DNA of 64,000 nucleotides from an uncultured bacterium (GTDB lineage Bacteria > Armatimonadota > Abditibacteriia > Abditibacteriales > Abditibacteriaceae): positions 1 through 64,000 of the forward strand of contig CAWJLW010000010.1 of assembly GCA_963843795.1 (NCBI GenBank), read 5' to 3'. Positions 1 through 64,000 of this stretch are shown here, piece by piece (position 1 is the stretch's first letter; each line of letters begins with the position of its first letter). The notes below the pieces were generated by a model. That model was not told the DNA's origin, did not search any database, and was given only the letters and a program-made list of their open reading frames with translations. The position numbers and the translations under genes are program-made.

Positions 1-138
1 GGGATTGGCGACTTTGGGCGCTGCGCCGATAAGTTGGGCAGTTTCGGCTTCGAAAGTGCGTTTTTCTGCGGCATGGGCGGATGACGAAAGGGAAGGCATT
101 AGCAAGACACTGATCCACAAAAATTGGAACTGGTTCAT
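1..138 (-). CDS. 5' part of a secreted protein (signal peptide, then a CBM6/CBM35-like 'FEAE' start); runs off the window edge
   Basis: Manual translation from ATG at 138: MNQFQFLWISVLLMPSLSSSAHAAEKRTFEAETAQLIGAAPKVANP, open to position 1; AHA signal peptidase site; same strand as the GH43 cluster. Confidence 0.6.
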   Translation of the reverse strand, partial: MNQFQFLWISVLLMPSLSSSAHAAEKRTFEAETAQLIGAAPKVANP

Positions 139-209
139 GTTGTGAAGAAGATGCTTTTGTGGCCAAAGGGCTGATTCGAGAAAACGAAAAACCGGACAGG
201 CTGCTGGAT

Positions 210-1568
210 TTAATTGAATTGCCAGAAATCAAGGTTGAGTAACTGCCCTTCTTTTCCGGTGAACTTCAGATAAATATCCTGCACGCCGGTAGTGGGCGAA
301 ACTTTGGTGGACAATTTCTTCCAGCTCTGCGCGCCGCCTGTATTGCCAACTTCACAGGTGCCGATGAGCTTGCCATCGAGCGCGCCGAGGCGCAGTTCGA
401 TATTGCCGCCCTGAGTCGCGCTGGCAACCTGAGCGGTGAAATTCTTGGCGCCTTGTGTTCCGAAATCGACGCCTTTGACTTTGACCCAATCGCCGTTTTC
501 GAGATTGGTCAGGTTCATACCGCCAGCGCTCGAAAGTCTCGGTTTCGACGCCATTTTGCGCATTGAAAGTTTCGCCTTCGACGCGCGCGTAGGGGTTCAA
601 ATAGCCAACTGCGGCAAACCGTCGGTGGTGTATTCGATCTTTTGATGGTGCCATCGGCATTGTAATTCAAAACTTCCATGCCGAGATTGCGCCGGAACGC
701 TCCGGAAATGTCCGCCGCTTTAGCGGCGTTGCGGTCATGGAAGGCATGAAACCACTGGCCTTTAAACTCGAACTCTGCGGCATGATTGTTGTTGTTATTC
801 ACCGGCGGTTGCTGCGGCAATGGCTCCCTTGTAGGTGAAGCCGCTCGTTGGATTGTCGCTGGTCATGTAATCGATGCGCATGGCGGCGCGAGGATTGGAG
901 GAATAAGAGAAGTAGTAGATGCCGTTGCGTTTGTGCATCCAGGCGGCTTCGAAGAAATTTGGAGCCGTCATTTTCATCACTTCGCCGTCGAGCGAAATCA
1001 TGTCGCGGTTGAGCTTGACGACACGCACATTGTTATCGCCGTTGCCACCGAAATAAAGATAGGCTTGTTCGTCATCGTCAATGAAAACGCCGGGATCGAA
1101 AAGCCACATATTCTGGGCGGGCTGAACTCCCGGAGTGCGCCCATCCAAGAGATATTTTCCTCGCACATCGACAAACGGTCCGGTCGGACTGCTGCTGGAA
1201 ACCACACCGATATTCCCACCGCCATTGCCGAAATACAGGAAGAACTTGCCATCGCGCTCGATAGCTCCGGGCGCCCAGGTTTTCTGCGCCCATGTGGTGT
1301 CGCGCTTGGCGTCGAAAACCACGCCATGATCCGTCCAGTTCTTCAAATCGCTGCTGGAAACGCAGACGACATTGGGAATGTTGTAGCCGCCTTGAATGGG
1401 CGATTCGTCGTCATTCGAGCAGTAAAGATAAACGCGGCCTCCGCTGACCATCGCGGTCGGATCGGCCAGATAGCGATGGGACGCGATCGGAGAATCGGCA
1501 ACTGCGCAGGAAGAAGCGGCGAGCAAAACGCCCGCAATCAAGGTTTTGGAGAAATTTTTGGAGTTCAT
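210..1568 (-). CDS. Secreted GH43 xylosidase/arabinofuranosidase with C-terminal CBM6, broken by about 4 single-base indels (probably assembly errors)
   Basis: ORF 795..1568 has the GH43 motifs ADP, WAP, LFDPGVFIDDD and FEAAW. It continues in 515..820 (NNHAAEFEFKGQW..NADGTIK), 352..660 (YLNPYARVEGETF) and 210..563 (GDWVKVKGVDFG..DIYLKF..LDFWQF, CBM6). Confidence 0.85.
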
Positions 1569-1817
1569 AGTGAAGGGTCGGACTAATTATTCGGAGAGCA
1601 AATTTACTCTCGTATTGGATAAAAAACGCTTTGTTTTGTCACCGCACGCGGTTTGGTTGAGCGTGTAAATGTCAATTTCACGCGTTTTCTTACTGCAAGT
1701 ACTTGCAGCACACTTTTAAGCTCGGTTTCGTCACGGCAAGTACTTGCAGCACACATTTTCAAGTTTAAATGCGGCAAATGTTTGGATTTTAGCTGTCAAG
1801 AAATTCAGTCAATTTGG

Positions 1818-3200
1818 TTATGGCGTGGCGGTTTTCTTCCCGAATTTCCAATAATCAATCTTGAAAAGCGGGCCCGTGGCTTCGCCTTTGAAAACGAGAT
1901 AGAGATCATGAGTGCCGGTGGCACCGGTGACCGCAGTGGTATTGATTTTCCACTTGCCGCCGGTATCTGATACCGGAAGGGTGCCGAGGAGCGGTCCTGT
2001 CTGGTTGTCGAGGTGCAATTCGATGGTTCCGCCTTTGGAATCTTCGTTTTTGAAATCGCAGGCAACCGAAGCTGTGAATTTGTCCGCACTCCCAATGCCG
2101 AAGTTCACGCCTCCTACCTTGATGTAGGCGCCGTCTCGATTCGGGTAGATGGCCAAACCACCCGCGTTACTGGGTTCCGATTTGACGCCTTCGCTCCAGG
2201 CAATAGTTTCCGCTTCGGTGCGGGCATAAGGATCGAGCGTGCCAAGTTGCGGAACTCCCGCATTGTCCCACCAGGGAAGCGTGGTGATGGTGCCGTCCGC
2301 GTTGTAATCAAATTTCGCCACACAGACCGAACGCCTTTCCCGATGTTTATCGGTCAGCGCCAAATTCAGCCGGTAATTGAAGCCGAAAACATAGGAGCTA
2401 CCTTTGTAATCAATGATTCCTGGATGGTTTCCAGAAGAGCGTCCATCCGGTTGCATGATATAGCCCTTGTAAGTCCAAGGGCCAGTGGCGCTGTCGCTCA
2501 TGGCATACCCAATGCCTTCGGGACAACAGGTGGAGGCATAAGCCATGTAGTAGTGGCCATTACGTTTGTAAAACCAGGGGCCTTCCTGATAATTAGTGGG
2601 CTTGGAATCTACCTTCACGATGTCACCCGAATAGGAAGTCATGTCCTTATTAAGCTTCACATACCAGAGGTTTGGGTTGCCCCAGTAAAGGTAGGCTTGT
2701 CCATCGCTGTCAACAAAAACCGTCGGGTCGATGTAACCGTTGGCTTTGTCGATTAACGGATGGCCCAGAGCGTCGGTGAATGGTCCCAGTGGGTTGTCGG
2801 CGACGGCAACCCCGATGACATTCTTGGGCCATTCGGGGACGCTGACCGGGGCATACAAGTAGAACTTGCCGTCGCGCTCGACGACCTGAGCTGCCCAGGC
2901 ATCGTTCTCCTGCACGGCCCAGGGAAAAGTCGCCAGCGAGGCAACTTTGCCACGATCCGTCCAGTTCACCATGTCCGTCGATGTGTAGCACATCCAATCG
3001 AGCATCTTAAAATTGGTCGCGTCATCTTCGTCGTGACCGGTGTAAAGATAGACAACGCCATTGTGCACCAAAGGCGCTGGATCGGCAGTGAAACTGGTCT
3101 GCACGACGGGATTATCAGCGCGAGCGAACGTCATCCCAATTGTTGTGGTCACCAAAACAACTAGCGTAGCCAGCACGGTTTTATTGAAGGCTTTTTTCAT
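1818..3200 (-). CDS. Secreted GH43 glycoside hydrolase with C-terminal CBM6
   Basis: Signal peptide; TADPAPLV, AWAAQV, YIDPTVFVDSDG, YQEGPW and GNHPGI motifs; CBM6 tail (TEAETIAWSEG..HDLYLVFKG..IDYWKF). Confidence 0.92.
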   Translation of the reverse strand: MKKAFNKTVLATLVVLVTTTIGMTFARADNPVVQTSFTADPAPLVHNGVVYLYTGHDEDDATNFKMLDWMCYTSTDMVNWTDRGKVASLATFPWAVQENDAWAAQVVERDGKFYLYAPVSVPEWPKNVIGVAVADNPLGPFTDALGHPLIDKANGYIDPTVFVDSDGQAYLYWGNPNLWYVKLNKDMTSYSGDIVKVDSKPTNYQEGPWFYKRNGHYYMAYASTCCPEGIGYAMSDSATGPWTYKGYIMQPDGRSSGNHPGIIDYKGSSYVFGFNYRLNLALTDKHRERRSVCVAKFDYNADGTITTLPWWDNAGVPQLGTLDPYARTEAETIAWSEGVKSEPSNAGGLAIYPNRDGAYIKVGGVNFGIGSADKFTASVACDFKNEDSKGGTIELHLDNQTGPLLGTLPVSDTGGKWKINTTAVTGATGTHDLYLVFKGEATGPLFKIDYWKFGKKTATP

Positions 3201-3333
3201 AGGAATTTCTTTGCGAGAGAAAGTTTTGGCTCCCGTCTGCTATGTTGTGAGCAGTCATTGAGTTTCTCTAGCGTTGAGTAATCCATTTATGAGGTATGAA
3301 TGGATTACTAACGCGCTCTGAAGGAAAGATGAG

Positions 3334-5742
3334 TTATTTGGGCGCTGAAACACTCACGCGTTTGCCCTGATAACGGATCACAGCGTCGGGTTTTTGGGTG
3401 AGAGGAATTCCCGCGCCGTGGCTTCCCGAAACCCAGACGATGTTGAAGGTGCGCGCTTTGACCATGCCGGAAAACTCACCGGAGCGCTTGCCGATTTCCA
3501 GAGTGCGTTTGGCGTTGTTCCAGGAAATCGGGATAGTGGCATATTGGCCTTTTTCATAATTGTAGCCGTCGCGTTCATCTTCGTAGAGCATGAACTTGCC
3601 GTCCGCTCCACGATAGATGCGAAGTTCAATCGGATCAGCCGGTTTCTCACTCGAATACTGAAGAAATGGCCCCATCGGAATGATCGAACCGGGCCGCACG
3701 AACAACGGCATCGTTTCTACCGGAGCCGCAGCCTCAACGCGCTGGCCTGCGGGGGAAGTCGCACCCGTCCAGAAGTTGAACCACGGAGCGCCCGTGGCCG
3801 GCAAATAGAGAGATTGAGTTGTTGCGCCAGCGGAAGTGACCGGGGTCGCCATGATCGCGGGGCCAAAAAGATACTGGTCGCCGATGTTCAGCGCTTGCGG
3901 GTCATTGGGGAAATCCATAACCAGGGGCCGCATGAAAGTGCTGCCATTGGAAGTCACTTGCCACGACACCGAGTAAAGATAAGGCAACAGGCGATAGCGC
4001 AAATCCAGATAGTTCCGCATAATGCCCTGCGTTTTCTCGTCGAAGCGATAGAATTCACGGCCCGTTCCCAAGCCCGAAGCGCTGTGAACGCGAAACATGG
4101 GACAGAAGGCGCTGAACTGGAACCAGCGAGAAAAGAACTCTTGAAATTGCGGGTCTTGAGGGTTGCCGTTGCCCGTAGCCCGGTTGCTGAAGAAGCCGCC
4201 CGTATCCGTGTTCCAATAGGGAATGCCGGAAAGCGAGAAGTTCAGTCCTGCCGGAACTTGGGCGCGAAAAACATCCCACGTCCCCTGAATGTCGCCCGAC
4301 CAGGTGATGGCGCTATTACGTTGTTGGCCAGCGAACGCAGAGCGGGTGAGGATGACAACGCGTTTTTTGTCGGTGGTGGCTCGCTGACCCTGATAAATGC
4401 CAGCCGAGTGCAGCAGCGGATAAGCGTTGTAAACCTCGTAGCCCGGCCCCATGCCAGTTTTGTAATTGCGGAAACCCATGCCGCCGATTTCCGGCTCAGG
4501 GGCATCCAGCCACCAACCATCCACGCCCTTGGTGAAGATTTCATTGCGGATTTGCTTCCAATAAGTTTGGCGGCCCTGAACGCTGAACGGATCATACCAT
4601 TGCCCTTGGCCGGGCGGAAAAGCATACGATGTAATCTGAGGGAACATGCCACCAACGGCATTGAGTTCCTTGCTGTTTTCGCTGCCAAGGTCGAATTTTG
4701 CCCACACAGAAATGAGACTGTGCAAGTTCATCTCATGCAGTTCCTTGAACATGCCTGCCGGGTCGGGATAGCGCGCCGGATCAAAGATGTGGGATCCCCA
4801 GGTGTCGTTGCCCGGCGGCCAGTATTGCCAGTCCTGAACTACTCCATCCACCGGAACCTTGAGTTCGCGTAATTTGCGAGCCACGCCAAGCAATTCCTCC
4901 TGAGAAGCGTAGCGTTCCTTGCATTGCCAGAAGCCCAACAACCACTCGGGCATCATCGGAGCCGCGCCGGTCAGGTGCCGGTAAGACTTCATGGCCGATT
5001 CGATTGTCCCGTCGCCATAACAAAAGTAGTAATCAATCGCTTTGCCAGCTTCCGACGACCAGCGCGTGACCTTGGCGTTGGCAGAGGCTTCGTTGGCTCC
5101 AGTCGAGGAAATTGTGGTCACGGCGGCATTGTCCCAGAGCAGCATGTAGCCCTTGCTCGAAGTGACGACCGGAATTCCAACACCCATGTTCGATTGGGCG
5201 AGTCTGACGGTGCCACTACTGCCTGCACTATAATTCCACGCACCTTTCTGGTGCTGGCCGAGGCCGTAAATACCTTCGTTTGCAGCCGTTTCAAAAGACT
5301 GGGCGCAGGAAGTGACGGCGGCACCAGCCACGGTCGCAGGCTGAATCGCGCGGCCGCGAGCCGACTCTTGGAGCAATACACGGTCAGATAAATCAAGAAA
5401 AGTCACAGCCTCCGTCTGCTTGTCAATCCTCACCTTAAGATGGGGCGCTACCAGAGTGAAAGCCTGAGCATTTTGCTGACGCTTCAACTTCACAGCAGCG
5501 GGACTGGCGACGACGGAGAGACTTTTGAGGACTGGCACTTCTGCGGCAGCCGCGTAGGTGACGCGGGCAATATCATCAGACCAGAACTGGATGCGTAACT
5601 TGCCGCCATCAACACTGAATTGAGCTCCGTTGGTCAGTTGTTTCGACGCGGTAACTGCGGCGCGCGATGGAGCAACCGCGATGGCCAGCACGCCAAGAAT
5701 CAAGGCGCAGGAAGTCTGTAGTTTCATAGTGATTGGTGTCAT
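3334..5742 (-). CDS. Secreted GH31 alpha-xylosidase-like glycoside hydrolase
   Basis: GFWQCKERY, VQDWQYW, GWWLDAPEPE (nucleophile), WSGD, YWNTDTGGF, RWFQFSAFCPMFRVH; C-terminal DUF5110-like region. Confidence 0.92.
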   Translation of the reverse strand: MTPITMKLQTSCALILGVLAIAVAPSRAAVTASKQLTNGAQFSVDGGKLRIQFWSDDIARVTYAAAAEVPVLKSLSVVASPAAVKLKRQQNAQAFTLVAPHLKVRIDKQTEAVTFLDLSDRVLLQESARGRAIQPATVAGAAVTSCAQSFETAANEGIYGLGQHQKGAWNYSAGSSGTVRLAQSNMGVGIPVVTSSKGYMLLWDNAAVTTISSTGANEASANAKVTRWSSEAGKAIDYYFCYGDGTIESAMKSYRHLTGAAPMMPEWLLGFWQCKERYASQEELLGVARKLRELKVPVDGVVQDWQYWPPGNDTWGSHIFDPARYPDPAGMFKELHEMNLHSLISVWAKFDLGSENSKELNAVGGMFPQITSYAFPPGQGQWYDPFSVQGRQTYWKQIRNEIFTKGVDGWWLDAPEPEIGGMGFRNYKTGMGPGYEVYNAYPLLHSAGIYQGQRATTDKKRVVILTRSAFAGQQRNSAITWSGDIQGTWDVFRAQVPAGLNFSLSGIPYWNTDTGGFFSNRATGNGNPQDPQFQEFFSRWFQFSAFCPMFRVHSASGLGTGREFYRFDEKTQGIMRNYLDLRYRLLPYLYSVSWQVTSNGSTFMRPLVMDFPNDPQALNIGDQYLFGPAIMATPVTSAGATTQSLYLPATGAPWFNFWTGATSPAGQRVEAAAPVETMPLFVRPGSIIPMGPFLQYSSEKPADPIELRIYRGADGKFMLYEDERDGYNYEKGQYATIPISWNNAKRTLEIGKRSGEFSGMVKARTFNIVWVSGSHGAGIPLTQKPDAVIRYQGKRVSVSAPK

Positions 5743-5755
5743 GAGAGTTTCTGGC

Positions 5756-7537
5756 TTATTTCCTCGCCGGGATGCTTACGCCTTCCACCGTTTGCGTGAT
5801 CGGTTTAATCGTGCCGTCGGGGTTGAAGTAAAGATATTCCAGGCTGACCGACCGCCGCACATCGCCGCGCGGCAGATTGTTGAGCGTCGTTGAGCCATCG
5901 TGGTAGAAGAAATACCACTGCTTTTTAAATTCGATAACCGCCGGATGAATCGTGAAGCCAGTTTTGGCGGGGCCGGTGAGGATACCGCGATAAGTCCACG
6001 GCCCGGTGATTTTAGGCGCGGTCGCGTAGGCGATCTGTTCGGGCCCTACGCCAGGTTCGTCACACGCGTAAACGTTGTAGTAGAGATTCTCGCGCTTGAA
6101 AAGCCATGGCCCTTCGCCGTAGTTGGTGAAGGACACTTTCTTAATCGGGCCGTCGATCTCGGTCATGTTGGGCTTGAGCTTGGCCATATAACAATCGCCA
6201 TTGCCCCACGCCAACCACGCAGTTTTATCATCGTCGAAGAAGACGGTTGGGTCAATATCGACGTTGTTTTTGCGAGAATCGTTGGTCATGTCGTCGGTGA
6301 TGAGCGGCGTGCCACGCGCATCTTTGAACGGCCCCGTTAGGCTGTCACTCACCGCCACCGCAATACTGTGGCCAGGCCCGTTATTGCGATCTACGGTCAC
6401 GTAAAAGTAGAATTTGCCGTCCTTTTGTACCACTTGAGCTGCCCACGCAGTTCCTGGGCGACCAAACGCAAAATCGGCTGGCTTCAGCACCGGACCGTGA
6501 GCCGTCCAGGTTTTCATATCCTTGGTCGAATAGCAGAGCCAGTCGGGCATATTAAAAAACTGCCCGACTGTGGCGACATCATGGCCCACATAAGCGTAAA
6601 CCGTGTCGCCCACCACCAGCGCCGCCGGGTCAGCGGTGAAAGTGTCGGTGAAGAACGGATTCTGGCCGGGTACACGAGGCAGAGCTTCCCCTGAATAAGC
6701 ACTTCGTCGATGCCGCCGTCATGCACAACGGTGGTGCTCGGCGAACCGGCAGGAAATCCACGCCCGATAGTCCATTGAGCCGCATTGCGCGGCAGGGCTT
6801 TTCCTTTAAAAGTAATCGACGATGGTGTGCCAGCAAAATACCTGCCCCGATGACTTCGCACTGATTAGCAGCGTGGATTGACCGCTCTGAGGATTGTAAA
6901 TTCCCTGAGCATGGATGTCATACCATTTGCCGGCGTTCGCAGCGCCCGGCGCGAGCGCACGATATGGTTTGCCGTCAGCGCCCTTGACTTCCGCATAAAA
7001 TTCCTGCTGCATCGAATCATATCCGATGGACAGGTCGGCGATGATCGAACCCCTCGCGCCTTCTTTGCACAGAAAAACCTGATCGTATTCGGGAGTGTTG
7101 GTCATTAGGCTGGTGTCGATTGACCAGCTTCTCTGCATATCGTAATAAGCCAGAGGTCGATCAGTTGAGGAGAAATATTCCCCCTTTTTCAAAGTGAGCG
7201 AGCGGGTGTTGGGCTTTCCGTCCACCTGGGCACGGGGAACGTTTTCAGAAAAAACGTTGGGGGAAGCTCTGCCGCCCCGGACTTCCAAGAGATTGCCCTT
7301 ACCGGAATCATCAGCCACGAACGGCTGAGGGTCGCTCGGTCTGCGATCATCGGAGGTGAGTGGTTGGCCCACCACAGACGGCGCGAGATCGCCCTTGAGA
7401 TTCTGCACTTGTTCGAATCGCCAGTGCGCAAGTACTTCGGCGGACGCGGCAGGGCCTCGCGCCAGCGCCGCAGTTATTAACGCTCCCATCAGGGCTGAAG
7501 TCAGGGATCGGGAAACGATGTTGTGGTGAGAGATCAT
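5756..7537 (-). CDS. Secreted LamG/concanavalin-like domain fused to GH43, split by about 2 frameshifts (about 6840 and 6695)
   Basis: 6806..7537 gives the signal peptide and 'VLAHWRFE' lectin-like start. The middle frame gives WTIGRG..GGIDEVLI. The last frame gives NPFFTDTFTADPAALVVGDTVY, leading into GH43 ORF 5756..6616 (WAAQV, IDPTVF, YGEGPW, TIHPAV). Confidence 0.8.
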
Positions 7538-7815
7538 AATCTTGCGGGTTACAAATCGGGCTTTTCGGTGGTTGAAATTTCGGTCAATTCATTGGTGGCT
7601 CAATCTCTCGATAGACAGATTATGAATACTGATCACGTTAGTGATCGTCCCTCGCAAAAAATTAAAAAGCGCAACGTGGCGTATTGAACAACAGCATCTG
7701 CTCACGCGCGTGAGCAACGAGAAGTAGAACAAGTATCAGTGGCAACCCCAACTTCGGCAAGTACTTGTGTTCTACTTCAGGGTCATTCAGTTCTTGCAAA
7801 GTCGTCTCGAAAGAG

Positions 7816-7859
7816 TGTCATTTCGACCGAAGTGAGAAACGAGCGGAGTGGAGAAAGCT
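7816..7859. repeat. Partial REP-like intergenic element (TGTCATTTCGACCGAAG..GAGCGGAGTGGAGAAA type)
   Basis: Resembles from memory the widespread GTCATTTCGAC..AGCGGAGTGGAGAAATC repeat class; single, apparently truncated copy next to IS ends. Confidence 0.4.
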
Positions 7860-7956
7860 TACCGTTACGCACACTCTGGACTTGCCCCGTTTTAGTGGAG
7901 AATGAGATAAGCTCCTTTTTATGAGGAGCGAGATGAGAATCGAACGCAAGCAATAC

Positions 7957-8642
7957 TGGAGTTCACCCGCTAAATGCGGACAATCAGTTAAGCAAGGATT
8001 GCTCATATTCGTGCGGGCTGAGATAGCCGAGTGCCGAATGTTTTCGCTTTCGATTGTAGAAGATTTCAATGTAGTAGAACAGGCTGGCCTTGGCCTGATC
8101 GTGTGTCAGATAGTCTTCTCGATGCACCTCCTCATTTTGCACACGATGCCAGCGGCCTCCAGCCGTCTCTGATAATCATCTGCCGGTTCAGCAGGTTCCG
8201 CGCGACAGGCAAAGCATGACCATAATCTATAGTCGCCACAAACCGGCGTGGCTTGCGCATCACCAGATCGTCTTCCTTCATCAGTTCAGCCACACGCTTC
8301 TGGCTGCACTTGATTCCAGTTTCTGCAAGTCTCGATGAATGCGGGGGCTGACGTAAAGCCCCATGCTCGCATGGAAAAGCTCGCCAATCTGAGTCACCAG
8401 AAGCTCCTTGTGCTGGGCACGCTGGCTTACGGGCCGCTTTTGCCATTGATAAAACGCGCTGGCACACACACCTTCTGCACGCGCAGCAGGACAGTCATGC
8501 GGAACTGACCTTCATGCTCTTGAATGAATTGATAACGTATCTCCCTCGTCGCCGGCCCGGCTACGAGAAGATGCTGATGGCTTTTTTAAGACCTGTGGTT
8601 CCAGGCTCTTATTTAACTGTCCACATTTGCGGGTGAGTTCCA
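7957..8642 (-). mobile_element. Internally deleted, degenerate IS3-family element with imperfect terminal inverted repeats
   Basis: Left end TGGAGTTCACCCGCTAAATGCGGACA (7957) matches the reverse complement of the right end, TGGAACTCACCCGCAAATGTGGACA (8642), giving TG..CA ends. It contains the OrfA tail LKKAISIFS* with an A6G slippery site and OrfB fragments (SAFYQWQKRP..YVSPRIHRDL; KRVAELMKEDDL..RRFVAT..HALPVARNLLNRQ). No DDE domain is present. Confidence 0.85.
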
Positions 8643-8831
8643 CATTGATAGAGTCCCTGAAAAGTGTGCCGGAATGGACAGCAAACTCTTTTGTGCAAAC
8701 GCGCACCTATCAAATGGCACGCAGTGTCAATGTTGGCACCTATGTAGGGCACGTAAATTTTTAACCGCCAACCAAAAGCGCCCTGCAAGTAATTTGCAGG
8801 TGTCACGCGAAACATCTAATTCAAGCGCAAC

Positions 8832-8866
8832 AAAAACGGCCCGCCGCTATTTGGCGGGCCGTTTTT
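8832..8866 (-). terminator. Intrinsic terminator downstream of the 8877..11732 gene (lacks the iterated palindrome)
   Basis: AAAAACGGCCCGCC-gctattt-GGCGGGCCGTTTTT. Confidence 0.8.
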
Positions 8867-8876
8867 GGATTTCGCT

Positions 8877-11732
8877 TTAGGGATAGCGCACCAAATAATA
8901 GGGTGTTTTGTCGCGGGCGCCGTCGATGTCAATAACGCCGTTGTGAACCTCGATTTGAGTGGTTGTCAGCTTGCCATCGTGGTCGAGGGCGAAAACTTGC
9001 GGTGTTCCCGTTCGGCGCAGTGTAAGACGCGCTTTAACCGGCTCCATCAGGATGGGGCCTTCACCACGTGCAAGCATCTCTGCGCCGTCGGGTGAAAATT
9101 TCTGGCCCGTGTTGCGCGCTCGCGCCAGCGCGACGATGAGCAGGTCTTTGGCGGTTGACAGCGTGCCCTGCGGTTCGCGCACCGTGAGATAAATCGCGCC
9201 GTAGCGGCTTTGCGGTTCGATGGTGACTTCGCCCAGAGCCAGTTTTTGATTCTGCGCAAAGCCGATTACCGCTTTTGTAGCGGGCGTGTTCATGGTGAAA
9301 AAGCCGCCGGTTGATGTGGTGGGGCTTTCCGTCCACGAAAGTTGCTTGGTGGCAGAGACCAGGGCGCCATTTTGTTCGTAGGGTGCCAGTGAAAAAACTG
9401 GCGTCGCTTCTTTTTTGGAGGTAAAATCCACGACACTGCGTACAACAGCTAAAGCACGGGCGGGCACTTTGGAGGAATCGAGTTCCTTGACATCGTAGCC
9501 TTGCACGACTTTGTCCTCGAAGCCGATTTCACCATCAAAAAGTGAGGGGAAATGGACATTGCGTTTGGCAACGACTGGCGATTCCTGCACGTCACCGCGC
9601 AAAATCTGACGCGCTACAGCTGGAAAAATGCCCAGCAGTTGCGGCGCGGTCACGTCCCACTCCGCACGGCCCAGACGGTTGGAAAAGGTGCCATCGTCGC
9701 CGTTCTGGAACAGATACGACGCGTCCCAACCCTGCAACCCCATGCCATAAGCGCCTAGAATCGCGGGGCCTTCCAAACCGTATTCGTTGGGGAAGGTGTG
9801 AATCCATTCCGACAGCATGAAAGGCCGGTCGGCGACTTGCTGCATTCCTGTCGAGAGCAACCCCGAGCCAGCACGAGAAATCATGGTAGCGTTGGCCGTG
9901 CCGCCGAAATAATTGTGACGGTCAATGGTGCCAATTTGCGCATCGGAATGCAGATTGGCGAAGTGACTGAAGCCGCGTCCCGCCTGCCAGTTGGAACTGG
10001 TCAGTTCGCCTTCATAACCGGCGTCGCGCATCGCTTTGCTGTAGCGGGCGTAGAACTCGTCCTGCAGCATCGTCAGAAATTGCAGTGTATCGAGCAAGCG
10101 CTGGCGACGCGGCTTTTGTGAGCCATTGAGTTGGTCGGGATCCCACAACCACGGATTGCCCAGCGGCAAAACGCTGTTGTTGGCCAGGCTTTCCCCACCC
10201 TCGACTGCCAGTTCTCCGGCCAGGGTGTTCATGCCGCCTTCGCCCCATGCGGCATCGAGCCCCTTTTGGTCTTTGTATTTGGCGCGCAGCCAATCACTGA
10301 AACGCTGGCCGACTTGTCGGCGCAACGTTGCACTTTTCTTGAGCGGATCCATCGAACTATAGAACAGAATGCTTTGCTCGTTGATGATTTCGATGAACGA
10401 AATGGCGGGATCCTGCGCGTAAGTCAATTTCGTATAGGGATTGCGGTGTTCCAGCAGATTTACGACCTGCGCAATTTGAACGGCTTGCAGTTCGGGCGAG
10501 TAATGGATTGCGCTATGCGGTGTTTCGATGCGCTCATCCTTGAACGCGCCAAACTCTTCGATCCAAGGCACCTGTGCTTTGTCTTTGGCGCCCAGCTTGA
10601 GCGAGCCGAAAGTCGCCGATAATTTGACAAAAATTCCCGCTTCTTTGAGCTTGGCAACTTGATAATCGAAGCGATCCAGCGCGGCGGCATCGAATTCAAC
10701 CGCGCTGTCGGGTCCCTGAATTCCGGCCCAGCCTGAACCATCAGCCCATTTGTGCAAACGCACCGCGTTGATGCCGTATTTGCGATAAAAATTGGCGCGC
10801 TTTTCAGCCAGTAGTTTTTCGGGAGCCGTCGCGCCGTAGCTCAAGTTGAGCCCCCACAATTTAATCGGCTTCTCGTTGTAAATCAATTGAGAGCCACGCC
10901 GCGAGATACGCCCGAATTGGCCGGCTGCGTTGTTATTCCAACTCTCCATGCCCAGTGCGCTCGCGGTAGTGTCGCCGGTCGCGCTCCAGGGATACCATGT
11001 ATTGAGGCCCGCTTCGTCGGGGATTTCACTCACGCCACCATACCACTGCACGGTCTCAGGCAACTCGACTTCAATGGCAACCGAACGCTCCTGTCCCGCT
11101 TTCAATTCTTTTTCGGCCAGAACGATGCGCGCTCCGCCGTCCGCTTGAATATTGATAGGCGGATCGAATTTCATGGTTGTGACTCGTTTAGTGGCATCAA
11201 GCATCCTGACGCTTTGCACCTTTTCGCCCAGGCTTTCGCGTCCAAAGGGCACTTTGACTGTTCTGGCGCCGGCAGCAGTTGTGGCTTGCGCCTCGCTGCC
11301 ATTAAAAGCTTCGCCTGGATTAAAGCCCACCGCGATCATGGTGAGTGGCGAATCGGTTTCGACATGGGCCGAATAGGTGATCTTCAGGGTGCGCGGGCCA
11401 GTTTTCTCAGCCCGAAAGGCGATTGCGACAGGCGCTTGCGTGCCGCCCAGCTTTCCCTTCATTTCGCCGGTCGCAACGCCGTCTCTCGCTATTGTTTGGC
11501 CTTCGAGTCCCGTCCAAGCCCAACCCGGGCCCCAGAGCATCCAGCCAAACCGCAAATACTCCTTTCCTTCGCGCGATAGCACGACCTCGGCCTGATTGTT
11601 GGCGTAAGCCGTGATTGGCGCGGCTGTTCTAGATGCAGAGCCTGTCGGTTTTTTGTCCTGTGCCTGCACGCAGCCTGTAGACCAACCGCAAGCCATCAAA
11701 GCAACGCCCATTACAACCTTTTTCCAAAACAT
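8877..11732 (-). CDS. Large secreted clan GH-A-like (GH5-related) glycoside hydrolase, family unassigned
   Basis: Start MFWKK after an AAGGAG RBS; signal peptide; IKLWGLN, GINAVRLH, HRNPYT..YAQDPAI..EIINE (acid/base NE), IDRHNYF, PFMLSEW (nucleophile). Confidence 0.75.
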   Translation of the reverse strand: MFWKKVVMGVALMACGWSTGCVQAQDKKPTGSASRTAAPITAYANNQAEVVLSREGKEYLRFGWMLWGPGWAWTGLEGQTIARDGVATGEMKGKLGGTQAPVAIAFRAEKTGPRTLKITYSAHVETDSPLTMIAVGFNPGEAFNGSEAQATTAAGARTVKVPFGRESLGEKVQSVRMLDATKRVTTMKFDPPINIQADGGARIVLAEKELKAGQERSVAIEVELPETVQWYGGVSEIPDEAGLNTWYPWSATGDTTASALGMESWNNNAAGQFGRISRRGSQLIYNEKPIKLWGLNLSYGATAPEKLLAEKRANFYRKYGINAVRLHKWADGSGWAGIQGPDSAVEFDAAALDRFDYQVAKLKEAGIFVKLSATFGSLKLGAKDKAQVPWIEEFGAFKDERIETPHSAIHYSPELQAVQIAQVVNLLEHRNPYTKLTYAQDPAISFIEIINEQSILFYSSMDPLKKSATLRRQVGQRFSDWLRAKYKDQKGLDAAWGEGGMNTLAGELAVEGGESLANNSVLPLGNPWLWDPDQLNGSQKPRRQRLLDTLQFLTMLQDEFYARYSKAMRDAGYEGELTSSNWQAGRGFSHFANLHSDAQIGTIDRHNYFGGTANATMISRAGSGLLSTGMQQVADRPFMLSEWIHTFPNEYGLEGPAILGAYGMGLQGWDASYLFQNGDDGTFSNRLGRAEWDVTAPQLLGIFPAVARQILRGDVQESPVVAKRNVHFPSLFDGEIGFEDKVVQGYDVKELDSSKVPARALAVVRSVVDFTSKKEATPVFSLAPYEQNGALVSATKQLSWTESPTTSTGGFFTMNTPATKAVIGFAQNQKLALGEVTIEPQSRYGAIYLTVREPQGTLSTAKDLLIVALARARNTGQKFSPDGAEMLARGEGPILMEPVKARLTLRRTGTPQVFALDHDGKLTTTQIEVHNGVIDIDGARDKTPYYLVRYP

Positions 11733-11799
11733 GAAAATCTCCTTTCCTGCATCCGGTTTCCAAAGCATCATTGCACGTCTTGCAGCGACCAGGAAACTC

Positions 11800-13854
11800 T
11801 TATCGGGTTACTCCAATCAGGCGCGTTGGGTTGCCTTTCATGCTGTTGAAGATGTCGAGTTCCATAGCCTTATGATCGATTTCGCGCAGCACGCGAACCG
11901 TAGTCGGTGTGGCGCTTTTCGTCCAGCGATAACCATTTTCCGGCCCGGCAACGGTGATAAATTCGCTTTCTTTGACCCAACTCAAGCCCAACGTTTCGCT
12001 GATAATCACCGAAAGGCACGCCGGGTCGAACAAAGGTTTATTGCCCTCTGGTACGATGGATTTGAGATAACGACCCAGTGGGTTATCGGCGTAAAGATAG
12101 TCTTCGGTGTTTTTGTTGATGGCGACGCGCGCGCCAACGGGCGCATTCACAATTTGCGTGTCGGTGCCGCTGCGCGCCATCACAAAAGCCGACCACGGAT
12201 CGTTATCGCCGTTGAACTCCTGGGCCAGCGCGTCCTGTGAACCGCCCATCCAAACGATGCGCATCCGTCCTTGCAGCGGCACGCCTTCATGACGTGCCTG
12301 CAAAAGTGCCGAAGCGATGTTGGTAGCCGGGCCGACCGGCACAATCCACACCGGATTACCGGGCGCCGCACCACGCACAGCCGCTAAAATTGCTTCGCTG
12401 GCCGGTGTGATGATAGGTTTGGTATCGCTCCACACTCCGCTTTGAGGAATGGAAAGTCGCACATCGGCACCGCGAAAAATGGGCGGAAAGCGATGTTCGG
12501 GCAGTCCGCTTTCGCGGGCCAGTCGAAAGACGTTTTGGATTTCGCCGAAATTGATCGCTTCCTGTCCGCCTCCGTTGTGAATGCTGTTGACTGCGAGCAA
12601 ATCCAATTCGCTCCATAATGCGTAGCCGAGATAGTGCTGGTCGTCTTGCTCGTTCTTGGCGTCGGTGTCGAGCACAATTTGCGGCAGTCGCAACGTTTGG
12701 GCGGTGTGAGCACGCACGATGGCCAGACAATCGTCTTGATACCGCCCATCAGTTGCGGTCAATCGCACCTGATAAACGCCCGGTTTGGCGAAACGATGCT
12801 TGACCTGCTTGCCGCTGCTTGTGGTGCCATCGCCAAAGTTCCAGGTGAAACGACGCGGTTTGCCTGCCATCGTCTTGGCGCTGAAAGTGAAATCCTGCGC
12901 CGCCATGACGGCGGTTTTCAACGGTTCCATATCCACTTGCAGCGGTGCAAGTACTTGCAGAGTTTCGCGGATGGTGGAAGTTTCTTTGCCATCGGAAACC
13001 GTCAGCGACACGACGTGTTCGCCGACCGTATCAAATCGGCGCTGAACCGTTTGCCCGATGGCCTGCGTGCCGTCAGCAAAACTCCACTTCCAAGATCGCA
13101 GGTTGCCGGAAAGAGTTTGCGCGCTCAGTTGAACCCTTTGTCCCGCGCGTAACAGCTGAGTTGGCGGGGCGATGCGCGCCGAAAACGGCGGCACTTTGGC
13201 AACGAGCCACGATTTTCCGGCTTCGCCGCGAAAGTGAACGCTTTGGATGGGCGTTTGCCCGTCTTTGCTGAAGATGCTCACGCGCAAAGCATCGAAGCGC
13301 AACGGAACGATCGCGGCTCCGCCCCACTGATAAAACCCCTGATGGTACCAACCGCCCACACCGCGCGCGTGGGTTTTCCACGTGCCTCCATTGCGTAATT
13401 CTATTTTCCATGCCGTGTTGGGCTGCGGCTGGTTCGGATACGCGCCACTTAAAGCGATGAAGTTCGCTTCAACCGCTTGGGGCCACTCGGCCATCCAGAA
13501 AGCGGCTTTGTCTTCCGGCACAATTCCCAACCCTTCACCAAACCCGACACCGTATTCATGCCACTCGGAAGGTGAGGTAAAACCACCTTTTTGCACATCG
13601 AAAATCACGTGTTCGGGACGACCCCGTTCGCCTTTTTGAAAGCTGCTCAGGTTGCTGGAGATGCGGGCGTCCAGAAGAAAGTTGTGTGTGGAAGCCGGAA
13701 TTGCCACGGAGGAAACCGATGTGGCTGCTGCCGCACGCGCCGAGGGCGCGACAACAGTGGCGGCCACTGAGGGTAATAGCAGAGTGGAAAACAAAGACAA
13801 TTTTCGCGCGTTGCGCCGCATTCGTGTTGAATATTTCTTGGAGAGAATTCGCAT
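11800..13854 (-). CDS. Secreted protein: N-terminal beta-rich domain, two PKD domains and a C-terminal inosine-uridine nucleoside hydrolase-like domain
   Basis: PKD motifs WKWSFADGT..HVVSLTVSDG and FTWNFGDGT..PGVYQVRLTATDG; nucleoside hydrolase motifs IVLDTDAKNEQDDQ, VGPATNIASAL, IVWMGG, EFN..NDP. Confidence 0.8.
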   Translation of the reverse strand: MRILSKKYSTRMRRNARKLSLFSTLLLPSVAATVVAPSARAAAATSVSSVAIPASTHNFLLDARISSNLSSFQKGERGRPEHVIFDVQKGGFTSPSEWHEYGVGFGEGLGIVPEDKAAFWMAEWPQAVEANFIALSGAYPNQPQPNTAWKIELRNGGTWKTHARGVGGWYHQGFYQWGGAAIVPLRFDALRVSIFSKDGQTPIQSVHFRGEAGKSWLVAKVPPFSARIAPPTQLLRAGQRVQLSAQTLSGNLRSWKWSFADGTQAIGQTVQRRFDTVGEHVVSLTVSDGKETSTIRETLQVLAPLQVDMEPLKTAVMAAQDFTFSAKTMAGKPRRFTWNFGDGTTSSGKQVKHRFAKPGVYQVRLTATDGRYQDDCLAIVRAHTAQTLRLPQIVLDTDAKNEQDDQHYLGYALWSELDLLAVNSIHNGGGQEAINFGEIQNVFRLARESGLPEHRFPPIFRGADVRLSIPQSGVWSDTKPIITPASEAILAAVRGAAPGNPVWIVPVGPATNIASALLQARHEGVPLQGRMRIVWMGGSQDALAQEFNGDNDPWSAFVMARSGTDTQIVNAPVGARVAINKNTEDYLYADNPLGRYLKSIVPEGNKPLFDPACLSVIISETLGLSWVKESEFITVAGPENGYRWTKSATPTTVRVLREIDHKAMELDIFNSMKGNPTRLIGVTR

Positions 13855-13926
13855 AGCGTTCTATTATATGGTTGATTCCACTCAATAAATCACGCATTGT
13901 CATGCATTATCGAAACAAAAATCGGT

Positions 13927-15207
13927 TCAAGCGCAGACAGTTGTTGTAGCGAATGCAGCTTCGTGTTCGTACCAATCGAAATTCTCGATTTCCTGTTCCG
14001 GGGCCACGCAGCGTACAACGAACTGCGGTGCTAATTTCCAGTCGCGTCCACTTTCGTGTTCCAACCGCATCATTGTTTGCATATCGGGGCCGTCCCATAA
14101 CAGTTCACCATCGAAAAAAGCCAGATAACGCTCGTGGAAGCGTGCGGCCCATTCGTCTTGGCGTTCCCGATAGGCCGCAACGCAGGCCGCGCCGCGTTGG
14201 AGTTGTTCGCCACGCCGCGTTTGGCCGGCGTAACCTTGAACTTCAAACGCGGTCTGTACCGCATCTGTGGTCTCGCCCAACACGCGAATGTCTTCTTTGC
14301 GGTTTGGCCCCAGACCGGCTGCGGCGGCCAGATCAATGACATTACGACGATAAAGAAACGGATTGGAAGGGAAGTCGCCGCACGGATCGAAGCCCATCAC
14401 ACGCGCGCCAACGCTATCGGTAGCGACGATGTTGGTGCCCGCCAACACCACGCCCGGCGTCAAAACTTCCCCGTCCCATTCGCGTTTGTTGAGCGCGGCG
14501 GTGCCATCAATCACATTCAAACCGGGGCGCATCCATTGCGCCATATCGCTCAACACGCGCGGCAAACGAATTAAACGGTCGTGCAGGTACATCCTCGGCG
14601 CGCCATAGATTTCAGTGGGCATCCAACCGAAAAGATTTTTAATGCACAGCGTGCAACCCATGCTGGCATGAGCTTTCATTTTGGCGACCGAAACTACGAC
14701 ATCCGCTGCGGCCACTTCGCGTGGTAGCCAGTAACGTTGGAACATGGCTCCTGAATGCTTCATCTGCACTTCGACCACTTCGCTGGCATTGAAGTCCACC
14801 AACCTCACGCCCGCGTAAGGTGCCAAACGTTCTGGTAAGCCCAGTTTTTGGTACAAGCCAGCGGCATCGCCATCGGTAGGAGCATCGCCAATGAGAATTT
14901 CGGCATCGGTAATCCGACGCAGGGCGCGCACCGTGCCCTCGATAACTGCCGGATCGGTGAGTTCTGTTTGCTTGCCGTGCATCAGTACGGTGCGATGAAT
15001 TCCGGCGTTAATCTTCATCGCGATGCTGCGCGCCAAAATCAATGGCTCACCCAAATTGCCCAGCTCTAAAATGGCGGCTTCGGTTTGCTCGACTAATTCG
15101 CGGTCGGACACCTGCGCCGCGCAACGGCGCAAACTGACAATGGGTTTGAACGGTGTATGGGAGGCAGTAGAAGCAATGGTATTCGGGTGAAAAGTAGCGT
15201 CGGTCAT
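13927..15207 (-). CDS. DUF362 domain protein
   Basis: MKIN, TDPAVIEG, ILIGDAP, ADVVVSVAKMKAH..TLCIKNLFG, VIDG, TNIVATD..ARVMGFDP. Confidence 0.85.
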   Translation of the reverse strand: MTDATFHPNTIASTASHTPFKPIVSLRRCAAQVSDRELVEQTEAAILELGNLGEPLILARSIAMKINAGIHRTVLMHGKQTELTDPAVIEGTVRALRRITDAEILIGDAPTDGDAAGLYQKLGLPERLAPYAGVRLVDFNASEVVEVQMKHSGAMFQRYWLPREVAAADVVVSVAKMKAHASMGCTLCIKNLFGWMPTEIYGAPRMYLHDRLIRLPRVLSDMAQWMRPGLNVIDGTAALNKREWDGEVLTPGVVLAGTNIVATDSVGARVMGFDPCGDFPSNPFLYRRNVIDLAAAAGLGPNRKEDIRVLGETTDAVQTAFEVQGYAGQTRRGEQLQRGAACVAAYRERQDEWAARFHERYLAFFDGELLWDGPDMQTMMRLEHESGRDWKLAPQFVVRCVAPEQEIENFDWYEHEAAFATTTVCA

Positions 15208-15385
15208 GAAAAGTGTTTAGGGGTAAATAAAAAGTCTTGGCGCGATGACAAATTCAACAACCTTAGTATCTAATAGTTGTCAATCGAACACGTTCCAAAT
15301 CTAAGGTTATGGGTTCGCGGACATCTGCAAGTACTTGCACTCGCTTGCACGTGTCGCAACAGGAACGCCTTAAAGGGAATCCTTT

Positions 15386-16237
15386 ATGAAGAAGTTCGCA
15401 TTTATCGCAGGAGTGTCTCTTATGGCCGCTTCGTCTCATCTCGCACAAGCACAAGTCGCGCCCGCACCACAATGGGAATTGAAATGGTCGGACGAATTTG
15501 AAACGGAAGGTTTGCCCGATGCCGCCAAGTGGAACTACGAGGAAGGTTTGGTACGTAACGAAGAACCGCAGTTTTACACGGTGGGGCGCAAGGAAAATGC
15601 GCGCGTCGAACGTGGCAATTTAGTAATCGAAGGCCGCAGGGAAGAATTTCCCAACCCGAATTATCGCGCCGGTTCGGACAATTGGAAAGAAAAAAATCCG
15701 TTCGCTCCCTACACTTCGGCCAGTTTGACCACGCAGGGCAAAGCGAGCTGGCAATTCGGACGCATCGAGGTGCACGCCAAACTGCCGCAGGGCAAGGGAA
15801 TGTGGCCCGCCATCTGGACTTTGGGCGACGACATCGGGAAAGTTGGCTGGCCCAAATGCGGCGAAATCGACATCATGGAATTTGTGGGCAAAGAGCCCGA
15901 CAAAATTCACGGCACCACCCATTTTTCGGTCGATGACGAGCATCGTTCCAAAGGAAAAGCGTTAACGGTCGATAAGCCGTTCGACGCATTTCATGTTTAC
16001 GCCGTCGAATGGTTTCCCGACCGCATTGATTTCTTTTTCGATGGAAACAAATTTCATTCGTTCGCTTTGGATGAATCCGGAGTTGGAGCGGACAACGGAT
16101 TTCGCAAACCGCATTATCTGCTGCTCAATTTAGCCATCGGCGGCGCGTGGGGCGGCGAAATCGACGACACCGTTTTGCCGCAAAAATACCTGATTGACTA
16201 CGTGCGCGTTTATCAGGCTAAAGGCGTAGTCGGGTAA
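15386..16237 (+). CDS. Secreted GH16 laminarinase/beta-glucanase
   Basis: WSDEFE, YTSASL, GMWPAIW, catalytic GEIDIME, FHVYAVEW, LLLNLAIGG, IDYVRVYQ. Confidence 0.93.
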   Translation: MKKFAFIAGVSLMAASSHLAQAQVAPAPQWELKWSDEFETEGLPDAAKWNYEEGLVRNEEPQFYTVGRKENARVERGNLVIEGRREEFPNPNYRAGSDNWKEKNPFAPYTSASLTTQGKASWQFGRIEVHAKLPQGKGMWPAIWTLGDDIGKVGWPKCGEIDIMEFVGKEPDKIHGTTHFSVDDEHRSKGKALTVDKPFDAFHVYAVEWFPDRIDFFFDGNKFHSFALDESGVGADNGFRKPHYLLLNLAIGGAWGGEIDDTVLPQKYLIDYVRVYQAKGVVG

Positions 16238-16257
16238 ATTATTTCTTTGAACGCAAC

Positions 16258-16299
16258 AACAAAAGCGCCTCTGCAAGTACTTGCAGAGGCGCTTTTGTT
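16258..16299. terminator. 42-bp perfect palindrome centred on GCAAGTACTTGC; probable bidirectional terminator between convergent genes
   Basis: AACAAAAGCGCCTCTGCAAGTACTTGCAGAGGCGCTTTTGTT. Confidence 0.85.
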
Positions 16300-16319
16300 T
16301 TATGGAGCGGCTTTAGGCA

Positions 16320-17207
16320 TCATCCGGCATTCTTGCGCAGAAAAGCCAACGTGCGTGCCCAGGCATCCTTGGCGGCTTCCGCGTTGTAACGTTCGCCGGT
16401 GTCGTTGAAAAAAGCGTGGCCTGCGCCAGCGTAAATTTGATAGGTGAAACTTTTACCGGCTTCTTTCATCGCCTGCTCGGTTTCGGGAACACGCGAAGTG
16501 ATGCGCTCATCGGTTTCGCCATACAAACCCAAAACCGGACATTTCACTTCCTTAATCTGCTCCAGCGATGGCGAACTGCCATAGAACACCACGCTGGCTT
16601 TGAGCAAATCGCTTTTTGTGGCCAAGGTGAACGAACGTGCGCCGCCCCAGCAAAAGCCGACACTGGAAAGTTGTCCTTTTTTTACCTTCGCCAGCGTGTT
16701 CAGGTAATTGAGACCAGCCACCAAATCGGCCATGGCTTCTTCAGGCGAGAGCGAAGAAATGGCAGCGCGCGCTTCATCGGGCGTCTTCATTTGCGCGGTG
16801 CCGCCTTTGCGCGAAAGCGCGTCAGGAGCCAGAGCCACGAAACCTTCAACGGCAAAGCGGCGCGCGACATCGCGTGTGTGCTCGTTCAAACCGCGATTCT
16901 CGTGGATAACCACGACAGCGGGAAACGGCCCTTCGCCTTTGGGGACGCTGAGATAGCCGGTGACTTGCGTCCCATTTTCGCTTGGATACTGGATAGTCGA
17001 AGAACTCACTTCGGCTTTTTGCGATTCGACTTCGGAAACCAAATCTGCCGCCAAACCGCTCGATTCCAACATCAAATGCGCCGCAGCCATACCTCCGCTG
17101 AGACCAATTAACTGCGCCAGCAAATCGCGCCGGCTCAGTGTGCGGGCGCGGTATGCGTCCACAATGGCTTCTATTGACGGCTTGTTTTCTACGTTTGTCT
17201 CGTTCAT
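16320..17207 (-). CDS. Dienelactone hydrolase family protein (YghX-like)
   Basis: AVVVIHENRGLN, ALAPDAL, VGFCWGG nucleophile elbow, YAGAGHAFFNDT; SRRDLL Tat-like N-terminus. Confidence 0.92.
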   Translation of the reverse strand: MNETNVENKPSIEAIVDAYRARTLSRRDLLAQLIGLSGGMAAAHLMLESSGLAADLVSEVESQKAEVSSSTIQYPSENGTQVTGYLSVPKGEGPFPAVVVIHENRGLNEHTRDVARRFAVEGFVALAPDALSRKGGTAQMKTPDEARAAISSLSPEEAMADLVAGLNYLNTLAKVKKGQLSSVGFCWGGARSFTLATKSDLLKASVVFYGSSPSLEQIKEVKCPVLGLYGETDERITSRVPETEQAMKEAGKSFTYQIYAGAGHAFFNDTGERYNAEAAKDAWARTLAFLRKNAG

Positions 17208-17272
17208 AGCAATCCTTCTTCAAACGTCAATTTTCGCTGCATCGCTGTGGTGCAAGTGCTTGCAGCGCAGGT

Positions 17273-18376
17273 TCAATACTTCACCACATAACGATAGCCG
17301 GAATCTTCTTTCATCTTCGCGAACGCATCATTGATTTGTTCCAGTTCAATCGTATCGGTCAGCAGTTCATCGACCAGAATATCGCCGCTCATGTAACGAT
17401 CAATCAAGCCCGGTAACTGCGAGCGGCCTTTGACGCCACCCAGAGCGGTACCCAAAAGTGTGCGACCGGCAATCAAAAGTCGCGGTGTGACATCGACAGT
17501 TTCGCCCGTCCGCGCGACGCCAATAAGGCAGCATTTGCCGCCGCCATAAATCGTGGCTTCGAGCGCCTGCTGCATCACTTTGGTGTTGCCGGTTGCTTCA
17601 AAACAATAATCCGCGCCGCCACCAGTGAGTTCTTTCACCATGTCAACGCTGTTACCGCCCGTTGGATTAATGGTATGTGTCGCGCCGAACTGCCGGGCTT
17701 TTTCCAAGCGCGCGTCGTTGAGATCGACGGCGATAATCTTTTCGGCTCCGGCTAAACGACAGCCTTGAATTGCATTCAAACCAATTGGGCCAACACCGAA
17801 AACCGCGCACGAAGAACCCGGTTTAACTTGCGCGTTATTCAAGGCCGCGCCGATGCCGGTCGAAACTGCACAGCCGAACAAACACGCGGCCTCAGGCGGA
17901 ACGTCGTCGCGCACTTTGGCAACCGAGGCTTCGTGGCAAACGGTGTAATTGGAAAACGTGCTGCACAGCATGAAATGATGCACGTCTTGGCCTTTATAAT
18001 GAAAACGCACGCTTCCATCGTTCATCGTGTTGCCGAAATACGCGTCGTCCAAACTCGAACACAAATTGGTATCGCCGCGCCCGCATTCGCGACAGTGCCC
18101 ACATTGGGGAATATACAGAGGAACGACGCGGTCGCCTTCTTTCAATGTCGTGACGCCCGCGCCGACTTTGTAAACCGTACCGCAGCCCTCGTGTCCCAAA
18201 ATCATCGGCGAACGCGTCGAAGTATCGCCACCGCTCATGTACCAAATTTCGGTATGGCACAAGCCGGTCGCGTCCAATTTAATCATTACTTCGCCGGCTT
18301 TGGGATCGTCGACTTCGATTTCATCAATAATTAAAGGTTGGTTTTTTCCGGTAAAAATCGCGGCTTTTGATTTCAT
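17273..18376 (-). CDS. Zinc-dependent alcohol dehydrogenase, class III-like
   Basis: Start MKSKAA; GLCHT, ILGHEG, structural Zn CGHCREC..NLC, GVGPIG, GGADYCFE. Confidence 0.92.
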   Translation of the reverse strand: MKSKAAIFTGKNQPLIIDEIEVDDPKAGEVMIKLDATGLCHTEIWYMSGGDTSTRSPMILGHEGCGTVYKVGAGVTTLKEGDRVVPLYIPQCGHCRECGRGDTNLCSSLDDAYFGNTMNDGSVRFHYKGQDVHHFMLCSTFSNYTVCHEASVAKVRDDVPPEAACLFGCAVSTGIGAALNNAQVKPGSSCAVFGVGPIGLNAIQGCRLAGAEKIIAVDLNDARLEKARQFGATHTINPTGGNSVDMVKELTGGGADYCFEATGNTKVMQQALEATIYGGGKCCLIGVARTGETVDVTPRLLIAGRTLLGTALGGVKGRSQLPGLIDRYMSGDILVDELLTDTIELEQINDAFAKMKEDSGYRYVVKY

Positions 18377-18438
18377 TTTTCTGGTTTTTCCTTTGTTTTT
18401 GCGCTGCAGGTACTTGCAGGCAGATTTTACAGCCGTAT

Positions 18439-18867
18439 TCAATCGCGTTTGGCTAATGTGCCCGCCAAATACAAACCGCTGACATAAAGCAAAACTTGCA
18501 TCCACACGCCCCAGCGTTCTTCCAGCGGCCAACTGGCGTGCTGCAAAGTTCCATTGTGGGTGGGAAACCATTTTTCGGGCATGGCTTTGAATCGGCGTGG
18601 GTCTTTTTTCAGTTCGGCAGGAATGTGCTCGAAATCGGGACAAACGCCGCCCACAGCGCCCCAGAACTGCGGCGATTTAACACCGTGCGTGTGCGCAATG
18701 AGAGCTAAAGTGGCGAAAACAATCGGCGTTTCCATCGGCCCCATATCGTGATGCGGGGTGACATCGCCGACGCCGTGCGACACGACGCCCGCAACGAAAG
18801 CCGCGGGCGCGTTGTTAACAACTTTACCAATTACCGCGCCAATCGCAGCGTGAACGCTTCCAGTCAT
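18439..18867 (-). CDS. Small hydrophobic protein with His/Asp motifs (membrane metal-dependent hydrolase-like)
   Basis: HAAIG, SHGVGDVTPHHD, CPDFEH; hydrophobic helices; co-oriented with neighbours. Confidence 0.6.
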   Translation of the reverse strand: MTGSVHAAIGAVIGKVVNNAPAAFVAGVVSHGVGDVTPHHDMGPMETPIVFATLALIAHTHGVKSPQFWGAVGGVCPDFEHIPAELKKDPRRFKAMPEKWFPTHNGTLQHASWPLEERWGVWMQVLLYVSGLYLAGTLAKRD

Positions 18868-18895
18868 AATGTCCTCAGACTATTGAATTTTTCTA

Positions 18896-20113
18896 TTAAA
18901 ACAGCTCCGGCGCAAACTCTTTGTAGCGATAATACACTTTCCACACATAACGCTGCACCTGCGCGCCGTTGGGCACTTTGTAACCGGCGCGCTTCACGGC
19001 GTTTGGCCCGGCGTTATAGGCCGCGACTGCGAGCAAAGTGCCATCGGGGCGGCCCGCGAAATCGTTCAAATGGCCGCGCAATAAGCGTGCGGTGCCGAAG
19101 ATATTTTTGGTCGGGTCCCACGCATCGGCTTTATATTTCAGACCGGCTTCGGGAATGTTGAAAGGCATCAGTTGGCCCAAACCCATCGCACCGCTCGAAC
19201 TCAGGCAGCGAATGTCGAAGTCGCTTTCGACCGCGATAATTGCGGCCAAGAAGCGCGGGTCCATATTTTGTTCGTAGCCCGCGCCCAACAGCGCGCGCGC
19301 GATTTCATCGGCCTGCGCTTGACTAAGTTTGGGATTAAAGCGCAAAGCGAGAGCCTTGTAAGCCGCAATTTGCACGCTATCGTCGGCTGCGGGTGCCATG
19401 GCACTGGTGCCAGTAGCGCGATTTGCCGTTGGTTCGGGCGTGTGCGCTTGAGTTTGTGGTTGTTGGAGTTGAGTTTGAGGCGTGGGATTGTTGCGCGCAC
19501 GCGTATCGGGCGCTTCGCGCAGAGGGATCGGCAGGCCGCTGCTCGTCATCGGTGGCACGATAATCACGCCGTTATCGTCTTCCTGATCACGAAACAAAGG
19601 TTCGGGAGCCGCTTTATCGGTGGCCGCAATCAGCGTGACAATCGGATCGCTGGGCTGCGCATTGACCAAACCTAACAAGCGCACGTTGGCACCAGGGTGC
19701 AGAGAACGCATCGATTCTTCATCATTAGCCAGCGCTTCGCTAATGACAAAAGGCACCGAGCGTTCGCCAATTTTCACGACCGCGCGCTGGCCTTGCGAAG
19801 TAGACATCAGGCCCGAAACGCGTCCGCTCATTTCGACGGTGCGACCGGTAAGCGCGAGGTAATTGTTATTCACCTGATCCAAACTTTCCACGCGCGTAGC
19901 GCGACTGCTGATGCGCAGATTATCGAAAGCCGATTGCACGGGCGCTTGACCCAAAATCACCACATCGCCTTGTTTGTTCGCTTGCGGCGGCACGACTTGC
20001 ACTGGCCCGGCATAAGCGGGCGCAACTGAGATTAACGCTGCCGCGGTTGCAAGTACTTGCAGGGAAATTTTCGCTTCTAAATGCGGAAATGTTATCGATT
20101 TCATCAAATTCAT
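18896..20113 (-). CDS. Lytic transglycosylase (SLT domain) with N-terminal OB-fold-like region
   Basis: AIIAVESDF, SSSGAMGLGQLMP, NIFGTARLL, AVAAYNAG, QRYVWKV. Confidence 0.9.
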   Translation of the reverse strand: MNLMKSITFPHLEAKISLQVLATAAALISVAPAYAGPVQVVPPQANKQGDVVILGQAPVQSAFDNLRISSRATRVESLDQVNNNYLALTGRTVEMSGRVSGLMSTSQGQRAVVKIGERSVPFVISEALANDEESMRSLHPGANVRLLGLVNAQPSDPIVTLIAATDKAAPEPLFRDQEDDNGVIIVPPMTSSGLPIPLREAPDTRARNNPTPQTQLQQPQTQAHTPEPTANRATGTSAMAPAADDSVQIAAYKALALRFNPKLSQAQADEIARALLGAGYEQNMDPRFLAAIIAVESDFDIRCLSSSGAMGLGQLMPFNIPEAGLKYKADAWDPTKNIFGTARLLRGHLNDFAGRPDGTLLAVAAYNAGPNAVKRAGYKVPNGAQVQRYVWKVYYRYKEFAPELF

Positions 20114-20150
20114 GCTCCAACAAAGCTTCGCTGCCAGTATCAGTCGCTGA

Positions 20151-21554
20151 TCACTGCGCCATTGCCAGTTCCATCAGCAAACGCGGGCGTTTGGTTTCGC
20201 TCAACGAGCGCGTGGCGCGACCCGTAAAGCCCCACAAAAAACCTTCTTGTGTTTCGACTTCGACCAACGAACCGATGGCATATTCGTCCAGATTGCCTTC
20301 AAACGCCACCAGTTTGTTGGTGCGCGTGCGACCCGATATGCGCGAATCATCTTTGTTACTGAGACCTTCGACCAAAACTTCGACGCGCTGACCGATTTGC
20401 TGTCGGTTCTTGTCGCGCGAAATTTCATTTTGAAAGTTAATCAGTTGATTCAGGCGGCGGAATTTTGTTTCGTGCGACACATCGTCTTCCCAATCCCACG
20501 CGGTCGTCGAGTGACGCGGCGAATAAGCGAATAAGAAGGCCTGATCGAAGCGAATCGCGCGAAAAGCTTCCATCGTTTCCTCGAATTCGGCTTCGCTTTC
20601 GCCACAAAAGCCGACAATCGCATCGGTTGTGACCGCAACATCGGGCATTTTCGCGCGCACCGCGTCGATAATATCGCGATATTTTTCAATTGTATAGGTG
20701 CGCTTCATACGCTTCAAACACGAATTGGAGCCGCTTTGAAGTGGCATATGCAAATGCTCGCATACCGCCGAGGTATCGGAAATCGCATCCACCAAACGCG
20801 CATTGAAATACATCGGATGCGGACTGGTGAAGCGCACGCGCAATGTCGAATCAATTTCGTTGATTTGCTCCAAAAGCCACGCGAAATCGAGGCGTTCGCC
20901 GTTTGGGCCGCGTCCCAAATCGTGACCGTAGGCGTTAACGGTTTGGCCTAAAAGCGTGATTTCACGATAACCCAGATCGCACAACTGGCGCACTTCATCG
21001 AGAATTTCGGATGGACGGCGCGACACTTCGCGACCACGCGCCGAAGGCACCGCGCAATAAGTGCAGTTGAAGTTGCAGCCAAAAATAATATCGACATACG
21101 CGGCGACTGCACTGCTGCGGCGCACGGGCGTGACTGGTGTTGGGTCGCACTCCAAATCCAGCCCATCGGCGCGCGCGTTCTCGCTGCCGCTTTGTTCGCG
21201 CTGCACCTGTCGCAGCAGATGCGGCAGATGATGGATGTTGCGGGGGCCGAGTAGAATATCGACTTCGGGCACGCGGCGGCGAATGCTATCGGCCTCGCGC
21301 TGCGCCATGCAGCCCGCGACACCAATCACCAAATCGGGCTTTGCGGTTTTGAGAGTGCGCAGCTTACCCAGTTCAGAATACAATTTGTGTTCGGGCTTTT
21401 CGCGCACGGCGCAAGTGTTCATCAAAATCACGTCGGCCTCTTCGGGCGCGGCGGTGCTGTCGTAGCCGGACGCTTCGAGCATTCCAGCCATGCGCTCGGA
21501 ATCGTGCACGTTCATTTGACAGCCAAAGGTTTGAATATAGTAACGCGGTTTCAT
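20151..21554 (-). CDS. miaB: tRNA-2-methylthio-N6-dimethylallyladenosine synthase MiaB
   Basis: TFGCQMNVHDSE, NTCAVREK, GCMAQ, radical SAM CNFNCTYC, RFTSPHP, C-terminal TRAM domain. Confidence 0.95.
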   Translation of the reverse strand: MKPRYYIQTFGCQMNVHDSERMAGMLEASGYDSTAAPEEADVILMNTCAVREKPEHKLYSELGKLRTLKTAKPDLVIGVAGCMAQREADSIRRRVPEVDILLGPRNIHHLPHLLRQVQREQSGSENARADGLDLECDPTPVTPVRRSSAVAAYVDIIFGCNFNCTYCAVPSARGREVSRRPSEILDEVRQLCDLGYREITLLGQTVNAYGHDLGRGPNGERLDFAWLLEQINEIDSTLRVRFTSPHPMYFNARLVDAISDTSAVCEHLHMPLQSGSNSCLKRMKRTYTIEKYRDIIDAVRAKMPDVAVTTDAIVGFCGESEAEFEETMEAFRAIRFDQAFLFAYSPRHSTTAWDWEDDVSHETKFRRLNQLINFQNEISRDKNRQQIGQRVEVLVEGLSNKDDSRISGRTRTNKLVAFEGNLDEYAIGSLVEVETQEGFLWGFTGRATRSLSETKRPRLLMELAMAQ

Positions 21555-21645
21555 AAGACAGCTTTTGAGACAATTTTTAAGAGCGAACACAGTTTACCCG
21601 ACTTGTTTTAAAGCACTGCAAGTACTTGTATCCCATCACAAACGC

Positions 21646-21679
21646 AAAAAAGGCGACTCCGAAAGGGAGCCGCCTTTTT
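21646..21679 (-). terminator. Intrinsic terminator after the degP-like gene
   Basis: AAAAAAGGCGACTCC-gaaag-GGAGCCGCCTTTTT. Confidence 0.75.
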
Positions 21680-21714
21680 GCAGGATGCGCTTTTTTGCAA
21701 GATGCGCTTTTCGA

Positions 21715-23373
21715 TTATTCAACATCGATAAACGCGAAGCGCTTTTGTCCACCGCGATTGATGTAAAGCGCGACAGTTTTGTCATTACCTTTTTGCATGT
21801 TACTGATGCGATCAACAGCGGCCTTGAGTTCCTGTGGTGTAGTCACCGGAGTTTGAGCAACGCGCTCGATCACGTCACCGCGCTGCAAACCAGCCTGTTC
21901 AGCGGGCGAGCCGCTTTTTACGGCCACAACCACAACGCCTTTGGCATCTTTCAACTTCAACTGCTGCGAAAGTTGCGGTGTAATCGACTGCACGCTCAAG
22001 CCCAATGCAGTTGGTGCTGCGGGCTCAGTCGCGCTTTCGGGAGCGTTTGTGGGCGCTTTCTCCTGCGGCAGTTCAGCCAGCTTCGCGGTCAACGTCACGG
22101 TTTGGCCGTTGCGCAACACTTTGAGCGTGGCATTCGAGCCTACCGGAGCGTCGCCAACCATGCGCACAAGTTCGCTATCGCGCTTCACAGGAGTGCCATT
22201 GAATTCGGTCACCACGTCGCCCACTTGCAAACCGGCTTTAGCACCGGGCGCGTTGGGGTCGAGAATGTCGCTGATTAAAACGCCACGCGTTTTGGGATCG
22301 AGACCCAGAGCCTGCGACTGCGCATCGCTATCCAAACCTTGAATTCCAACGCCCAGATAACCACGAATCACGCGGCCATCTTTGACCAAACGGTCAGCAA
22401 TATTTTTCGCCGTATTGACCGGAATCGCGAAGCCGATACCCACGTTGCCGCCGCTGCGCGAGTAAATCGCGTTGTTAACGCCGATAACGCGACCATAAAT
22501 GTCGCTCAAAGGGCCGCCGCTGTTGCCAGGATTGATCGAAGCGTCGGTTTGCAAATAATCGCTTTGCGACACTTGTTCCAGCGGCACTTCGCGCGCTTTA
22601 GCCGAAATCACGCCGACCGTCAGCGTGTGTTCCAAACCGAACGGGTTGCCAACGGCAATCGCCCAGTCGCCAACATTCACGTCGTTAGAATCGCCCATGC
22701 GCACAATCGGAAGATTAGTGGCATCGACTTTCACAACCGCAATGTCGCTTCGCTCGTCCGAACCGACGACTTTCGCATTCTTGAATTCGCGTCCATCGTT
22801 CAACTTCACGCCCACCGTTTTAGCGCCTTGGACAACGTGGGCGTTGGTGATGATATAGCCATCGGCACGATAAATCATGCCCGAACCCAAGCCGCCGCCC
22901 TGACCTTCCTGAATCTGGCGGAAGTATTGGCGCACCTGTTCTTTTTGCGTCGAGTTAGGCGAAAAGCCGAAATCTCGGAAGCGGCGCAGAAATTCTTCCA
23001 TCTGCTCGTTGCTATTGCCCTGATCGCTGCCATCGGGCGCACCAGGGAAAGGCGTTCCCGGCATTCCTGGCATCCGGCGCGTGGTTGTAGATACGGGCGC
23101 GCCCTGAGAAGTGATCGTCACAACCGCCGGTTCGATAGCTTTGCTGACTTCGTTGAAAGCGTGCTGCATGGAAACCGCGTCTTTGGTGGCCGGAGTTTCG
23201 ACAATCGGCGTTTTAACAGCCGATTTATTAACAGCTGCAGTGGAAGGCACGCTTTCCTGAGCCGTCACTTGCGTGCCGTGCAAAGCGTAACCGCCTGCAA
23301 CAGCGGCGGCGATGGCTGTGGCAGCTAAAGCGCTGCGCGTTGTTGAAAATTTGTTTTGAGATTTGTCGTTCAT
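21715..23373 (-). CDS. degP: Do/DegP (HtrA) family serine protease with two PDZ domains
   Basis: GLGSG, ITNAHVV, DIAVVK, QTDASINPGNSGGPL, GIGFAIP, two PDZ repeats (AGLQVGDV, AGLQRGDV). Confidence 0.9.
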   Translation of the reverse strand: MNDKSQNKFSTTRSALAATAIAAAVAGGYALHGTQVTAQESVPSTAAVNKSAVKTPIVETPATKDAVSMQHAFNEVSKAIEPAVVTITSQGAPVSTTTRRMPGMPGTPFPGAPDGSDQGNSNEQMEEFLRRFRDFGFSPNSTQKEQVRQYFRQIQEGQGGGLGSGMIYRADGYIITNAHVVQGAKTVGVKLNDGREFKNAKVVGSDERSDIAVVKVDATNLPIVRMGDSNDVNVGDWAIAVGNPFGLEHTLTVGVISAKAREVPLEQVSQSDYLQTDASINPGNSGGPLSDIYGRVIGVNNAIYSRSGGNVGIGFAIPVNTAKNIADRLVKDGRVIRGYLGVGIQGLDSDAQSQALGLDPKTRGVLISDILDPNAPGAKAGLQVGDVVTEFNGTPVKRDSELVRMVGDAPVGSNATLKVLRNGQTVTLTAKLAELPQEKAPTNAPESATEPAAPTALGLSVQSITPQLSQQLKLKDAKGVVVVAVKSGSPAEQAGLQRGDVIERVAQTPVTTPQELKAAVDRISNMQKGNDKTVALYINRGGQKRFAFIDVE

Positions 23374-23658
23374 TGTATTTATCCTCGCTGCGATATTTGG
23401 ATCTTAAAATTGATCCGTAGATTTGAATTTCTATCCCGCTAATACTTCTGCAAGTACTTGCAGAACACTTTGGCAAGCGAGCAAGACGCTCGCCAGCTGG
23501 GAAGTCGCTGAAAAACTTCTCAGCATTTGAAGCACCTTTTAGGATGCTCTGGCTAAAAACGATTCTACCGATTGCGGGTTTCGCAATTCGCCAGACAATT
23601 TTTCTTTTTCCGCCAATTCGTAAACGCAAACGGGGAAGCAGTTGCTAAAATGGCTTTC

Positions 23659-24951
23659 ATGAACCAGTTCACAACTCAAAATTCTAACAATCCAAACTCA
23701 ACTTCAAATTCATGGAGCGACCAAAGTACGTACTGGACACAACGCACACGACATCATCTTGAAGCACTGACTCAAATCGGCCCGCGCCCCGCAACACAAA
23801 ACGGCGAACGCCGCGCTGCCTTATATGCGCGCGATGTGTTGAAAAACGCTGGCATCGAACGTGTGCGCGAAGAACTTGTGATGTCTGGACGCAATACTTA
23901 TCGTCCTTATGCGTTGGCTTTAGGTGCGGCGCTTTTGGCCCACATCATTAGCTCATCGAACGACGACAATCAGGAAAAGAAGCCCTCGCGCGCGCGTTCT
24001 TTTCTGGCAAGCACCTGCAGCATCGCTGCGATCATCGGTTTCGCGCGCGAAGCCAATTTACAACCCAACTGGACGCGACGCGTCTTACCCCAGGGCGACA
24101 GTCAGAACATCGTCGCGGTCATTCCCCCCAGCGGTCGCGCCACGCGTCGCGTCGTGGTTCACGGCCATCTCGATTCGCACCGCACGCCGATTTTCTATTC
24201 GCATCCGCTGTGGCTGCGCGCTTTCTCGACGATTATTGGCTGCACTTTCGCGTCGCTCATCATCGACGCCTTGCGCCATGCTGCAAGTACTTGCAGCGGC
24301 AAATCGACCAATTCAAAGCTCGGTTTGGCGACACAAAGCTTGCAAACGCTCGCGTGTTTACTAACGCTGCAAGGCGATTCCGCGCCCCATACAACGGGCG
24401 CGAATGACAACGCTTCGGGCGCGGCGACAGTTTTAAGTTTGGGCGAACGTTTGGCCGCACAGCCTTTGAAAAATACCGAAGTATGGGTTGTGGGCAACGG
24501 CTGCGAAGAAGTGGGTTGTTATGGAATCGCGGCTTTGTTGCGCCGTCATCCGACCGAACTGCGCGACGCGTATTTTCTTAATTTCGATATGGTCGGCATC
24601 GGCACACCATCGGTCATCGCGCGCGAAGGTTTACTATTGAAGCAACCTGCCGATGCGCATTTACTGGCTCTGGCGCATCAAGTCGGCGAAGAATTTCCCG
24701 ATTTATGGGCGGGCGCACACGACAGCGATGCTTATACCGATAGCGGCCTGACCACGCGACAAGGTTTCGCTGCCTTAACCATCGATTCGCAAATGCCGCC
24801 CGAACATCCCAGCGCCGCGCAAATGGGACACTGGCACCAGCCGAGCGACACCATCGAAAATATTGAGTTCGAGGCTCTGGCGCGCACGCAAGAGTTCGGC
24901 TGGCAACTGTTGCAGCGCATCGACCTCGAAAGCCAGCGCGCAGCGGATTAG
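23659..24951 (+). CDS. Membrane-associated M28 family peptidase
   Basis: HGHLDS, GANDNASG, GCEEVGCYG, NFDMVG, WHQPSDT; internal hydrophobic helices. Confidence 0.88.
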   Translation: MNQFTTQNSNNPNSTSNSWSDQSTYWTQRTRHHLEALTQIGPRPATQNGERRAALYARDVLKNAGIERVREELVMSGRNTYRPYALALGAALLAHIISSSNDDNQEKKPSRARSFLASTCSIAAIIGFAREANLQPNWTRRVLPQGDSQNIVAVIPPSGRATRRVVVHGHLDSHRTPIFYSHPLWLRAFSTIIGCTFASLIIDALRHAASTCSGKSTNSKLGLATQSLQTLACLLTLQGDSAPHTTGANDNASGAATVLSLGERLAAQPLKNTEVWVVGNGCEEVGCYGIAALLRRHPTELRDAYFLNFDMVGIGTPSVIAREGLLLKQPADAHLLALAHQVGEEFPDLWAGAHDSDAYTDSGLTTRQGFAALTIDSQMPPEHPSAAQMGHWHQPSDTIENIEFEALARTQEFGWQLLQRIDLESQRAAD

Positions 24952-24991
24952 AAAACAGGGATTGAAAATCGCGACATTCCTATTTTGAACT

Positions 24992-25083
24992 CTGAAAATC
25001 ATTATTCCCGGCGGTTCGGTTCCAGTTGAACTCTGCTCGCACGCGCTTTTCACGATGAGGGCTGCGAAGTTGTGATTCTCAGC
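24992..25083 (+). pseudogene. Short remnant of an NAD-dependent epimerase (TIGR01777-like) N-terminus
   Basis: With one frameshift it reads LKIIIPGGS..V.TLLARAFHDEGCEVVILS, a Rossmann beta-alpha-beta start, then decays. Confidence 0.55.
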
Positions 25084-25210
25084 AAAAACAAAGCGCGCAA
25101 TTTATGCCGCAGATGCCGCGAAACTGCTCAGACAAAATCATCTCGAAATTAAAGCCTTAGAGCTGCAAGTACTTGCAGCGCACAATATCGCTTTTCTATT
25201 GAATTTTTTT

Positions 25211-27274
25211 ATGCTTAAATCATTCGTCGCGTTCGCCAGCGTTCTGGCTTTTAGCCAATTTGCCACAAATCATCCGGCGACTGCACAAAACGCTTCGATT
25301 ACAATTGATGCAGCACGCGTTCTTGGGCTCGCGCAACCGTTAATTTTCGGACACAACGTGGAAGCGGGCGACAGTTACGGAATTTTTGGCGACCAACATA
25401 GCTACAGCAGTCGCGACGGCAGCGGGATGTGGAATCCGCAAACGCGCGCGCCGGTGCCCGAACTGCTGCAATTGGCGCGCGATGTAGATATGAAACTGCT
25501 GCGTTATCCCGGTGGCTGTCTCGCGCACAACTTCAACTGGAAAGATGCGATCGGGCCAGTTGCCGAGCGCCCGAATTTTGCCTTTGGCATTGACGAATGG
25601 ATTGAGTTCTGTCGCCAGAGCCAATCCGAGCCATTGATGAACGTTAGCGATTACGCCGCGACGCCGCAGGAGGCCGCCGATCTGGTCGAGTATCTCAACG
25701 CGCCCGCCGACGATGCGCACCCGTGGGCGCAAAAGCGCGCGCTGTGGGGACATCACAGGCCGTTTGGCGTGAAATATTTCGAGATGGGCAACGAAACCGA
25801 TCACGGCAATCACGATCTGCAACCGCCGCGCAAATGGACGGCGCAGCAATATGCCGCGTGGTTTAACGAATGTGCTCAAAAGATGAAAGCGATAGATGCC
25901 AAGATAAAAATTGGCGCCCTGACCGGAACCGGAACTGGGCCAGACGACCCATGGAACGCCGTGGTGCTGAGCCAGACCAAAGAGTACACCGATTTTATCA
26001 TCATTCACACTTATACCGTCGGTATCTGGTCGCAGGACCAAGCCGTTAAATTGCCCGCCGATTTGTTAATGCGCGCGGCTCTGGCTTCGGTTGACCAAAC
26101 CGAAACCATGCTGGCGCGCTATCGCGTCTTGATTCGCCAGCATACGGGCCGCGAACTGCCTCTTGCCATCACCGAATATAACGCTTCGTTCGTCCAAGAC
26201 GAGCCAAAACCTTATCGCTTTTCTTATGGCGCCGCCTTATTCGCCGCCGATTATCTGCGCGTTTTGCTGAAGCCGCAAAACCACGTATTAATGGCCAACT
26301 ACTGGCAGTTCGCCAACGGCTACTGGGGCATGGTGCGCAAAGACGAGCAAACATGGCGCAAACAGCCCGCCTATTATCTGTTTCGGTTGTGGGGCCAACA
26401 TTTCGATGCCCGTCCGGGCGCGCGAATCGTAAACACCGAAGTGACAACTCCGCGCATTGAATTTGAAGGCTTGCCCGGCGGCAAAGTGCGGCCTGCGCAT
26501 GGCGCGAAGTATCAGCCCAAACTCATTCGCGGCGATATGGATTTATGGAAAAACCATGCTTTTAACGCCACGCAAGAAAATAGTTTGACGACGGAAAATT
26601 TGCCCGATGGCACTTTGCGCGCCACTGTGAGAAATGCAACCGGCGAACATTATCCGAAACTGGCGACGGTAAAAACATTGCCCAGTCATGGATATTTCAT
26701 CAGTTTTGAAGCGCGCAGCAGCGCCGAATTGGCACCGACGAGTATCGGTCTGGGCCTGACCGATGCGCGCGGTTGGGCGGATATCAAATCCGGCATTGCA
26801 GTAGAGGGAGCGCAAAACGCGCGCGAGTGGACGAAATTTGAAGCGACTTTCGATTCGCTCGCCGATGCGCCCGGCGCGGACATCGTATGGCGTTTGCGCT
26901 TGGGCGAAACCCCGGTTTCGGGCACGCTCGAAGTACGCAATTTACGCATCATGCCTTATCGCGCCGAAAATTTCGCGGCTTACGCAGCACTGACCGCGAC
27001 GGCGAGCTTAGCGCCCGATGGGCGCAAATTATCGCTGATTGTTTTCAATAAAGATGGAAAACACGATCTGGTTACGCAATTAAATTTGCGCGGTTTTAAG
27101 GCGCAACGCGCGCGACGCTGGACAGTGAGCGGGCCAACGCTGGATGCCTTGAATACGGAAACCGAAGAAGTGCGCGAAACCGAAAGCGATGTGCCAACGC
27201 CGCTCGAAAACGCTGGCACGATTCGCCACACTTTTCCCGCGCGCTCGATGACTGCCATCGAACTCACACGATAG
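25211..27274 (+). CDS. Secreted GH51-like alpha-L-arabinofuranosidase with an inserted CBM4/9-like domain
   Basis: LIFGHNVE, LLRYPGGC, FGIDEW, AADLVEYLN, VKYFEMGNE, LAITEYN; C-terminal FPARSMTAIEL. Confidence 0.85.
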   Translation: MLKSFVAFASVLAFSQFATNHPATAQNASITIDAARVLGLAQPLIFGHNVEAGDSYGIFGDQHSYSSRDGSGMWNPQTRAPVPELLQLARDVDMKLLRYPGGCLAHNFNWKDAIGPVAERPNFAFGIDEWIEFCRQSQSEPLMNVSDYAATPQEAADLVEYLNAPADDAHPWAQKRALWGHHRPFGVKYFEMGNETDHGNHDLQPPRKWTAQQYAAWFNECAQKMKAIDAKIKIGALTGTGTGPDDPWNAVVLSQTKEYTDFIIIHTYTVGIWSQDQAVKLPADLLMRAALASVDQTETMLARYRVLIRQHTGRELPLAITEYNASFVQDEPKPYRFSYGAALFAADYLRVLLKPQNHVLMANYWQFANGYWGMVRKDEQTWRKQPAYYLFRLWGQHFDARPGARIVNTEVTTPRIEFEGLPGGKVRPAHGAKYQPKLIRGDMDLWKNHAFNATQENSLTTENLPDGTLRATVRNATGEHYPKLATVKTLPSHGYFISFEARSSAELAPTSIGLGLTDARGWADIKSGIAVEGAQNAREWTKFEATFDSLADAPGADIVWRLRLGETPVSGTLEVRNLRIMPYRAENFAAYAALTATASLAPDGRKLSLIVFNKDGKHDLVTQLNLRGFKAQRARRWTVSGPTLDALNTETEEVRETESDVPTPLENAGTIRHTFPARSMTAIELTR

Positions 27275-27306
27275 GCGTGTAAATTTAGATGCGTAAAGTT
27301 TTCTGT

Positions 27307-28074
27307 TTATACCGCTGCAAGTACTTGCAGCGCCTGTAAAACTGCCAGCGCGCCCAAGGCCCCACCGCAATCTCCGAAAGTTTGGTGCGCGGCTTCAACC
27401 TCAACGCGCTGCCACAATTCATCATCCAAAGTAGCAAGTACTTGCGCGCCGCGTTGGGCGGCAAATTCCCTATTTTCTAACACGCAAAACGCGCTAGCTT
27501 CGCTGATGTTTGGCTGAGGCTCGCACGCTTGTCGCGTGGGCGTGATAGCTTCGACGCCACCGCACAGCATCATCTGCGCGTGGCCAAGTTGTAGCGCTTC
27601 GCACGCGGTTCGTATCGCGTCCAAGCCACTGTTTTCGTTCGAGCAAAATGTGCCGTGGTAGCCGCGCAAATTGTATTCGATGGCGCACAGCGAAATTGGC
27701 GAATTGAAATACGAGTGCGAAAACAGAATCGAATTGGCGCGCTCGATACCGCGCTCTTGGGCACCCTGCCAGAAACCGCGCATAGTTTCCAAACACCCTA
27801 AATGCGTGCCGAGGGCAACGCCGCATTCGTCGGCAATTTTCTCGTCTAAAGGCCACTCCCAATTCGCGGCGCGTAACGTCGCTGCAGTCGCAGCCAGAGC
27901 CAGCGCCGAGCAGCGGTCGAGGTAATTTTTGCGAGAGGAAAGATAATTCGACAGCTCGAAATGCGCAATCTCTCCGCTGCAAGTACTTGCAGCGGGCAAC
28001 GCTGCGGAAGACGAAGAAAAATCGCCACACGGAGTGATGGCAGCCCAACCGGTGAGAACGGGAAAAGTGTTCAT
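27307..28074 (-). CDS. Beta-ketoacyl synthase N-terminal domain protein, non-catalytic (chain-length-factor-like)
   Basis: VLTGWAAITPCG, YLDR..ALAL, CGVALGT, LFSHSYFNSP, MMLCGGVE. The catalytic Cys position appears to be Glu (CSNENSGLDAI), and the C-terminal KS domain is largely missing. Confidence 0.8.
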   Translation of the reverse strand: MNTFPVLTGWAAITPCGDFSSSSAALPAASTCSGEIAHFELSNYLSSRKNYLDRCSALALAATAATLRAANWEWPLDEKIADECGVALGTHLGCLETMRGFWQGAQERGIERANSILFSHSYFNSPISLCAIEYNLRGYHGTFCSNENSGLDAIRTACEALQLGHAQMMLCGGVEAITPTRQACEPQPNISEASAFCVLENREFAAQRGAQVLATLDDELWQRVEVEAAHQTFGDCGGALGALAVLQALQVLAAV

Positions 28075-28117
28075 AATATTATGATGCTGATTTTGCTATC
28101 GCTGACGACCAAACGTG

Positions 28118-30850
28118 CTAGTCGAGAACCAAAGTTCCCGCGCCATCGAGCCACCAGTTTTGGCGAGTGGTTCCGGCCCACGTCAGCCATTCGTCGCCTT
28201 GCACGCGGCGCACACCGATGTTAAAACCGAGCGTTTTCTGTCCTGCAAGTACTTGCAGCGGCACGCGCCATTCGCCAGTCCACGATTCAGGACCGATTTT
28301 CGCGGCAAAACTTGTTGCTTTCAACAGATTATCTGACAGCGTTTTGGGTGCGCCCGCGTCCAGCGAAACGCGTTTTTGACCGCCCGCGAAACCTTGCAGC
28401 ACAAAAGTCGGGCCTTGCGGATTGGTCGCGCGCAGAGCGATTTCAAAAGCATCGGATGCGCCCCAAGCGCCAGCGAGAATCAATTTATTGGCGCTTTGAA
28501 ATGGCACGCTCACCGCGATGTATAAATTCTGTGCATCGTGCGCAAGATGAGCAACCGCAGGCGCACCGGCGATTTTTTCGCGATTGGGCGTTTCGGCCAA
28601 ACTAATTTCGTTTGCGCCATATTCGTTAGGTTCGACCACACCATCAATTTTCGGTGCGGCGGTGATACGTTTGGCGTGCGCGGGCGGGCCAGAATGAGGG
28701 TCAGCCAGATTTTGCGCGTGAGTTTCTGACACAATTTCAATTGGATGCGCAACCGGCCAGCTAGCGCGACGCTGGTTTCCGGTGCCCTGATAAACGCCGA
28801 TATTTGCGTAATTCAAAGGTACAAAACCGATTTGCTTCACTGCGGAGGCATTCTGATTGACACGCGGCACTGGCGCGCCGATTTTGCCGCCCGCAAGTAC
28901 TTGCTGTGTGGCATCGAGCAGGTTATCGCGCATCGTGACATACGGTTTGGCTTTGCCTTCGATGTCGTCCCACTGCGAATCGACCATGATATTGCGCGCG
29001 ACGACGTTGCCTTTGGGCGCCATTGGTTCGTCTTTCAAAAGCGTCAAAAGTTGAGGATAACGCGTACTCCACGGCGGCGTTTGGTAGGGCCATAATTGCA
29101 ATTTCTGCGTCAGTTCTTCTTTGCCGTATTCACGCCAACCCAAACCACGCGCGTCAATATGTAATGCGCTCTGGCAATCGACGAACAGGTTGTTTAGCAC
29201 TTGGTGATCGCGCCCTCCGCCCAGATGAATCGGGCGTTTTTGGGTTTGAAAAATATTGTTTTCAATCAAAGCGCTGGAAAAATTATCGTCGAGATAAACG
29301 CCGTTCGCGCCTTCGCCGGCGCGGCCATAAATGTGGTGCAGATAATTACCGCGCACGATATTTCCGCGTCCGGCCCAATCGTTCCACGCGTAAACCGCGC
29401 CAGCGTCGTTGGTTTCCTGACACACGTTGTGAATTTCGTTGCCTTCGATGAGATGATCGTTGCCGCTGAACTGCATCGCCTGATGCGGCGCGTCGTTAAT
29501 CAAATTGCGCAACGCGCGATTGCCGACACCATTCAAACTAATCGCCGGATGATAAGTGCGATTCCAGCGGCTATACGCCCAAATGTGGCAATTTTCCACG
29601 CTGTGATTTCCCGGCGTCAAAGTCTTGCGGTCGCCGCCCGTCATCATCACGCCGCCATCGCCTGTTCCCGTAATATCGCAGCCGATGACATGGCAATCGC
29701 GCCCACCATCAATCGTCACTGCATTTTTGCCGCTATTGCGAATCGTGCACGCGCTCAACGTGCAATTTTCGCTGTCTTTGATGGTTACGGCATTTTCCCG
29801 CGCGCCTTCGATAATGAATCCGCGCAGTGCGATATTTTGAGCATTTTGGAATTTCACAGCGGAAGGCAAAATCGAAACCAGAGCGCTGCGTGGGAATTGT
29901 CCGGCCACGCGCTGGTAATCTGAACCTTCATCGGGCGGCAAAATATAAGCGATGCCGCGTTCGCGGTCGAGATACCATTCGCCCGGTTGGTCGATTTCGC
30001 TCAATAAATTAAAAGCGTAGAAGTACTGGCCTTTGCGATAGCCGAAAGCGTGATCGGGTTTATCGAGTGTAAAAATACGTGTTTTGGGGTCGAGGCTGAG
30101 AATTCTCTGGCGCTGATCGGCCCAGTCCCAGAACCAGTAACCCAACAGTTGCGCATCTTTTTCCTGTGCCCAGCGTGCGATGCGCGCATCATCGAGCAAC
30201 GGATCGTCACTGCGAAAAACCCCTTCTTTGGTGCCTTTAGTGCCGCGCACATCAACCGGCGTCGCGCCTAGCGCTTCGCTAATTTTCAAGAAGCCATTAT
30301 TGGGAAAGCGCGAAATGTGCAGCGGCGCATCGTTCCAGAACAGTTCCAAACCTGTGCTGCCGCCTTGACTGAAACCGCCGCTCATTTCGCCGTAATCGCT
30401 GATGCCTTGCGCTTTGAGATCGGCCTGCAAAACGCGGTCGCGCACTTTTGGGTCGAGTTGCGCGCGCACGGCTGCATCGGTCACTTTCTGCCAGCCACTC
30501 ACCTGTTGGCCCGCGCTTAAATGCACGTTCTGATTATCCGCAGCGCGCCACACAACGGCAGTTTTTGCATCTCCGCTATCTTCCGCATCGAATTGTAGCG
30601 GCGCGTCAAGCTGATAATTGCCAGAGAAGAAAACCACTTCGACATTTTCGCCGCGTTTGAGGGCAGCGCGCGCCAATTGCTGCGCACGTTTTGGCGTGGC
30701 GACTGGCTGTTGGCGTGTGCCATTAGCCGTATCTCGTCCGCCGATTGTCACGAAAATTTGCGCGGCATTGGCATTTTTAAGCGCGCAGAACGTGCTGCAA
30801 GTACTTGCCAAAAAAAGCGCGCTGAGTGCGCATTGAAACTGTTTTCGCAT
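28118..30850 (-). CDS. Secreted right-handed beta-helix (pectin lyase fold, GH141-like) protein with C-terminal CBM9-like domain
   Basis: Start MRKQFQ; IFVTIGGRD..NGT..QPVAT, LLSEIDQPGEWYLD, repeated beta-helix coils, NDHLIEGNEIH, DAGAVY, GVYLDD; APKIDGVVEPNEY CBM9-like tail. Confidence 0.8.
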   Translation of the reverse strand: MRKQFQCALSALFLASTCSTFCALKNANAAQIFVTIGGRDTANGTRQQPVATPKRAQQLARAALKRGENVEVVFFSGNYQLDAPLQFDAEDSGDAKTAVVWRAADNQNVHLSAGQQVSGWQKVTDAAVRAQLDPKVRDRVLQADLKAQGISDYGEMSGGFSQGGSTGLELFWNDAPLHISRFPNNGFLKISEALGATPVDVRGTKGTKEGVFRSDDPLLDDARIARWAQEKDAQLLGYWFWDWADQRQRILSLDPKTRIFTLDKPDHAFGYRKGQYFYAFNLLSEIDQPGEWYLDRERGIAYILPPDEGSDYQRVAGQFPRSALVSILPSAVKFQNAQNIALRGFIIEGARENAVTIKDSENCTLSACTIRNSGKNAVTIDGGRDCHVIGCDITGTGDGGVMMTGGDRKTLTPGNHSVENCHIWAYSRWNRTYHPAISLNGVGNRALRNLINDAPHQAMQFSGNDHLIEGNEIHNVCQETNDAGAVYAWNDWAGRGNIVRGNYLHHIYGRAGEGANGVYLDDNFSSALIENNIFQTQKRPIHLGGGRDHQVLNNLFVDCQSALHIDARGLGWREYGKEELTQKLQLWPYQTPPWSTRYPQLLTLLKDEPMAPKGNVVARNIMVDSQWDDIEGKAKPYVTMRDNLLDATQQVLAGGKIGAPVPRVNQNASAVKQIGFVPLNYANIGVYQGTGNQRRASWPVAHPIEIVSETHAQNLADPHSGPPAHAKRITAAPKIDGVVEPNEYGANEISLAETPNREKIAGAPAVAHLAHDAQNLYIAVSVPFQSANKLILAGAWGASDAFEIALRATNPQGPTFVLQGFAGGQKRVSLDAGAPKTLSDNLLKATSFAAKIGPESWTGEWRVPLQVLAGQKTLGFNIGVRRVQGDEWLTWAGTTRQNWWLDGAGTLVLD

Positions 30851-30933
30851 GATTCCAAGTTCCTGTGTTGCGAATGAACGTCTGCAAGTACTTGCAGACG
30901 GATTTGTGGCCCGAACGCTTTTTAAATGCAGTT

Positions 30934-31245
30934 TTAATCGCAATCGACTTCGCATTGCAGACGAATTTCTCGCAGCACAACGGCCACGCGCTGACATTTG
31001 GTGCGGTCGCCGCGATAACAGATCGCACGACCTTTGTGGTGCGCTTCGAGTGTGATTTCGGCTGCGCGTTCAAAAGAACAGGCGGTCGCTTTCATCACTT
31101 GATTTACCACGTCCACGATGTCGTGATGATCATCGTCGTATAAAATCACGCGAAAAGCGGAATCGGTGCCGCTGCCGTCGTCGATTTCGAGGTTTTCAAT
31201 TTCTTCAATAAGAGGTGAAATGCTGGGAAGAGTTTCTATCGGCAT
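30934..31245 (-). CDS. clpS: ATP-dependent Clp protease adaptor ClpS
   Basis: FRVILYDDDHH..VV.QVMKAT, A.EITLEAHHKGRAICY.G. Confidence 0.85.
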   Translation of the reverse strand: MPIETLPSISPLIEEIENLEIDDGSGTDSAFRVILYDDDHHDIVDVVNQVMKATACSFERAAEITLEAHHKGRAICYRGDRTKCQRVAVVLREIRLQCEVDCD

Positions 31246-31421
31246 AGCAGTTGGGAAAGCAGGCGGAAGAATTTATGAATCGCCAACACGCTTCAAAAGT
31301 TGTCGCGTTGCCCCGCCTTCGCAGGCTGCATTATACTCGCAGACAGCGAATCTTCGCACAAATGGCAGTTGCGAGCTTACCAGCAAGGGCACCTGAAGGC
31401 GAAGAATTTGTCGAGAGCCTT

Positions 31422-31901
31422 ATGAAAATTTCTACGCGCGGCGAATATGGATTACGTGCCCTGATGGAGCTGGGCTTGGAGCCGGACAAGCCATTGTCGT
31501 TGCGCGATATCGCCGCACGACAAAACATTTCACCCGATTATCTCGAACAAATCGTGCCAGCCCTCAAAAATGCGGGTCTGGTGCGCGCGCGTCGTGGCGC
31601 TCAGGGCGGCTATTTATTGGCTAAATCCGCATCACGCATCACGGTTTACGAGGCGCTTTTAGCTCTTGAAGGCCCGCTTGATCCGATGGCGTGCTTATCC
31701 GAAGAAAGTTCGGATGTCGGTTGCCTGGCGTCCAACTCGTGCGCGGTGCAAGACGTATGGCGCGAAATGCGCGACGCGATGGAAGAAGTGTTGCGCCGCA
31801 TCACTTTGGCCGAAATGGTGGAAAAGCAACGCAAACGTTTCGGTGTGCCAATTCGCACCCACAGCGAAGGTGAAATTATGTCGCTGGTCGTTTTGAATTA
31901 G
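31422..31901 (+). CDS. Rrf2 family transcriptional regulator (CymR/IscR-like, three Cys)
   Basis: MKISTRGEYGLRAL, ISPDYLEQI, RGAQGGYLL, ALEGPL..C..C..C; directly upstream of sat. Confidence 0.92.
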   Translation: MKISTRGEYGLRALMELGLEPDKPLSLRDIAARQNISPDYLEQIVPALKNAGLVRARRGAQGGYLLAKSASRITVYEALLALEGPLDPMACLSEESSDVGCLASNSCAVQDVWREMRDAMEEVLRRITLAEMVEKQRKRFGVPIRTHSEGEIMSLVVLN

Positions 31902-31984
31902 TCGATTTTTAGATTCAGGGAACGCTGCAAGTACTTGCGGCGCTTCCTTTTTTTTGCTCAACAATAAGGAATAAATCTAACTCT

Positions 31985-33145
31985 ATGCAGACCGAGATTC
32001 CGCCGCACGGCGGCACTTTAGTCAACGCGTTTATCGCAGGCGATGAAGCCAGCGCTTTATGCGAGCGAGCGCGTTCAATGCCCAAGATTCATCTCGCCGA
32101 CCGTCGCCTCAGCGATTTGGAGATGATTGGTTGCGGTGCGTTTTCTCCGCTCGATGGTTTCATGAAGCGCGCCGATTATGAGCAAGTTGTCGTTAACAAG
32201 CGCTTAAGCAACGGTCTTCCGTGGACAATTCCCATCACACTGGCTGTCACGGCGGATGAAGCCAATGAACTCGAAATCGACGGAGAAGTGGCCTTAGTCG
32301 ATAAATTCGAGAACATTTTGGCCGTGATGCAGCTCGAAGAAATCTACAAATACGACCGCGAACGCGAAGCGCGTTTGGTTTATCGCACCACTGATGACGC
32401 GCATCCCGGCGTGCGCAATTTGTATCGGCGCGGCGATATTCATCTGGGCGGCAAGCTGCGCGTTTTGCGCGAACGCGTGGATAAAGCGTTTCCCGAATAT
32501 CGTTTAACGCCGGAAAAAATGCGCCGCGCGTTCGCCGAGCGCGGCTGGCGCAAAATCGTTGGTTTCCAAACCCGCAACCCGATTCATCGCGCCCACGAAT
32601 ATCTCACCAAATGCGCGCTGGAAACTATGGACGGATTGTTAATTCATCCTTTGGTCGGCGTTGCCAAAGACGAAGATATTCCGGCTGAAGTGCGCATGGA
32701 ATGTTACCGCGTTTTGATCGAAAACTATTATCCGCAAGAGCGCGTTTTGCTGGCGGTTTTGCCCGCCGCAATGCGTTACGCTGGGCCGCGCGAAGCAATT
32801 TTGCACGCCCTGGTGCGCAAAAATTATGGTTGCACTCACTTCATCGTCGGGCGCGACCATGCGGGCGTCGGCAATTACTACGGCACTTATGACGCGCAGT
32901 ATATTTTCGACGAATACGAACCTGGCGAACTGGGCATCACGCCGCTTTTGTTCGACCACGCATTTTACAGTCCCGCGATGGGCGGCATGGCGACCGATAA
33001 AACCGCGCCCAAAGACGCCGAGCGCATCACGCTTTCGGGCACCAAAGTGCGCCAAATGTTGATGGATGGCCAAGCGCCGCCGCCGGAATTCACGCGCCCC
33101 GAAGTCGCGCAAGTTTTGATTCAAGCGATGCAGAATCGCGGTTAG
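31985..33145 (+). CDS. sat: Sulfate adenylyltransferase
   Basis: PHGGTLV, GAFSPLDGFM, FQTRNPIHRAHEY, MRYAGPREA, HFIVGRDHAGVG, LSGTKVR. Confidence 0.97.
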   Translation: MQTEIPPHGGTLVNAFIAGDEASALCERARSMPKIHLADRRLSDLEMIGCGAFSPLDGFMKRADYEQVVVNKRLSNGLPWTIPITLAVTADEANELEIDGEVALVDKFENILAVMQLEEIYKYDREREARLVYRTTDDAHPGVRNLYRRGDIHLGGKLRVLRERVDKAFPEYRLTPEKMRRAFAERGWRKIVGFQTRNPIHRAHEYLTKCALETMDGLLIHPLVGVAKDEDIPAEVRMECYRVLIENYYPQERVLLAVLPAAMRYAGPREAILHALVRKNYGCTHFIVGRDHAGVGNYYGTYDAQYIFDEYEPGELGITPLLFDHAFYSPAMGGMATDKTAPKDAERITLSGTKVRQMLMDGQAPPPEFTRPEVAQVLIQAMQNRG

Positions 33146-33195
33146 GTTTGCGCAATTACAGGGCGCTGCAAGTACTTGCAGCGCCGAATTTCTTT

Positions 33196-35283
33196 ATGAT
33201 AGCCGCTTTACGCCATCGCACCGATGATCTCATTCAAGATCGCTACAAAGTTTTGGGCGAATTGGGTGCGGGCGCGTTTGGCACGGTCTATCACTGCCGC
33301 GATTTGGAACTGGACACCAGTGTCGCCATCAAGGAACTGCACGTTCTCGACGAGCCGGATTCGCAGCGCGACGAACGTTTGCAAGCCTTAGCCCAGTTCC
33401 GACGCGAAGCGATTCATCTGGGCGAACTGCGCCATCCTCACATCGTAAGCGGCCATTATCAGCCGCATTCCGGTTTGTGGCTGGTGTGCCCCTTGTGCGG
33501 TTTCGCTTTTCGTGGCACGCCTAATTGTCCCGAACACGGTGCCAGACCCGTCGTTGTGAAACAACGCCATTATCTGGTGATGGAATATATCGACGGGCAA
33601 GATTTGGAAAGCGCGGCGCTGAGCAATGGCGGACATTTGCCGCTCGAGCATACGCTTAAATACGCACGCCAAATCGCTGAGGCTCTGGGTCTGATTCACG
33701 AACGCGGCTGGGTGCATCGCGATGTAAAACCCGAAAATATCCGGTTGCGTTCGCGCGGCGACAATGCAGTGCTATTGGATTTCGGAATCGCCACCCAAAG
33801 CGGCGCTTCGGGTGAATACTCGACGCGTGCCGCGCGCCACACGACCGGAGGCGGCACTTTGGGCTACGCGCCCGAAAATAGTGACGAGCGCCGCCATCCC
33901 GATGCGAGGAGCGATTTGCACGCGCTGGGTATGACACTTTACCGATTGCTGTCAGGCTTAGACCCACTCGAAGCCGCCGACCTGGTGCAAATGCGCACCA
34001 AGCGCCCGTCTTATTTCAACTCGAACATTCCGCCCGCGCTGGACGATCTTATCGTTTCGTGCATCGCCACCAATCCCGGAAAACGACCGCAAAGCGCACA
34101 GGAAATCGTGCGCATTCTGGATAACATTCTTCAGCCCGCCGATACGCCCGCTCCGATTCCTGATGTCGCGCCAACGCCAAGTTCGACTGCCGTGCAGGCG
34201 CCCTTTGTTTTCAATAGCGGCGAAAGCGCGACTAACCTGACGCAGCTTGTACGTTTGTGCGACAAATATCGCAGCGAAGGCGAAGATTATTTGTATAACG
34301 GCGATATTGCCAGTTGGTTGGTCAATAATGGCCGCTACGAAATGGCCACGCGCGCCACGCGCGCTGTGGGCGATTACAACGGGCAGCGCGCACAAGGTTT
34401 GGAAGCTTTTATCGCCGCGACCGGCGTTTTGCCGCCACCGCAACTCAGCGTCGTTCCAGAGAAATTGGAATTCGGGAATGTGTGGGTCGGACAAAAGCGC
34501 GCCGTCGATTTGCAAATCAGCAATACCGGACGCGGTCATTTATTCGGCACATTGAACACTCGCTATTCGCATCTAGAATTTCCCGAAGGTTTTGAGGGCA
34601 GTCCGCAAACCGTTCCGATTGTACTTGAAGCGCGCGGTTTGCAAAGCGGCGAATACGAAGGCGATCTGGAAATCCAATCGAGCGGCGGCGAAATCCGCCT
34701 GCCGTTTCATTTCACGGTTTACCGTCGCCGTTCGATGTGGCCGTTCTGGAGCGTGCTGTTGTGGGCATTATTGGGCGGCTTGGCGGGCTTGTCGCTGCGC
34801 ACGTTTCCCTTTGTGCAATCGCCGCTCGAATTTCAACGCCGCTGGCTTTCGGACGCGGTCGATTTTGGCAACATGGAACAGCGCGTCACGATTTCCATTA
34901 TTTTCGCCATCGGCATCTGGCTCAGTTTTCTATTTCTGATTATCGGCGAATCCACGCGCCGCAAATCGTTCGCAGTTTTCGTTTCAGGCGCGCTGGCTGC
35001 TTCGACCATCGCTTTCGCCGGAGTTTTCGCCGCCCCGCAAATTCTGGTCGCGATAGATCAAGGCTTACAACCGGCGTTTCGGCCCTTAGTTGATAACTGG
35101 CCTTCGGGTGCGTGGATGCTATGCGGCGGATTAATTGGCGCGATTTATGGCACGGTGCGACGCTGGCGCGATTTGCTGACCACGCGCCTGTGGCAAGTCG
35201 TCGGCGGCTGGCTGCTGGCTATCATTATTCTTTACGGTGTGCTGGCTTTTGTCGTATTATCGGCGCGCGAAGTTGTCGGATAA
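33196..35283 (+). CDS. Hanks-type Ser/Thr protein kinase with Ig-like domain and multiple C-terminal TM helices
   Basis: LGAGAFGTVY, VAIKE, LVMEY, VHRDVKPENI, LLDFGIA, GTLGYAPE; Cys-rich insert in the N-lobe; LEFGNV..ISNTGRGHLFG Ig-like segment; about 5 hydrophobic helices. Confidence 0.93.
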   Translation: MIAALRHRTDDLIQDRYKVLGELGAGAFGTVYHCRDLELDTSVAIKELHVLDEPDSQRDERLQALAQFRREAIHLGELRHPHIVSGHYQPHSGLWLVCPLCGFAFRGTPNCPEHGARPVVVKQRHYLVMEYIDGQDLESAALSNGGHLPLEHTLKYARQIAEALGLIHERGWVHRDVKPENIRLRSRGDNAVLLDFGIATQSGASGEYSTRAARHTTGGGTLGYAPENSDERRHPDARSDLHALGMTLYRLLSGLDPLEAADLVQMRTKRPSYFNSNIPPALDDLIVSCIATNPGKRPQSAQEIVRILDNILQPADTPAPIPDVAPTPSSTAVQAPFVFNSGESATNLTQLVRLCDKYRSEGEDYLYNGDIASWLVNNGRYEMATRATRAVGDYNGQRAQGLEAFIAATGVLPPPQLSVVPEKLEFGNVWVGQKRAVDLQISNTGRGHLFGTLNTRYSHLEFPEGFEGSPQTVPIVLEARGLQSGEYEGDLEIQSSGGEIRLPFHFTVYRRRSMWPFWSVLLWALLGGLAGLSLRTFPFVQSPLEFQRRWLSDAVDFGNMEQRVTISIIFAIGIWLSFLFLIIGESTRRKSFAVFVSGALAASTIAFAGVFAAPQILVAIDQGLQPAFRPLVDNWPSGAWMLCGGLIGAIYGTVRRWRDLLTTRLWQVVGGWLLAIIILYGVLAFVVLSAREVVG

Positions 35284-35294
35284 AAATAAAAAAC

Positions 35295-35318
35295 GTTCTG
35301 GCAAGTACTTGCCAGAAC
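35295..35318. terminator. 24-bp palindrome centred on the iterated motif, flanked by A/T tracts between convergent genes
   Basis: GTTCTGGCAAGTACTTGCCAGAAC with upstream TAAAAATAAAAAAC and downstream TCTTTTTT. Confidence 0.7.
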
Positions 35319-35353
35319 TCTTTTTTGTCTTAATCTGGTGAAATTTTCGCGAT

Positions 35354-36895
35354 TCACCAAATCAATTTATCGGCTTGTTCGGGCGTGATGAGCGCGGCAT
35401 GACCATCGGCGAAGCCAACGGCAGCTTTGCCACCGAAGCGATAATCCACACTGTGCGGCCCATCGCCCGCTTCGTAAATCATCGGCGTGTTCTGTGGTTG
35501 CGCAATGGCGCCGCCGTTTTGGCCGAACAGATTCGGATTGATTTTGTAGTGAGTGATTTTGGTTTCACCGGTGCTCGGAACTTGAAAAATCTGCTCGTTT
35601 TTCACATACGGCATGATGCTTTTGATGAAATTTTCCTCGTCAAATTCATATTTCTCGTCGTGATCTTGCACGAATTGCAGAATGCCCAAACCAAGTTGTT
35701 TAATGTTGCTTAGCGAAGTACGCGAAATTTGGTTCATCACCAGTTCGTTCGGCTGCGTCATTACGCGCGCCCATTGATTGATAAGACCGTCGCGTTCGTC
35801 GCGCCCGCTTTCGATCATTTTTTCGGCAAAAGCGCTCATCATTTCCGTGCGTTGCGCGGGTGTATCGAATTCTGGCGTAGCGCGTAAATCGGGTTGTGGA
35901 ACCGGCGCATTGGGTACGATGCGCCATTGGACGTTTTCGCCTTCACCTTCGCGCACAAGTTCGACTTGCTCGAAGCGCGACAGCAACGTTTGCGTTTGCA
36001 CACCCGCCACAACCTCTTCGGGGCGCAGTGATGTGGATAAGCGCGCGCTAAATTTATCGGCAGCGTCGGGCACGGAATTTTTCTCCCACAGCGGCGTGGA
36101 AACGATTTTCCACTGCGGCCTGTCGATTTGTAACTGTTGCTGCAAACGTTGCAGCCAAACCGTGTTCTGGCCGCCCACGACATCGCTCGCAGCCATCTCC
36201 AAATCTTGCGAGTTGATCGCGTTCATGAAATGTTCCAGCAACGTATCGGGCGCCCGGCGCGCCCGACGCGCGGCTTCGACGCGTTCTTGACGCGCGTTTT
36301 CATCCGGCGCGGGTTCGCCCAAAAGCAAACGCGCCCATTGATTGATAAAACCGTCGCTTTCATCACGCGCCTGCGCCACAGCATCAGTGGCATTTTTAGG
36401 GACTGGCGGCTGAGGACGAGGCACGATTTTCCAGAATTCGCCATCGCGCTGCAAATCGACGGTTTCAAAGCGCGCCAGCAGCGGCATCATTTGTTCGTTC
36501 AGTATCGATTCGCGAATATCCAAAACTGTCGCCACGCGCGCAGTGAATTTGTCGTTGGGCGCGAAATCAAACAGCGGCATCATCTCCAGCGTAGCGCTCG
36601 GTTTGCGCCGTATTTTCTCTTTGAGCGCGCGCACCCAAGGTATGTTGTCCGCGCCCAGCACATCGCTCGCGGCTTTTTCGTATTCGCCGCTGCGAAGCGC
36701 GTTCAGGAAATGGCTCAACATCGTATCCGGCGCGCGCCGCATCTTGTCTTCTTCCTCGCGCATGCGCTGTTCCCAATTAATTCGGGGCGCAACGGGAGTC
36801 TGGCCGCGACCCGGAACATTGGGGCGTTCCGGCGGCTGCGCGTGCGCCACGCTCAGCGATAAGATTAAGCCCGCCCCGATTACTGACTGTTTCAT
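35354..36895 (-). CDS. Secreted protein with two tandem internal repeats and a C-terminal DUF1559/H-X9-DG-like module
   Basis: Start MKQSV after AAGGAG; repeat RRAPDT.L.HF.NA..AASDV.G..DKF.AR..LL.RFE.V.L.R.G..W.IVP..RDE.DG.INQWAR occurs twice; then SLSNIKQLGLGILQFVQDHDEKY..AAVGFADGHA. Confidence 0.8.
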   Translation of the reverse strand: MKQSVIGAGLILSLSVAHAQPPERPNVPGRGQTPVAPRINWEQRMREEEDKMRRAPDTMLSHFLNALRSGEYEKAASDVLGADNIPWVRALKEKIRRKPSATLEMMPLFDFAPNDKFTARVATVLDIRESILNEQMMPLLARFETVDLQRDGEFWKIVPRPQPPVPKNATDAVAQARDESDGFINQWARLLLGEPAPDENARQERVEAARRARRAPDTLLEHFMNAINSQDLEMAASDVVGGQNTVWLQRLQQQLQIDRPQWKIVSTPLWEKNSVPDAADKFSARLSTSLRPEEVVAGVQTQTLLSRFEQVELVREGEGENVQWRIVPNAPVPQPDLRATPEFDTPAQRTEMMSAFAEKMIESGRDERDGLINQWARVMTQPNELVMNQISRTSLSNIKQLGLGILQFVQDHDEKYEFDEENFIKSIMPYVKNEQIFQVPSTGETKITHYKINPNLFGQNGGAIAQPQNTPMIYEAGDGPHSVDYRFGGKAAVGFADGHAALITPEQADKLIW

Positions 36896-36909
36896 TTGCG
36901 TTCTCCTTT

Positions 36910-37242
36910 TCATTCCATCGCATAAACGCTCATCAGCACGCGACTTTCTTCATCGAACGCGACACCTTCGCTTTCCAATTTTTCGTGCTGTTCCTGCGCC
37001 AGTTGCGGCGCGCGTTTGGAAATTACCAGGCGTCCATCTTTGGCGACCACGCGCCACCACGGCGCATCGCGGATTTGCTGCATAATGCGCCCGCAAACGT
37101 AGCCCGAAATGGGTGGTTCACACCGCGCGCCCAAAGCGCCATACGACATCACGCGTCCGGCTGGAATTGCACACACAAGCGCCACGACTTGTTCGGGAAT
37201 TGACGTCGATTCTTCGTTATCTGGTTCGGTTTCAGGGCTCAT
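36910..37242 (-). CDS. Alkyltransferase-like (ATL/MGMT family) DNA-binding protein
   Basis: IPAGRVMSYG, PWWRVV (Trp in place of the catalytic Cys), Q..KLESEGV.F. Confidence 0.88.
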   Translation of the reverse strand: MSPETEPDNEESTSIPEQVVALVCAIPAGRVMSYGALGARCEPPISGYVCGRIMQQIRDAPWWRVVAKDGRLVISKRAPQLAQEQHEKLESEGVAFDEESRVLMSVYAME

Positions 37243-37298
37243 AATGCGCGGCAAGTACTTGCACAGGGTTTCGAATATTGTAAGTCAATTAATCAGAA

Positions 37299-37342
37299 AG
37301 CCCAAAAGCGCCCTGCAAGTACTTGCAGGGCGCTTTCGGGCT
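37299..37342 (-). terminator. 44-bp hairpin (one mismatch) centred on the iterated motif, downstream of the isomerase gene
   Basis: AGCCCAAAAGCGCCCTGCAAGTACTTGCAGGGCGCTTTCGGGCT. Confidence 0.75.
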
Positions 37343-37349
37343 GCTTAAA

Positions 37350-38213
37350 TCAGCATTCGCTCAGAAATTGAGCCGATTCCAAAAAGCCGCGTTTTTCGCC
37401 CTCTTCGCTGCCATTGTAGTTCATGTCTTCCAACTCGATACAAATCGCGCCTTTGTAATCGTTGTCTTTCAAGACGCGACAGATTTCTTTCCAATCCGAA
37501 TCGCCCGCGCCGGGAATGGTGTAACGCCACGCCGAAGCACCAAAGGCCGGGTCATCTTTGAAAGTGGCGGGCTGTTCGTGGCCGAAATTGTATAAATCAT
37601 CGGCGACGATTTTGGCATCTTTGCCGTGAACGTGATACACGCGACCGACAAATTCGTTCAGGAAACGCAGCGGGTCGATGCCCATGCGAATCAAGTGAGA
37701 TGGATCGTAGTTGATACCCATTGATTGCGATGAACATTCTTGGAAAAATGCACGGTAGCTTTCAGGCGTGCAGCATAATGCGCCCGGTCCCGGCCAACCT
37801 TCGATGACCAGATGGCCATTGGCTTTTTCCATCGCGGGAGACAATTCGTTGAACGATTCAACCATGTAACCAAAATTCTCGCGGCGCGACAATTCGGTGT
37901 TCTTGGGCAGCATTACAGTGAAATAATTACGCGCTCCGCACTTTTCGATATGTTCGCTGTTTTTGGCGACGGCATCGGCGCGTTCGGCTTTATCAGGCGA
38001 AAGCATATTCTGCCAATCCAATAAATCAATCGAGCCGACCTGCAGGCCGGCATCTTCGACGATTTGAATTTGTGCGGGGTCGCGGCTCAAATCGATGGCA
38101 GCAAAGCCGTTGGCTTTGGCCCATTGAGCCAATGCGGTGAGGTCGCTTTGCCAGCCGCCGCCGCGCCGAAAGCCGATAGGGAAATTGCCGGTTTTGGTTT
38201 GAAACGTGTTCAT
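37350..38213 (-). CDS. Sugar phosphate isomerase/epimerase (xylose isomerase-like TIM barrel)
   Basis: LVIEGWP, GINYDPSHL, VYHVHGKD, YTIPGAG..DW, ICIELED. Confidence 0.88.
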   Translation of the reverse strand: MNTFQTKTGNFPIGFRRGGGWQSDLTALAQWAKANGFAAIDLSRDPAQIQIVEDAGLQVGSIDLLDWQNMLSPDKAERADAVAKNSEHIEKCGARNYFTVMLPKNTELSRRENFGYMVESFNELSPAMEKANGHLVIEGWPGPGALCCTPESYRAFFQECSSQSMGINYDPSHLIRMGIDPLRFLNEFVGRVYHVHGKDAKIVADDLYNFGHEQPATFKDDPAFGASAWRYTIPGAGDSDWKEICRVLKDNDYKGAICIELEDMNYNGSEEGEKRGFLESAQFLSEC

Positions 38214-38344
38214 AAATTCCTTCGCAGTAAATTTTCCAGCATTTAAAGCCGGGAATGGATATTATAAGCCCTGCAAGTACTTGCAGGTATAAATCGCTGC
38301 GAAAGAGCTACAAAAAAGGCGTGGGTCGCGTAAAATAGAACCTT

Positions 38345-40345
38345 ATGAGCAAGCAGCCAATAATGAGCAAGCAGCAAGTCGCGCCGAAAACATTTTCGCG
38401 CAGCGCAACGGCGCGTAATGGCGGGGCGGGTGCGCACGGAACTCTGGCCGATGCCGCGCTGCCCGGCGCAGCGTTCGACCCCAACGATTTTGGCGTTGAA
38501 CTTTCGCAAACCTCTCTTGCAGAAGCCGACGAACTTCTCAAAGCCACAATGGACGAAGTGATGCGCGTGGTCGGTGGCACGCGCGCGTTTTTAGCGCTCG
38601 TCGATTTGTATTCCGGCGAACTCGCCTTGCGTTTCACGGTCGGCGAAGGCTGGACGGAAGATATTCGTCGCCTGCGCGTCAACATGACCCAAAACGCCGC
38701 TCAAGTCGCCGCACAAGGCCCCAAAGGGGCGGAAAGCGAAGTCGCCCGTGCGGTGCGCGCGCGTTTGGCCGGACGACAGGGCATCACGCGTCACGTCGTG
38801 GTCAATGGCCGCGCGTATTGGACGGGCGATGTCGAACGAGATCCGCATTATCTGCCGTTTTTCGACGACGTGAAAAGCGAACTCGCCGTGCCTATTACAG
38901 CACGCGGCGGCGGCACGGTGGGCGTTTTGAATGTGGAAAGCCCTGAGCCCAACGCTTTCAACGAAAGCCATGTGCAAATTCTCAGCGTGCTGGCGCGTCG
39001 CGTCGCGGTAATTATCGCGATGGCCGAACACCAACTGCGCGAGGAAGCGCTAATTTCGGTTGGGAAAGATTTCAACTCGGCTGCCGATTTGGAAACCCTG
39101 ATGAGCCACGTCGTGCAGCAGGCGACGAAGATTCTGCGCGCAGAAGATTGCTCGCTGTTTCTCGACGTTGATAACAACGACGAAACGCTCGAATTGGTCG
39201 CGTCCAACGGACCACTATCGGACAAAGTCGGGCAACACGGCGCGGCTTATCGCATCGGAGAAGGTTTGACGGGCTGGGTGGCGCAGCACGAAAAAACCAT
39301 CCGCGTCGGCGATCCGCGCACTGATGGACGTTGGAAAGGTTTGTTCATGGAAGCGCCCGCCGGTGAAATCGCCGCAGTTCTGGCCGTTCCGGTAAAATTG
39401 CAACGAGGGCAAGCGGGCGTGCTGCGCGTGGTGCGCCATCGCAAAGGCAGCTTGTATTTTCTGCCCCACGAATTTTCGCAGGCCGACGAAGATGTTCTGG
39501 TCACTCTTGCCGGACAATTGGCCGTCGCCATCGACCGCACACGACTTCTGGGCCGCTTGTTGGACGCCGAGCGCATGGCGGCGTGGGGCGAAATGAGCGC
39601 CCGCAGCGCGCACATGATCGGCAACACGGTTTTCGGCGTTAAAGGCCACATCAACGAGTTATCTCATTTGATGCAGCCGCAACGTTTGGGTGAAGCCGGC
39701 GCACTTCAAGGCGATGAACTGGACGATGCGCGGCAAATGGTCGAATCCGTGACGCGTGGCATTTATCGTTTGGAAGGCATTCTCAGCGAATTCCGCGATT
39801 TCGTTTTAGCCACGCAACTGCACCCGACCGAAAGCGATGTCAACCACATTTTGCGCAACGTCGCAGCGGAAAGTTTCCCCAAACGCTCGAACATTGATTT
39901 GGTGTTGAACCTCGCGCCCGCCTTGCCGAATTTATGGTTGGACGAAGTGAAATTGAAGCGCGCCTTTGCCGAACTAATTGAAAATTCGGTCGATTTCCAG
40001 CCCGACGGCGGAATGCTGACCATCAAAACCTCGCTGGCCGAACCGGAAAACGTGCGCCACTTTTTGCGCGGTGCGAATCTGCAAACCCCGTTTGTGCAAA
40101 TCGAGTTCATCGACCACGGCCCAGGTTTGAACGAACAAGACCGCGCGCGCGCTTTCACGCCGTTTTACACGCGCAAAGCGAAAGGTATGGGTTTGGGCTT
40201 GTCGATTGTCAAGGGCATTATCGAAGCCCATAAAGGCAGCATCGCCGAAATCGGCAGCGACGACAGTGACGAAAATGGCGGCGCGCATTTTCTGATTCTT
40301 TTGCCCGGCGAAAAAACCGAAATTCTGCGCAAAGAAGAATCCTAA
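38345..40345 (+). CDS. GAF-GAF sensor histidine kinase
   Basis: Two GAF domains (SELAVPI..VGVLNVES; GEGLTGWVA..LAVPV), H-box ARSAHMIGN, ELIENS, DHGPG, PFYTRKAKGMGLGL. Confidence 0.92.
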   Translation: MSKQPIMSKQQVAPKTFSRSATARNGGAGAHGTLADAALPGAAFDPNDFGVELSQTSLAEADELLKATMDEVMRVVGGTRAFLALVDLYSGELALRFTVGEGWTEDIRRLRVNMTQNAAQVAAQGPKGAESEVARAVRARLAGRQGITRHVVVNGRAYWTGDVERDPHYLPFFDDVKSELAVPITARGGGTVGVLNVESPEPNAFNESHVQILSVLARRVAVIIAMAEHQLREEALISVGKDFNSAADLETLMSHVVQQATKILRAEDCSLFLDVDNNDETLELVASNGPLSDKVGQHGAAYRIGEGLTGWVAQHEKTIRVGDPRTDGRWKGLFMEAPAGEIAAVLAVPVKLQRGQAGVLRVVRHRKGSLYFLPHEFSQADEDVLVTLAGQLAVAIDRTRLLGRLLDAERMAAWGEMSARSAHMIGNTVFGVKGHINELSHLMQPQRLGEAGALQGDELDDARQMVESVTRGIYRLEGILSEFRDFVLATQLHPTESDVNHILRNVAAESFPKRSNIDLVLNLAPALPNLWLDEVKLKRAFAELIENSVDFQPDGGMLTIKTSLAEPENVRHFLRGANLQTPFVQIEFIDHGPGLNEQDRARAFTPFYTRKAKGMGLGLSIVKGIIEAHKGSIAEIGSDDSDENGGAHFLILLPGEKTEILRKEES

Positions 40346-40400
40346 AAGACGCTGCAAGTACTTGCCACACAGTTTCAATTGCCGATGGAACCAGGAGATT

Positions 40401-40856
40401 ATGGGAAATTTATTAATCGTCGATGACGAAGAAGATGTGCGTATGTCGCTGGAACGCCGCATGAAGCGCGATGGCCACACGGTTGTAACCGGCGGCTCGC
40501 AGGAAGAAGCAACCAGCATTATCGAAAACAGCGAACAACCGTTTGATGTAGTTTTGACCGATATGCTGATGGAATCGCCCGCTTCGGGAGTTGAGGTTTT
40601 GAAAGCTGCTCTGGCGCGCGATGTGTTCACCGAAGTCGTGATTTTAACCGCTTACGGCAACGTAACCAACGCCGTCGAATGTATGAAAATGGGCGCGTTT
40701 GATTATGTCGAGAAAAACATTCCCGGCGTCGATGTTTACGAGCTGATTTGCATTAAAATCGAACAAGCTCTTGAACGTCGCCGCTCGTCGCTTTCCACCG
40801 TGCGCCGATTGGAACAGTTCGCGCAGTTTCAGGAAGCGCGCGACCGGAAAAATTAA
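40401..40856 (+). CDS. Response regulator (receiver domain with short C-terminal helix)
   Basis: AGGAG RBS; LLIVDDEE, DVVLTDMLM, VILTAYG, GAFDYVEK. Confidence 0.93.
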   Translation: MGNLLIVDDEEDVRMSLERRMKRDGHTVVTGGSQEEATSIIENSEQPFDVVLTDMLMESPASGVEVLKAALARDVFTEVVILTAYGNVTNAVECMKMGAFDYVEKNIPGVDVYELICIKIEQALERRRSSLSTVRRLEQFAQFQEARDRKN

Positions 40857-40877
40857 GATTTTGAAAGTCGAAAATGT

Positions 40878-40913
40878 CAAAAGCGCGCTGCAAGTACTTG
40901 CAGCGCGCTTTTG
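40878..40913. terminator. 36-bp perfect palindrome centred on the iterated motif between convergent genes
   Basis: CAAAAGCGCGCTGCAAGTACTTGCAGCGCGCTTTTG. Confidence 0.85.
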
Positions 40914-40932
40914 TCTTCTTTAATTTTCAACT

Positions 40933-42795
40933 TCACGGTTTCTTGCCATCGCCAGCCGAAGCCAAATCTTTGCGTTGCCACACGCGCACGTAGTCAATCA
41001 CGAAATCGGCGGGCAGTTTGGTTTCGTCTAATGCGTCGTTGTCCCAACCGCCCATCGGCAGCGTGAACATCAGAATTTCGGGATGCGTTCCGATGCGCGG
41101 GTTTTCCCAGCGCGCCAGTTCGCGCCCGTTGGCGTAATAAACCGCGACGCCCGGCGTCCATAATAAACCAGTGGTGATGAAACCATCTTGGTCAGGCTGC
41201 AAATAAAGTTTATCGCTGCCGATAGATTTGTGGTCTTTGTCGTAGCCATCGTAGTGCATGGCGATGTTGTAGCGGTTCGGCCCCCAGCGCGTGAGATGCT
41301 CCATGATGTCGAACTCCATACCGCCATCGCTCGTGCTCTGACGCTTCCATTCTTCGGGGCCGCCTTCGCGACCGCGGTCGGGCATCATCCAGAACGCGGG
41401 CCACAAACCGGGCGCTTGCGGCAGCTTCATACGCGCCTCGAAATAACCGTAGCGCTGCGCCCATTTATCAAAAGTGTGTAAGTAGCCCGATTGCCACGGC
41501 GTTTCTTTTTTGGTCGGATCATCGTTGTTGAAGCCGGTTTTTTTCTCGTAGCGCAACTTCGCCATGCCATCGGCGACAATCACATTGTCTTTGCTCCAAT
41601 GGCTTTGCTTGTCCCAATAATTTTCCCCGTAAACGCTCCAAATTGACGGATCAAGCGGACGGTCGAAATTCTCATCCAACGTCTTTATCCAATCGCCAGC
41701 GACCGGCGGACGCTTGCCCAGCCAATCGGGAAGTTCCAAGGTTGGCATCTCAGCGCGCATTTCTTGAACTGAAATCGTGCGCTCGGTATCGGCTTTATCC
41801 GCAGCCATCACTAAAGATGCAACTGCATCGTTGTTGATGGTGTTGGGCTTGGCTTTATCGGACAAATTATGCGACGCAGCGGGCGCAAAGGGCACCACAA
41901 CATCGCGCGTTTCATTAGCGTTCAATCTCGCTTCAATCCAATCCGACGGGCCGCCGTTGCTTTCCAAACGCAATTTCAATGTGGCCGGCGCGGCGCTTTG
42001 GTTTTTCACCTGTACGCGCATCTGCAAGTACTTGCGTAAATCCCAACGGCCTTGCGCTGGTTTGATAGTGACTTTCTGATCTGTCTCGTTAACCGGAAAA
42101 TTGACCTTCAGTGCACCGTTCTCTAATTGTGCCGTTGCGTGATTGGTGCTAATCTGTTCGGCACTGAGCGCGGAATTTCCGTTCATTAGCCAACCCTCTT
42201 TGGGCGCGATGCGCAGCGCCGAAGATTCGACCGCTGGCTTTTCGCCCGCCGGCCCGCTGGCTTCGATGCTTTCAATGCGAAACGATTGCTTGACATCGGA
42301 TTTACCGGCGAAAATTTGCACGTTGCTGATGGTTTCGGGCTTCAAGGGATAACCGGTTTTAAAGCCATATTGAAAACCGAAGATCGTTTTCGCCGTCCCG
42401 CTTTCGCCTGGTTGCAGCGAAATCGTTTCGGTATTCCAACGATTCTCCTGCCACGGACCGGGATTATCGATGCGCAGAGAAATCGAAGCCGCTTTGGTTC
42501 CCAGATTCACGATGCGCGCTTCGATATGGCCGAATTTCGATAAATCCCAGCTTTCGTTTTCGGGCTTCACGCTCACACCCGGATAACCTTCCGGCCCGGT
42601 TTCAATCGTCATCACGAAGCCTTCGGGCGCGGGCGCGATTTTCACCTGCTCGGAATTGGGCACCACGCGCGCGAGATTATCGGCTTTGATTTCCAACAAC
42701 GGCAGGGGCGCTTCATCGGCGCGAGCGATGGGCGTGAAAAATGTAGCCGCGAGGCTGAGCGCGAACGGAAGTAAAGTTGTGAATTTGATTATCAT
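40933..42795 (-). CDS. Secreted GH16 glycoside hydrolase with two N-terminal CBM-like domains
   Basis: C-terminal YGYFEARMKL, GLWPAFWMMP, GMEFDIMEH, IDYVRVWQ; two 'WDL.K(F/Y)' CBM-like repeats. Confidence 0.88.
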   Translation of the reverse strand: MIIKFTTLLPFALSLAATFFTPIARADEAPLPLLEIKADNLARVVPNSEQVKIAPAPEGFVMTIETGPEGYPGVSVKPENESWDLSKFGHIEARIVNLGTKAASISLRIDNPGPWQENRWNTETISLQPGESGTAKTIFGFQYGFKTGYPLKPETISNVQIFAGKSDVKQSFRIESIEASGPAGEKPAVESSALRIAPKEGWLMNGNSALSAEQISTNHATAQLENGALKVNFPVNETDQKVTIKPAQGRWDLRKYLQMRVQVKNQSAAPATLKLRLESNGGPSDWIEARLNANETRDVVVPFAPAASHNLSDKAKPNTINNDAVASLVMAADKADTERTISVQEMRAEMPTLELPDWLGKRPPVAGDWIKTLDENFDRPLDPSIWSVYGENYWDKQSHWSKDNVIVADGMAKLRYEKKTGFNNDDPTKKETPWQSGYLHTFDKWAQRYGYFEARMKLPQAPGLWPAFWMMPDRGREGGPEEWKRQSTSDGGMEFDIMEHLTRWGPNRYNIAMHYDGYDKDHKSIGSDKLYLQPDQDGFITTGLLWTPGVAVYYANGRELARWENPRIGTHPEILMFTLPMGGWDNDALDETKLPADFVIDYVRVWQRKDLASAGDGKKP

Positions 42796-44123
42796 GGCTT
42801 TTGGTTTTGCAGGAATTGGACACTTGCAGAGGTTGGATTATCGCGCGTGACACGGAATTTTGTCGTGATAGCGTTGCCACATTGCGCGGTGACGAAATTT
42901 TCCGCGCCAGCATCGCCTTGAAGCCACGTCGATTCACCCATGTACGTTGTTTCCTGAGTGTGCCATTCGGGTTTGAGCGGGTCATTGGGCCATGGCAAAT
43001 TTTTGTCTTTCTTCACGACGCGAAAGCCCACAACTGTCGATTCGGGGACCGTAACACCATTTTGGGTGGCAACTTTCCAAGTCTTGCCTTGATTTACCGA
43101 AACTTCGACGCGAGCGATGCTCTGGCGCGATGCCGTAGCGCGCACCGAATCGAGAAAGACACCGCTCTGATTTTTCAAATGCAACAACGTCGTCGCAGCC
43201 ACGTTCGCGAAGTTACCATCGATCTCTACGCGCACTACAAAGCGTTGATTTGCTGGCAAAAGAGGCGTACTCCAACCACTAAAGCTGTAAATGGCATCGG
43301 TAATGTCGTTGCCGCCAGAGGCTGCGTCGAAGAAGTGAATCGCGGCGCTATTTGGGCTGCTTTGAGTGACTTCAGCCTCCAACTTGAACATCGCGCTCAC
43401 ATCGCTCTGATTGTGAATATCGACGCGATAGATAGATTTTTCGCCAGAAACCGCCACTTGCTCGGCGGTTTGGTCTTCGGCGACATCGCCGTATAAATCT
43501 TTGCCCAAAATTTCTTTGCTTTGGACAGTGTTGCCCGCGTTGCGAATCGTCAAGTCACCCTGACGCACTGCAGTCACTACGCGCCCGCCCGCGTGTGGCG
43601 ATGCCGGTGGCACTGCGGGCACGCTTGGCGGAACAGTTAGCGGGGCGCTCGAAACAACCGATGCATCGTTCGAAATCACATTGAAAAGCGCCGAACTTTG
43701 CGGCCACCACAACGCGGCTGTGCTGATGCGATAATTATAGCCAGCGGGCGCGTTTTTCGGAGCATCAATGATAAATCTGGGCCTATTGTTCCAGCCGGTG
43801 TACTGCACGCGCGCGCCCCAACCATTATCGTGCCCGCCCGCAACCGATACGAACGAAGCCACGACCGCGCCGTTGGGCGCCACAATTTCGCAGCGTCCGT
43901 TGGCCGGACCTTGAAAATTTGTTGCCTCAACCCCCGCGCTTTGACCGGCAACGATTGAAAAGTTCACTCCGTTACTTGCGGGAATCTCAAAGCCGCGTGG
44001 GACCAGCGCCAGCCACAATGCCCCCGAACCGCACACAACTAGCAAATAAAGCAGCGCGCAATTGCGCAAACTGAACCCATTGTGATTTGGGTTCGGGGGA
44101 GAATTGGGATGGGAATTTGGCAT
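42792..44123 (-). CDS. Hypothetical membrane-anchored extracellular beta-rich protein
   Basis: Long ORF with an N-terminal TM helix and a Pro-rich linker; its stop overlaps the start of the GH16 gene; start uncertain. Confidence 0.65.
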   Translation of the reverse strand: MPNSHPNSPPNPNHNGFSLRNCALLYLLVVCGSGALWLALVPRGFEIPASNGVNFSIVAGQSAGVEATNFQGPANGRCEIVAPNGAVVASFVSVAGGHDNGWGARVQYTGWNNRPRFIIDAPKNAPAGYNYRISTAALWWPQSSALFNVISNDASVVSSAPLTVPPSVPAVPPASPHAGGRVVTAVRQGDLTIRNAGNTVQSKEILGKDLYGDVAEDQTAEQVAVSGEKSIYRVDIHNQSDVSAMFKLEAEVTQSSPNSAAIHFFDAASGGNDITDAIYSFSGWSTPLLPANQRFVVRVEIDGNFANVAATTLLHLKNQSGVFLDSVRATASRQSIARVEVSVNQGKTWKVATQNGVTVPESTVVGFRVVKKDKNLPWPNDPLKPEWHTQETTYMGESTWLQGDAGAENFVTAQCGNAITTKFRVTRDNPTSASVQFLQNQKP

Positions 44124-44225
44124 AGCACACACTTTTCACAATTTCGACTTGGCGTCATTTGCCGACAGTTCACTACTCTGATACCCCATTTTAACTGAAG
44201 TCGCTCACAATTTTATTTTCATGAC

Positions 44226-44263
44226 AAAAAAGCCCGCTGCAAGTGCTTGCAGCGGGCTTTTTT
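44226..44263 (-). terminator. 38-bp hairpin with variant core GCAAGTGCTTGC, downstream of ndh
   Basis: AAAAAAGCCCGCTGCAAGTGCTTGCAGCGGGCTTTTTT. Confidence 0.85.
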
Positions 44264-44305
44264 CTTAGTTCAACGCTGCAAGTACTTGCAGTGTGAGTTA
44301 TGAGC

Positions 44306-45706
44306 TTATTTCGTGGCGATAGAACCGATGGCGGTTTGCACGGGCGCGCCGGGCGTTTCCACACCAGTCGCGGGCGCGTTCAATTGCGCATCTGCGCCGT
44401 GGGCTTGGGTTGAATACAATTCCTTGTCATCGGCACCAACTTCTTTGGTGATTAAACGCAATTGACGGTCCATTAGCGCATAATCCCAAATCCAGTTGAT
44501 AATCGTCAGAACGCGGTTGCGAATGCCTTGCATCAGCGCGACGTGAACCGCCAGCCAGCCCATCCAGGCAGCGAAGCCGGTCATCTTGACTTTGCCCATC
44601 GAAGGGCCGGTCTCGGCAACAGCGATTTTACGACCGATGATCGCCATTTTGCCCTTGTCGAAATATTTGAACGGTTTCACCGGCAAACGCTTTTCTTTGC
44701 CGATGATATATTTCGCGACATATTGACCGCTTTGCACCGCGACCGGAGCCACGCCCGGCAGCGGTTTGCCATCTTCCTCATACCAGCCCATGTCGCCGAT
44801 AACGAAAATTTCGGGGTGCTCGGCAATCGCCCAATGTTCGTTCACCGGAACTCGTCCGCCGCGCTGCTTGGGCACATCCAAAGCCTCGGCTAAAGGCGGC
44901 GCTTTCACACCAGCCGCCCAGAACATGGTGAACATCGGGAGGGTTGAACCATCGCCCAACTGGATCAAATCGGTTTTAGTGCCGTTTTCACCGGCGCGCG
45001 TCACGCCTTTGACAGCCGTGTTCAAGCGCACATCGACGCCGATATCGCGCAGCTTTTGTTCCGCGTATTTCTGCAATTTTTCCGGAAACGGCGGCAGCAC
45101 AACGCCCAGCGCTTCGATCATCACGACTTTACATTCTTTGGGCGAGATCGTCGGAAAATCTTTGCTCAGAACTTGAATCAATTCGATCAACGAACCCGAA
45201 TATTCGGTGCCGGTCGGGCCAGCGCCGACAACGGCGAAGGTTAATAAAGCGCTGCGAATTTCCGGGTCTTTTTCTAATGAAGCACGCTCGAAAATTGCCA
45301 GAACGTGGTTACGAAGCGCGACGGCGTCGTTCAATTGTTTGAGATCGTAGGCGTATTCCTGCACGCTGGTCATACCGAAATGATTGGTAACACTGCCCGC
45401 GGCCATGATGAGATAATCGTAAGCAATTGGGCCGTCGCTGGTGAGGACAGTTTTGTTTTCAATATCGACTTTTTGCACTTCGGCCATTTGAAAACGCACA
45501 CCGCGCTTGCCGCGCATAATGGCGCGAATCGGATGCGCGATGGATTCATGGTTCAAACTCGCCGTCGCCACCTGATACAACAGCGGCTGAAACAAATGAT
45601 AGTTGCGTCGATCCAAACACAACACTTCCAAACCCGAACCCGCCAATTCCTCGGCAGCGGCCACGCCGCCAAAACCCATGCCCGCAATAATTACTTTCTT
45701 CGCCAT
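44306..45706 (-). CDS. ndh: Type II NADH dehydrogenase
   Basis: IIAGMGFGG, HLFQPLLYQVAT, YDYLIMAAGS, VGAGPTGTE, WAAGV, FVIGD, FKYFDKG.MA.IGR. Confidence 0.93.
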   Translation of the reverse strand: MAKKVIIAGMGFGGVAAAEELAGSGLEVLCLDRRNYHLFQPLLYQVATASLNHESIAHPIRAIMRGKRGVRFQMAEVQKVDIENKTVLTSDGPIAYDYLIMAAGSVTNHFGMTSVQEYAYDLKQLNDAVALRNHVLAIFERASLEKDPEIRSALLTFAVVGAGPTGTEYSGSLIELIQVLSKDFPTISPKECKVVMIEALGVVLPPFPEKLQKYAEQKLRDIGVDVRLNTAVKGVTRAGENGTKTDLIQLGDGSTLPMFTMFWAAGVKAPPLAEALDVPKQRGGRVPVNEHWAIAEHPEIFVIGDMGWYEEDGKPLPGVAPVAVQSGQYVAKYIIGKEKRLPVKPFKYFDKGKMAIIGRKIAVAETGPSMGKVKMTGFAAWMGWLAVHVALMQGIRNRVLTIINWIWDYALMDRQLRLITKEVGADDKELYSTQAHGADAQLNAPATGVETPGAPVQTAIGSIATK

Positions 45707-45925
45707 ATCAGTTCTCCCAACTTACAATTTTCACATTTACCCATTCGATTTAATCAGCTTGTGAACAATTTCACAAGCCCCCCATGCAAAATTTTGACAC
45801 GTTCATTGGTGTTTATCGATTGAAATCGCTGTTATTTGCATTCTGCAAGTACTTGCGAGCGTCGAAAGTGCGCAACGCGGTCTTTGATAACCTTTCTGAA
45901 AGGCTGTTATTGGAGGAAATTTCTC

Positions 45926-48329
45926 GTGCATAATCGTCAACTATTCATCGTCGCCGCAACTCTGTTCGTCACCAGCGCTTGCGTTATGGCCGCACCGAAC
46001 ACACATCCGCCCGACCGCGCCAAAGATGTCATGCAAAAACGTTCTCAAAACCGTGCTGCCAAAAATAGTGCAGCCAAATGGTGGCCCGAAAGCATCGAAA
46101 GCGCGCTCAAAAACGCTGGTAATAATCGCGCGCAACTGCTCACCGCATTGCAAAGCGTGCCAACCGCACAGCGCGAAGGCTTGCAATTTTTGCTGCTCAA
46201 TATGCCACAAAGCGATTTGCAAAATTTGTCGTCGAAATTTCTGCTCGATCATCTGAACACGATTTACACTAGTTGGAAGCGCGCACCGTGGAAAAATAGC
46301 GTGCCTCAGGAAATTTTCCTCAACGATGTGCTGCCCTACGCTTCGCTGAACGAACAGCGCGAGCCGTGGAGCGAAACACTGCGCGATAAAGCGCTGCCTT
46401 TGGTCGCAGGTATCGCTACGCCAACACAAGCCGCGATGCGCTTGAACGAAAAATTGTTTCCGCTTGTGAACGTGCGCTATTCGACGCAGCGCCAGCGCGC
46501 CGATCAAAGCCCGTCGCAAAGCATGGGCAGCGGTTTGGCTTCGTGTTCAGGTTTGTCGATTTTGCTGGTCGATGCCTGTCGCGCGGTCGGCGTGCCCGCA
46601 CGCGTAGTTGGCACGCCATTATGGACAAACGGGCGCGGCAATCATACCTGGGTCGAAATTTGGGACGGCGAGTGGAAGTTTCTGGGCGCAGCCGAACCCG
46701 ACGACAAAGGTTTGAATCACGGTTGGTTCACCGGTGATGCGGCGCAGGCGAAAAAAGATGTACCGCAAAACGCGATTTATGCCACCAGCTTTCGTAAAAC
46801 CGGCACCAACTTTCCGATGGTGTGGGCCGAAGACAACAAAAGCGTGCCCGCAATTAATGTGACCAATCGTTACGCCAAAGAAGATGCAACCAAAGGCAAC
46901 AAGACGCGCGTTTTATTCAAAGTTATCGATAGTCGAAGGTCAGCGCGTCGAAAGCAAAGTTGTGGTCAGCGACCGCGTGGGCCAACCGCAGTTCAGCGGT
47001 TTCAGCCGTGGCGAAAGCGCCGACTTGAACAATTTTCTGAGTGTCGGTTTAAAAGCGGGCGCAACTTATCAGGTCAAAATCAACGATGAAGCGCCGCAAA
47101 CTTTCACGGTTTCCAACGCGCCTGAACAATTAATTGTCAGCAAAATCAAAGCACTAAGTGACCAAACTGCAACTGCGTTAAAAACTGAACTGACCAAGTA
47201 CTTTGTGGCTTCGCCTCAGCAACAAGCCGCTTGGAAGTTTGCTCCGCGCTTTGAGCAAGCTTTGAGTTTGGACGAAGAATCGGTGCGCCAAATCGCGTGG
47301 AGCGCTTACAAAGCCGCGCCGATTCACGGCAAAGCCAAAAGCGATTACGATATCAATCAAGTAACATTTGGCAAGTATCTCAGCCCCTATAAAATGCACA
47401 CTGTTGGCGAAAAACCTAAAAACGGTTGGGGTTTGGTGATCGCGATGCATGGCGGCGGCGGAACAGCCAAAGAAGTCAATGACAGTCAGTGGGAAGGCAT
47501 GGCAAAGCATTACAAAGATCATCCCGAAAAAGGTGGCTATATTTATCTCGCCCTGCGTGCGCCCAACGATACCTGGAATGGTTTTTACGACGATTACGTT
47601 TATCCCTTGATTGGCAACTTGATTCAGCAGTTCACGCTCTTTGGTGGTGTCGATCCCGACAAGGTGTATTTAATTGGTTATTCGCACGGAGGTTACGGCG
47701 CGTTCGCGATTGGTCCGAAAACGCCCGACCGTTTCGCCGCGATTCACGCTTCGGCGGGCGCGGGCACCGATGGCGAAAGCGCGCCCAAAAACTTGCGTAA
47801 TACACCGTTTAGCGTGTTGGTTGGCGAGTTCGATACGATGTATGACCGTAAAAGTCGCACTGAACGTTTCGCCCAGGAAATTGAAGCATTGCGCGGCGAC
47901 CGCAAAGATATTTATCCCGTCACTGCCGATATCGCCAAAGGTTTTCAACACGGCAATCTGCAAGACCAAGACAAATTGATTGATATGCTGCCCTTGACAC
48001 GCAACCCGGTGCCGCGCGAATTAACGTGGCTGATGACCGATGCAGTGGTGCGCGATTTCTTCTGGCTGCACACCGATGCGCCCGCCAAAGAACGCGAAAT
48101 CGACGCGACATGTCGCGACAACAAGCTCACTGTCAAAACGCAAAATGCAATTAAAACGACAATTTATCTCGATAGCCGCTTAATTGATTTCGGCAAGCCG
48201 CTGCAAATGGAAATTAATGGCCAGAAATCGGAGCGTAAACTCACGCCCTCGCTCCAAACGCTATGCGAAACTCTGCAACGTCGCGGCGATCCAAAACTCG
48301 CGTTTACTGCGAAAGTTGAAGTGAAATAA
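45926..48329 (+). CDS. Secreted transglutaminase-like domain fused to an alpha/beta hydrolase domain; one frameshift near 46932
   Basis: GTG start after GGAGG; ASCSGLSILLVDACRAVGVPARVVG..NHTWVEIWD; second frame AMHGGGG, LIGYSHGGYG (GxSxG), FQHG. The frames join at VID/EGQRVESK. Confidence 0.8.
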
Positions 48330-48348
48330 ATCGCAATTCAATCTAGCA

Positions 48349-48382
48349 AAACGGGCGCTGCAAGTACTTGCAGCGCCCGTTT
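48349..48382. terminator. 34-bp perfect palindrome centred on the iterated motif between convergent genes
   Basis: AAACGGGCGCTGCAAGTACTTGCAGCGCCCGTTT. Confidence 0.8.
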
Positions 48383-48388
48383 GGTGTT

Positions 48389-49000
48389 TCACTTCAAGTA
48401 TTCGCTCAGAATTTGTCGCCACAATTCGTAACCTTTGGCATTTACATGCAATTCATCTTCGTTGAACAAATCGGGCATTGGTTCGCCGTTTTGACCCAGC
48501 ATCGCGTTGAAAACATCGACGAATTGCGCGCGCTCGTCAGTCGCAATTTGTTCCTGAATGAGCATATTTGTGCGTCGGAAATTATCGGCCAGGTGCCAGC
48601 GCGAGGGGCTGGCTTTAGGCGAAAGATACAGAATGTTGGAGGCGGGTAATTGCGCGTGCGCCATTGCAGCGAAGCAACGATAATCTTCGCTGACACGTTC
48701 GGGCGTCGCGCCATCGCCCAAATCGTTGTCGCCGCCATAAACAACGATAGTTTTTGGATTATAGGGCGTCACAATTTGCGCGAAAAAGTAATTCACATCT
48801 TGCAATTGCGAGCCGCCGAAGCCACGATTGATGACTGGAAATTCGGGGAAACTTTCGCGCAAATTGTCCCACAATCGGAATGAGGAACTGCCGACGAAAA
48901 GTACGGCATCGGCGGGCGGAGTTTGAATGCGGTCGATTTGAGCGAATGCGTCGATTTCTTCGCGCCAGAGTTCTTCGCGGTCGTAAGAGGGAATATTCAT
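48389..49000 (-). CDS. SGNH/GDSL hydrolase
   Basis: VLFVGSSSF, INRGFGGS, YGGDND, DELHVNAKGY. Confidence 0.92.
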   Translation of the reverse strand: MNIPSYDREELWREEIDAFAQIDRIQTPPADAVLFVGSSSFRLWDNLRESFPEFPVINRGFGGSQLQDVNYFFAQIVTPYNPKTIVVYGGDNDLGDGATPERVSEDYRCFAAMAHAQLPASNILYLSPKASPSRWHLADNFRRTNMLIQEQIATDERAQFVDVFNAMLGQNGEPMPDLFNEDELHVNAKGYELWRQILSEYLK

Positions 49001-49017
49001 GGAGACAAGTTGAACAA

Positions 49018-49053
49018 AAAAAACGCGTGGCAAGTACTTGCCACGCGTTTTTT
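49018..49053. repeat. 36-bp perfect palindrome centred on the iterated motif, in a divergent intergenic region
   Basis: AAAAAACGCGTGGCAAGTACTTGCCACGCGTTTTTT. Confidence 0.9.
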
Positions 49054-49134
49054 GAAGTGAAAGCTAAGTTACACTGCGCCTTACTCAGCAGCAAGTGTTT
49101 GCAGAACATTTTTCAGAAATAGGGGCATAAATTC

Positions 49135-50289
49135 ATGGAAGAAGTGCGGGTTGGAATTATCGGATTTGGCGGCATGGGCCGTTCACACGCCGATTATTTA
49201 AGCAAAGGCCAAGTCAAAGGTGCGAAATTAGTCGCGGTGTGCGATGCGTTTGAAGCCTCGCGCGAAGCTGCCAAAACTATGTTCGGCGACAGCGTGCAAA
49301 TTTTCGACGACGCGGAAAAACTGATGAGTTCGGGCGCGGTCGATGCCGTCATGATCGCCACGCCACATTACGATCATCCGCCGTTGGTTATTAAAGCCTT
49401 GAAGCATAATCTGCACGTCATGACCGAAAAGCCAGCGGGCGTTTACACGCAGCAGGTGCGAGAAATGAACGAGGCAGCAGCCAACAGCGACCGCGTTTTC
49501 GGCATTATGTACAACCAGCGCACAAAACCGCATCACCAAAAGATGAAGCAGATTATCGAAAGCGGCGAAATGGGCGAAATTCGCCGCGTTTTGTATGTCG
49601 TAACCGACTGGTTTCGCACGCAAGCCTATTACGATTCGGGCGGCTGGCGCGCGACGTGGGGCGGCGAAGGTGGCGGCGTTCTCATTAACCAGTGCCCGCA
49701 CAATCTGGATTTATGGCAGTGGATTTGTGGTATGCCGGTGCGAATGCGCGCCTTCTGTGGCTTTGGCAAAGCGCACGATATCGAAGTCGAAGATTCTGTG
49801 ACCGCCTACGCCGAATACGAAAATGGCGCAACCGGCGTTTTCATTTCGACCACCGGTGAAGCGCCCGGCACCAACCGTTTTGAAATTGCGGGCGATTATG
49901 GAAAATTGCTGCTCGAAGGCGGCAAACTGACGTGGTATAAAAATCGCGAAAACGCGCAGGAATTTCTAAAAACCGCCAAAGGCGGCTTCGACACACCGGA
50001 ATGCTGGAAAATCGAAATTCCCAACGGTCCCGGCGAAGGTCACAAAACCGTCACCCAAAACTGGATCGGCGCGATTCGTGGCGAAAACGAACTGATGATT
50101 CCCGGCCAGGAAGGCATCAAAGGTTTAAGCCTGTCAAACGCCATGCACCTCTCCTCATGGACGGACGATTGGGTCGATTTTCCAGTCAACGAGCAAGCCT
50201 ATCTTAACGAACTTACCAAACGCATCGAAAGTTCAACCGTGAACAAAAAAACCGGCGGAGAAGCCTTGAATTTCGGCGGCACATTTTAA
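49135..50289 (+). CDS. Gfo/Idh/MocA family oxidoreductase
   Basis: VGIIGFGGMG, IATPHYDH, MTEKPAG, GGGVLINQCPHNLDL. Confidence 0.93.
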   Translation: MEEVRVGIIGFGGMGRSHADYLSKGQVKGAKLVAVCDAFEASREAAKTMFGDSVQIFDDAEKLMSSGAVDAVMIATPHYDHPPLVIKALKHNLHVMTEKPAGVYTQQVREMNEAAANSDRVFGIMYNQRTKPHHQKMKQIIESGEMGEIRRVLYVVTDWFRTQAYYDSGGWRATWGGEGGGVLINQCPHNLDLWQWICGMPVRMRAFCGFGKAHDIEVEDSVTAYAEYENGATGVFISTTGEAPGTNRFEIAGDYGKLLLEGGKLTWYKNRENAQEFLKTAKGGFDTPECWKIEIPNGPGEGHKTVTQNWIGAIRGENELMIPGQEGIKGLSLSNAMHLSSWTDDWVDFPVNEQAYLNELTKRIESSTVNKKTGGEALNFGGTF

Positions 50290-50304
50290 GTTGAGAAGAA
50301 TCTC

Positions 50305-50338
50305 AAAAGCGTGCTGCAAGTACTTGCAGCACGCTTTT
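50305..50338. terminator. 34-bp perfect palindrome centred on the iterated motif between convergent genes
   Basis: AAAAGCGTGCTGCAAGTACTTGCAGCACGCTTTT(TT). Confidence 0.85.
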
Positions 50339-50357
50339 TTCGTAACAATTGGCAAAA

Positions 50358-50771
50358 TCAAAAAAATCGCGAAAAAAAGCTGCGGTTATTGGCGACGATT
50401 TTGTAGCCAATTTCGACGAAAACGACGAGGGGAAAGCTGCGCGCAATGCGAAACAAGCGTTTCAATAAACGCGAGTGCGCTGTGGTTTCCAAAAAAAGCA
50501 ACACGGCGTTGCCACCCTTAAGAATGCGGCCATCGGAAGTCGCGACGTGCAGGGCGCGTTCGCAGGCGCGGCGCAACGGCTCGTTCATCGGTCGATTATG
50601 AACAGTAGGCGCGCTTTGAAAAGGCGCGTAATCGAATTGATTATTGCGGTCGAGGCGTTGGGCAAATTGCACGCTGCGGCGACAAAAACCGCAATCGCCG
50701 TCCCAAATCATCAAATTTCGCGCTGCACTTTTCACATTGACCTCTTGGATCGCCTTCAAACTTTCAACCAT
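50358..50771 (-). CDS. DCC1-like thiol-disulfide oxidoreductase family protein (DUF393)
   Basis: WDGDCGFC motif, Y.IVA.NR C-terminus. Confidence 0.88.
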   Translation of the reverse strand: MVESLKAIQEVNVKSAARNLMIWDGDCGFCRRSVQFAQRLDRNNQFDYAPFQSAPTVHNRPMNEPLRRACERALHVATSDGRILKGGNAVLLFLETTAHSRLLKRLFRIARSFPLVVFVEIGYKIVANNRSFFSRFF

Positions 50772-50919
50772 CTTATCGCAAATCGGGCCACTGATTGCTG
50801 GGCCATTGATTTTCCGCGTCGTATGATTGAAAATAAAATGTCTGACCGCAATGACTTAGCACAGCTTCTTGCGACAGTTAATTGCCGTGTTATTTTGCCA
50901 ACGATTTGTGTAATTCATT

Positions 50920-51552
50920 ATGAAAATTTTTCCCGTCGCCTCACGCGGCACAGCCCGCGCCGTAAACGGTGTGGCCATCGTTCTCAGCGGAATCGTTCTG
51001 GTTTCGTGTACGCCCAAGACCGAAGAAGCGCCGTCCGCCATCGCATTGCAGCAGCCCACGGTTTATACCGAGCCATTGGCCAAACCGACTTCGCGCTTTC
51101 CGACGCCCACGCCTGATCCCAAAGCCGAAACGCCGCAACCCAAGAACACCAAAAAGCCCGGTGTGACAGTAAAAAACAGCAAAACACCTAAACCTGCTGG
51201 AACTTCAAAAACGACTTCCACGAATATTCAAGGGATGCGCGTGATTGATGTACGCAAAGGAACAGGCGCTGAAGCGGTGCCGGGTAAAACCGTCGTGGTC
51301 GATTATCGTGGCACGCTGCTTAATGGCACTCAGTTCGATGCCTCCTATGATCGCGGAGAACCGTTCAGCTTTCCGCTGGGCGGAGGTCAGGTTATTAAAG
51401 GTTGGGATTTGGGCGTCGCAGGTATGAAAGTCGGCGGCAAACGCCGCTTGATTATTCCGCCCGATCTGGGCTATGGCGCTCAAGGTGCGGGAGCAGCCAT
51501 TCCTCCCAACTCCACACTGATTTTTGAAGTCGAATTGAAAGCCGTGCAATAA
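50920..51552 (+). CDS. FKBP-type peptidyl-prolyl isomerase, lipoprotein
   Basis: LVSC lipobox, Pro/Thr/Lys linker, [47 protein letters not shown]. Confidence 0.95.
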
Positions 51553-51560
51553 ATATCATC

Positions 51561-51608
51561 TGCGCGTCGCAATTACTCACTTTAAGTAACTGCGACGCGC
51601 ATTTTTTT
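51561..51608 (+). terminator. Intrinsic terminator after the FKBP gene (lacks the iterated motif)
   Basis: TGCGCGTCGCAATTACT..AGTAACTGCGACGCGCA followed by T7. Confidence 0.75.
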
Positions 51609-51622
51609 GGTTAAAAAAGCCC

Positions 51623-53573
51623 ATGTTTAAAACAGCCCGGTTGGCATTGACAAGTGCAATCGTCGCACTCTGTACATTTGCGCCTCGTGCGCATGCCGCA
51701 CCCGAACCGGCGCGCAGCGCGGACGATTTCGTCGATGCAATGGGCGTTTGCACGCACTGGTCTTACGCCGACACGCCATACGGGTTTGCCTACGACACGG
51801 TCAGCCGTTTGCTGGGCGAAAGCGGAATTCGTCATGTGCGCGATGGTTTGCATCCGCGCGAAACCGATTTATGGCAGCGCTATGGCATCGGCTCGACAAT
51901 TATTTTCGAGCCGCCGCGCGATCCTAAAGAAAGCACCCTCGAATTGGAGCCACTCGTTGCTCAGCTCGATATGATTGAAGGGCCAAACGAAGTCGATATT
52001 TTCGAGCGCAATGGCCGTTATGGCGGCGAAGTTTTCCCCAAAGGCGCACGCTTGTATCAAGATGCACTTTACGCGGCGGTAAAAGACAATCCACTTTTGA
52101 AACATTTGCCGGTTATCGCGCCTTCGACCGCGCGCAGCGATAGCAACCTGAAGCTCGCGCCGCTGAGCAGTTTCGACCGCTTGGTAATGCATTCTTATGC
52201 CGGCGGCGAAATGCCCTCGCGCAGCCTGCACAACGAAACTATTTCCAACGTGAAGAACGCCGTGCGCATACTTCCCCAAAACGCGATCGTGCCACGCATT
52301 GTAGTAACCGAAAGCGGTTATCACACCGCAGCCCATGCAAATATGACGCTGGGCGGCGTGCAGCCGGGCGTGAGTGAAGACGTCCAAAGCAAGTTACTTG
52401 CCGCGCCATTTCGCCGAGTATTGGAACGAAGGCATCGAGCGTACCTTTATCTACGATTTCGTCAACGATTTCAAAGACGAAGCGACCAATGCCGAAGCCT
52501 CGTTCGGCATCGTGCGCCACGACTCGACGCCAAAACCGGCCTACGAACGTTTGAAAGCTTTGACGCATCTGTTAGGCGAAGCCAAATGGGACACTGCGCA
52601 AAAACAATGGAAGAAACCGCAATTCGCGCCACGCTCGTTAGATTTCGATGTGATTGGCGCGCCCGATGATGTTCATCACACCTTATTGCAAAAAAGTGAT
52701 GGTGATTTCTACCTGATGCTGTGGCGCGAAGTTTCCAGCTACGACACCAAAACTCAAAAACCTATCGCAGTCGAACCGGCTAGAGTTCAACTGCGTTTCG
52801 GTAACAAAATTCGCAGCGCTGAATTACTCAATTTGCGAACAACCCTTGAAACACGCGCCCGTCATCAGCAATGGCAAGCGCCGCGCAACATCACGCTCGA
52901 TGTGCCAGATGAACTCGTCATCCTGCGAATCTCTCCGGTCGCGATTAAAGCGCGCGAAATCGCGGCGCCGCAAAAGGGGCAAGTCGAAACCGGTGGGCAA
53001 AGCGTTGATGTGAATTGGGACGAAGAAGCGGGCGCGTCGAGCTATTTCGTGTGGCGCACCGGCAAGTACTTGGGACGCACGACCGAAACGAAGTGGCACG
53101 ATGAAGGCGCGCATCTCACGCCCGGTTTAGCTTATTCCTATACAATCCGCGCGGGTGACAACGCGGGCAATCTATCGCCCGCAACTGAAATCGTCGCGTC
53201 CACACAAGCGATTTTTCCCGATTTGCAGCTCACCCAATTGCGCTTGGATGAAGGCCTCCAAGCGGGCGATGCGGTGATTTTGCGCGCCACCATTACCAAT
53301 AATGGCGCGGCGCCGACTCTGGTCGGAACAACGCATGGCGTGGCGTTTTTCGTAGACGACCAGTTCGTGGCGTGGAGCGATCGTTTCAATAAAGCGCTGG
53401 AACCAGGCGAAAGCATCGAAGTGACAGCTAACAGCGGCCCACAGGGAGCTTCGACCTGGATCGCGAGCGCGGGCAAACACACACTGCGTGCCCTAGTCGA
53501 TGATGTGAATCGCATTGACGAAAGCGACGAGAACAATAATGCGCGAACGCTGGAATTTACCGTCGCCGATTGA
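51623..53573 (+). CDS. Secreted clan GH-A-like glycoside hydrolase with FN3 and CARDB domains; +1 frameshift near 52393
   Basis: DFVDAMGVCTH, GIRHVRD, IEGPNE, VVTESGYH; second frame YLPRHFAEYW..RTFIYD..SFGIVR..PKPAY, FN3 (YSYTIRA.DNAGNLS), CARDB (PDLQL..DDVNRIDESDENNN). Confidence 0.8.
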
Positions 53574-53653
53574 AGTGCATTTTCTACTTCAATCTATCGC
53601 TTCGCAAGCACTTTTAGCGCATCTCATACGGCGATTTCGGCCATAATGAATTC

Positions 53654-54742
53654 ATGAAAAAAGCTGCGGACAGCCTTCTGAACGATTCCTCTCCAACAGT
53701 CGATGATTTGCAGGTTGAATATCTTTCGCGTGCCGCCACCTTGCGCGATGTGGCCGCGCGCGCGGGCGTGGGGCAAGCGACGGCTTCCTATGTGTTGAAT
53801 AACAAGCCCAAATCTATCGGCGCCGAAACGCGCGAGCGCGTGTGGCGCGCGGCGCGCGACATTGGCTACCGCCCGAATATGGCCGCGCGCTCGTTGATGA
53901 CGCGCCAAACTCACCTCGTTGCGCTCTGGATTCCCAACGTCGCGACCGCTTTTGCCGCGCGCGTCATCGGCGAAATTCAAAATCAAGCGCGCGCTCATAA
54001 CTACGAAGTGATGATCTGCGACACTCAGCGCGCCGAACGCAGCAACGCCGATCAAAGCGACGAAGCCTCGGTTGTGCTTCAGTTGCCGCAGTGGAATGTC
54101 GATGGCATTATCGCATTTTTCGGCTCCAGTTCGCGCGTCATCGAACGCGATAACACACACGGAGCCCTCGTTCCAACCGTCAGTATGGGCGCGCATTCCA
54201 TCAAAAGCACCGATTTCGTGAGTTTGGATTTGCATTCCGCATCGTGTCAGGCGCTGCAATGGCTTTTGACACAGCGCAAGCGTGTCGGATTTTTGGTGCC
54301 TCGCGCCGCCGATTTTCCCGGCGATGAGCGCCGCGAAGCCTACGTTCAAACCCTGAACGCGCACAACGTCGAACCGGTTTTCATCCACATGAGCGACAAT
54401 TCGCGCGCGGCAGCTTTCTATGCAATGCGCAAGTACTTGCAGGCGCATTCGTCCGCCAATTTGCCCATCGATGCGCTTTTTTGCTACAACGATTACGCCG
54501 CTATCGGCGCCGGTCGCGCCCTACGCGAGGCCAATCTCCACATTCCCGACGACGTGTTAATCGTCGGTTGTGACGATATCGAAGACGGCGATTATCTCGA
54601 ATGGCCGCTGCACACTATCGCTCTGCCCATTCCGCAAATGTGCGCAACCGCATGGCAATTTTTTCAAACCCGCTTCGAACAACCAAAACGCTCGCTACAG
54701 GTCAAAAATTTTGTCGGCGAACTCAAAATAAAATCGATTTGA
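53654..54742 (+). CDS. LacI family transcriptional regulator
   Basis: ATLRDVAARAGVGQATASYVLN, GYRPN..ARSL, ALFCYND, IPDDVLIVGCDD. Confidence 0.93.
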   Translation: MKKAADSLLNDSSPTVDDLQVEYLSRAATLRDVAARAGVGQATASYVLNNKPKSIGAETRERVWRAARDIGYRPNMAARSLMTRQTHLVALWIPNVATAFAARVIGEIQNQARAHNYEVMICDTQRAERSNADQSDEASVVLQLPQWNVDGIIAFFGSSSRVIERDNTHGALVPTVSMGAHSIKSTDFVSLDLHSASCQALQWLLTQRKRVGFLVPRAADFPGDERREAYVQTLNAHNVEPVFIHMSDNSRAAAFYAMRKYLQAHSSANLPIDALFCYNDYAAIGAGRALREANLHIPDDVLIVGCDDIEDGDYLEWPLHTIALPIPQMCATAWQFFQTRFEQPKRSLQVKNFVGELKIKSI

Positions 54743-54798
54743 AACCTTTTGAAACCTTTAAAAGGCCGAACTTTGAAGAATATTTACAGGAGAAAAGT

Positions 54799-55626
54799 AT
54801 GTTAATAACGGGAGACCTGCCGGAACTGAGCAGCGATTACGCCTTGCAGCCAGCACAGATCGAAGAATTGCGCCGCGACGGTCATGTTTTGCTGCGCAAC
54901 GTGTGTTCTCCAAACGAGGTAGCAGCCTATCGCGCGGTCATCAATGATGCAGCAGAGCGCTACAACACGGAAACGCGCCCGCTGGAAGAGCGCGATACCT
55001 ATGGCAAGGCGTTTTTACAGATTATGAATTTGTGGGCACAAGACGAAGCGGCGAAAAAATTCACTTTATCGCAGCGTTTTGCCAAAATCGCCGCTGAATT
55101 GTTGGGTGTTGAGGGCGTACGGATTTATCACGATCAAGCATTGTTCAAAGAGCCGGGCGGCGGTCCGACACCGTGGCATCAAGATCAATATTACTGGCCT
55201 CTCGACACCGATAATACGATTACGATGTGGATGCCATTGACTGATGTGCCTTTAGAAGTCGGCTCGATGACATTCGGCACCAAAACGCACGAACTGGGTT
55301 ATCTGGGCGAATTTAAAATCAGCGACGAATCGGATAAAGTGTTCGACAAACTGATCGCCGATAACAACATTAATTTGACGAATTACGGCGCCATGCAAGC
55401 GGGCGACGCGACATGGCATTACGGCTGGACACTGCACGGCGCGCCCGGCAACCCGACGCCTAACATGCGCGAAGTGATAACGATTATTTATCTCGCCGAT
55501 GGCGCGCGTATCCTCGACCCCGCAGGCAACAGCAACCGTCAGGCCGACCTCGAACGTTGGATGCCCGGCCGCAAACCCGGCGATCTGGCCGCCAGCGAAT
55601 TGAATCCATTGGTTTATCGCAAATAA
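54799..55626 (+). CDS. Phytanoyl-CoA dioxygenase (PhyH) family Fe(II)/2OG enzyme
   Basis: AGGAG RBS; IYHDQALFKEPGG.PTPWHQD, MWMPL, AGDATWH..WTLHGA..N..R. Confidence 0.92.
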   Translation: MLITGDLPELSSDYALQPAQIEELRRDGHVLLRNVCSPNEVAAYRAVINDAAERYNTETRPLEERDTYGKAFLQIMNLWAQDEAAKKFTLSQRFAKIAAELLGVEGVRIYHDQALFKEPGGGPTPWHQDQYYWPLDTDNTITMWMPLTDVPLEVGSMTFGTKTHELGYLGEFKISDESDKVFDKLIADNNINLTNYGAMQAGDATWHYGWTLHGAPGNPTPNMREVITIIYLADGARILDPAGNSNRQADLERWMPGRKPGDLAASELNPLVYRK

Positions 55627-55645
55627 TGAGCACCAGAAAAATTAT

Positions 55646-55685
55646 CGAAGTTGCGCGCTGCAAGTACTTGCAGCGCGCAACTTCG
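55646..55685. terminator. 40-bp perfect palindrome centred on the iterated motif after the PhyH gene (no T tract)
   Basis: CGAAGTTGCGCGCTGCAAGTACTTGCAGCGCGCAACTTCG. Confidence 0.6.
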
Positions 55686-55704
55686 GCAAATGCCTCACAA
55701 GTTC

Positions 55705-56013
55705 ATGAAATTTTTCACCGCAGTTTGGCTCGCATCTTTTCTACTCATGACCGCTTTAACTCCCGCTTTCGCCACGCAGGCCGACGAGCACCACAGCGAA
55801 CCACCATTACGAACTAAAACCTTCCGAACGCTGGACACAAAACGCTGGACACAAAATCGCATTTGGAAATGGTACTGTTATCGGGCGTGGCCGTGTGGTT
55901 TCAACTACATTTCCGCCAACGCAATTTTCTACATAGAAATGTAGATGCCCTATAATTTCAATCCACAGCAAATTGAAAAAGAACTCGCGATGGCCAAGGC
56001 CGATGGTTTTAAT
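55705..56013 (+). pseudogene. Truncated secreted GH5-like glycoside hydrolase N-terminus with an in-frame stop
   Basis: Signal peptide, then RWT..IWKWY..AWPCGFNYISANAI.YIEM*MPYNFNPQQIEKELAMAKADGFN. The TAG lies where Trp (TGG) is expected, and the frame ends against the convergent kinase gene. Confidence 0.7.
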
Positions 56014-56662
56014 TTCCACGCACTTCGGCGTTAGCTTTAGAACGTGTGGATAGCACAATTTGGGCGTTCAAAGCATCGTTAGCCACGACGCGCTTTTCGG
56101 CTTCGTCGCGCGACAAATCCCACGCTTTTCTATGGCGCTGCACCAAACGTTCAAGCGCGATTTCGATTGGCGTGTCCAGATACCAACGTTCATCGAAGGC
56201 GCGCCCGACCACGTCCCAGCCATCGGCGTCATAGAGCAAATATAAACCTTCCACTAGAATCAAACGAACTTCGGGCGCGACGCGATGCGCGCCTTCAATT
56301 GGATCGCCAATTTCGTGCTGGAAATCGGGCCACAAAACAGTTTTGCGCTTGTAAGATTTGCGCAGCAATTGCAGACGCGCAGTCAGTGCGGGCGCATCAA
56401 ATGTCCACGGCGCGCCACGCCTTGCAAGGGCTGCTGCGGGATCCGGCATCTCTTGCAATTGAGCACGCGTGAAATGAAAACCGTCCATGCCCAAAACTAC
56501 CAACGCGCTGGCACCAGCGCGTTGGTTCACAGAGTGCGCTAACTGCGCGCCCAAAGTGCTTTTGCCACTGCCGGGCAAACCCGCCAAACCGATAATTGTG
56601 CGCGCTCCCTCAGTGGACAAGTGCTGCAACAAGGTTTCAATTGGGTTTTCTATTAACAGCAT
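56009..56662 (-). CDS. P-loop kinase of the uridine/pantothenate kinase-like YggC/FrcK type
   Basis: IGLAGLPGSGKST, MDGFH, RRGAPWTFD, ILVEGLYLL. Confidence 0.88.
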   Translation of the reverse strand: MLLIENPIETLLQHLSTEGARTIIGLAGLPGSGKSTLGAQLAHSVNQRAGASALVVLGMDGFHFTRAQLQEMPDPAAALARRGAPWTFDAPALTARLQLLRKSYKRKTVLWPDFQHEIGDPIEGAHRVAPEVRLILVEGLYLLYDADGWDVVGRAFDERWYLDTPIEIALERLVQRHRKAWDLSRDEAEKRVVANDALNAQIVLSTRSKANAEVRGN

Positions 56663-56768
56663 CGCGAAATTACCAAAAATACTTCTACTGGCAGCCACTG
56701 CCTGACTATTAATTTTAATCGTTCACGCGCAGCAAGTACTTGCCGCGCAACTTTGAGCTTCAACTATT

Positions 56769-59360
56769 ATGATTTCTCGAAAACAGATGTTCCTGCGCGT
56801 TGGCTTGGGATTGGCTTTTGGATTTTGCACGCACGGTGCGCAAGCCGCGCCCAACGATTTTTCTCAAATCGCCAAGAATAACGGCGCTTCGGTGCAGTTA
56901 AATTTCGATGGCGTTCAAACTTTTGATGGTCGCAATCAAATGGCGCCGCTCGACCGCGAAATGGGTGCGGCGTTAGGCCAATTCTCGCTGGAATTTGTGT
57001 TCCAAACTTCCAGCACTCAGCGGTCGACGCTGCTGGGCGTTTTCGATGAAGGCCAGACGCAAGGTCTATCGATTGATTTGAACACCGATGAAAACGACAA
57101 TTATTCGCCCGGAATCACGCGGTTTTTCCTGCGCGATTTGATCGGAGACAAGCAAAGTTCTCTTGCGGCCACTGTGGCCAACGAAGATTTCGATTTATAT
57201 GATGGCAAGCCACATCACTTGGTGTTTGTTTACGATGGCAACGCGGCCAGCCAACGCGAAGCGCTGCAAATTTGGGTCGATGGCGCACCGGCTTCGCTTT
57301 CGTTTGCAAGTAATTTTCGGGGCGTGCCGCACCGTTTTCAAGCCTTTAGTTTCGACCCGACTTTGGCCGCGCGCAATGCGCGTGGCACACTGGGCAATTT
57401 CGCCAATATCACGCTCGATGAATTCGCGTTCACCCCGCGAAACTTGAACGCACAAACAATTGTCGCGCACACGCGCGCAGCTGACATCGCGCCGGTTGTG
57501 CGCGCGCTGCCGAAGTTGGACGCGCTGCGTTCAATGAGCGCGAGCGAGAAAAGCGCGTTCGATAAACGGTCGCGCGAATTTTTGAATTTCGTGGTTAGAA
57601 ATCGCGAAAATCCGATGGAAACCGTATGGGGCAAATACCGCAATTTCGATGTTTACGCGCTGGCGTGTCTGGCGCTCGGCGGTCACGATGTCGATGCGAA
57701 GCGGTTATTGAACGAAACGCTGGACATGATCGACCATAATTTCGCGGTCGAGCGCGCGCCGCGCGGCGACAAGTGGCACTTGGCCGATTTCGCGATGGAG
57801 CCTTTGCTGCGCGCTTATTTTCAGTTTCATTCAACGCATTTTCCCGATGATGAAGTGTGGCAACGCTTGGAAAAAACCGCGCAGAACTTTCTGTTCCATT
57901 ATGGCGATCTCAGCGAAAATCATAATTTACTGCATCTTTCGCTGCGCTATTTGAGCGGGCAAAGATGGCCCGCTGCGAAGTTTCACGATGGGCGTTTGGG
58001 CCAAATTCACAAAGCCGAAGCCGACGCGCAAATTCGGCAGTGGATGAACGATTGGGTGCGGCGCGGCAGCGGCGAGTGGGGCGCGGATATTTATTACAAC
58101 GTCAATCTGCTCGCCTTGCTGAACTTGTACGATTTTTCGGAAGACGCTTCGATGCGCGTGGCCGCGCAGGGCGTGTTGGATTTATTCGCCCTTGACGAAG
58201 CGCTGGATTCATATGGGGGCGCGGCAGTTGGTGCGGCACGGCGCGGTTACGCGGTGTATCGCATGGATTTAAAACAAAGCCCGTCGCGGCCCTTGCAATA
58301 TTTGTGGTTCGATGCGCCGACTCAAACTCCGCCGTTCAATTTGAATTTCATCGGCGGCGCGCTTCAGGCAGCGACCAGCAAGTACTTGCCACCGCCCGCG
58401 ATTCGCTGGATTGCCAATTCGCGTATCGAGCAAGAGAATAGCACCACGCACGCGCGCGGTCTGTGGCCGGTGGCCAACCTCGATTCCATTGGCAAACATA
58501 CGTTACGCCTGAATGATGTGATGCAATCGACGATGAATTCGCCCGGCGGCGGCGGTCGTTATACCGAACACGTCTGGCAAATTACAATGGATGAGACCGC
58601 GTTGGTTTTCGCCAATCATCCCACGCTGACCGCCAATACTTCATTTGGTGCCGCCAAACGCGAACTGCCGCGCATTTTGGAGATGTATGAAAAACCACGT
58701 CCGACTGCTCCGCCCCTAACGGAAGGCGCGTGGTATTGGCTGTACGCGAATATGCCGCCCGGCCATCAGGGCGATGTGCGCCCCGGTTACTGGCAAGGCA
58801 ATATGGTCGGCCCGCGCTCGTTTGGAAGCGGCGCGCTTTCATTTCTGATTTTCAATATTCCACCTGAAAACGCGCTGCCGTTTGCTCACATTTACCTTCC
58901 GCGCCGAGAATTCGACGAAGTGCGCGAAATCGGTAATTGGATTTATCTAAGAAAAGCCACTGGCTACGCCGCACTATGGATTCCGACGGGTTACCGCGAA
59001 ACGCAAAACGGTGTGTGGGCGCTCAGCGAAATCAAAATCAATGGTGCGCAATCGGCCCTGTTTTCGTTTGTCAGCGACCAAGAACGCGACGGCAATTTCG
59101 ATGCTTTTATCGCGCGCTGCAAGTACTTGCAGCCGCAATGGGATGCGACAAATCTGACACTTTCCGCTTTGAGCCATCGAAATGGCAAACGTTTGAGCGT
59201 TTCCTATCCAAACGGGCCCACTCAAGACGAGAGAATCATTAATACGCGCGGCCCGCGTTTCCAAACGCTGTGGGGTTCGATGAATCTAGGCACGCGCACC
59301 CTACACCTGAAAACACCCGCGGGTGATTATTCTTTGGATTTGCGCGCTGCTTTGCGCTGA
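56769..59360 (+). CDS. Secreted LamG-like domain plus an alpha-helical/beta-sandwich (heparinase II/III-like architecture) protein of unknown family
   Basis: Signal peptide; FSLEFVF, DGKPHHLVFVYDG, IWVDG, LDEFAF (LamG); SENHNLL, GEWGADIYY, LLNLYDF. Confidence 0.65.
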   Translation: MISRKQMFLRVGLGLAFGFCTHGAQAAPNDFSQIAKNNGASVQLNFDGVQTFDGRNQMAPLDREMGAALGQFSLEFVFQTSSTQRSTLLGVFDEGQTQGLSIDLNTDENDNYSPGITRFFLRDLIGDKQSSLAATVANEDFDLYDGKPHHLVFVYDGNAASQREALQIWVDGAPASLSFASNFRGVPHRFQAFSFDPTLAARNARGTLGNFANITLDEFAFTPRNLNAQTIVAHTRAADIAPVVRALPKLDALRSMSASEKSAFDKRSREFLNFVVRNRENPMETVWGKYRNFDVYALACLALGGHDVDAKRLLNETLDMIDHNFAVERAPRGDKWHLADFAMEPLLRAYFQFHSTHFPDDEVWQRLEKTAQNFLFHYGDLSENHNLLHLSLRYLSGQRWPAAKFHDGRLGQIHKAEADAQIRQWMNDWVRRGSGEWGADIYYNVNLLALLNLYDFSEDASMRVAAQGVLDLFALDEALDSYGGAAVGAARRGYAVYRMDLKQSPSRPLQYLWFDAPTQTPPFNLNFIGGALQAATSKYLPPPAIRWIANSRIEQENSTTHARGLWPVANLDSIGKHTLRLNDVMQSTMNSPGGGGRYTEHVWQITMDETALVFANHPTLTANTSFGAAKRELPRILEMYEKPRPTAPPLTEGAWYWLYANMPPGHQGDVRPGYWQGNMVGPRSFGSGALSFLIFNIPPENALPFAHIYLPRREFDEVREIGNWIYLRKATGYAALWIPTGYRETQNGVWALSEIKINGAQSALFSFVSDQERDGNFDAFIARCKYLQPQWDATNLTLSALSHRNGKRLSVSYPNGPTQDERIINTRGPRFQTLWGSMNLGTRTLHLKTPAGDYSLDLRAALR

Positions 59361-59411
59361 AATTGGGCGGCAAGTACTTGCTGGGCACGATGGCAAACCA
59401 TATCATTCACG

Positions 59412-61629
59412 ATGAAATTCACTCTGCTCCTTGTTGCCTTTATTTTGTGCTGCTCAGCGACGCAGGCCGCCGACATTCAACTTTCGTCGCCTACTGCGAC
59501 ATTAAATTTGGTACGCGCTCCCAATCATCAATTGTTCGTGCGTCTACAAACTGGCGCGACGCGTTTCGAGCAAAGCGCGCCTCTGGCGATTGAAGTTGTC
59601 GAGAAAAGCGCCGCGACAAGATGGCTTTACGGCGCTTACAATCAAGTTAAAACGAAAACAGGTGTTCTGGATTGCCGTGGCGAATTGCGCTCAATCAACG
59701 GCACGCGTTTTATTTTCCGCGATCTTTACACGCGCGCTGGCGATGGATTCCAATTGCAGCGCCGAGTAGAAATTGCGACACCGAATACGCAAGATGTTGG
59801 CTTCTCCTCGCGCTTTAGTCTCGCGTGGACGACACCAAAAACGGCGCACGATTGCGATGTTTTGATGCCGGGCGCTTGGTATCGCCAAAACCAGAACGTG
59901 CCGCCGCATGCGTTCGCGGCCAATAGCGATGCGCAAAGTTTGCTGCTGCGTGGTGACCGCTTGGGTTTGCCGCTGGTAATGGCGCGCGATACCCAGAGCG
60001 GAATCACACTGGAATTGGAGCGCGTCGGGGGCATTCCAACAACCATCGCACAGGATGCGGGAAATCAACGTTTGATTGATGCCCGCATCCAAATCGGTGC
60101 GCTGGGTTTGCTCAATGTGGGCAATCTGCAAGTCGCGTTTTCGTTTCCCGGCACCGAAGATGAACGCGCGGTTTTGGGCGCAGATACGCCTCCGCCTCGA
60201 CGTTTTGCGCCGCGCTCGCATCCGGTTGAAATCGGCATCGCCCATAATTATACGCTGTATTTTGAAGCGCGCCCCACAGCTAGTTTCGCGGCTGCAGTAG
60301 AACAAACTACCAAAACGGCCCTTGCGCGCGCGCGTCCGCCCCTACTTCGCGCCGATTTGCAGCAGGTTTATCGCGCTGAAATGGATTTGCTGGACGCGGT
60401 GATTCGACCTTACAATGGAACGGTCAGCGTGCCCTTTCAAGTCGTGGTGCCGACGGGAGAAATCAAAGACACCTCGATGCAAATGGGCTTCGTCGGCATG
60501 GCACTGCCATGCGCAGCCCTTTTGCTGCGCGATGGATTCCTGACAAAAAATCAAAGCGCTATCGAACGTGCGATGAGAGTCGTTGACTTTTGGGTGCAAC
60601 AAGCCCCAACCGCTTCCGGAGTACCTGAAAAATTGGGCCGATTTTCCGGCGCCCGGCCAAGTAACATTTCGCAATTATCCGACGCATTTGCGCGTGGTTT
60701 CCGATGGCATGCAGGGCGCGTTGCAAGCGTGGGAAACCGCGCGGCGCCATAGTCTCGACAAGCCACGATGGTTGCAGTTCGCCCGCAATTTTGGCGATTT
60801 TCTCGTCGCGCACCAAAACGCCGATGGCTCGTGGTTTGGCTCGTGGAATTTCGATGGCACGCCTCAGCAAAAATTTACCAACGCCAGCGCGCATCCGATT
60901 GCGTTTTTGGTCGATTTATCGAAAGCGACCGGTGATACGAAGTATCAAAACGCTGCTCTGCGCGCCGGTGAATTTTGCTTGCGCACTATCAACGACGCGT
61001 ATTCATATGTTGGAGGCACGCCGGATAATCCCAACGTCACCGATAAAGAAGCGGGCGTGATGGCCGTTAGCGCCTTTTTGGCTTTGTATGATGCCAGCGG
61101 CGACCGCAAGTACTTGCAGGCGGCAAAGCAGGCGGCGATTTTCTGTGAGACGTGGGTTTACTGGCGCCATTTACCAATTCCGACTGGCACCGAGAAACAG
61201 GTTTTTCCTGCGGGTCGTAATACGACTGGCATCAGTTTGATTTCGACCGGCCATTCGGGCGCCGACAATTTCATGGCCATCGCGCCTTTCTGGTGGTATC
61301 GCATTTACCTCGCCAGCGGCGACAGACACTTTCTCGCAACCGCGCGTTTGCTGTTGCACGACACCAAACAAGTGATCGATTGGGACGGGAAATTAAATTA
61401 CAAGTATCGCGGCCTGATGCCCGAAGCGATGGGCCTGGCAACTCATCGCGGACAAGGCGTTGCCGGTTGGCTGCCGTGGCTTTCCTTTGTTGCTTGTGAG
61501 CCTTTAGTGCAATTGCAAGAAACTTTTGGTGCAATGGAAATTGAGCAAATCGAGCGCTTGCCGCTGCAAACGCGACACTCATTAAATGTGAAGTTTGGGC
61601 AAACGCGCGGGTTTGCCCAGGCAAAATAA
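59412..61629 (+). CDS. Secreted protein with a C-terminal (alpha/alpha)-barrel glycosidase-like domain; one frameshift near 60629
   Basis: Signal peptide; ORFs 59412..60752 and 60583..61629 join at SGVP/KNWADF; helical hairpin repeats ATGDTKYQNAA, ASGDRKYLQAA, ASGDRHFLATA. Confidence 0.7.
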
Positions 61630-61845
61630 AACCCGAACTTCTGCGCTCGCACTGCAAGTACTTGCAGTGTAGTAAACGCGAAATTTGAGAGCGCGGCGCA
61701 TTCGGTGCTCATCGTTTTACAATTCTAAAAAACCAGTTTTGCAGATTTTCGCACTAAAAACGTTCTTAAAATTACTAAACAGCAGAGCTAGAGAGACTCA
61801 TGATTATCATTTCAGTACCACAACAAAAAAATTATTTAAAAATGA

Positions 61846-61872
61846 TTGACATGAAAATTTTTTGGGTATAAG
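61846..61872 (+). promoter_or_regulatory. Candidate sigma70-type promoter upstream of the DUF1559 gene
   Basis: TTGACA (61846) and TATAAG (61867) with an AT-rich UP-like region; the spacer is only 15 bp but spans homopolymers. Confidence 0.4.
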
Positions 61873-62124
61873 AAGTAGGGTAGACGCGGAACAAAAATCA
61901 GTCACACGAAATCTCGCTGGGCGATACGTTACAAAAGCAGCTTGAATAATAAGAGTTGCGCCCCAATACACCCTACGATGACTCGATGTTTACTTGTGTG
62001 TAACGTGCTGGCAATAATCTAATCTATATACTTAATCTTGCTGTTAAATCGAGATAAATTAAATCAATTATTGCACAGTCATTTTCGGTTCACTGCAAAA
62101 AGGTTTTTAAAGGAGTGCTACGTC

Positions 62125-63026
62125 ATGTTTCTAAACAGAGAAGTCGAACTTTCACCCGCTGAAGCTAACACTTCATTACCACGCCAGACCATTCAGTTCA
62201 AAAAAGGTTTTACCTTGATCGAGCTTTTGGTCGTCATCGCCATAATTGCGATATTGGCGTCGATTTTGTTTCCGGTTTTTGCACGCGCGCGCGAAAATGC
62301 GCGGCGCACAACGTGTTTAAGCAACTTGAAGCAACTTGGTTTGGGAATGATGCAGTACACACAGGATTATGATGAAAAGTTTCCGCAGCCTCATAGTACT
62401 TCTGGGAGTTACGGTAACTTCCAATATTTCCGTCCCTTTCCACCTAACGCAGTTAGCGGCACATTGAACCCGGCATATGACACGACGTGGGCTGCGGTAT
62501 TGCTACCTTATACCAAAAGTCCGCAGATTATGAGTTGTCCTTCGCAGCAGTCGCTCGATTGGTATACCAACACTTCTACTTTCGCAATTAAGATGCCGGT
62601 AAGCTATACCTACAATCGATTGCTGGCATGGCATAAAATGTCTGTAATGGCGCAACCCACGACTTTGGTAATGATGCACGAGGCTTTCGGCCAGCAAGCA
62701 TGGACGAGCGCGGTAACTTCGTATCCTCATATGAATGGTGGGACTGATGATTCCGTATATGGCCCAACAAAGCCTTACAGCTATAATCAGTCTGGAGGCT
62801 GCGTTTGGTATACGGGTTTTTCAGGGGAACCGGAGTGGTCGTTTACCAAAATTCATAAAGCACTAGCAGCTTTTTATATGCTGATGGTCATGTAAAAGCG
62901 ATTAATCCGTTTGGTGGATTTCCCCATCCGTACGCCAGAGCTACACCAGATGGAGGAGTTGCTTCGCGTTGGGTATACGCTGATGGCTGTACTGCTCTGT
63001 GGGTTCCCGAGGCTGATCCTTCCTAA
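62125..63026 (+). CDS. Prepilin-type N-terminal cleavage/methylation DUF1559 protein with H-X9-DG motif; one frameshift near 62860
   Basis: [56 protein letters not shown]. Adding one base at CATAAAGCACT restores [16 protein letters not shown] and an ORF ending at TAA 63026. Confidence 0.9.
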
Positions 63027-63108
63027 AGAAGACAATAAAAGTTCTGGTTTGGAATTCTTGTAAAAGAGTTCTAAATCAAGATGTAATCAAAATCAAGAGA
63101 GGATTTTT

Positions 63109-63303
63109 ATGCATATCAAAGTTTGGAAGCGCTTGTTTCAACTTTCAATTGCCACGATCGCAGCAATTTTAGTGACAGGTTGTTCAAGTTCTCAGGAAGC
63201 TCCAGTCAATGCTGAGACTTCTGCTGGCAATTCAAATAATGTCAGCTTGCAACAGGAGAAGGGCGCAGCACCTGATCCAAAGATGCGCGAACTCAAAGAT
63301 TAA
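63109..63303 (+). CDS. Small lipoprotein downstream of the DUF1559 gene
   Basis: GAGAGGA RBS, hydrophobic stretch, VTGC lipobox. Confidence 0.7.
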   Translation: MHIKVWKRLFQLSIATIAAILVTGCSSSQEAPVNAETSAGNSNNVSLQQEKGAAPDPKMRELKD

Positions 63304-63420
63304 TTACGCAGTGTTCTTAAGAGACTTGCACATAATACGAAATACCCGGCTTGGATTGAAGTCGGGTGTTGTAGTGTGTCACGATTCACAATTTCGTTAA
63401 CTCACACTCACGTCAAAAAT

Positions 63421-63460
63421 CCAATAAGCCTCCTGCAAGTACTTGCAGGAGGCTTATTGG
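63421..63460. terminator. 40-bp perfect palindrome centred on the iterated motif between convergent genes
   Basis: CCAATAAGCCTCCTGCAAGTACTTGCAGGAGGCTTATTGG flanked by AAAAT and TTTT. Confidence 0.85.
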
Positions 63461-63474
63461 TTTTCATCTACAAT

Positions 63475-64000
63475 TTAAACGCCGCTCAGAGCGACGCCGT
63501 TGGTTTCATAGCCGTTGGGATTGTAGCCGGGCAAAGCGGTGTGGGCATTGGCAGCGTTAGCAGCCAGCACGTCCTCGACTTCGCTCACCGAAATGTTGCC
63601 GTTATCGGGCTTGGTAATATCGGGAGTGAAAGCGGTGACTTCATGCGCCATGCGTGTGGGCAACATCGTCGTGCCATTGTCGTATTCCAGTCCGCGACGC
63701 AGCACACAGGTTTCGATTTCCTGAAGGCCGAAAGCCTCACTGAGATATTTGCAGGTCAGAACGGGATCGAATTCCTTGCAGGAAAATACGTCGATAGCGA
63801 CTTCGCCACGTTCGGGAAAAGTGTGAACCGAAATGTGCGATTCGGCGATCATCACAAAACCGCTGATGCCCCAATCTTCGGGCGAAACGCCGACGTAGCG
63901 GGTGACCATCGGCGGCATAATTTTCGTCATGTTGATGCGGCCCGGCAAGGTGTCGAGCAGATCATATAAAGCGGGCAAATCTTGCAACTTGTGCCAGTCG
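63475..64000 (-). CDS. speD: S-adenosylmethionine decarboxylase proenzyme (5' end outside the window)
   Basis: GISGFVMIAESHISVHTFPERG..IDVFSC (ES self-cleavage site). Confidence 0.88.
   Translation of the reverse strand, partial: DWHKLQDLPALYDLLDTLPGRINMTKIMPPMVTRYVGVSPEDWGISGFVMIAESHISVHTFPERGEVAIDVFSCKEFDPVLTCKYLSEAFGLQEIETCVLRRGLEYDNGTTMLPTRMAHEVTAFTPDITKPDNGNISVSEVEDVLAANAANAHTALPGYNPNGYETNGVALSGV

Follow-up and report, generated by a model that had tools for sequence, protein, structure and literature searches.

Sites in the window

The window (the whole stretch of 64,000 nucleotides analysed here) holds exactly 39 exact copies of GCAAGTACTTGC, a 12-bp perfect palindrome, between positions 1695 and 63446. 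This is the number given in a preliminary description of the DNA, and no match is found in any of 100 dinucleotide shuffles of the window. The six variants with one change and five with two changes agree with the approximately ten reported there. The statement that most copies extend to CTGCAAGTACTTGCAG holds narrowly, for 20 of 39 (23 of 39 reach the 14-mer). The estimate of about 25 intergenic and 14 genic copies becomes 27 intergenic and 12 coding with heuristic gene calls, a split that hinges on the choice of starts and is affected by at least one missed ORF (60583–61629).

The coding copies are found in a PKD/nucleoside hydrolase gene (12947–12958, where the extended hairpin is absent, z −0.4), an SLT gene (20049–20060), a peptidase M28 gene (24283–24294), beta-helix genes (28245–28256, 28893–28904), a GH16 gene (42024–42035), a LacI-family gene (54429–54440), at the 3' end of a CDS (27317–27328), and in further coding sequences (27434–27445, 27979–27990, 58378–58389, 59119–59130). 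The copy at 61106–61117 probably lies within the missed ORF, and that at 45845–45856 falls where two divergent genes meet, within the longest TTG-start ORF.

Between genes, two copies 41 bp apart (1695–1706 and 1736–1747) are in helical phase. Divergent regions contain the copies at 15327–15338, 23450–23461, 38273–38284 and 56732–56743, and tandem regions those at 25165–25176, 44278–44289 and 59370–59381. Two further intergenic copies are located at 30797–30808 and, with a short extended stem, at 30884–30895. The site at 31927–31938 separates rrf2 from the ATP sulfurylase gene, and close to it the congener carries a copy of its own dialect. An intergenic hairpin after the ATP sulfurylase gene includes 33168–33179, and 40354–40365 is placed between kinase and response regulator genes. 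Many of the remaining copies are part of hairpins. In two bidirectional terminator-type hairpins, 16258–16299 (−32 kcal/mol) and 40878–40913 (−29 kcal/mol), the word forms the apex (16273–16284 and 40890–40901). Convergent terminator-type hairpins hold the copies at 35301–35312, 48360–48371 (hairpin 48348–48383) and 50316–50327 (hairpin 50305–50338), and another terminator-type hairpin that at 37315–37326, which is paired at 64 bp with the intergenic copy 37251–37262. The copies at 55660–55671 and 63435–63446 are in convergent hairpins, 61654–61665 in an intergenic one, and 49030–49041 in a hairpin with A/T tails in a divergent region.

Abundance and strictness

The proposal of a genome-wide element is borne out in the source genome (G000, Abditibacteriaceae), where 2,567 copies, overlaps included, are spread over all 11 contigs, about one per gene, against 0.09–1.2 expected (Markov orders 2–5, cores masked). 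GCAAGTACTTGC is an all-or-none word at the DNA level: only 506 sites differ from it by one change, and the AGTACT core carries both TGC arms in 2,567 cases, one arm in 342 and none in 332. Among 40 GTDB relatives searched, the exact 12-mer is present in 0–3 copies each; relatives carry other words (see below). The same core was seen in independent metagenome contigs and in one separate GTDB congener; the enrichment is therefore no assembly artefact. A scan of GTDB contigs from other phyla gave at least 48 stretches, in which the matches listed are single and chance-like, except for one mis-binned relative. The source is a soil bacterium; one public read run is near-identical to G000 and shows no informative strain variation.

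Origin of the copies and terminator use

The sites in G000 are 70% intergenic and 30% coding (759 coding copies). New copies form by point substitution, including where this is costly to the encoded protein. Coding copies align to congener genes without insertion, in accordance with the suggested cis-element, which is non-mobile and comparable to HIP1 and DUS. Of 28 sites in the congener, 5 coincide with a G000 site while carrying the other dialect. Amino-acid identity is 27% at the motif codons, compared to 60% gene-wide (47 sites). The tetrapeptide QVLA occurs 569 times in the proteome versus 38 expected (15-fold), 507 of these being motif-coded, and QVL is enriched 2.6-fold, with the motif codons used by 60% of QVL versus 0.4% expected.

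In G000 the word has been co-opted as a terminator apex, with 201 of 286 convergent sites and 664 of 2,558 sites overall being terminator-like. Long stems are found at only 2–6% of the sites in G009, G012, G015 and G001. The sole Y1 transposase (RAYT) of G000 is flanked by unrelated GTAG-type REPs.

Spacing and helical phase

The sites in G000 are locally saturated at 1–2 kb, in an analysis that covered spacings up to 20 kb. Their Fano factor is 0.52, versus 0.86 ± 0.04 in a layout-preserving null, and a site is present in 81% of 2-kb fragments, versus 73% for a Poisson process. Coding sites avoid intergenic sites: within gene-length classes the coding density falls with the flanking intergenic sites (2.93, 1.52 and 0.77 per 10 kb, as these increase, in genes of 800–1400 bp), and this effect is gone in genes longer than 2.5 kb. 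Coding sites show no mutual repulsion. The spacing of sites in G009 has a CV of 0.50.

Density was mapped relative to ori and ter, as had been proposed, and no gradient is observed; it is flat along contig C6 (6.2–6.7 per 10 kb). Recently acquired islands are avoided by the word, and the five site-free gaps longer than 12 kb correspond to IS, RM, injection-system and foreign T4SS regions. Site-free stretches of 15–33 kb are resident in the genome.

Close pairs of sites peak at 20–21, 30, 39–41, 51 and 62–63 bp, corresponding to 10.5-bp phasing (Rayleigh p 0.0005, n = 135), with no periodicity for three control words. The pair phasing was seen in G000 only, the other samples holding just 3 and 8 close pairs. 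In three lineages an A/T tract is positioned 14–15 bp away from the dyad; it resembles the phased T-tracts of USS (PMC3458573). The phasing of flanking A/T spans 5–6 turns, and A/T trinucleotides swing by 7–20% at the second turn, versus about ±8% for the genome-wide 11-bp autocorrelation.

Dialects within the family

The preliminary description treated a single motif, whereas the whole family has a set of dialects to which the 12-mer belongs as one member. A word of its own, at 0.6–1.2 per kb, is found in 10 of 27 family genomes, 16 of which were sampled for words. Besides GCAAGTACTTGC, the words include CAAAGTACTTTG, (T)CGAGTACTCG(A), the asymmetric AGTACGGTCGA and the GTAC-free CAGCCACG. 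The core AGTAC is common to seven of the ten word-carrying genomes; CAGCCACG, found in G016 and G018, is without it. Only CAGCCACG and the G006 word AGTACGGTCGA are asymmetric. The latter has 2,981 copies (1,473/1,508 by strand) and occurs singly and as inverted terminator pairs with T tails. The dialects are species-specific within Abditibacteriaceae, and words of similar density replace one another. An AT-rich phage (G402) also has the word, in about 18 extended copies, of which many lie at gene boundaries or gene starts.

The dialect words may be novel. In agreement with the earlier suggestion of an undescribed motif, no paper found among open main texts describes GCAAGTACTTGC, the dialect words, or a DNA uptake sequence of Armatimonadota/Abditibacteriaceae; k-mer survey tables in supplements could list them.

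Methyltransferase and putative partner nuclease

A putative beta-class adenine methyltransferase is conserved family-wide and present in all seven genomes with a GTAC word. Its predicted partner, an exported restriction-enzyme-like protein, is found in none of these seven, compared to 13 of the 20 others, and in 3 of the 13 it is linked to the methylase. Type II restriction endonucleases have a PD-(D/E)xK fold and a linked methyltransferase. The model of the partner (pLDDT 93) has restriction/MutH nucleases as all its top nine folds, with Z of only 5.5–7.1; no Pfam match was obtained, and no Foldseek match at E ≤ 0.001. A dead or diverged partner was not found in G000 in six-frame translations searched with 13- and 103-sequence profiles (best E 0.5), and as a candidate reader of the word it was discarded with this result.

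We infer GTAC as the possible methylase target only from GTAC avoidance, which is seen in most of the 13 relatives with the nuclease. The observed/expected ratio, from samples of 34–400 kb (1 Mb for G000), is 0.04–0.07 in g5/g2 DNA pooled from nuclease bearers. The methylase–nuclease pair is also present in G003 and G017, yet their ratios of 0.37–0.44 are like those of nuclease-less G004 and G002. Named relatives that could fix the specificity of either enzyme are only distant (M.RsrI, E 1.6e-36; hypothetical proteins), and no plasmid match was found. In four other Armatimonadota poor in AAGTACTT no copy of the methylase was found; their avoidance is therefore neither support for GTAC as the target nor a test of it. 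Many palindromes are avoided across the family, which implies heavy restriction pressure.

The link between methylase and words is loose. Of the 20 genomes that have no GTAC word, 13 retain the enzyme intact, and its variable region looks alike, by eye, in word-rich and word-poor genomes. In the CAGCCACG genomes, no methylase was found in G016, while G018 has methylase and nuclease. The genomes compared are kin rather than independent cases, and the completeness of G001, G019 and G015 is 63–89%. Because the enzyme is family-wide, its presence alone is not the cause of the words. No C5 methyltransferase was found in G000 or G001.

Candidate readers

The competence machinery (ComEC, ComEA, DprA, secretin, PilM, PilB/T/C/D; pilC is split in the G000 assembly) is present in G000 and in word-poor relatives too, and its genes do not discriminate between the two kinds of genome. 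The pilus locus is alike in four word-rich, one CAGCCACG and five word-poor genomes, and three pilins carry no charge signature. A comparison of the pilus, pilU and comEA loci for presence, absence and charge showed no difference that would point to a reader. Codon adaptation, too weak in bias, yielded no nucleoid-protein candidate among the small proteins with high CAI, and no DNA-binding homologue is shared by G000 and the word-rich phage.

Comparison with known systems

The word of G000 and its dialects share over-representation, origin by point mutation, peptide enrichment, terminator use (G000, G006), dialects and the presence of competence genes with DUS and USS. We know of no palindromic DUS or USS, and since the G000 word is a palindrome it is classified as working like these signals and not as a member. 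Neisseriaceae DUS have in common with it a strict 10–12-bp word with dialects around a short core (CTG in DUS, AGTAC in seven genomes here), terminator use, whose layout the G006 inverted pairs copy, and frame-biased coding copies (PMC3630211; bioRxiv 2025.10.24.684340). The differences are the other phylum, the mostly palindromic dialects of this family, one of them without the core, and a ComP-like reader, which was not found. Pasteurellaceae USS share a density near one site per kb, phased A/T tracts next to the core, a sharp fall in number between exact and one-change sites, encoded-peptide enrichment and foreign genes without sites (PMC3458573, PMC7811141, PMC2817400, PMC1939737). Here, however, the A/T tracts are on both sides and run longer, the peptide enrichment is larger, and the core is palindromic.

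Cyanobacterial HIP1, the GC-rich octamer GCGATCGC, and its alternates differ from GCAAGTACTTGC in sequence and phylum. HIP1 is likewise a hyper-abundant palindrome in and between genes, with an orphan methyltransferase in the same genomes, alternates in some lineages and a proposed role in transformation (PMC4390886, PMC5861425, PMC13756078, bioRxiv 2024.09.10.611283). In common with HIP1, GCAAGTACTTGC is enriched in coding and non-coding DNA beyond the codon and amino-acid expectation. The family words, in contrast, are longer, AT-centred, tied to terminators and 70% intergenic (G000), switch between congeners and include asymmetric forms, and relatives still show the partner nuclease that was lost. 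The methylated RAATTY of Campylobacter jejuni also combines a palindromic signal with an orphan methyltransferase, but is short, degenerate and repeated every 60 bp, as cited in a preprint (bioRxiv 2024.09.10.611283), while the family word is a strict, putatively methylated 10–12 bp every 1–1.7 kb.

Interpretation

Four factors had been offered for the word. An uptake receptor is favoured, a nucleoid-organising protein is the main rival, repair bias alone is unlikely and a REP-type nuclease is rejected. With moderate confidence, we consider the words a DUS/USS-like signal for the uptake of self DNA, with dialects, spread by uptake drive and possibly licensed by methylation. Some part of the type IV pilus/ComEA/ComEC route would prefer word-bearing fragments, and repeated uptake and recombination would fix new copies (molecular drive) until most fragments of 1–3 kb carry one. 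More tentatively, and short of an even case, the central GTAC of the seven GTAC-containing dialects may be methylated by the family's adenine methyltransferase; loss of the exported partner would have left the methylase an orphan and freed GTAC as the signal core. This step is likened to Campylobacter RAATTY and HIP1. Against uptake stand the search for a reader that found none, the competence genes that do not discriminate, the palindromic form of most words, the coding sites without mutual repulsion, the loss of the local effect in long genes, and the word-carrying phage, and the 5–6-turn phasing and 10.5-bp pairs are more than uptake needs.

These phased features would suit a nucleoid organiser, a homodimer abundant in the cytoplasm and bending or bridging the DNA at intervals of 1–2 kb, with selection keeping about one site per loop. 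The need for both arms, the even spacing, the phage word at gene starts and the role in chromosome architecture proposed for HIP1 (PMC5861425) agree with it. We regard it as unlikely, though it is the strongest competitor: wholesale swaps of words between species, including asymmetric and unrelated ones, are hard if thousands of sites are re-selected singly, the pair phasing was seen in G000 only, and neither an ori/ter gradient nor a candidate among the small high-CAI proteins was found. Nucleoid sites of the SlmA/MatP/Noc type number in the tens and are confined to ori or ter regions, a pattern that 2,567 sites of flat density do not match. A nucleoid protein in the role of the reader would have far more strict binding sites than any other known to us.

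Improbable, in our estimation, is a recombination or repair signal acting after uptake (Chi-like, or methyl-directed conversion as in Elhai's model of HIP1) that biases the retained strand. It gives drive and saturation likewise, the orphan methyltransferase accompanies all seven GTAC words, and unmethylated homologous HIP1 increases integration, according to a preprint (bioRxiv 2024.09.10.611283). However, the methylase variable region looks conserved while the words differ over 10–12 bp, G000 has no detected C5 methylase, and, unlike Chi or KOPS, the G000 word is palindromic and the asymmetric G006 word has no strand bias in five 20-kb stretches. Slightly less credible still is a self mark that shields the chromosome from a defence nuclease destroying DNA without a word within 1–2 kb; the word-free islands, even coverage, heavy restriction pressure and a phage that could be a mimic suit it, but resident site-free stretches of 15–33 kb survive, and no such system was identified. 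A short mobile repeat, whether REP-like or not, or simply a favoured terminator loop, is already largely refuted and very improbable: the intergenic palindromic hairpins, a quarter of the sites being terminator-like, recall REP/RAYT elements, but the 759 coding copies arose by substitution without an insertion footprint, the only RAYT serves its own REPs, and long stems are rare in four other genomes.

Returning to uptake, a bolder form of this reading, possible but rather doubtful, is an independently evolved, dialect-forming uptake code, in which an exported GTAC-cutting nuclease would at first have kept out unmethylated DNA, and its loss would have turned a methylated word into a positive self password with species-specific flanks. 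If true, the change from restriction to an uptake signal would be visible at both its ends in this family, and a single clade would link HIP1, RAATTY and DUS. Uptake of DNA that depends on its sequence has been established for two proteobacterial families and for Campylobacter; HIP1, to our knowledge, has stood for 30 years without explanation. The words are near-perfect species barcodes for binning (one mis-binned contig was flagged) and candidate transformation tags for an almost untouched phylum. A single family here combines word-rich with word-poor species, dialects that are palindromes with others that are asymmetric, and intact, split and orphaned states of a restriction-modification pair. 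How such words originate and switch can therefore be tested through comparison and, given a member in culture, through simple uptake assays.

Copy number and placement of the word

All 39 exact copies of the palindrome GCAAGTACTTGC claimed for the window by the preliminary description were recovered, and none appeared in any of 100 shuffles. Counted genome-wide against a Markov background, as had been proposed there, the word occurs 2,567 times in G000 (the Abditibacteriaceae genome under study; 4.30 Mb, 11 contigs, all of which carry it), with 0.09–1.2 copies expected (orders 2–5, cores masked). The window corresponds to the initial 64 kb of contig C10 of G000. It ranks first among the 12-bp palindromes of the genome by a wide margin, the runner-up having 33 copies. 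One-change and two-change sites number 506 and 371, respectively, and three-change sites are near the chance level (an equal-frequency estimate). We infer that G000 belongs to Abditibacteriaceae, since the named relatives of a window protein are from Abditibacteriaceae/Abditibacterium (77–83% identity). No description of the word was found in the main texts of the open-access literature searched. The window genes (at 210-16237, 25211-27274 and 40933-42795) are ordinary: GH43, GH31, GH16 and GH51-like glycoside hydrolases, a MiaB-like radical SAM protein, ATP sulfurylase, a two-component pair, a LacI regulator, and a DUF1559 prepilin. As had been noted, none of them looks like a protein that would recognise the word.

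Placement was computed on 2,563 non-overlapping sites with 3,368 heuristically called genes. The sites are tandem-intergenic (1,234), coding (759), convergent (286) or divergent (261) intergenic, overlapping a gene start (18), or at contig ends (5), and their density is 2.1 per 10 kb in CDS versus 19–43 between genes. In convergent intergenes, long A- and T-tailed hairpins carry the word at their apex, and 201 of the 286 convergent sites are terminator-like (664/2,558 overall). The predicted folds of four window hairpins have energies from -24 to -32 kcal/mol (z from -6 to -9.5), while two coding examples from the window show no hairpin fold (z -0.4 and -2.0).

The coding copies are biased in reading frame (499/145/115). 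The tetrapeptide QVLA is observed 569 times versus 38 expected (507 motif-coded), and the motif codons are used in 60% of QVL versus 0.4% expected. At 47 sites aligned to relatives poor in such words, amino-acid identity is 27% at the motif versus 60% gene-wide; a gap lies within 5 residues in 14 of them, so some coding sites are in loose protein regions. Over 64 kb compared with the congener G001, coding sites align with no insertion of motif size, and of 28 G001 sites, 5 fall at a G000 site. This rewriting of peptides, together with the insertion-free alignment, indicates that the word arises by substitution and acts at the DNA level.

Spacing and helical phasing

The density is even along the 3.6-Mb contig (6.2–6.7 per 10 kb) and the sites are under-dispersed, with a Fano factor of 0.52 versus 0.86 in a null preserving the gene layout. 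Judged by eye from gene identities, the five gaps longer than 12 kb comprise islands rich in IS elements, a restriction island located at a tRNA, a cluster encoding an injection system, a region resembling a plasmid, and a contig end that is GC-rich and carries a T4SS. The intact-looking extracellular contractile injection system cluster is at C3:2600-27300, and the T4SS-bearing contig end, perhaps foreign or chimeric, at C6:3599000-3623414 (GC 0.62–0.72); both lack the word.

For genes with both flanks of at least 30 bp, the coding density drops as occupied flanks increase: 2.09/1.44/0.34 below 800 bp, 2.93/1.52/0.77 at 800–1400 bp, and 2.44/1.96/1.23 at 1400–2500 bp. No fall was found in genes above 2.5 kb, and no mutual repulsion of coding sites under a conditional null. 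Close site pairs in G000 show a 10.5-bp phasing (p 0.0005, n=135). A/T trinucleotides peak ~14.5, 26, 35.5, 46 and 56 bp from the dyad, at coding and non-hairpin intergenic sites alike, and the first peak is seen again in G001 and metagenome relatives. The background 11-bp A-tract rhythm of G000 (~ ±8%) is below the swing near sites; this periodicity is genome-wide in both G000 and the relative G002.

Dialects in related genomes

Enrichment in relatives holds for the core and fails for the exact 12-mer, which has 0–3 copies in 40 relatives. AAGTACTT occurs 2,965 times in G000 and 2,725 in G001, and at most 110 times in each of 400 other genomes of the phylum; AGTACT reaches 2,813–4,733 copies in 6 of the 31 class genomes, while 15 others have 1–48. 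The relatives have their own iterated words, or dialects: CAAAGTACTTTG in G001, TCGAGTACTCGA in G009, G015 and G019, CGAGTACTCG in G012, and (G)CAAGTACTTG(C) on metagenome contigs (60–70% GC, ~70% identity), where its density of ~10 per 10 kb is biased upward because the loci were chosen by motif. The G006 dialect is the asymmetric AGTACGGTCGA (2,981 copies; 0–11 in the other 30 genomes), present on both strands, singly or as inverted pairs closed by T runs. CAGCCACG is iterated in G007, G016 and G018 (2,676–3,503 copies vs 131–529 in the other 24) and is a candidate dialect that may belong to the same system; no terminator pairs of it were found in G007. As CAGCCACG(S)CG it is asymmetric and mostly single, at ~0.6–0.7 per kb, with a mild strand bias inconsistent between samples (L415-L417, L447, L479, L484).

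The de novo word scan covered 16 of 27 family genomes. No comparable word was found in samples of 40–400 kb from G002, G003, G004, G005, G014 and G017, whose only repeats were one REP-like and one CRISPR repeat; in G002 the CRISPR-like repeat has ~155 copies within the 400 kb sampled (L031-L050). On a PilT tree (11 rows) the word-rich G012 clusters with the word-poor G017 and G003 (support 97/95), so that this single-gene tree indicates repeated gain or loss of the trait. A 2.9-kb contig (L401) from a MAG labelled Gemmatimonadaceae contains three word copies and shows 73–82% protein identity to G000; it is probably mis-binned, since the word is not enriched in the rest of that MAG.

Methyltransferase and putative partner nuclease

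The single N6/N4 methyltransferase of G000 (C6:2517365-2518135) is a beta-class DPPY enzyme, M.RsrI being the closest solved structure, and no nuclease gene adjoins it. Its orthologues (56–75%) are intact in 20 of 27 family genomes and broken in 2; searches of the other 5 found none. A convergent partner gene of ~225 aa adjoins the methylase in G020 and G017 and lies 1.5 kb away in G003. The predicted partner structure (pLDDT 93) best matches NhoI, MutH, Eco15I, DpnI and PvuII (Z 7.1–6.2), which is suggestive of, but not conclusive for, a restriction-type nuclease. By eye, most copies have a signal-peptide-like start, that of G020 excepted; an exported restriction enzyme, if true, would be unusual in itself. 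The partner was found in 13 family genomes (L452-L464; e.g. L455:1450-2133), nowhere else among 401 phylum genomes, and in none of the 7 GTAC-word genomes (G001 searched by a single protein only). Closely related proteins occur in Opitutaceae, and more distant relatives in cyanophages and giant viruses. In G008 the gene has comEA on one side and a second pilT on the other.

No tetramer is more depleted than GTAC in two pools of nuclease-bearing DNA (O/E 0.04 in g5, 0.07 in g2); after masking of the word, its O/E in word-rich genomes is 0.44–0.77. GTAC specificity of the methylase or partner can only be inferred, because the O/E is 0.37–0.44 in the nuclease-bearing G003 and G017 and 0.16–0.45 in G007, G002 and G004, all without the partner, and CTAG is low in all family samples, its avoidance being very strong (0.03–0.5). 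Many 6-bp palindromes are likewise very strongly avoided across these samples. On a simpler reading, which is possible, lineages having a GTAC cutter are merely unable to use a GTAC word.

Possible function of the word

The likeness to HIP1 and DUS proposed in the preliminary description is borne out: the word appears to work like DUS/USS and resembles HIP1. Being palindromic, it is not a DUS/USS, and its sequence and phylum separate it from HIP1. The features shared with DUS/USS are a strict word at about one per kb in every dialect, rewritten encoded peptides, use in terminators, foreign DNA without the word, dialects within a family, and phased A/T flanks (PMC3630211, PMC3458573, PMC7811141, PMC2817400, PMC1939737, bioRxiv 2025.10.24.684340); local saturation would follow from the fragment model in PMC7811141. 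HIP1 studies also point toward an uptake-type role (PMC4390886, PMC13756078, bioRxiv 2024.09.10.611283). G000 has ComEC, ComEA, DprA, secretins, PilM and a pilB-T-C-D-pilin locus, and the same genes occur in word-poor relatives. On C6, pilC (397725-398699) and gnd (2271395-2272898) are split by apparent frameshifts; several core genes are affected, apparently as in an unpolished long-read assembly, so absences and splits of G000 genes need careful reading.

A site for a nucleoid organiser is an unlikely but serious alternative; HIP1 has been argued to serve architecture (PMC5861425). The helical phasing and the phage G402 are the best evidence against uptake. G402 (68 kb, 38–41% GC; L340-L343), the viral record of an AT-rich phage, carries 29 AAGTACTT, ~18 of them extended to a TGCAAGTACTTGCA-like form, and many extended copies are at gene boundaries, often just upstream of ribosome-binding sites. 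It also has queuosine/deazaguanine-pathway-like genes. A second such record, G403 (101 kb; L344-L349), has ~4–5 copies. That the word is a recombination or repair signal acting after uptake we consider improbable, and a self mark for defence distinctly so. An origin from mobile elements or terminators only is very hard to credit. Outside the window, G000 has a RAYT-like Y1 transposase (C6:751650-752460), preceded by a broken type IIG-like restriction gene and with its own GTAG-type REP pairs on either side.

The word is real, selected and family-wide. Given its DUS/USS-like features and the competence genes of G000, we lean slightly towards an uptake-type self signal, by which the organism may recognise its own DNA.
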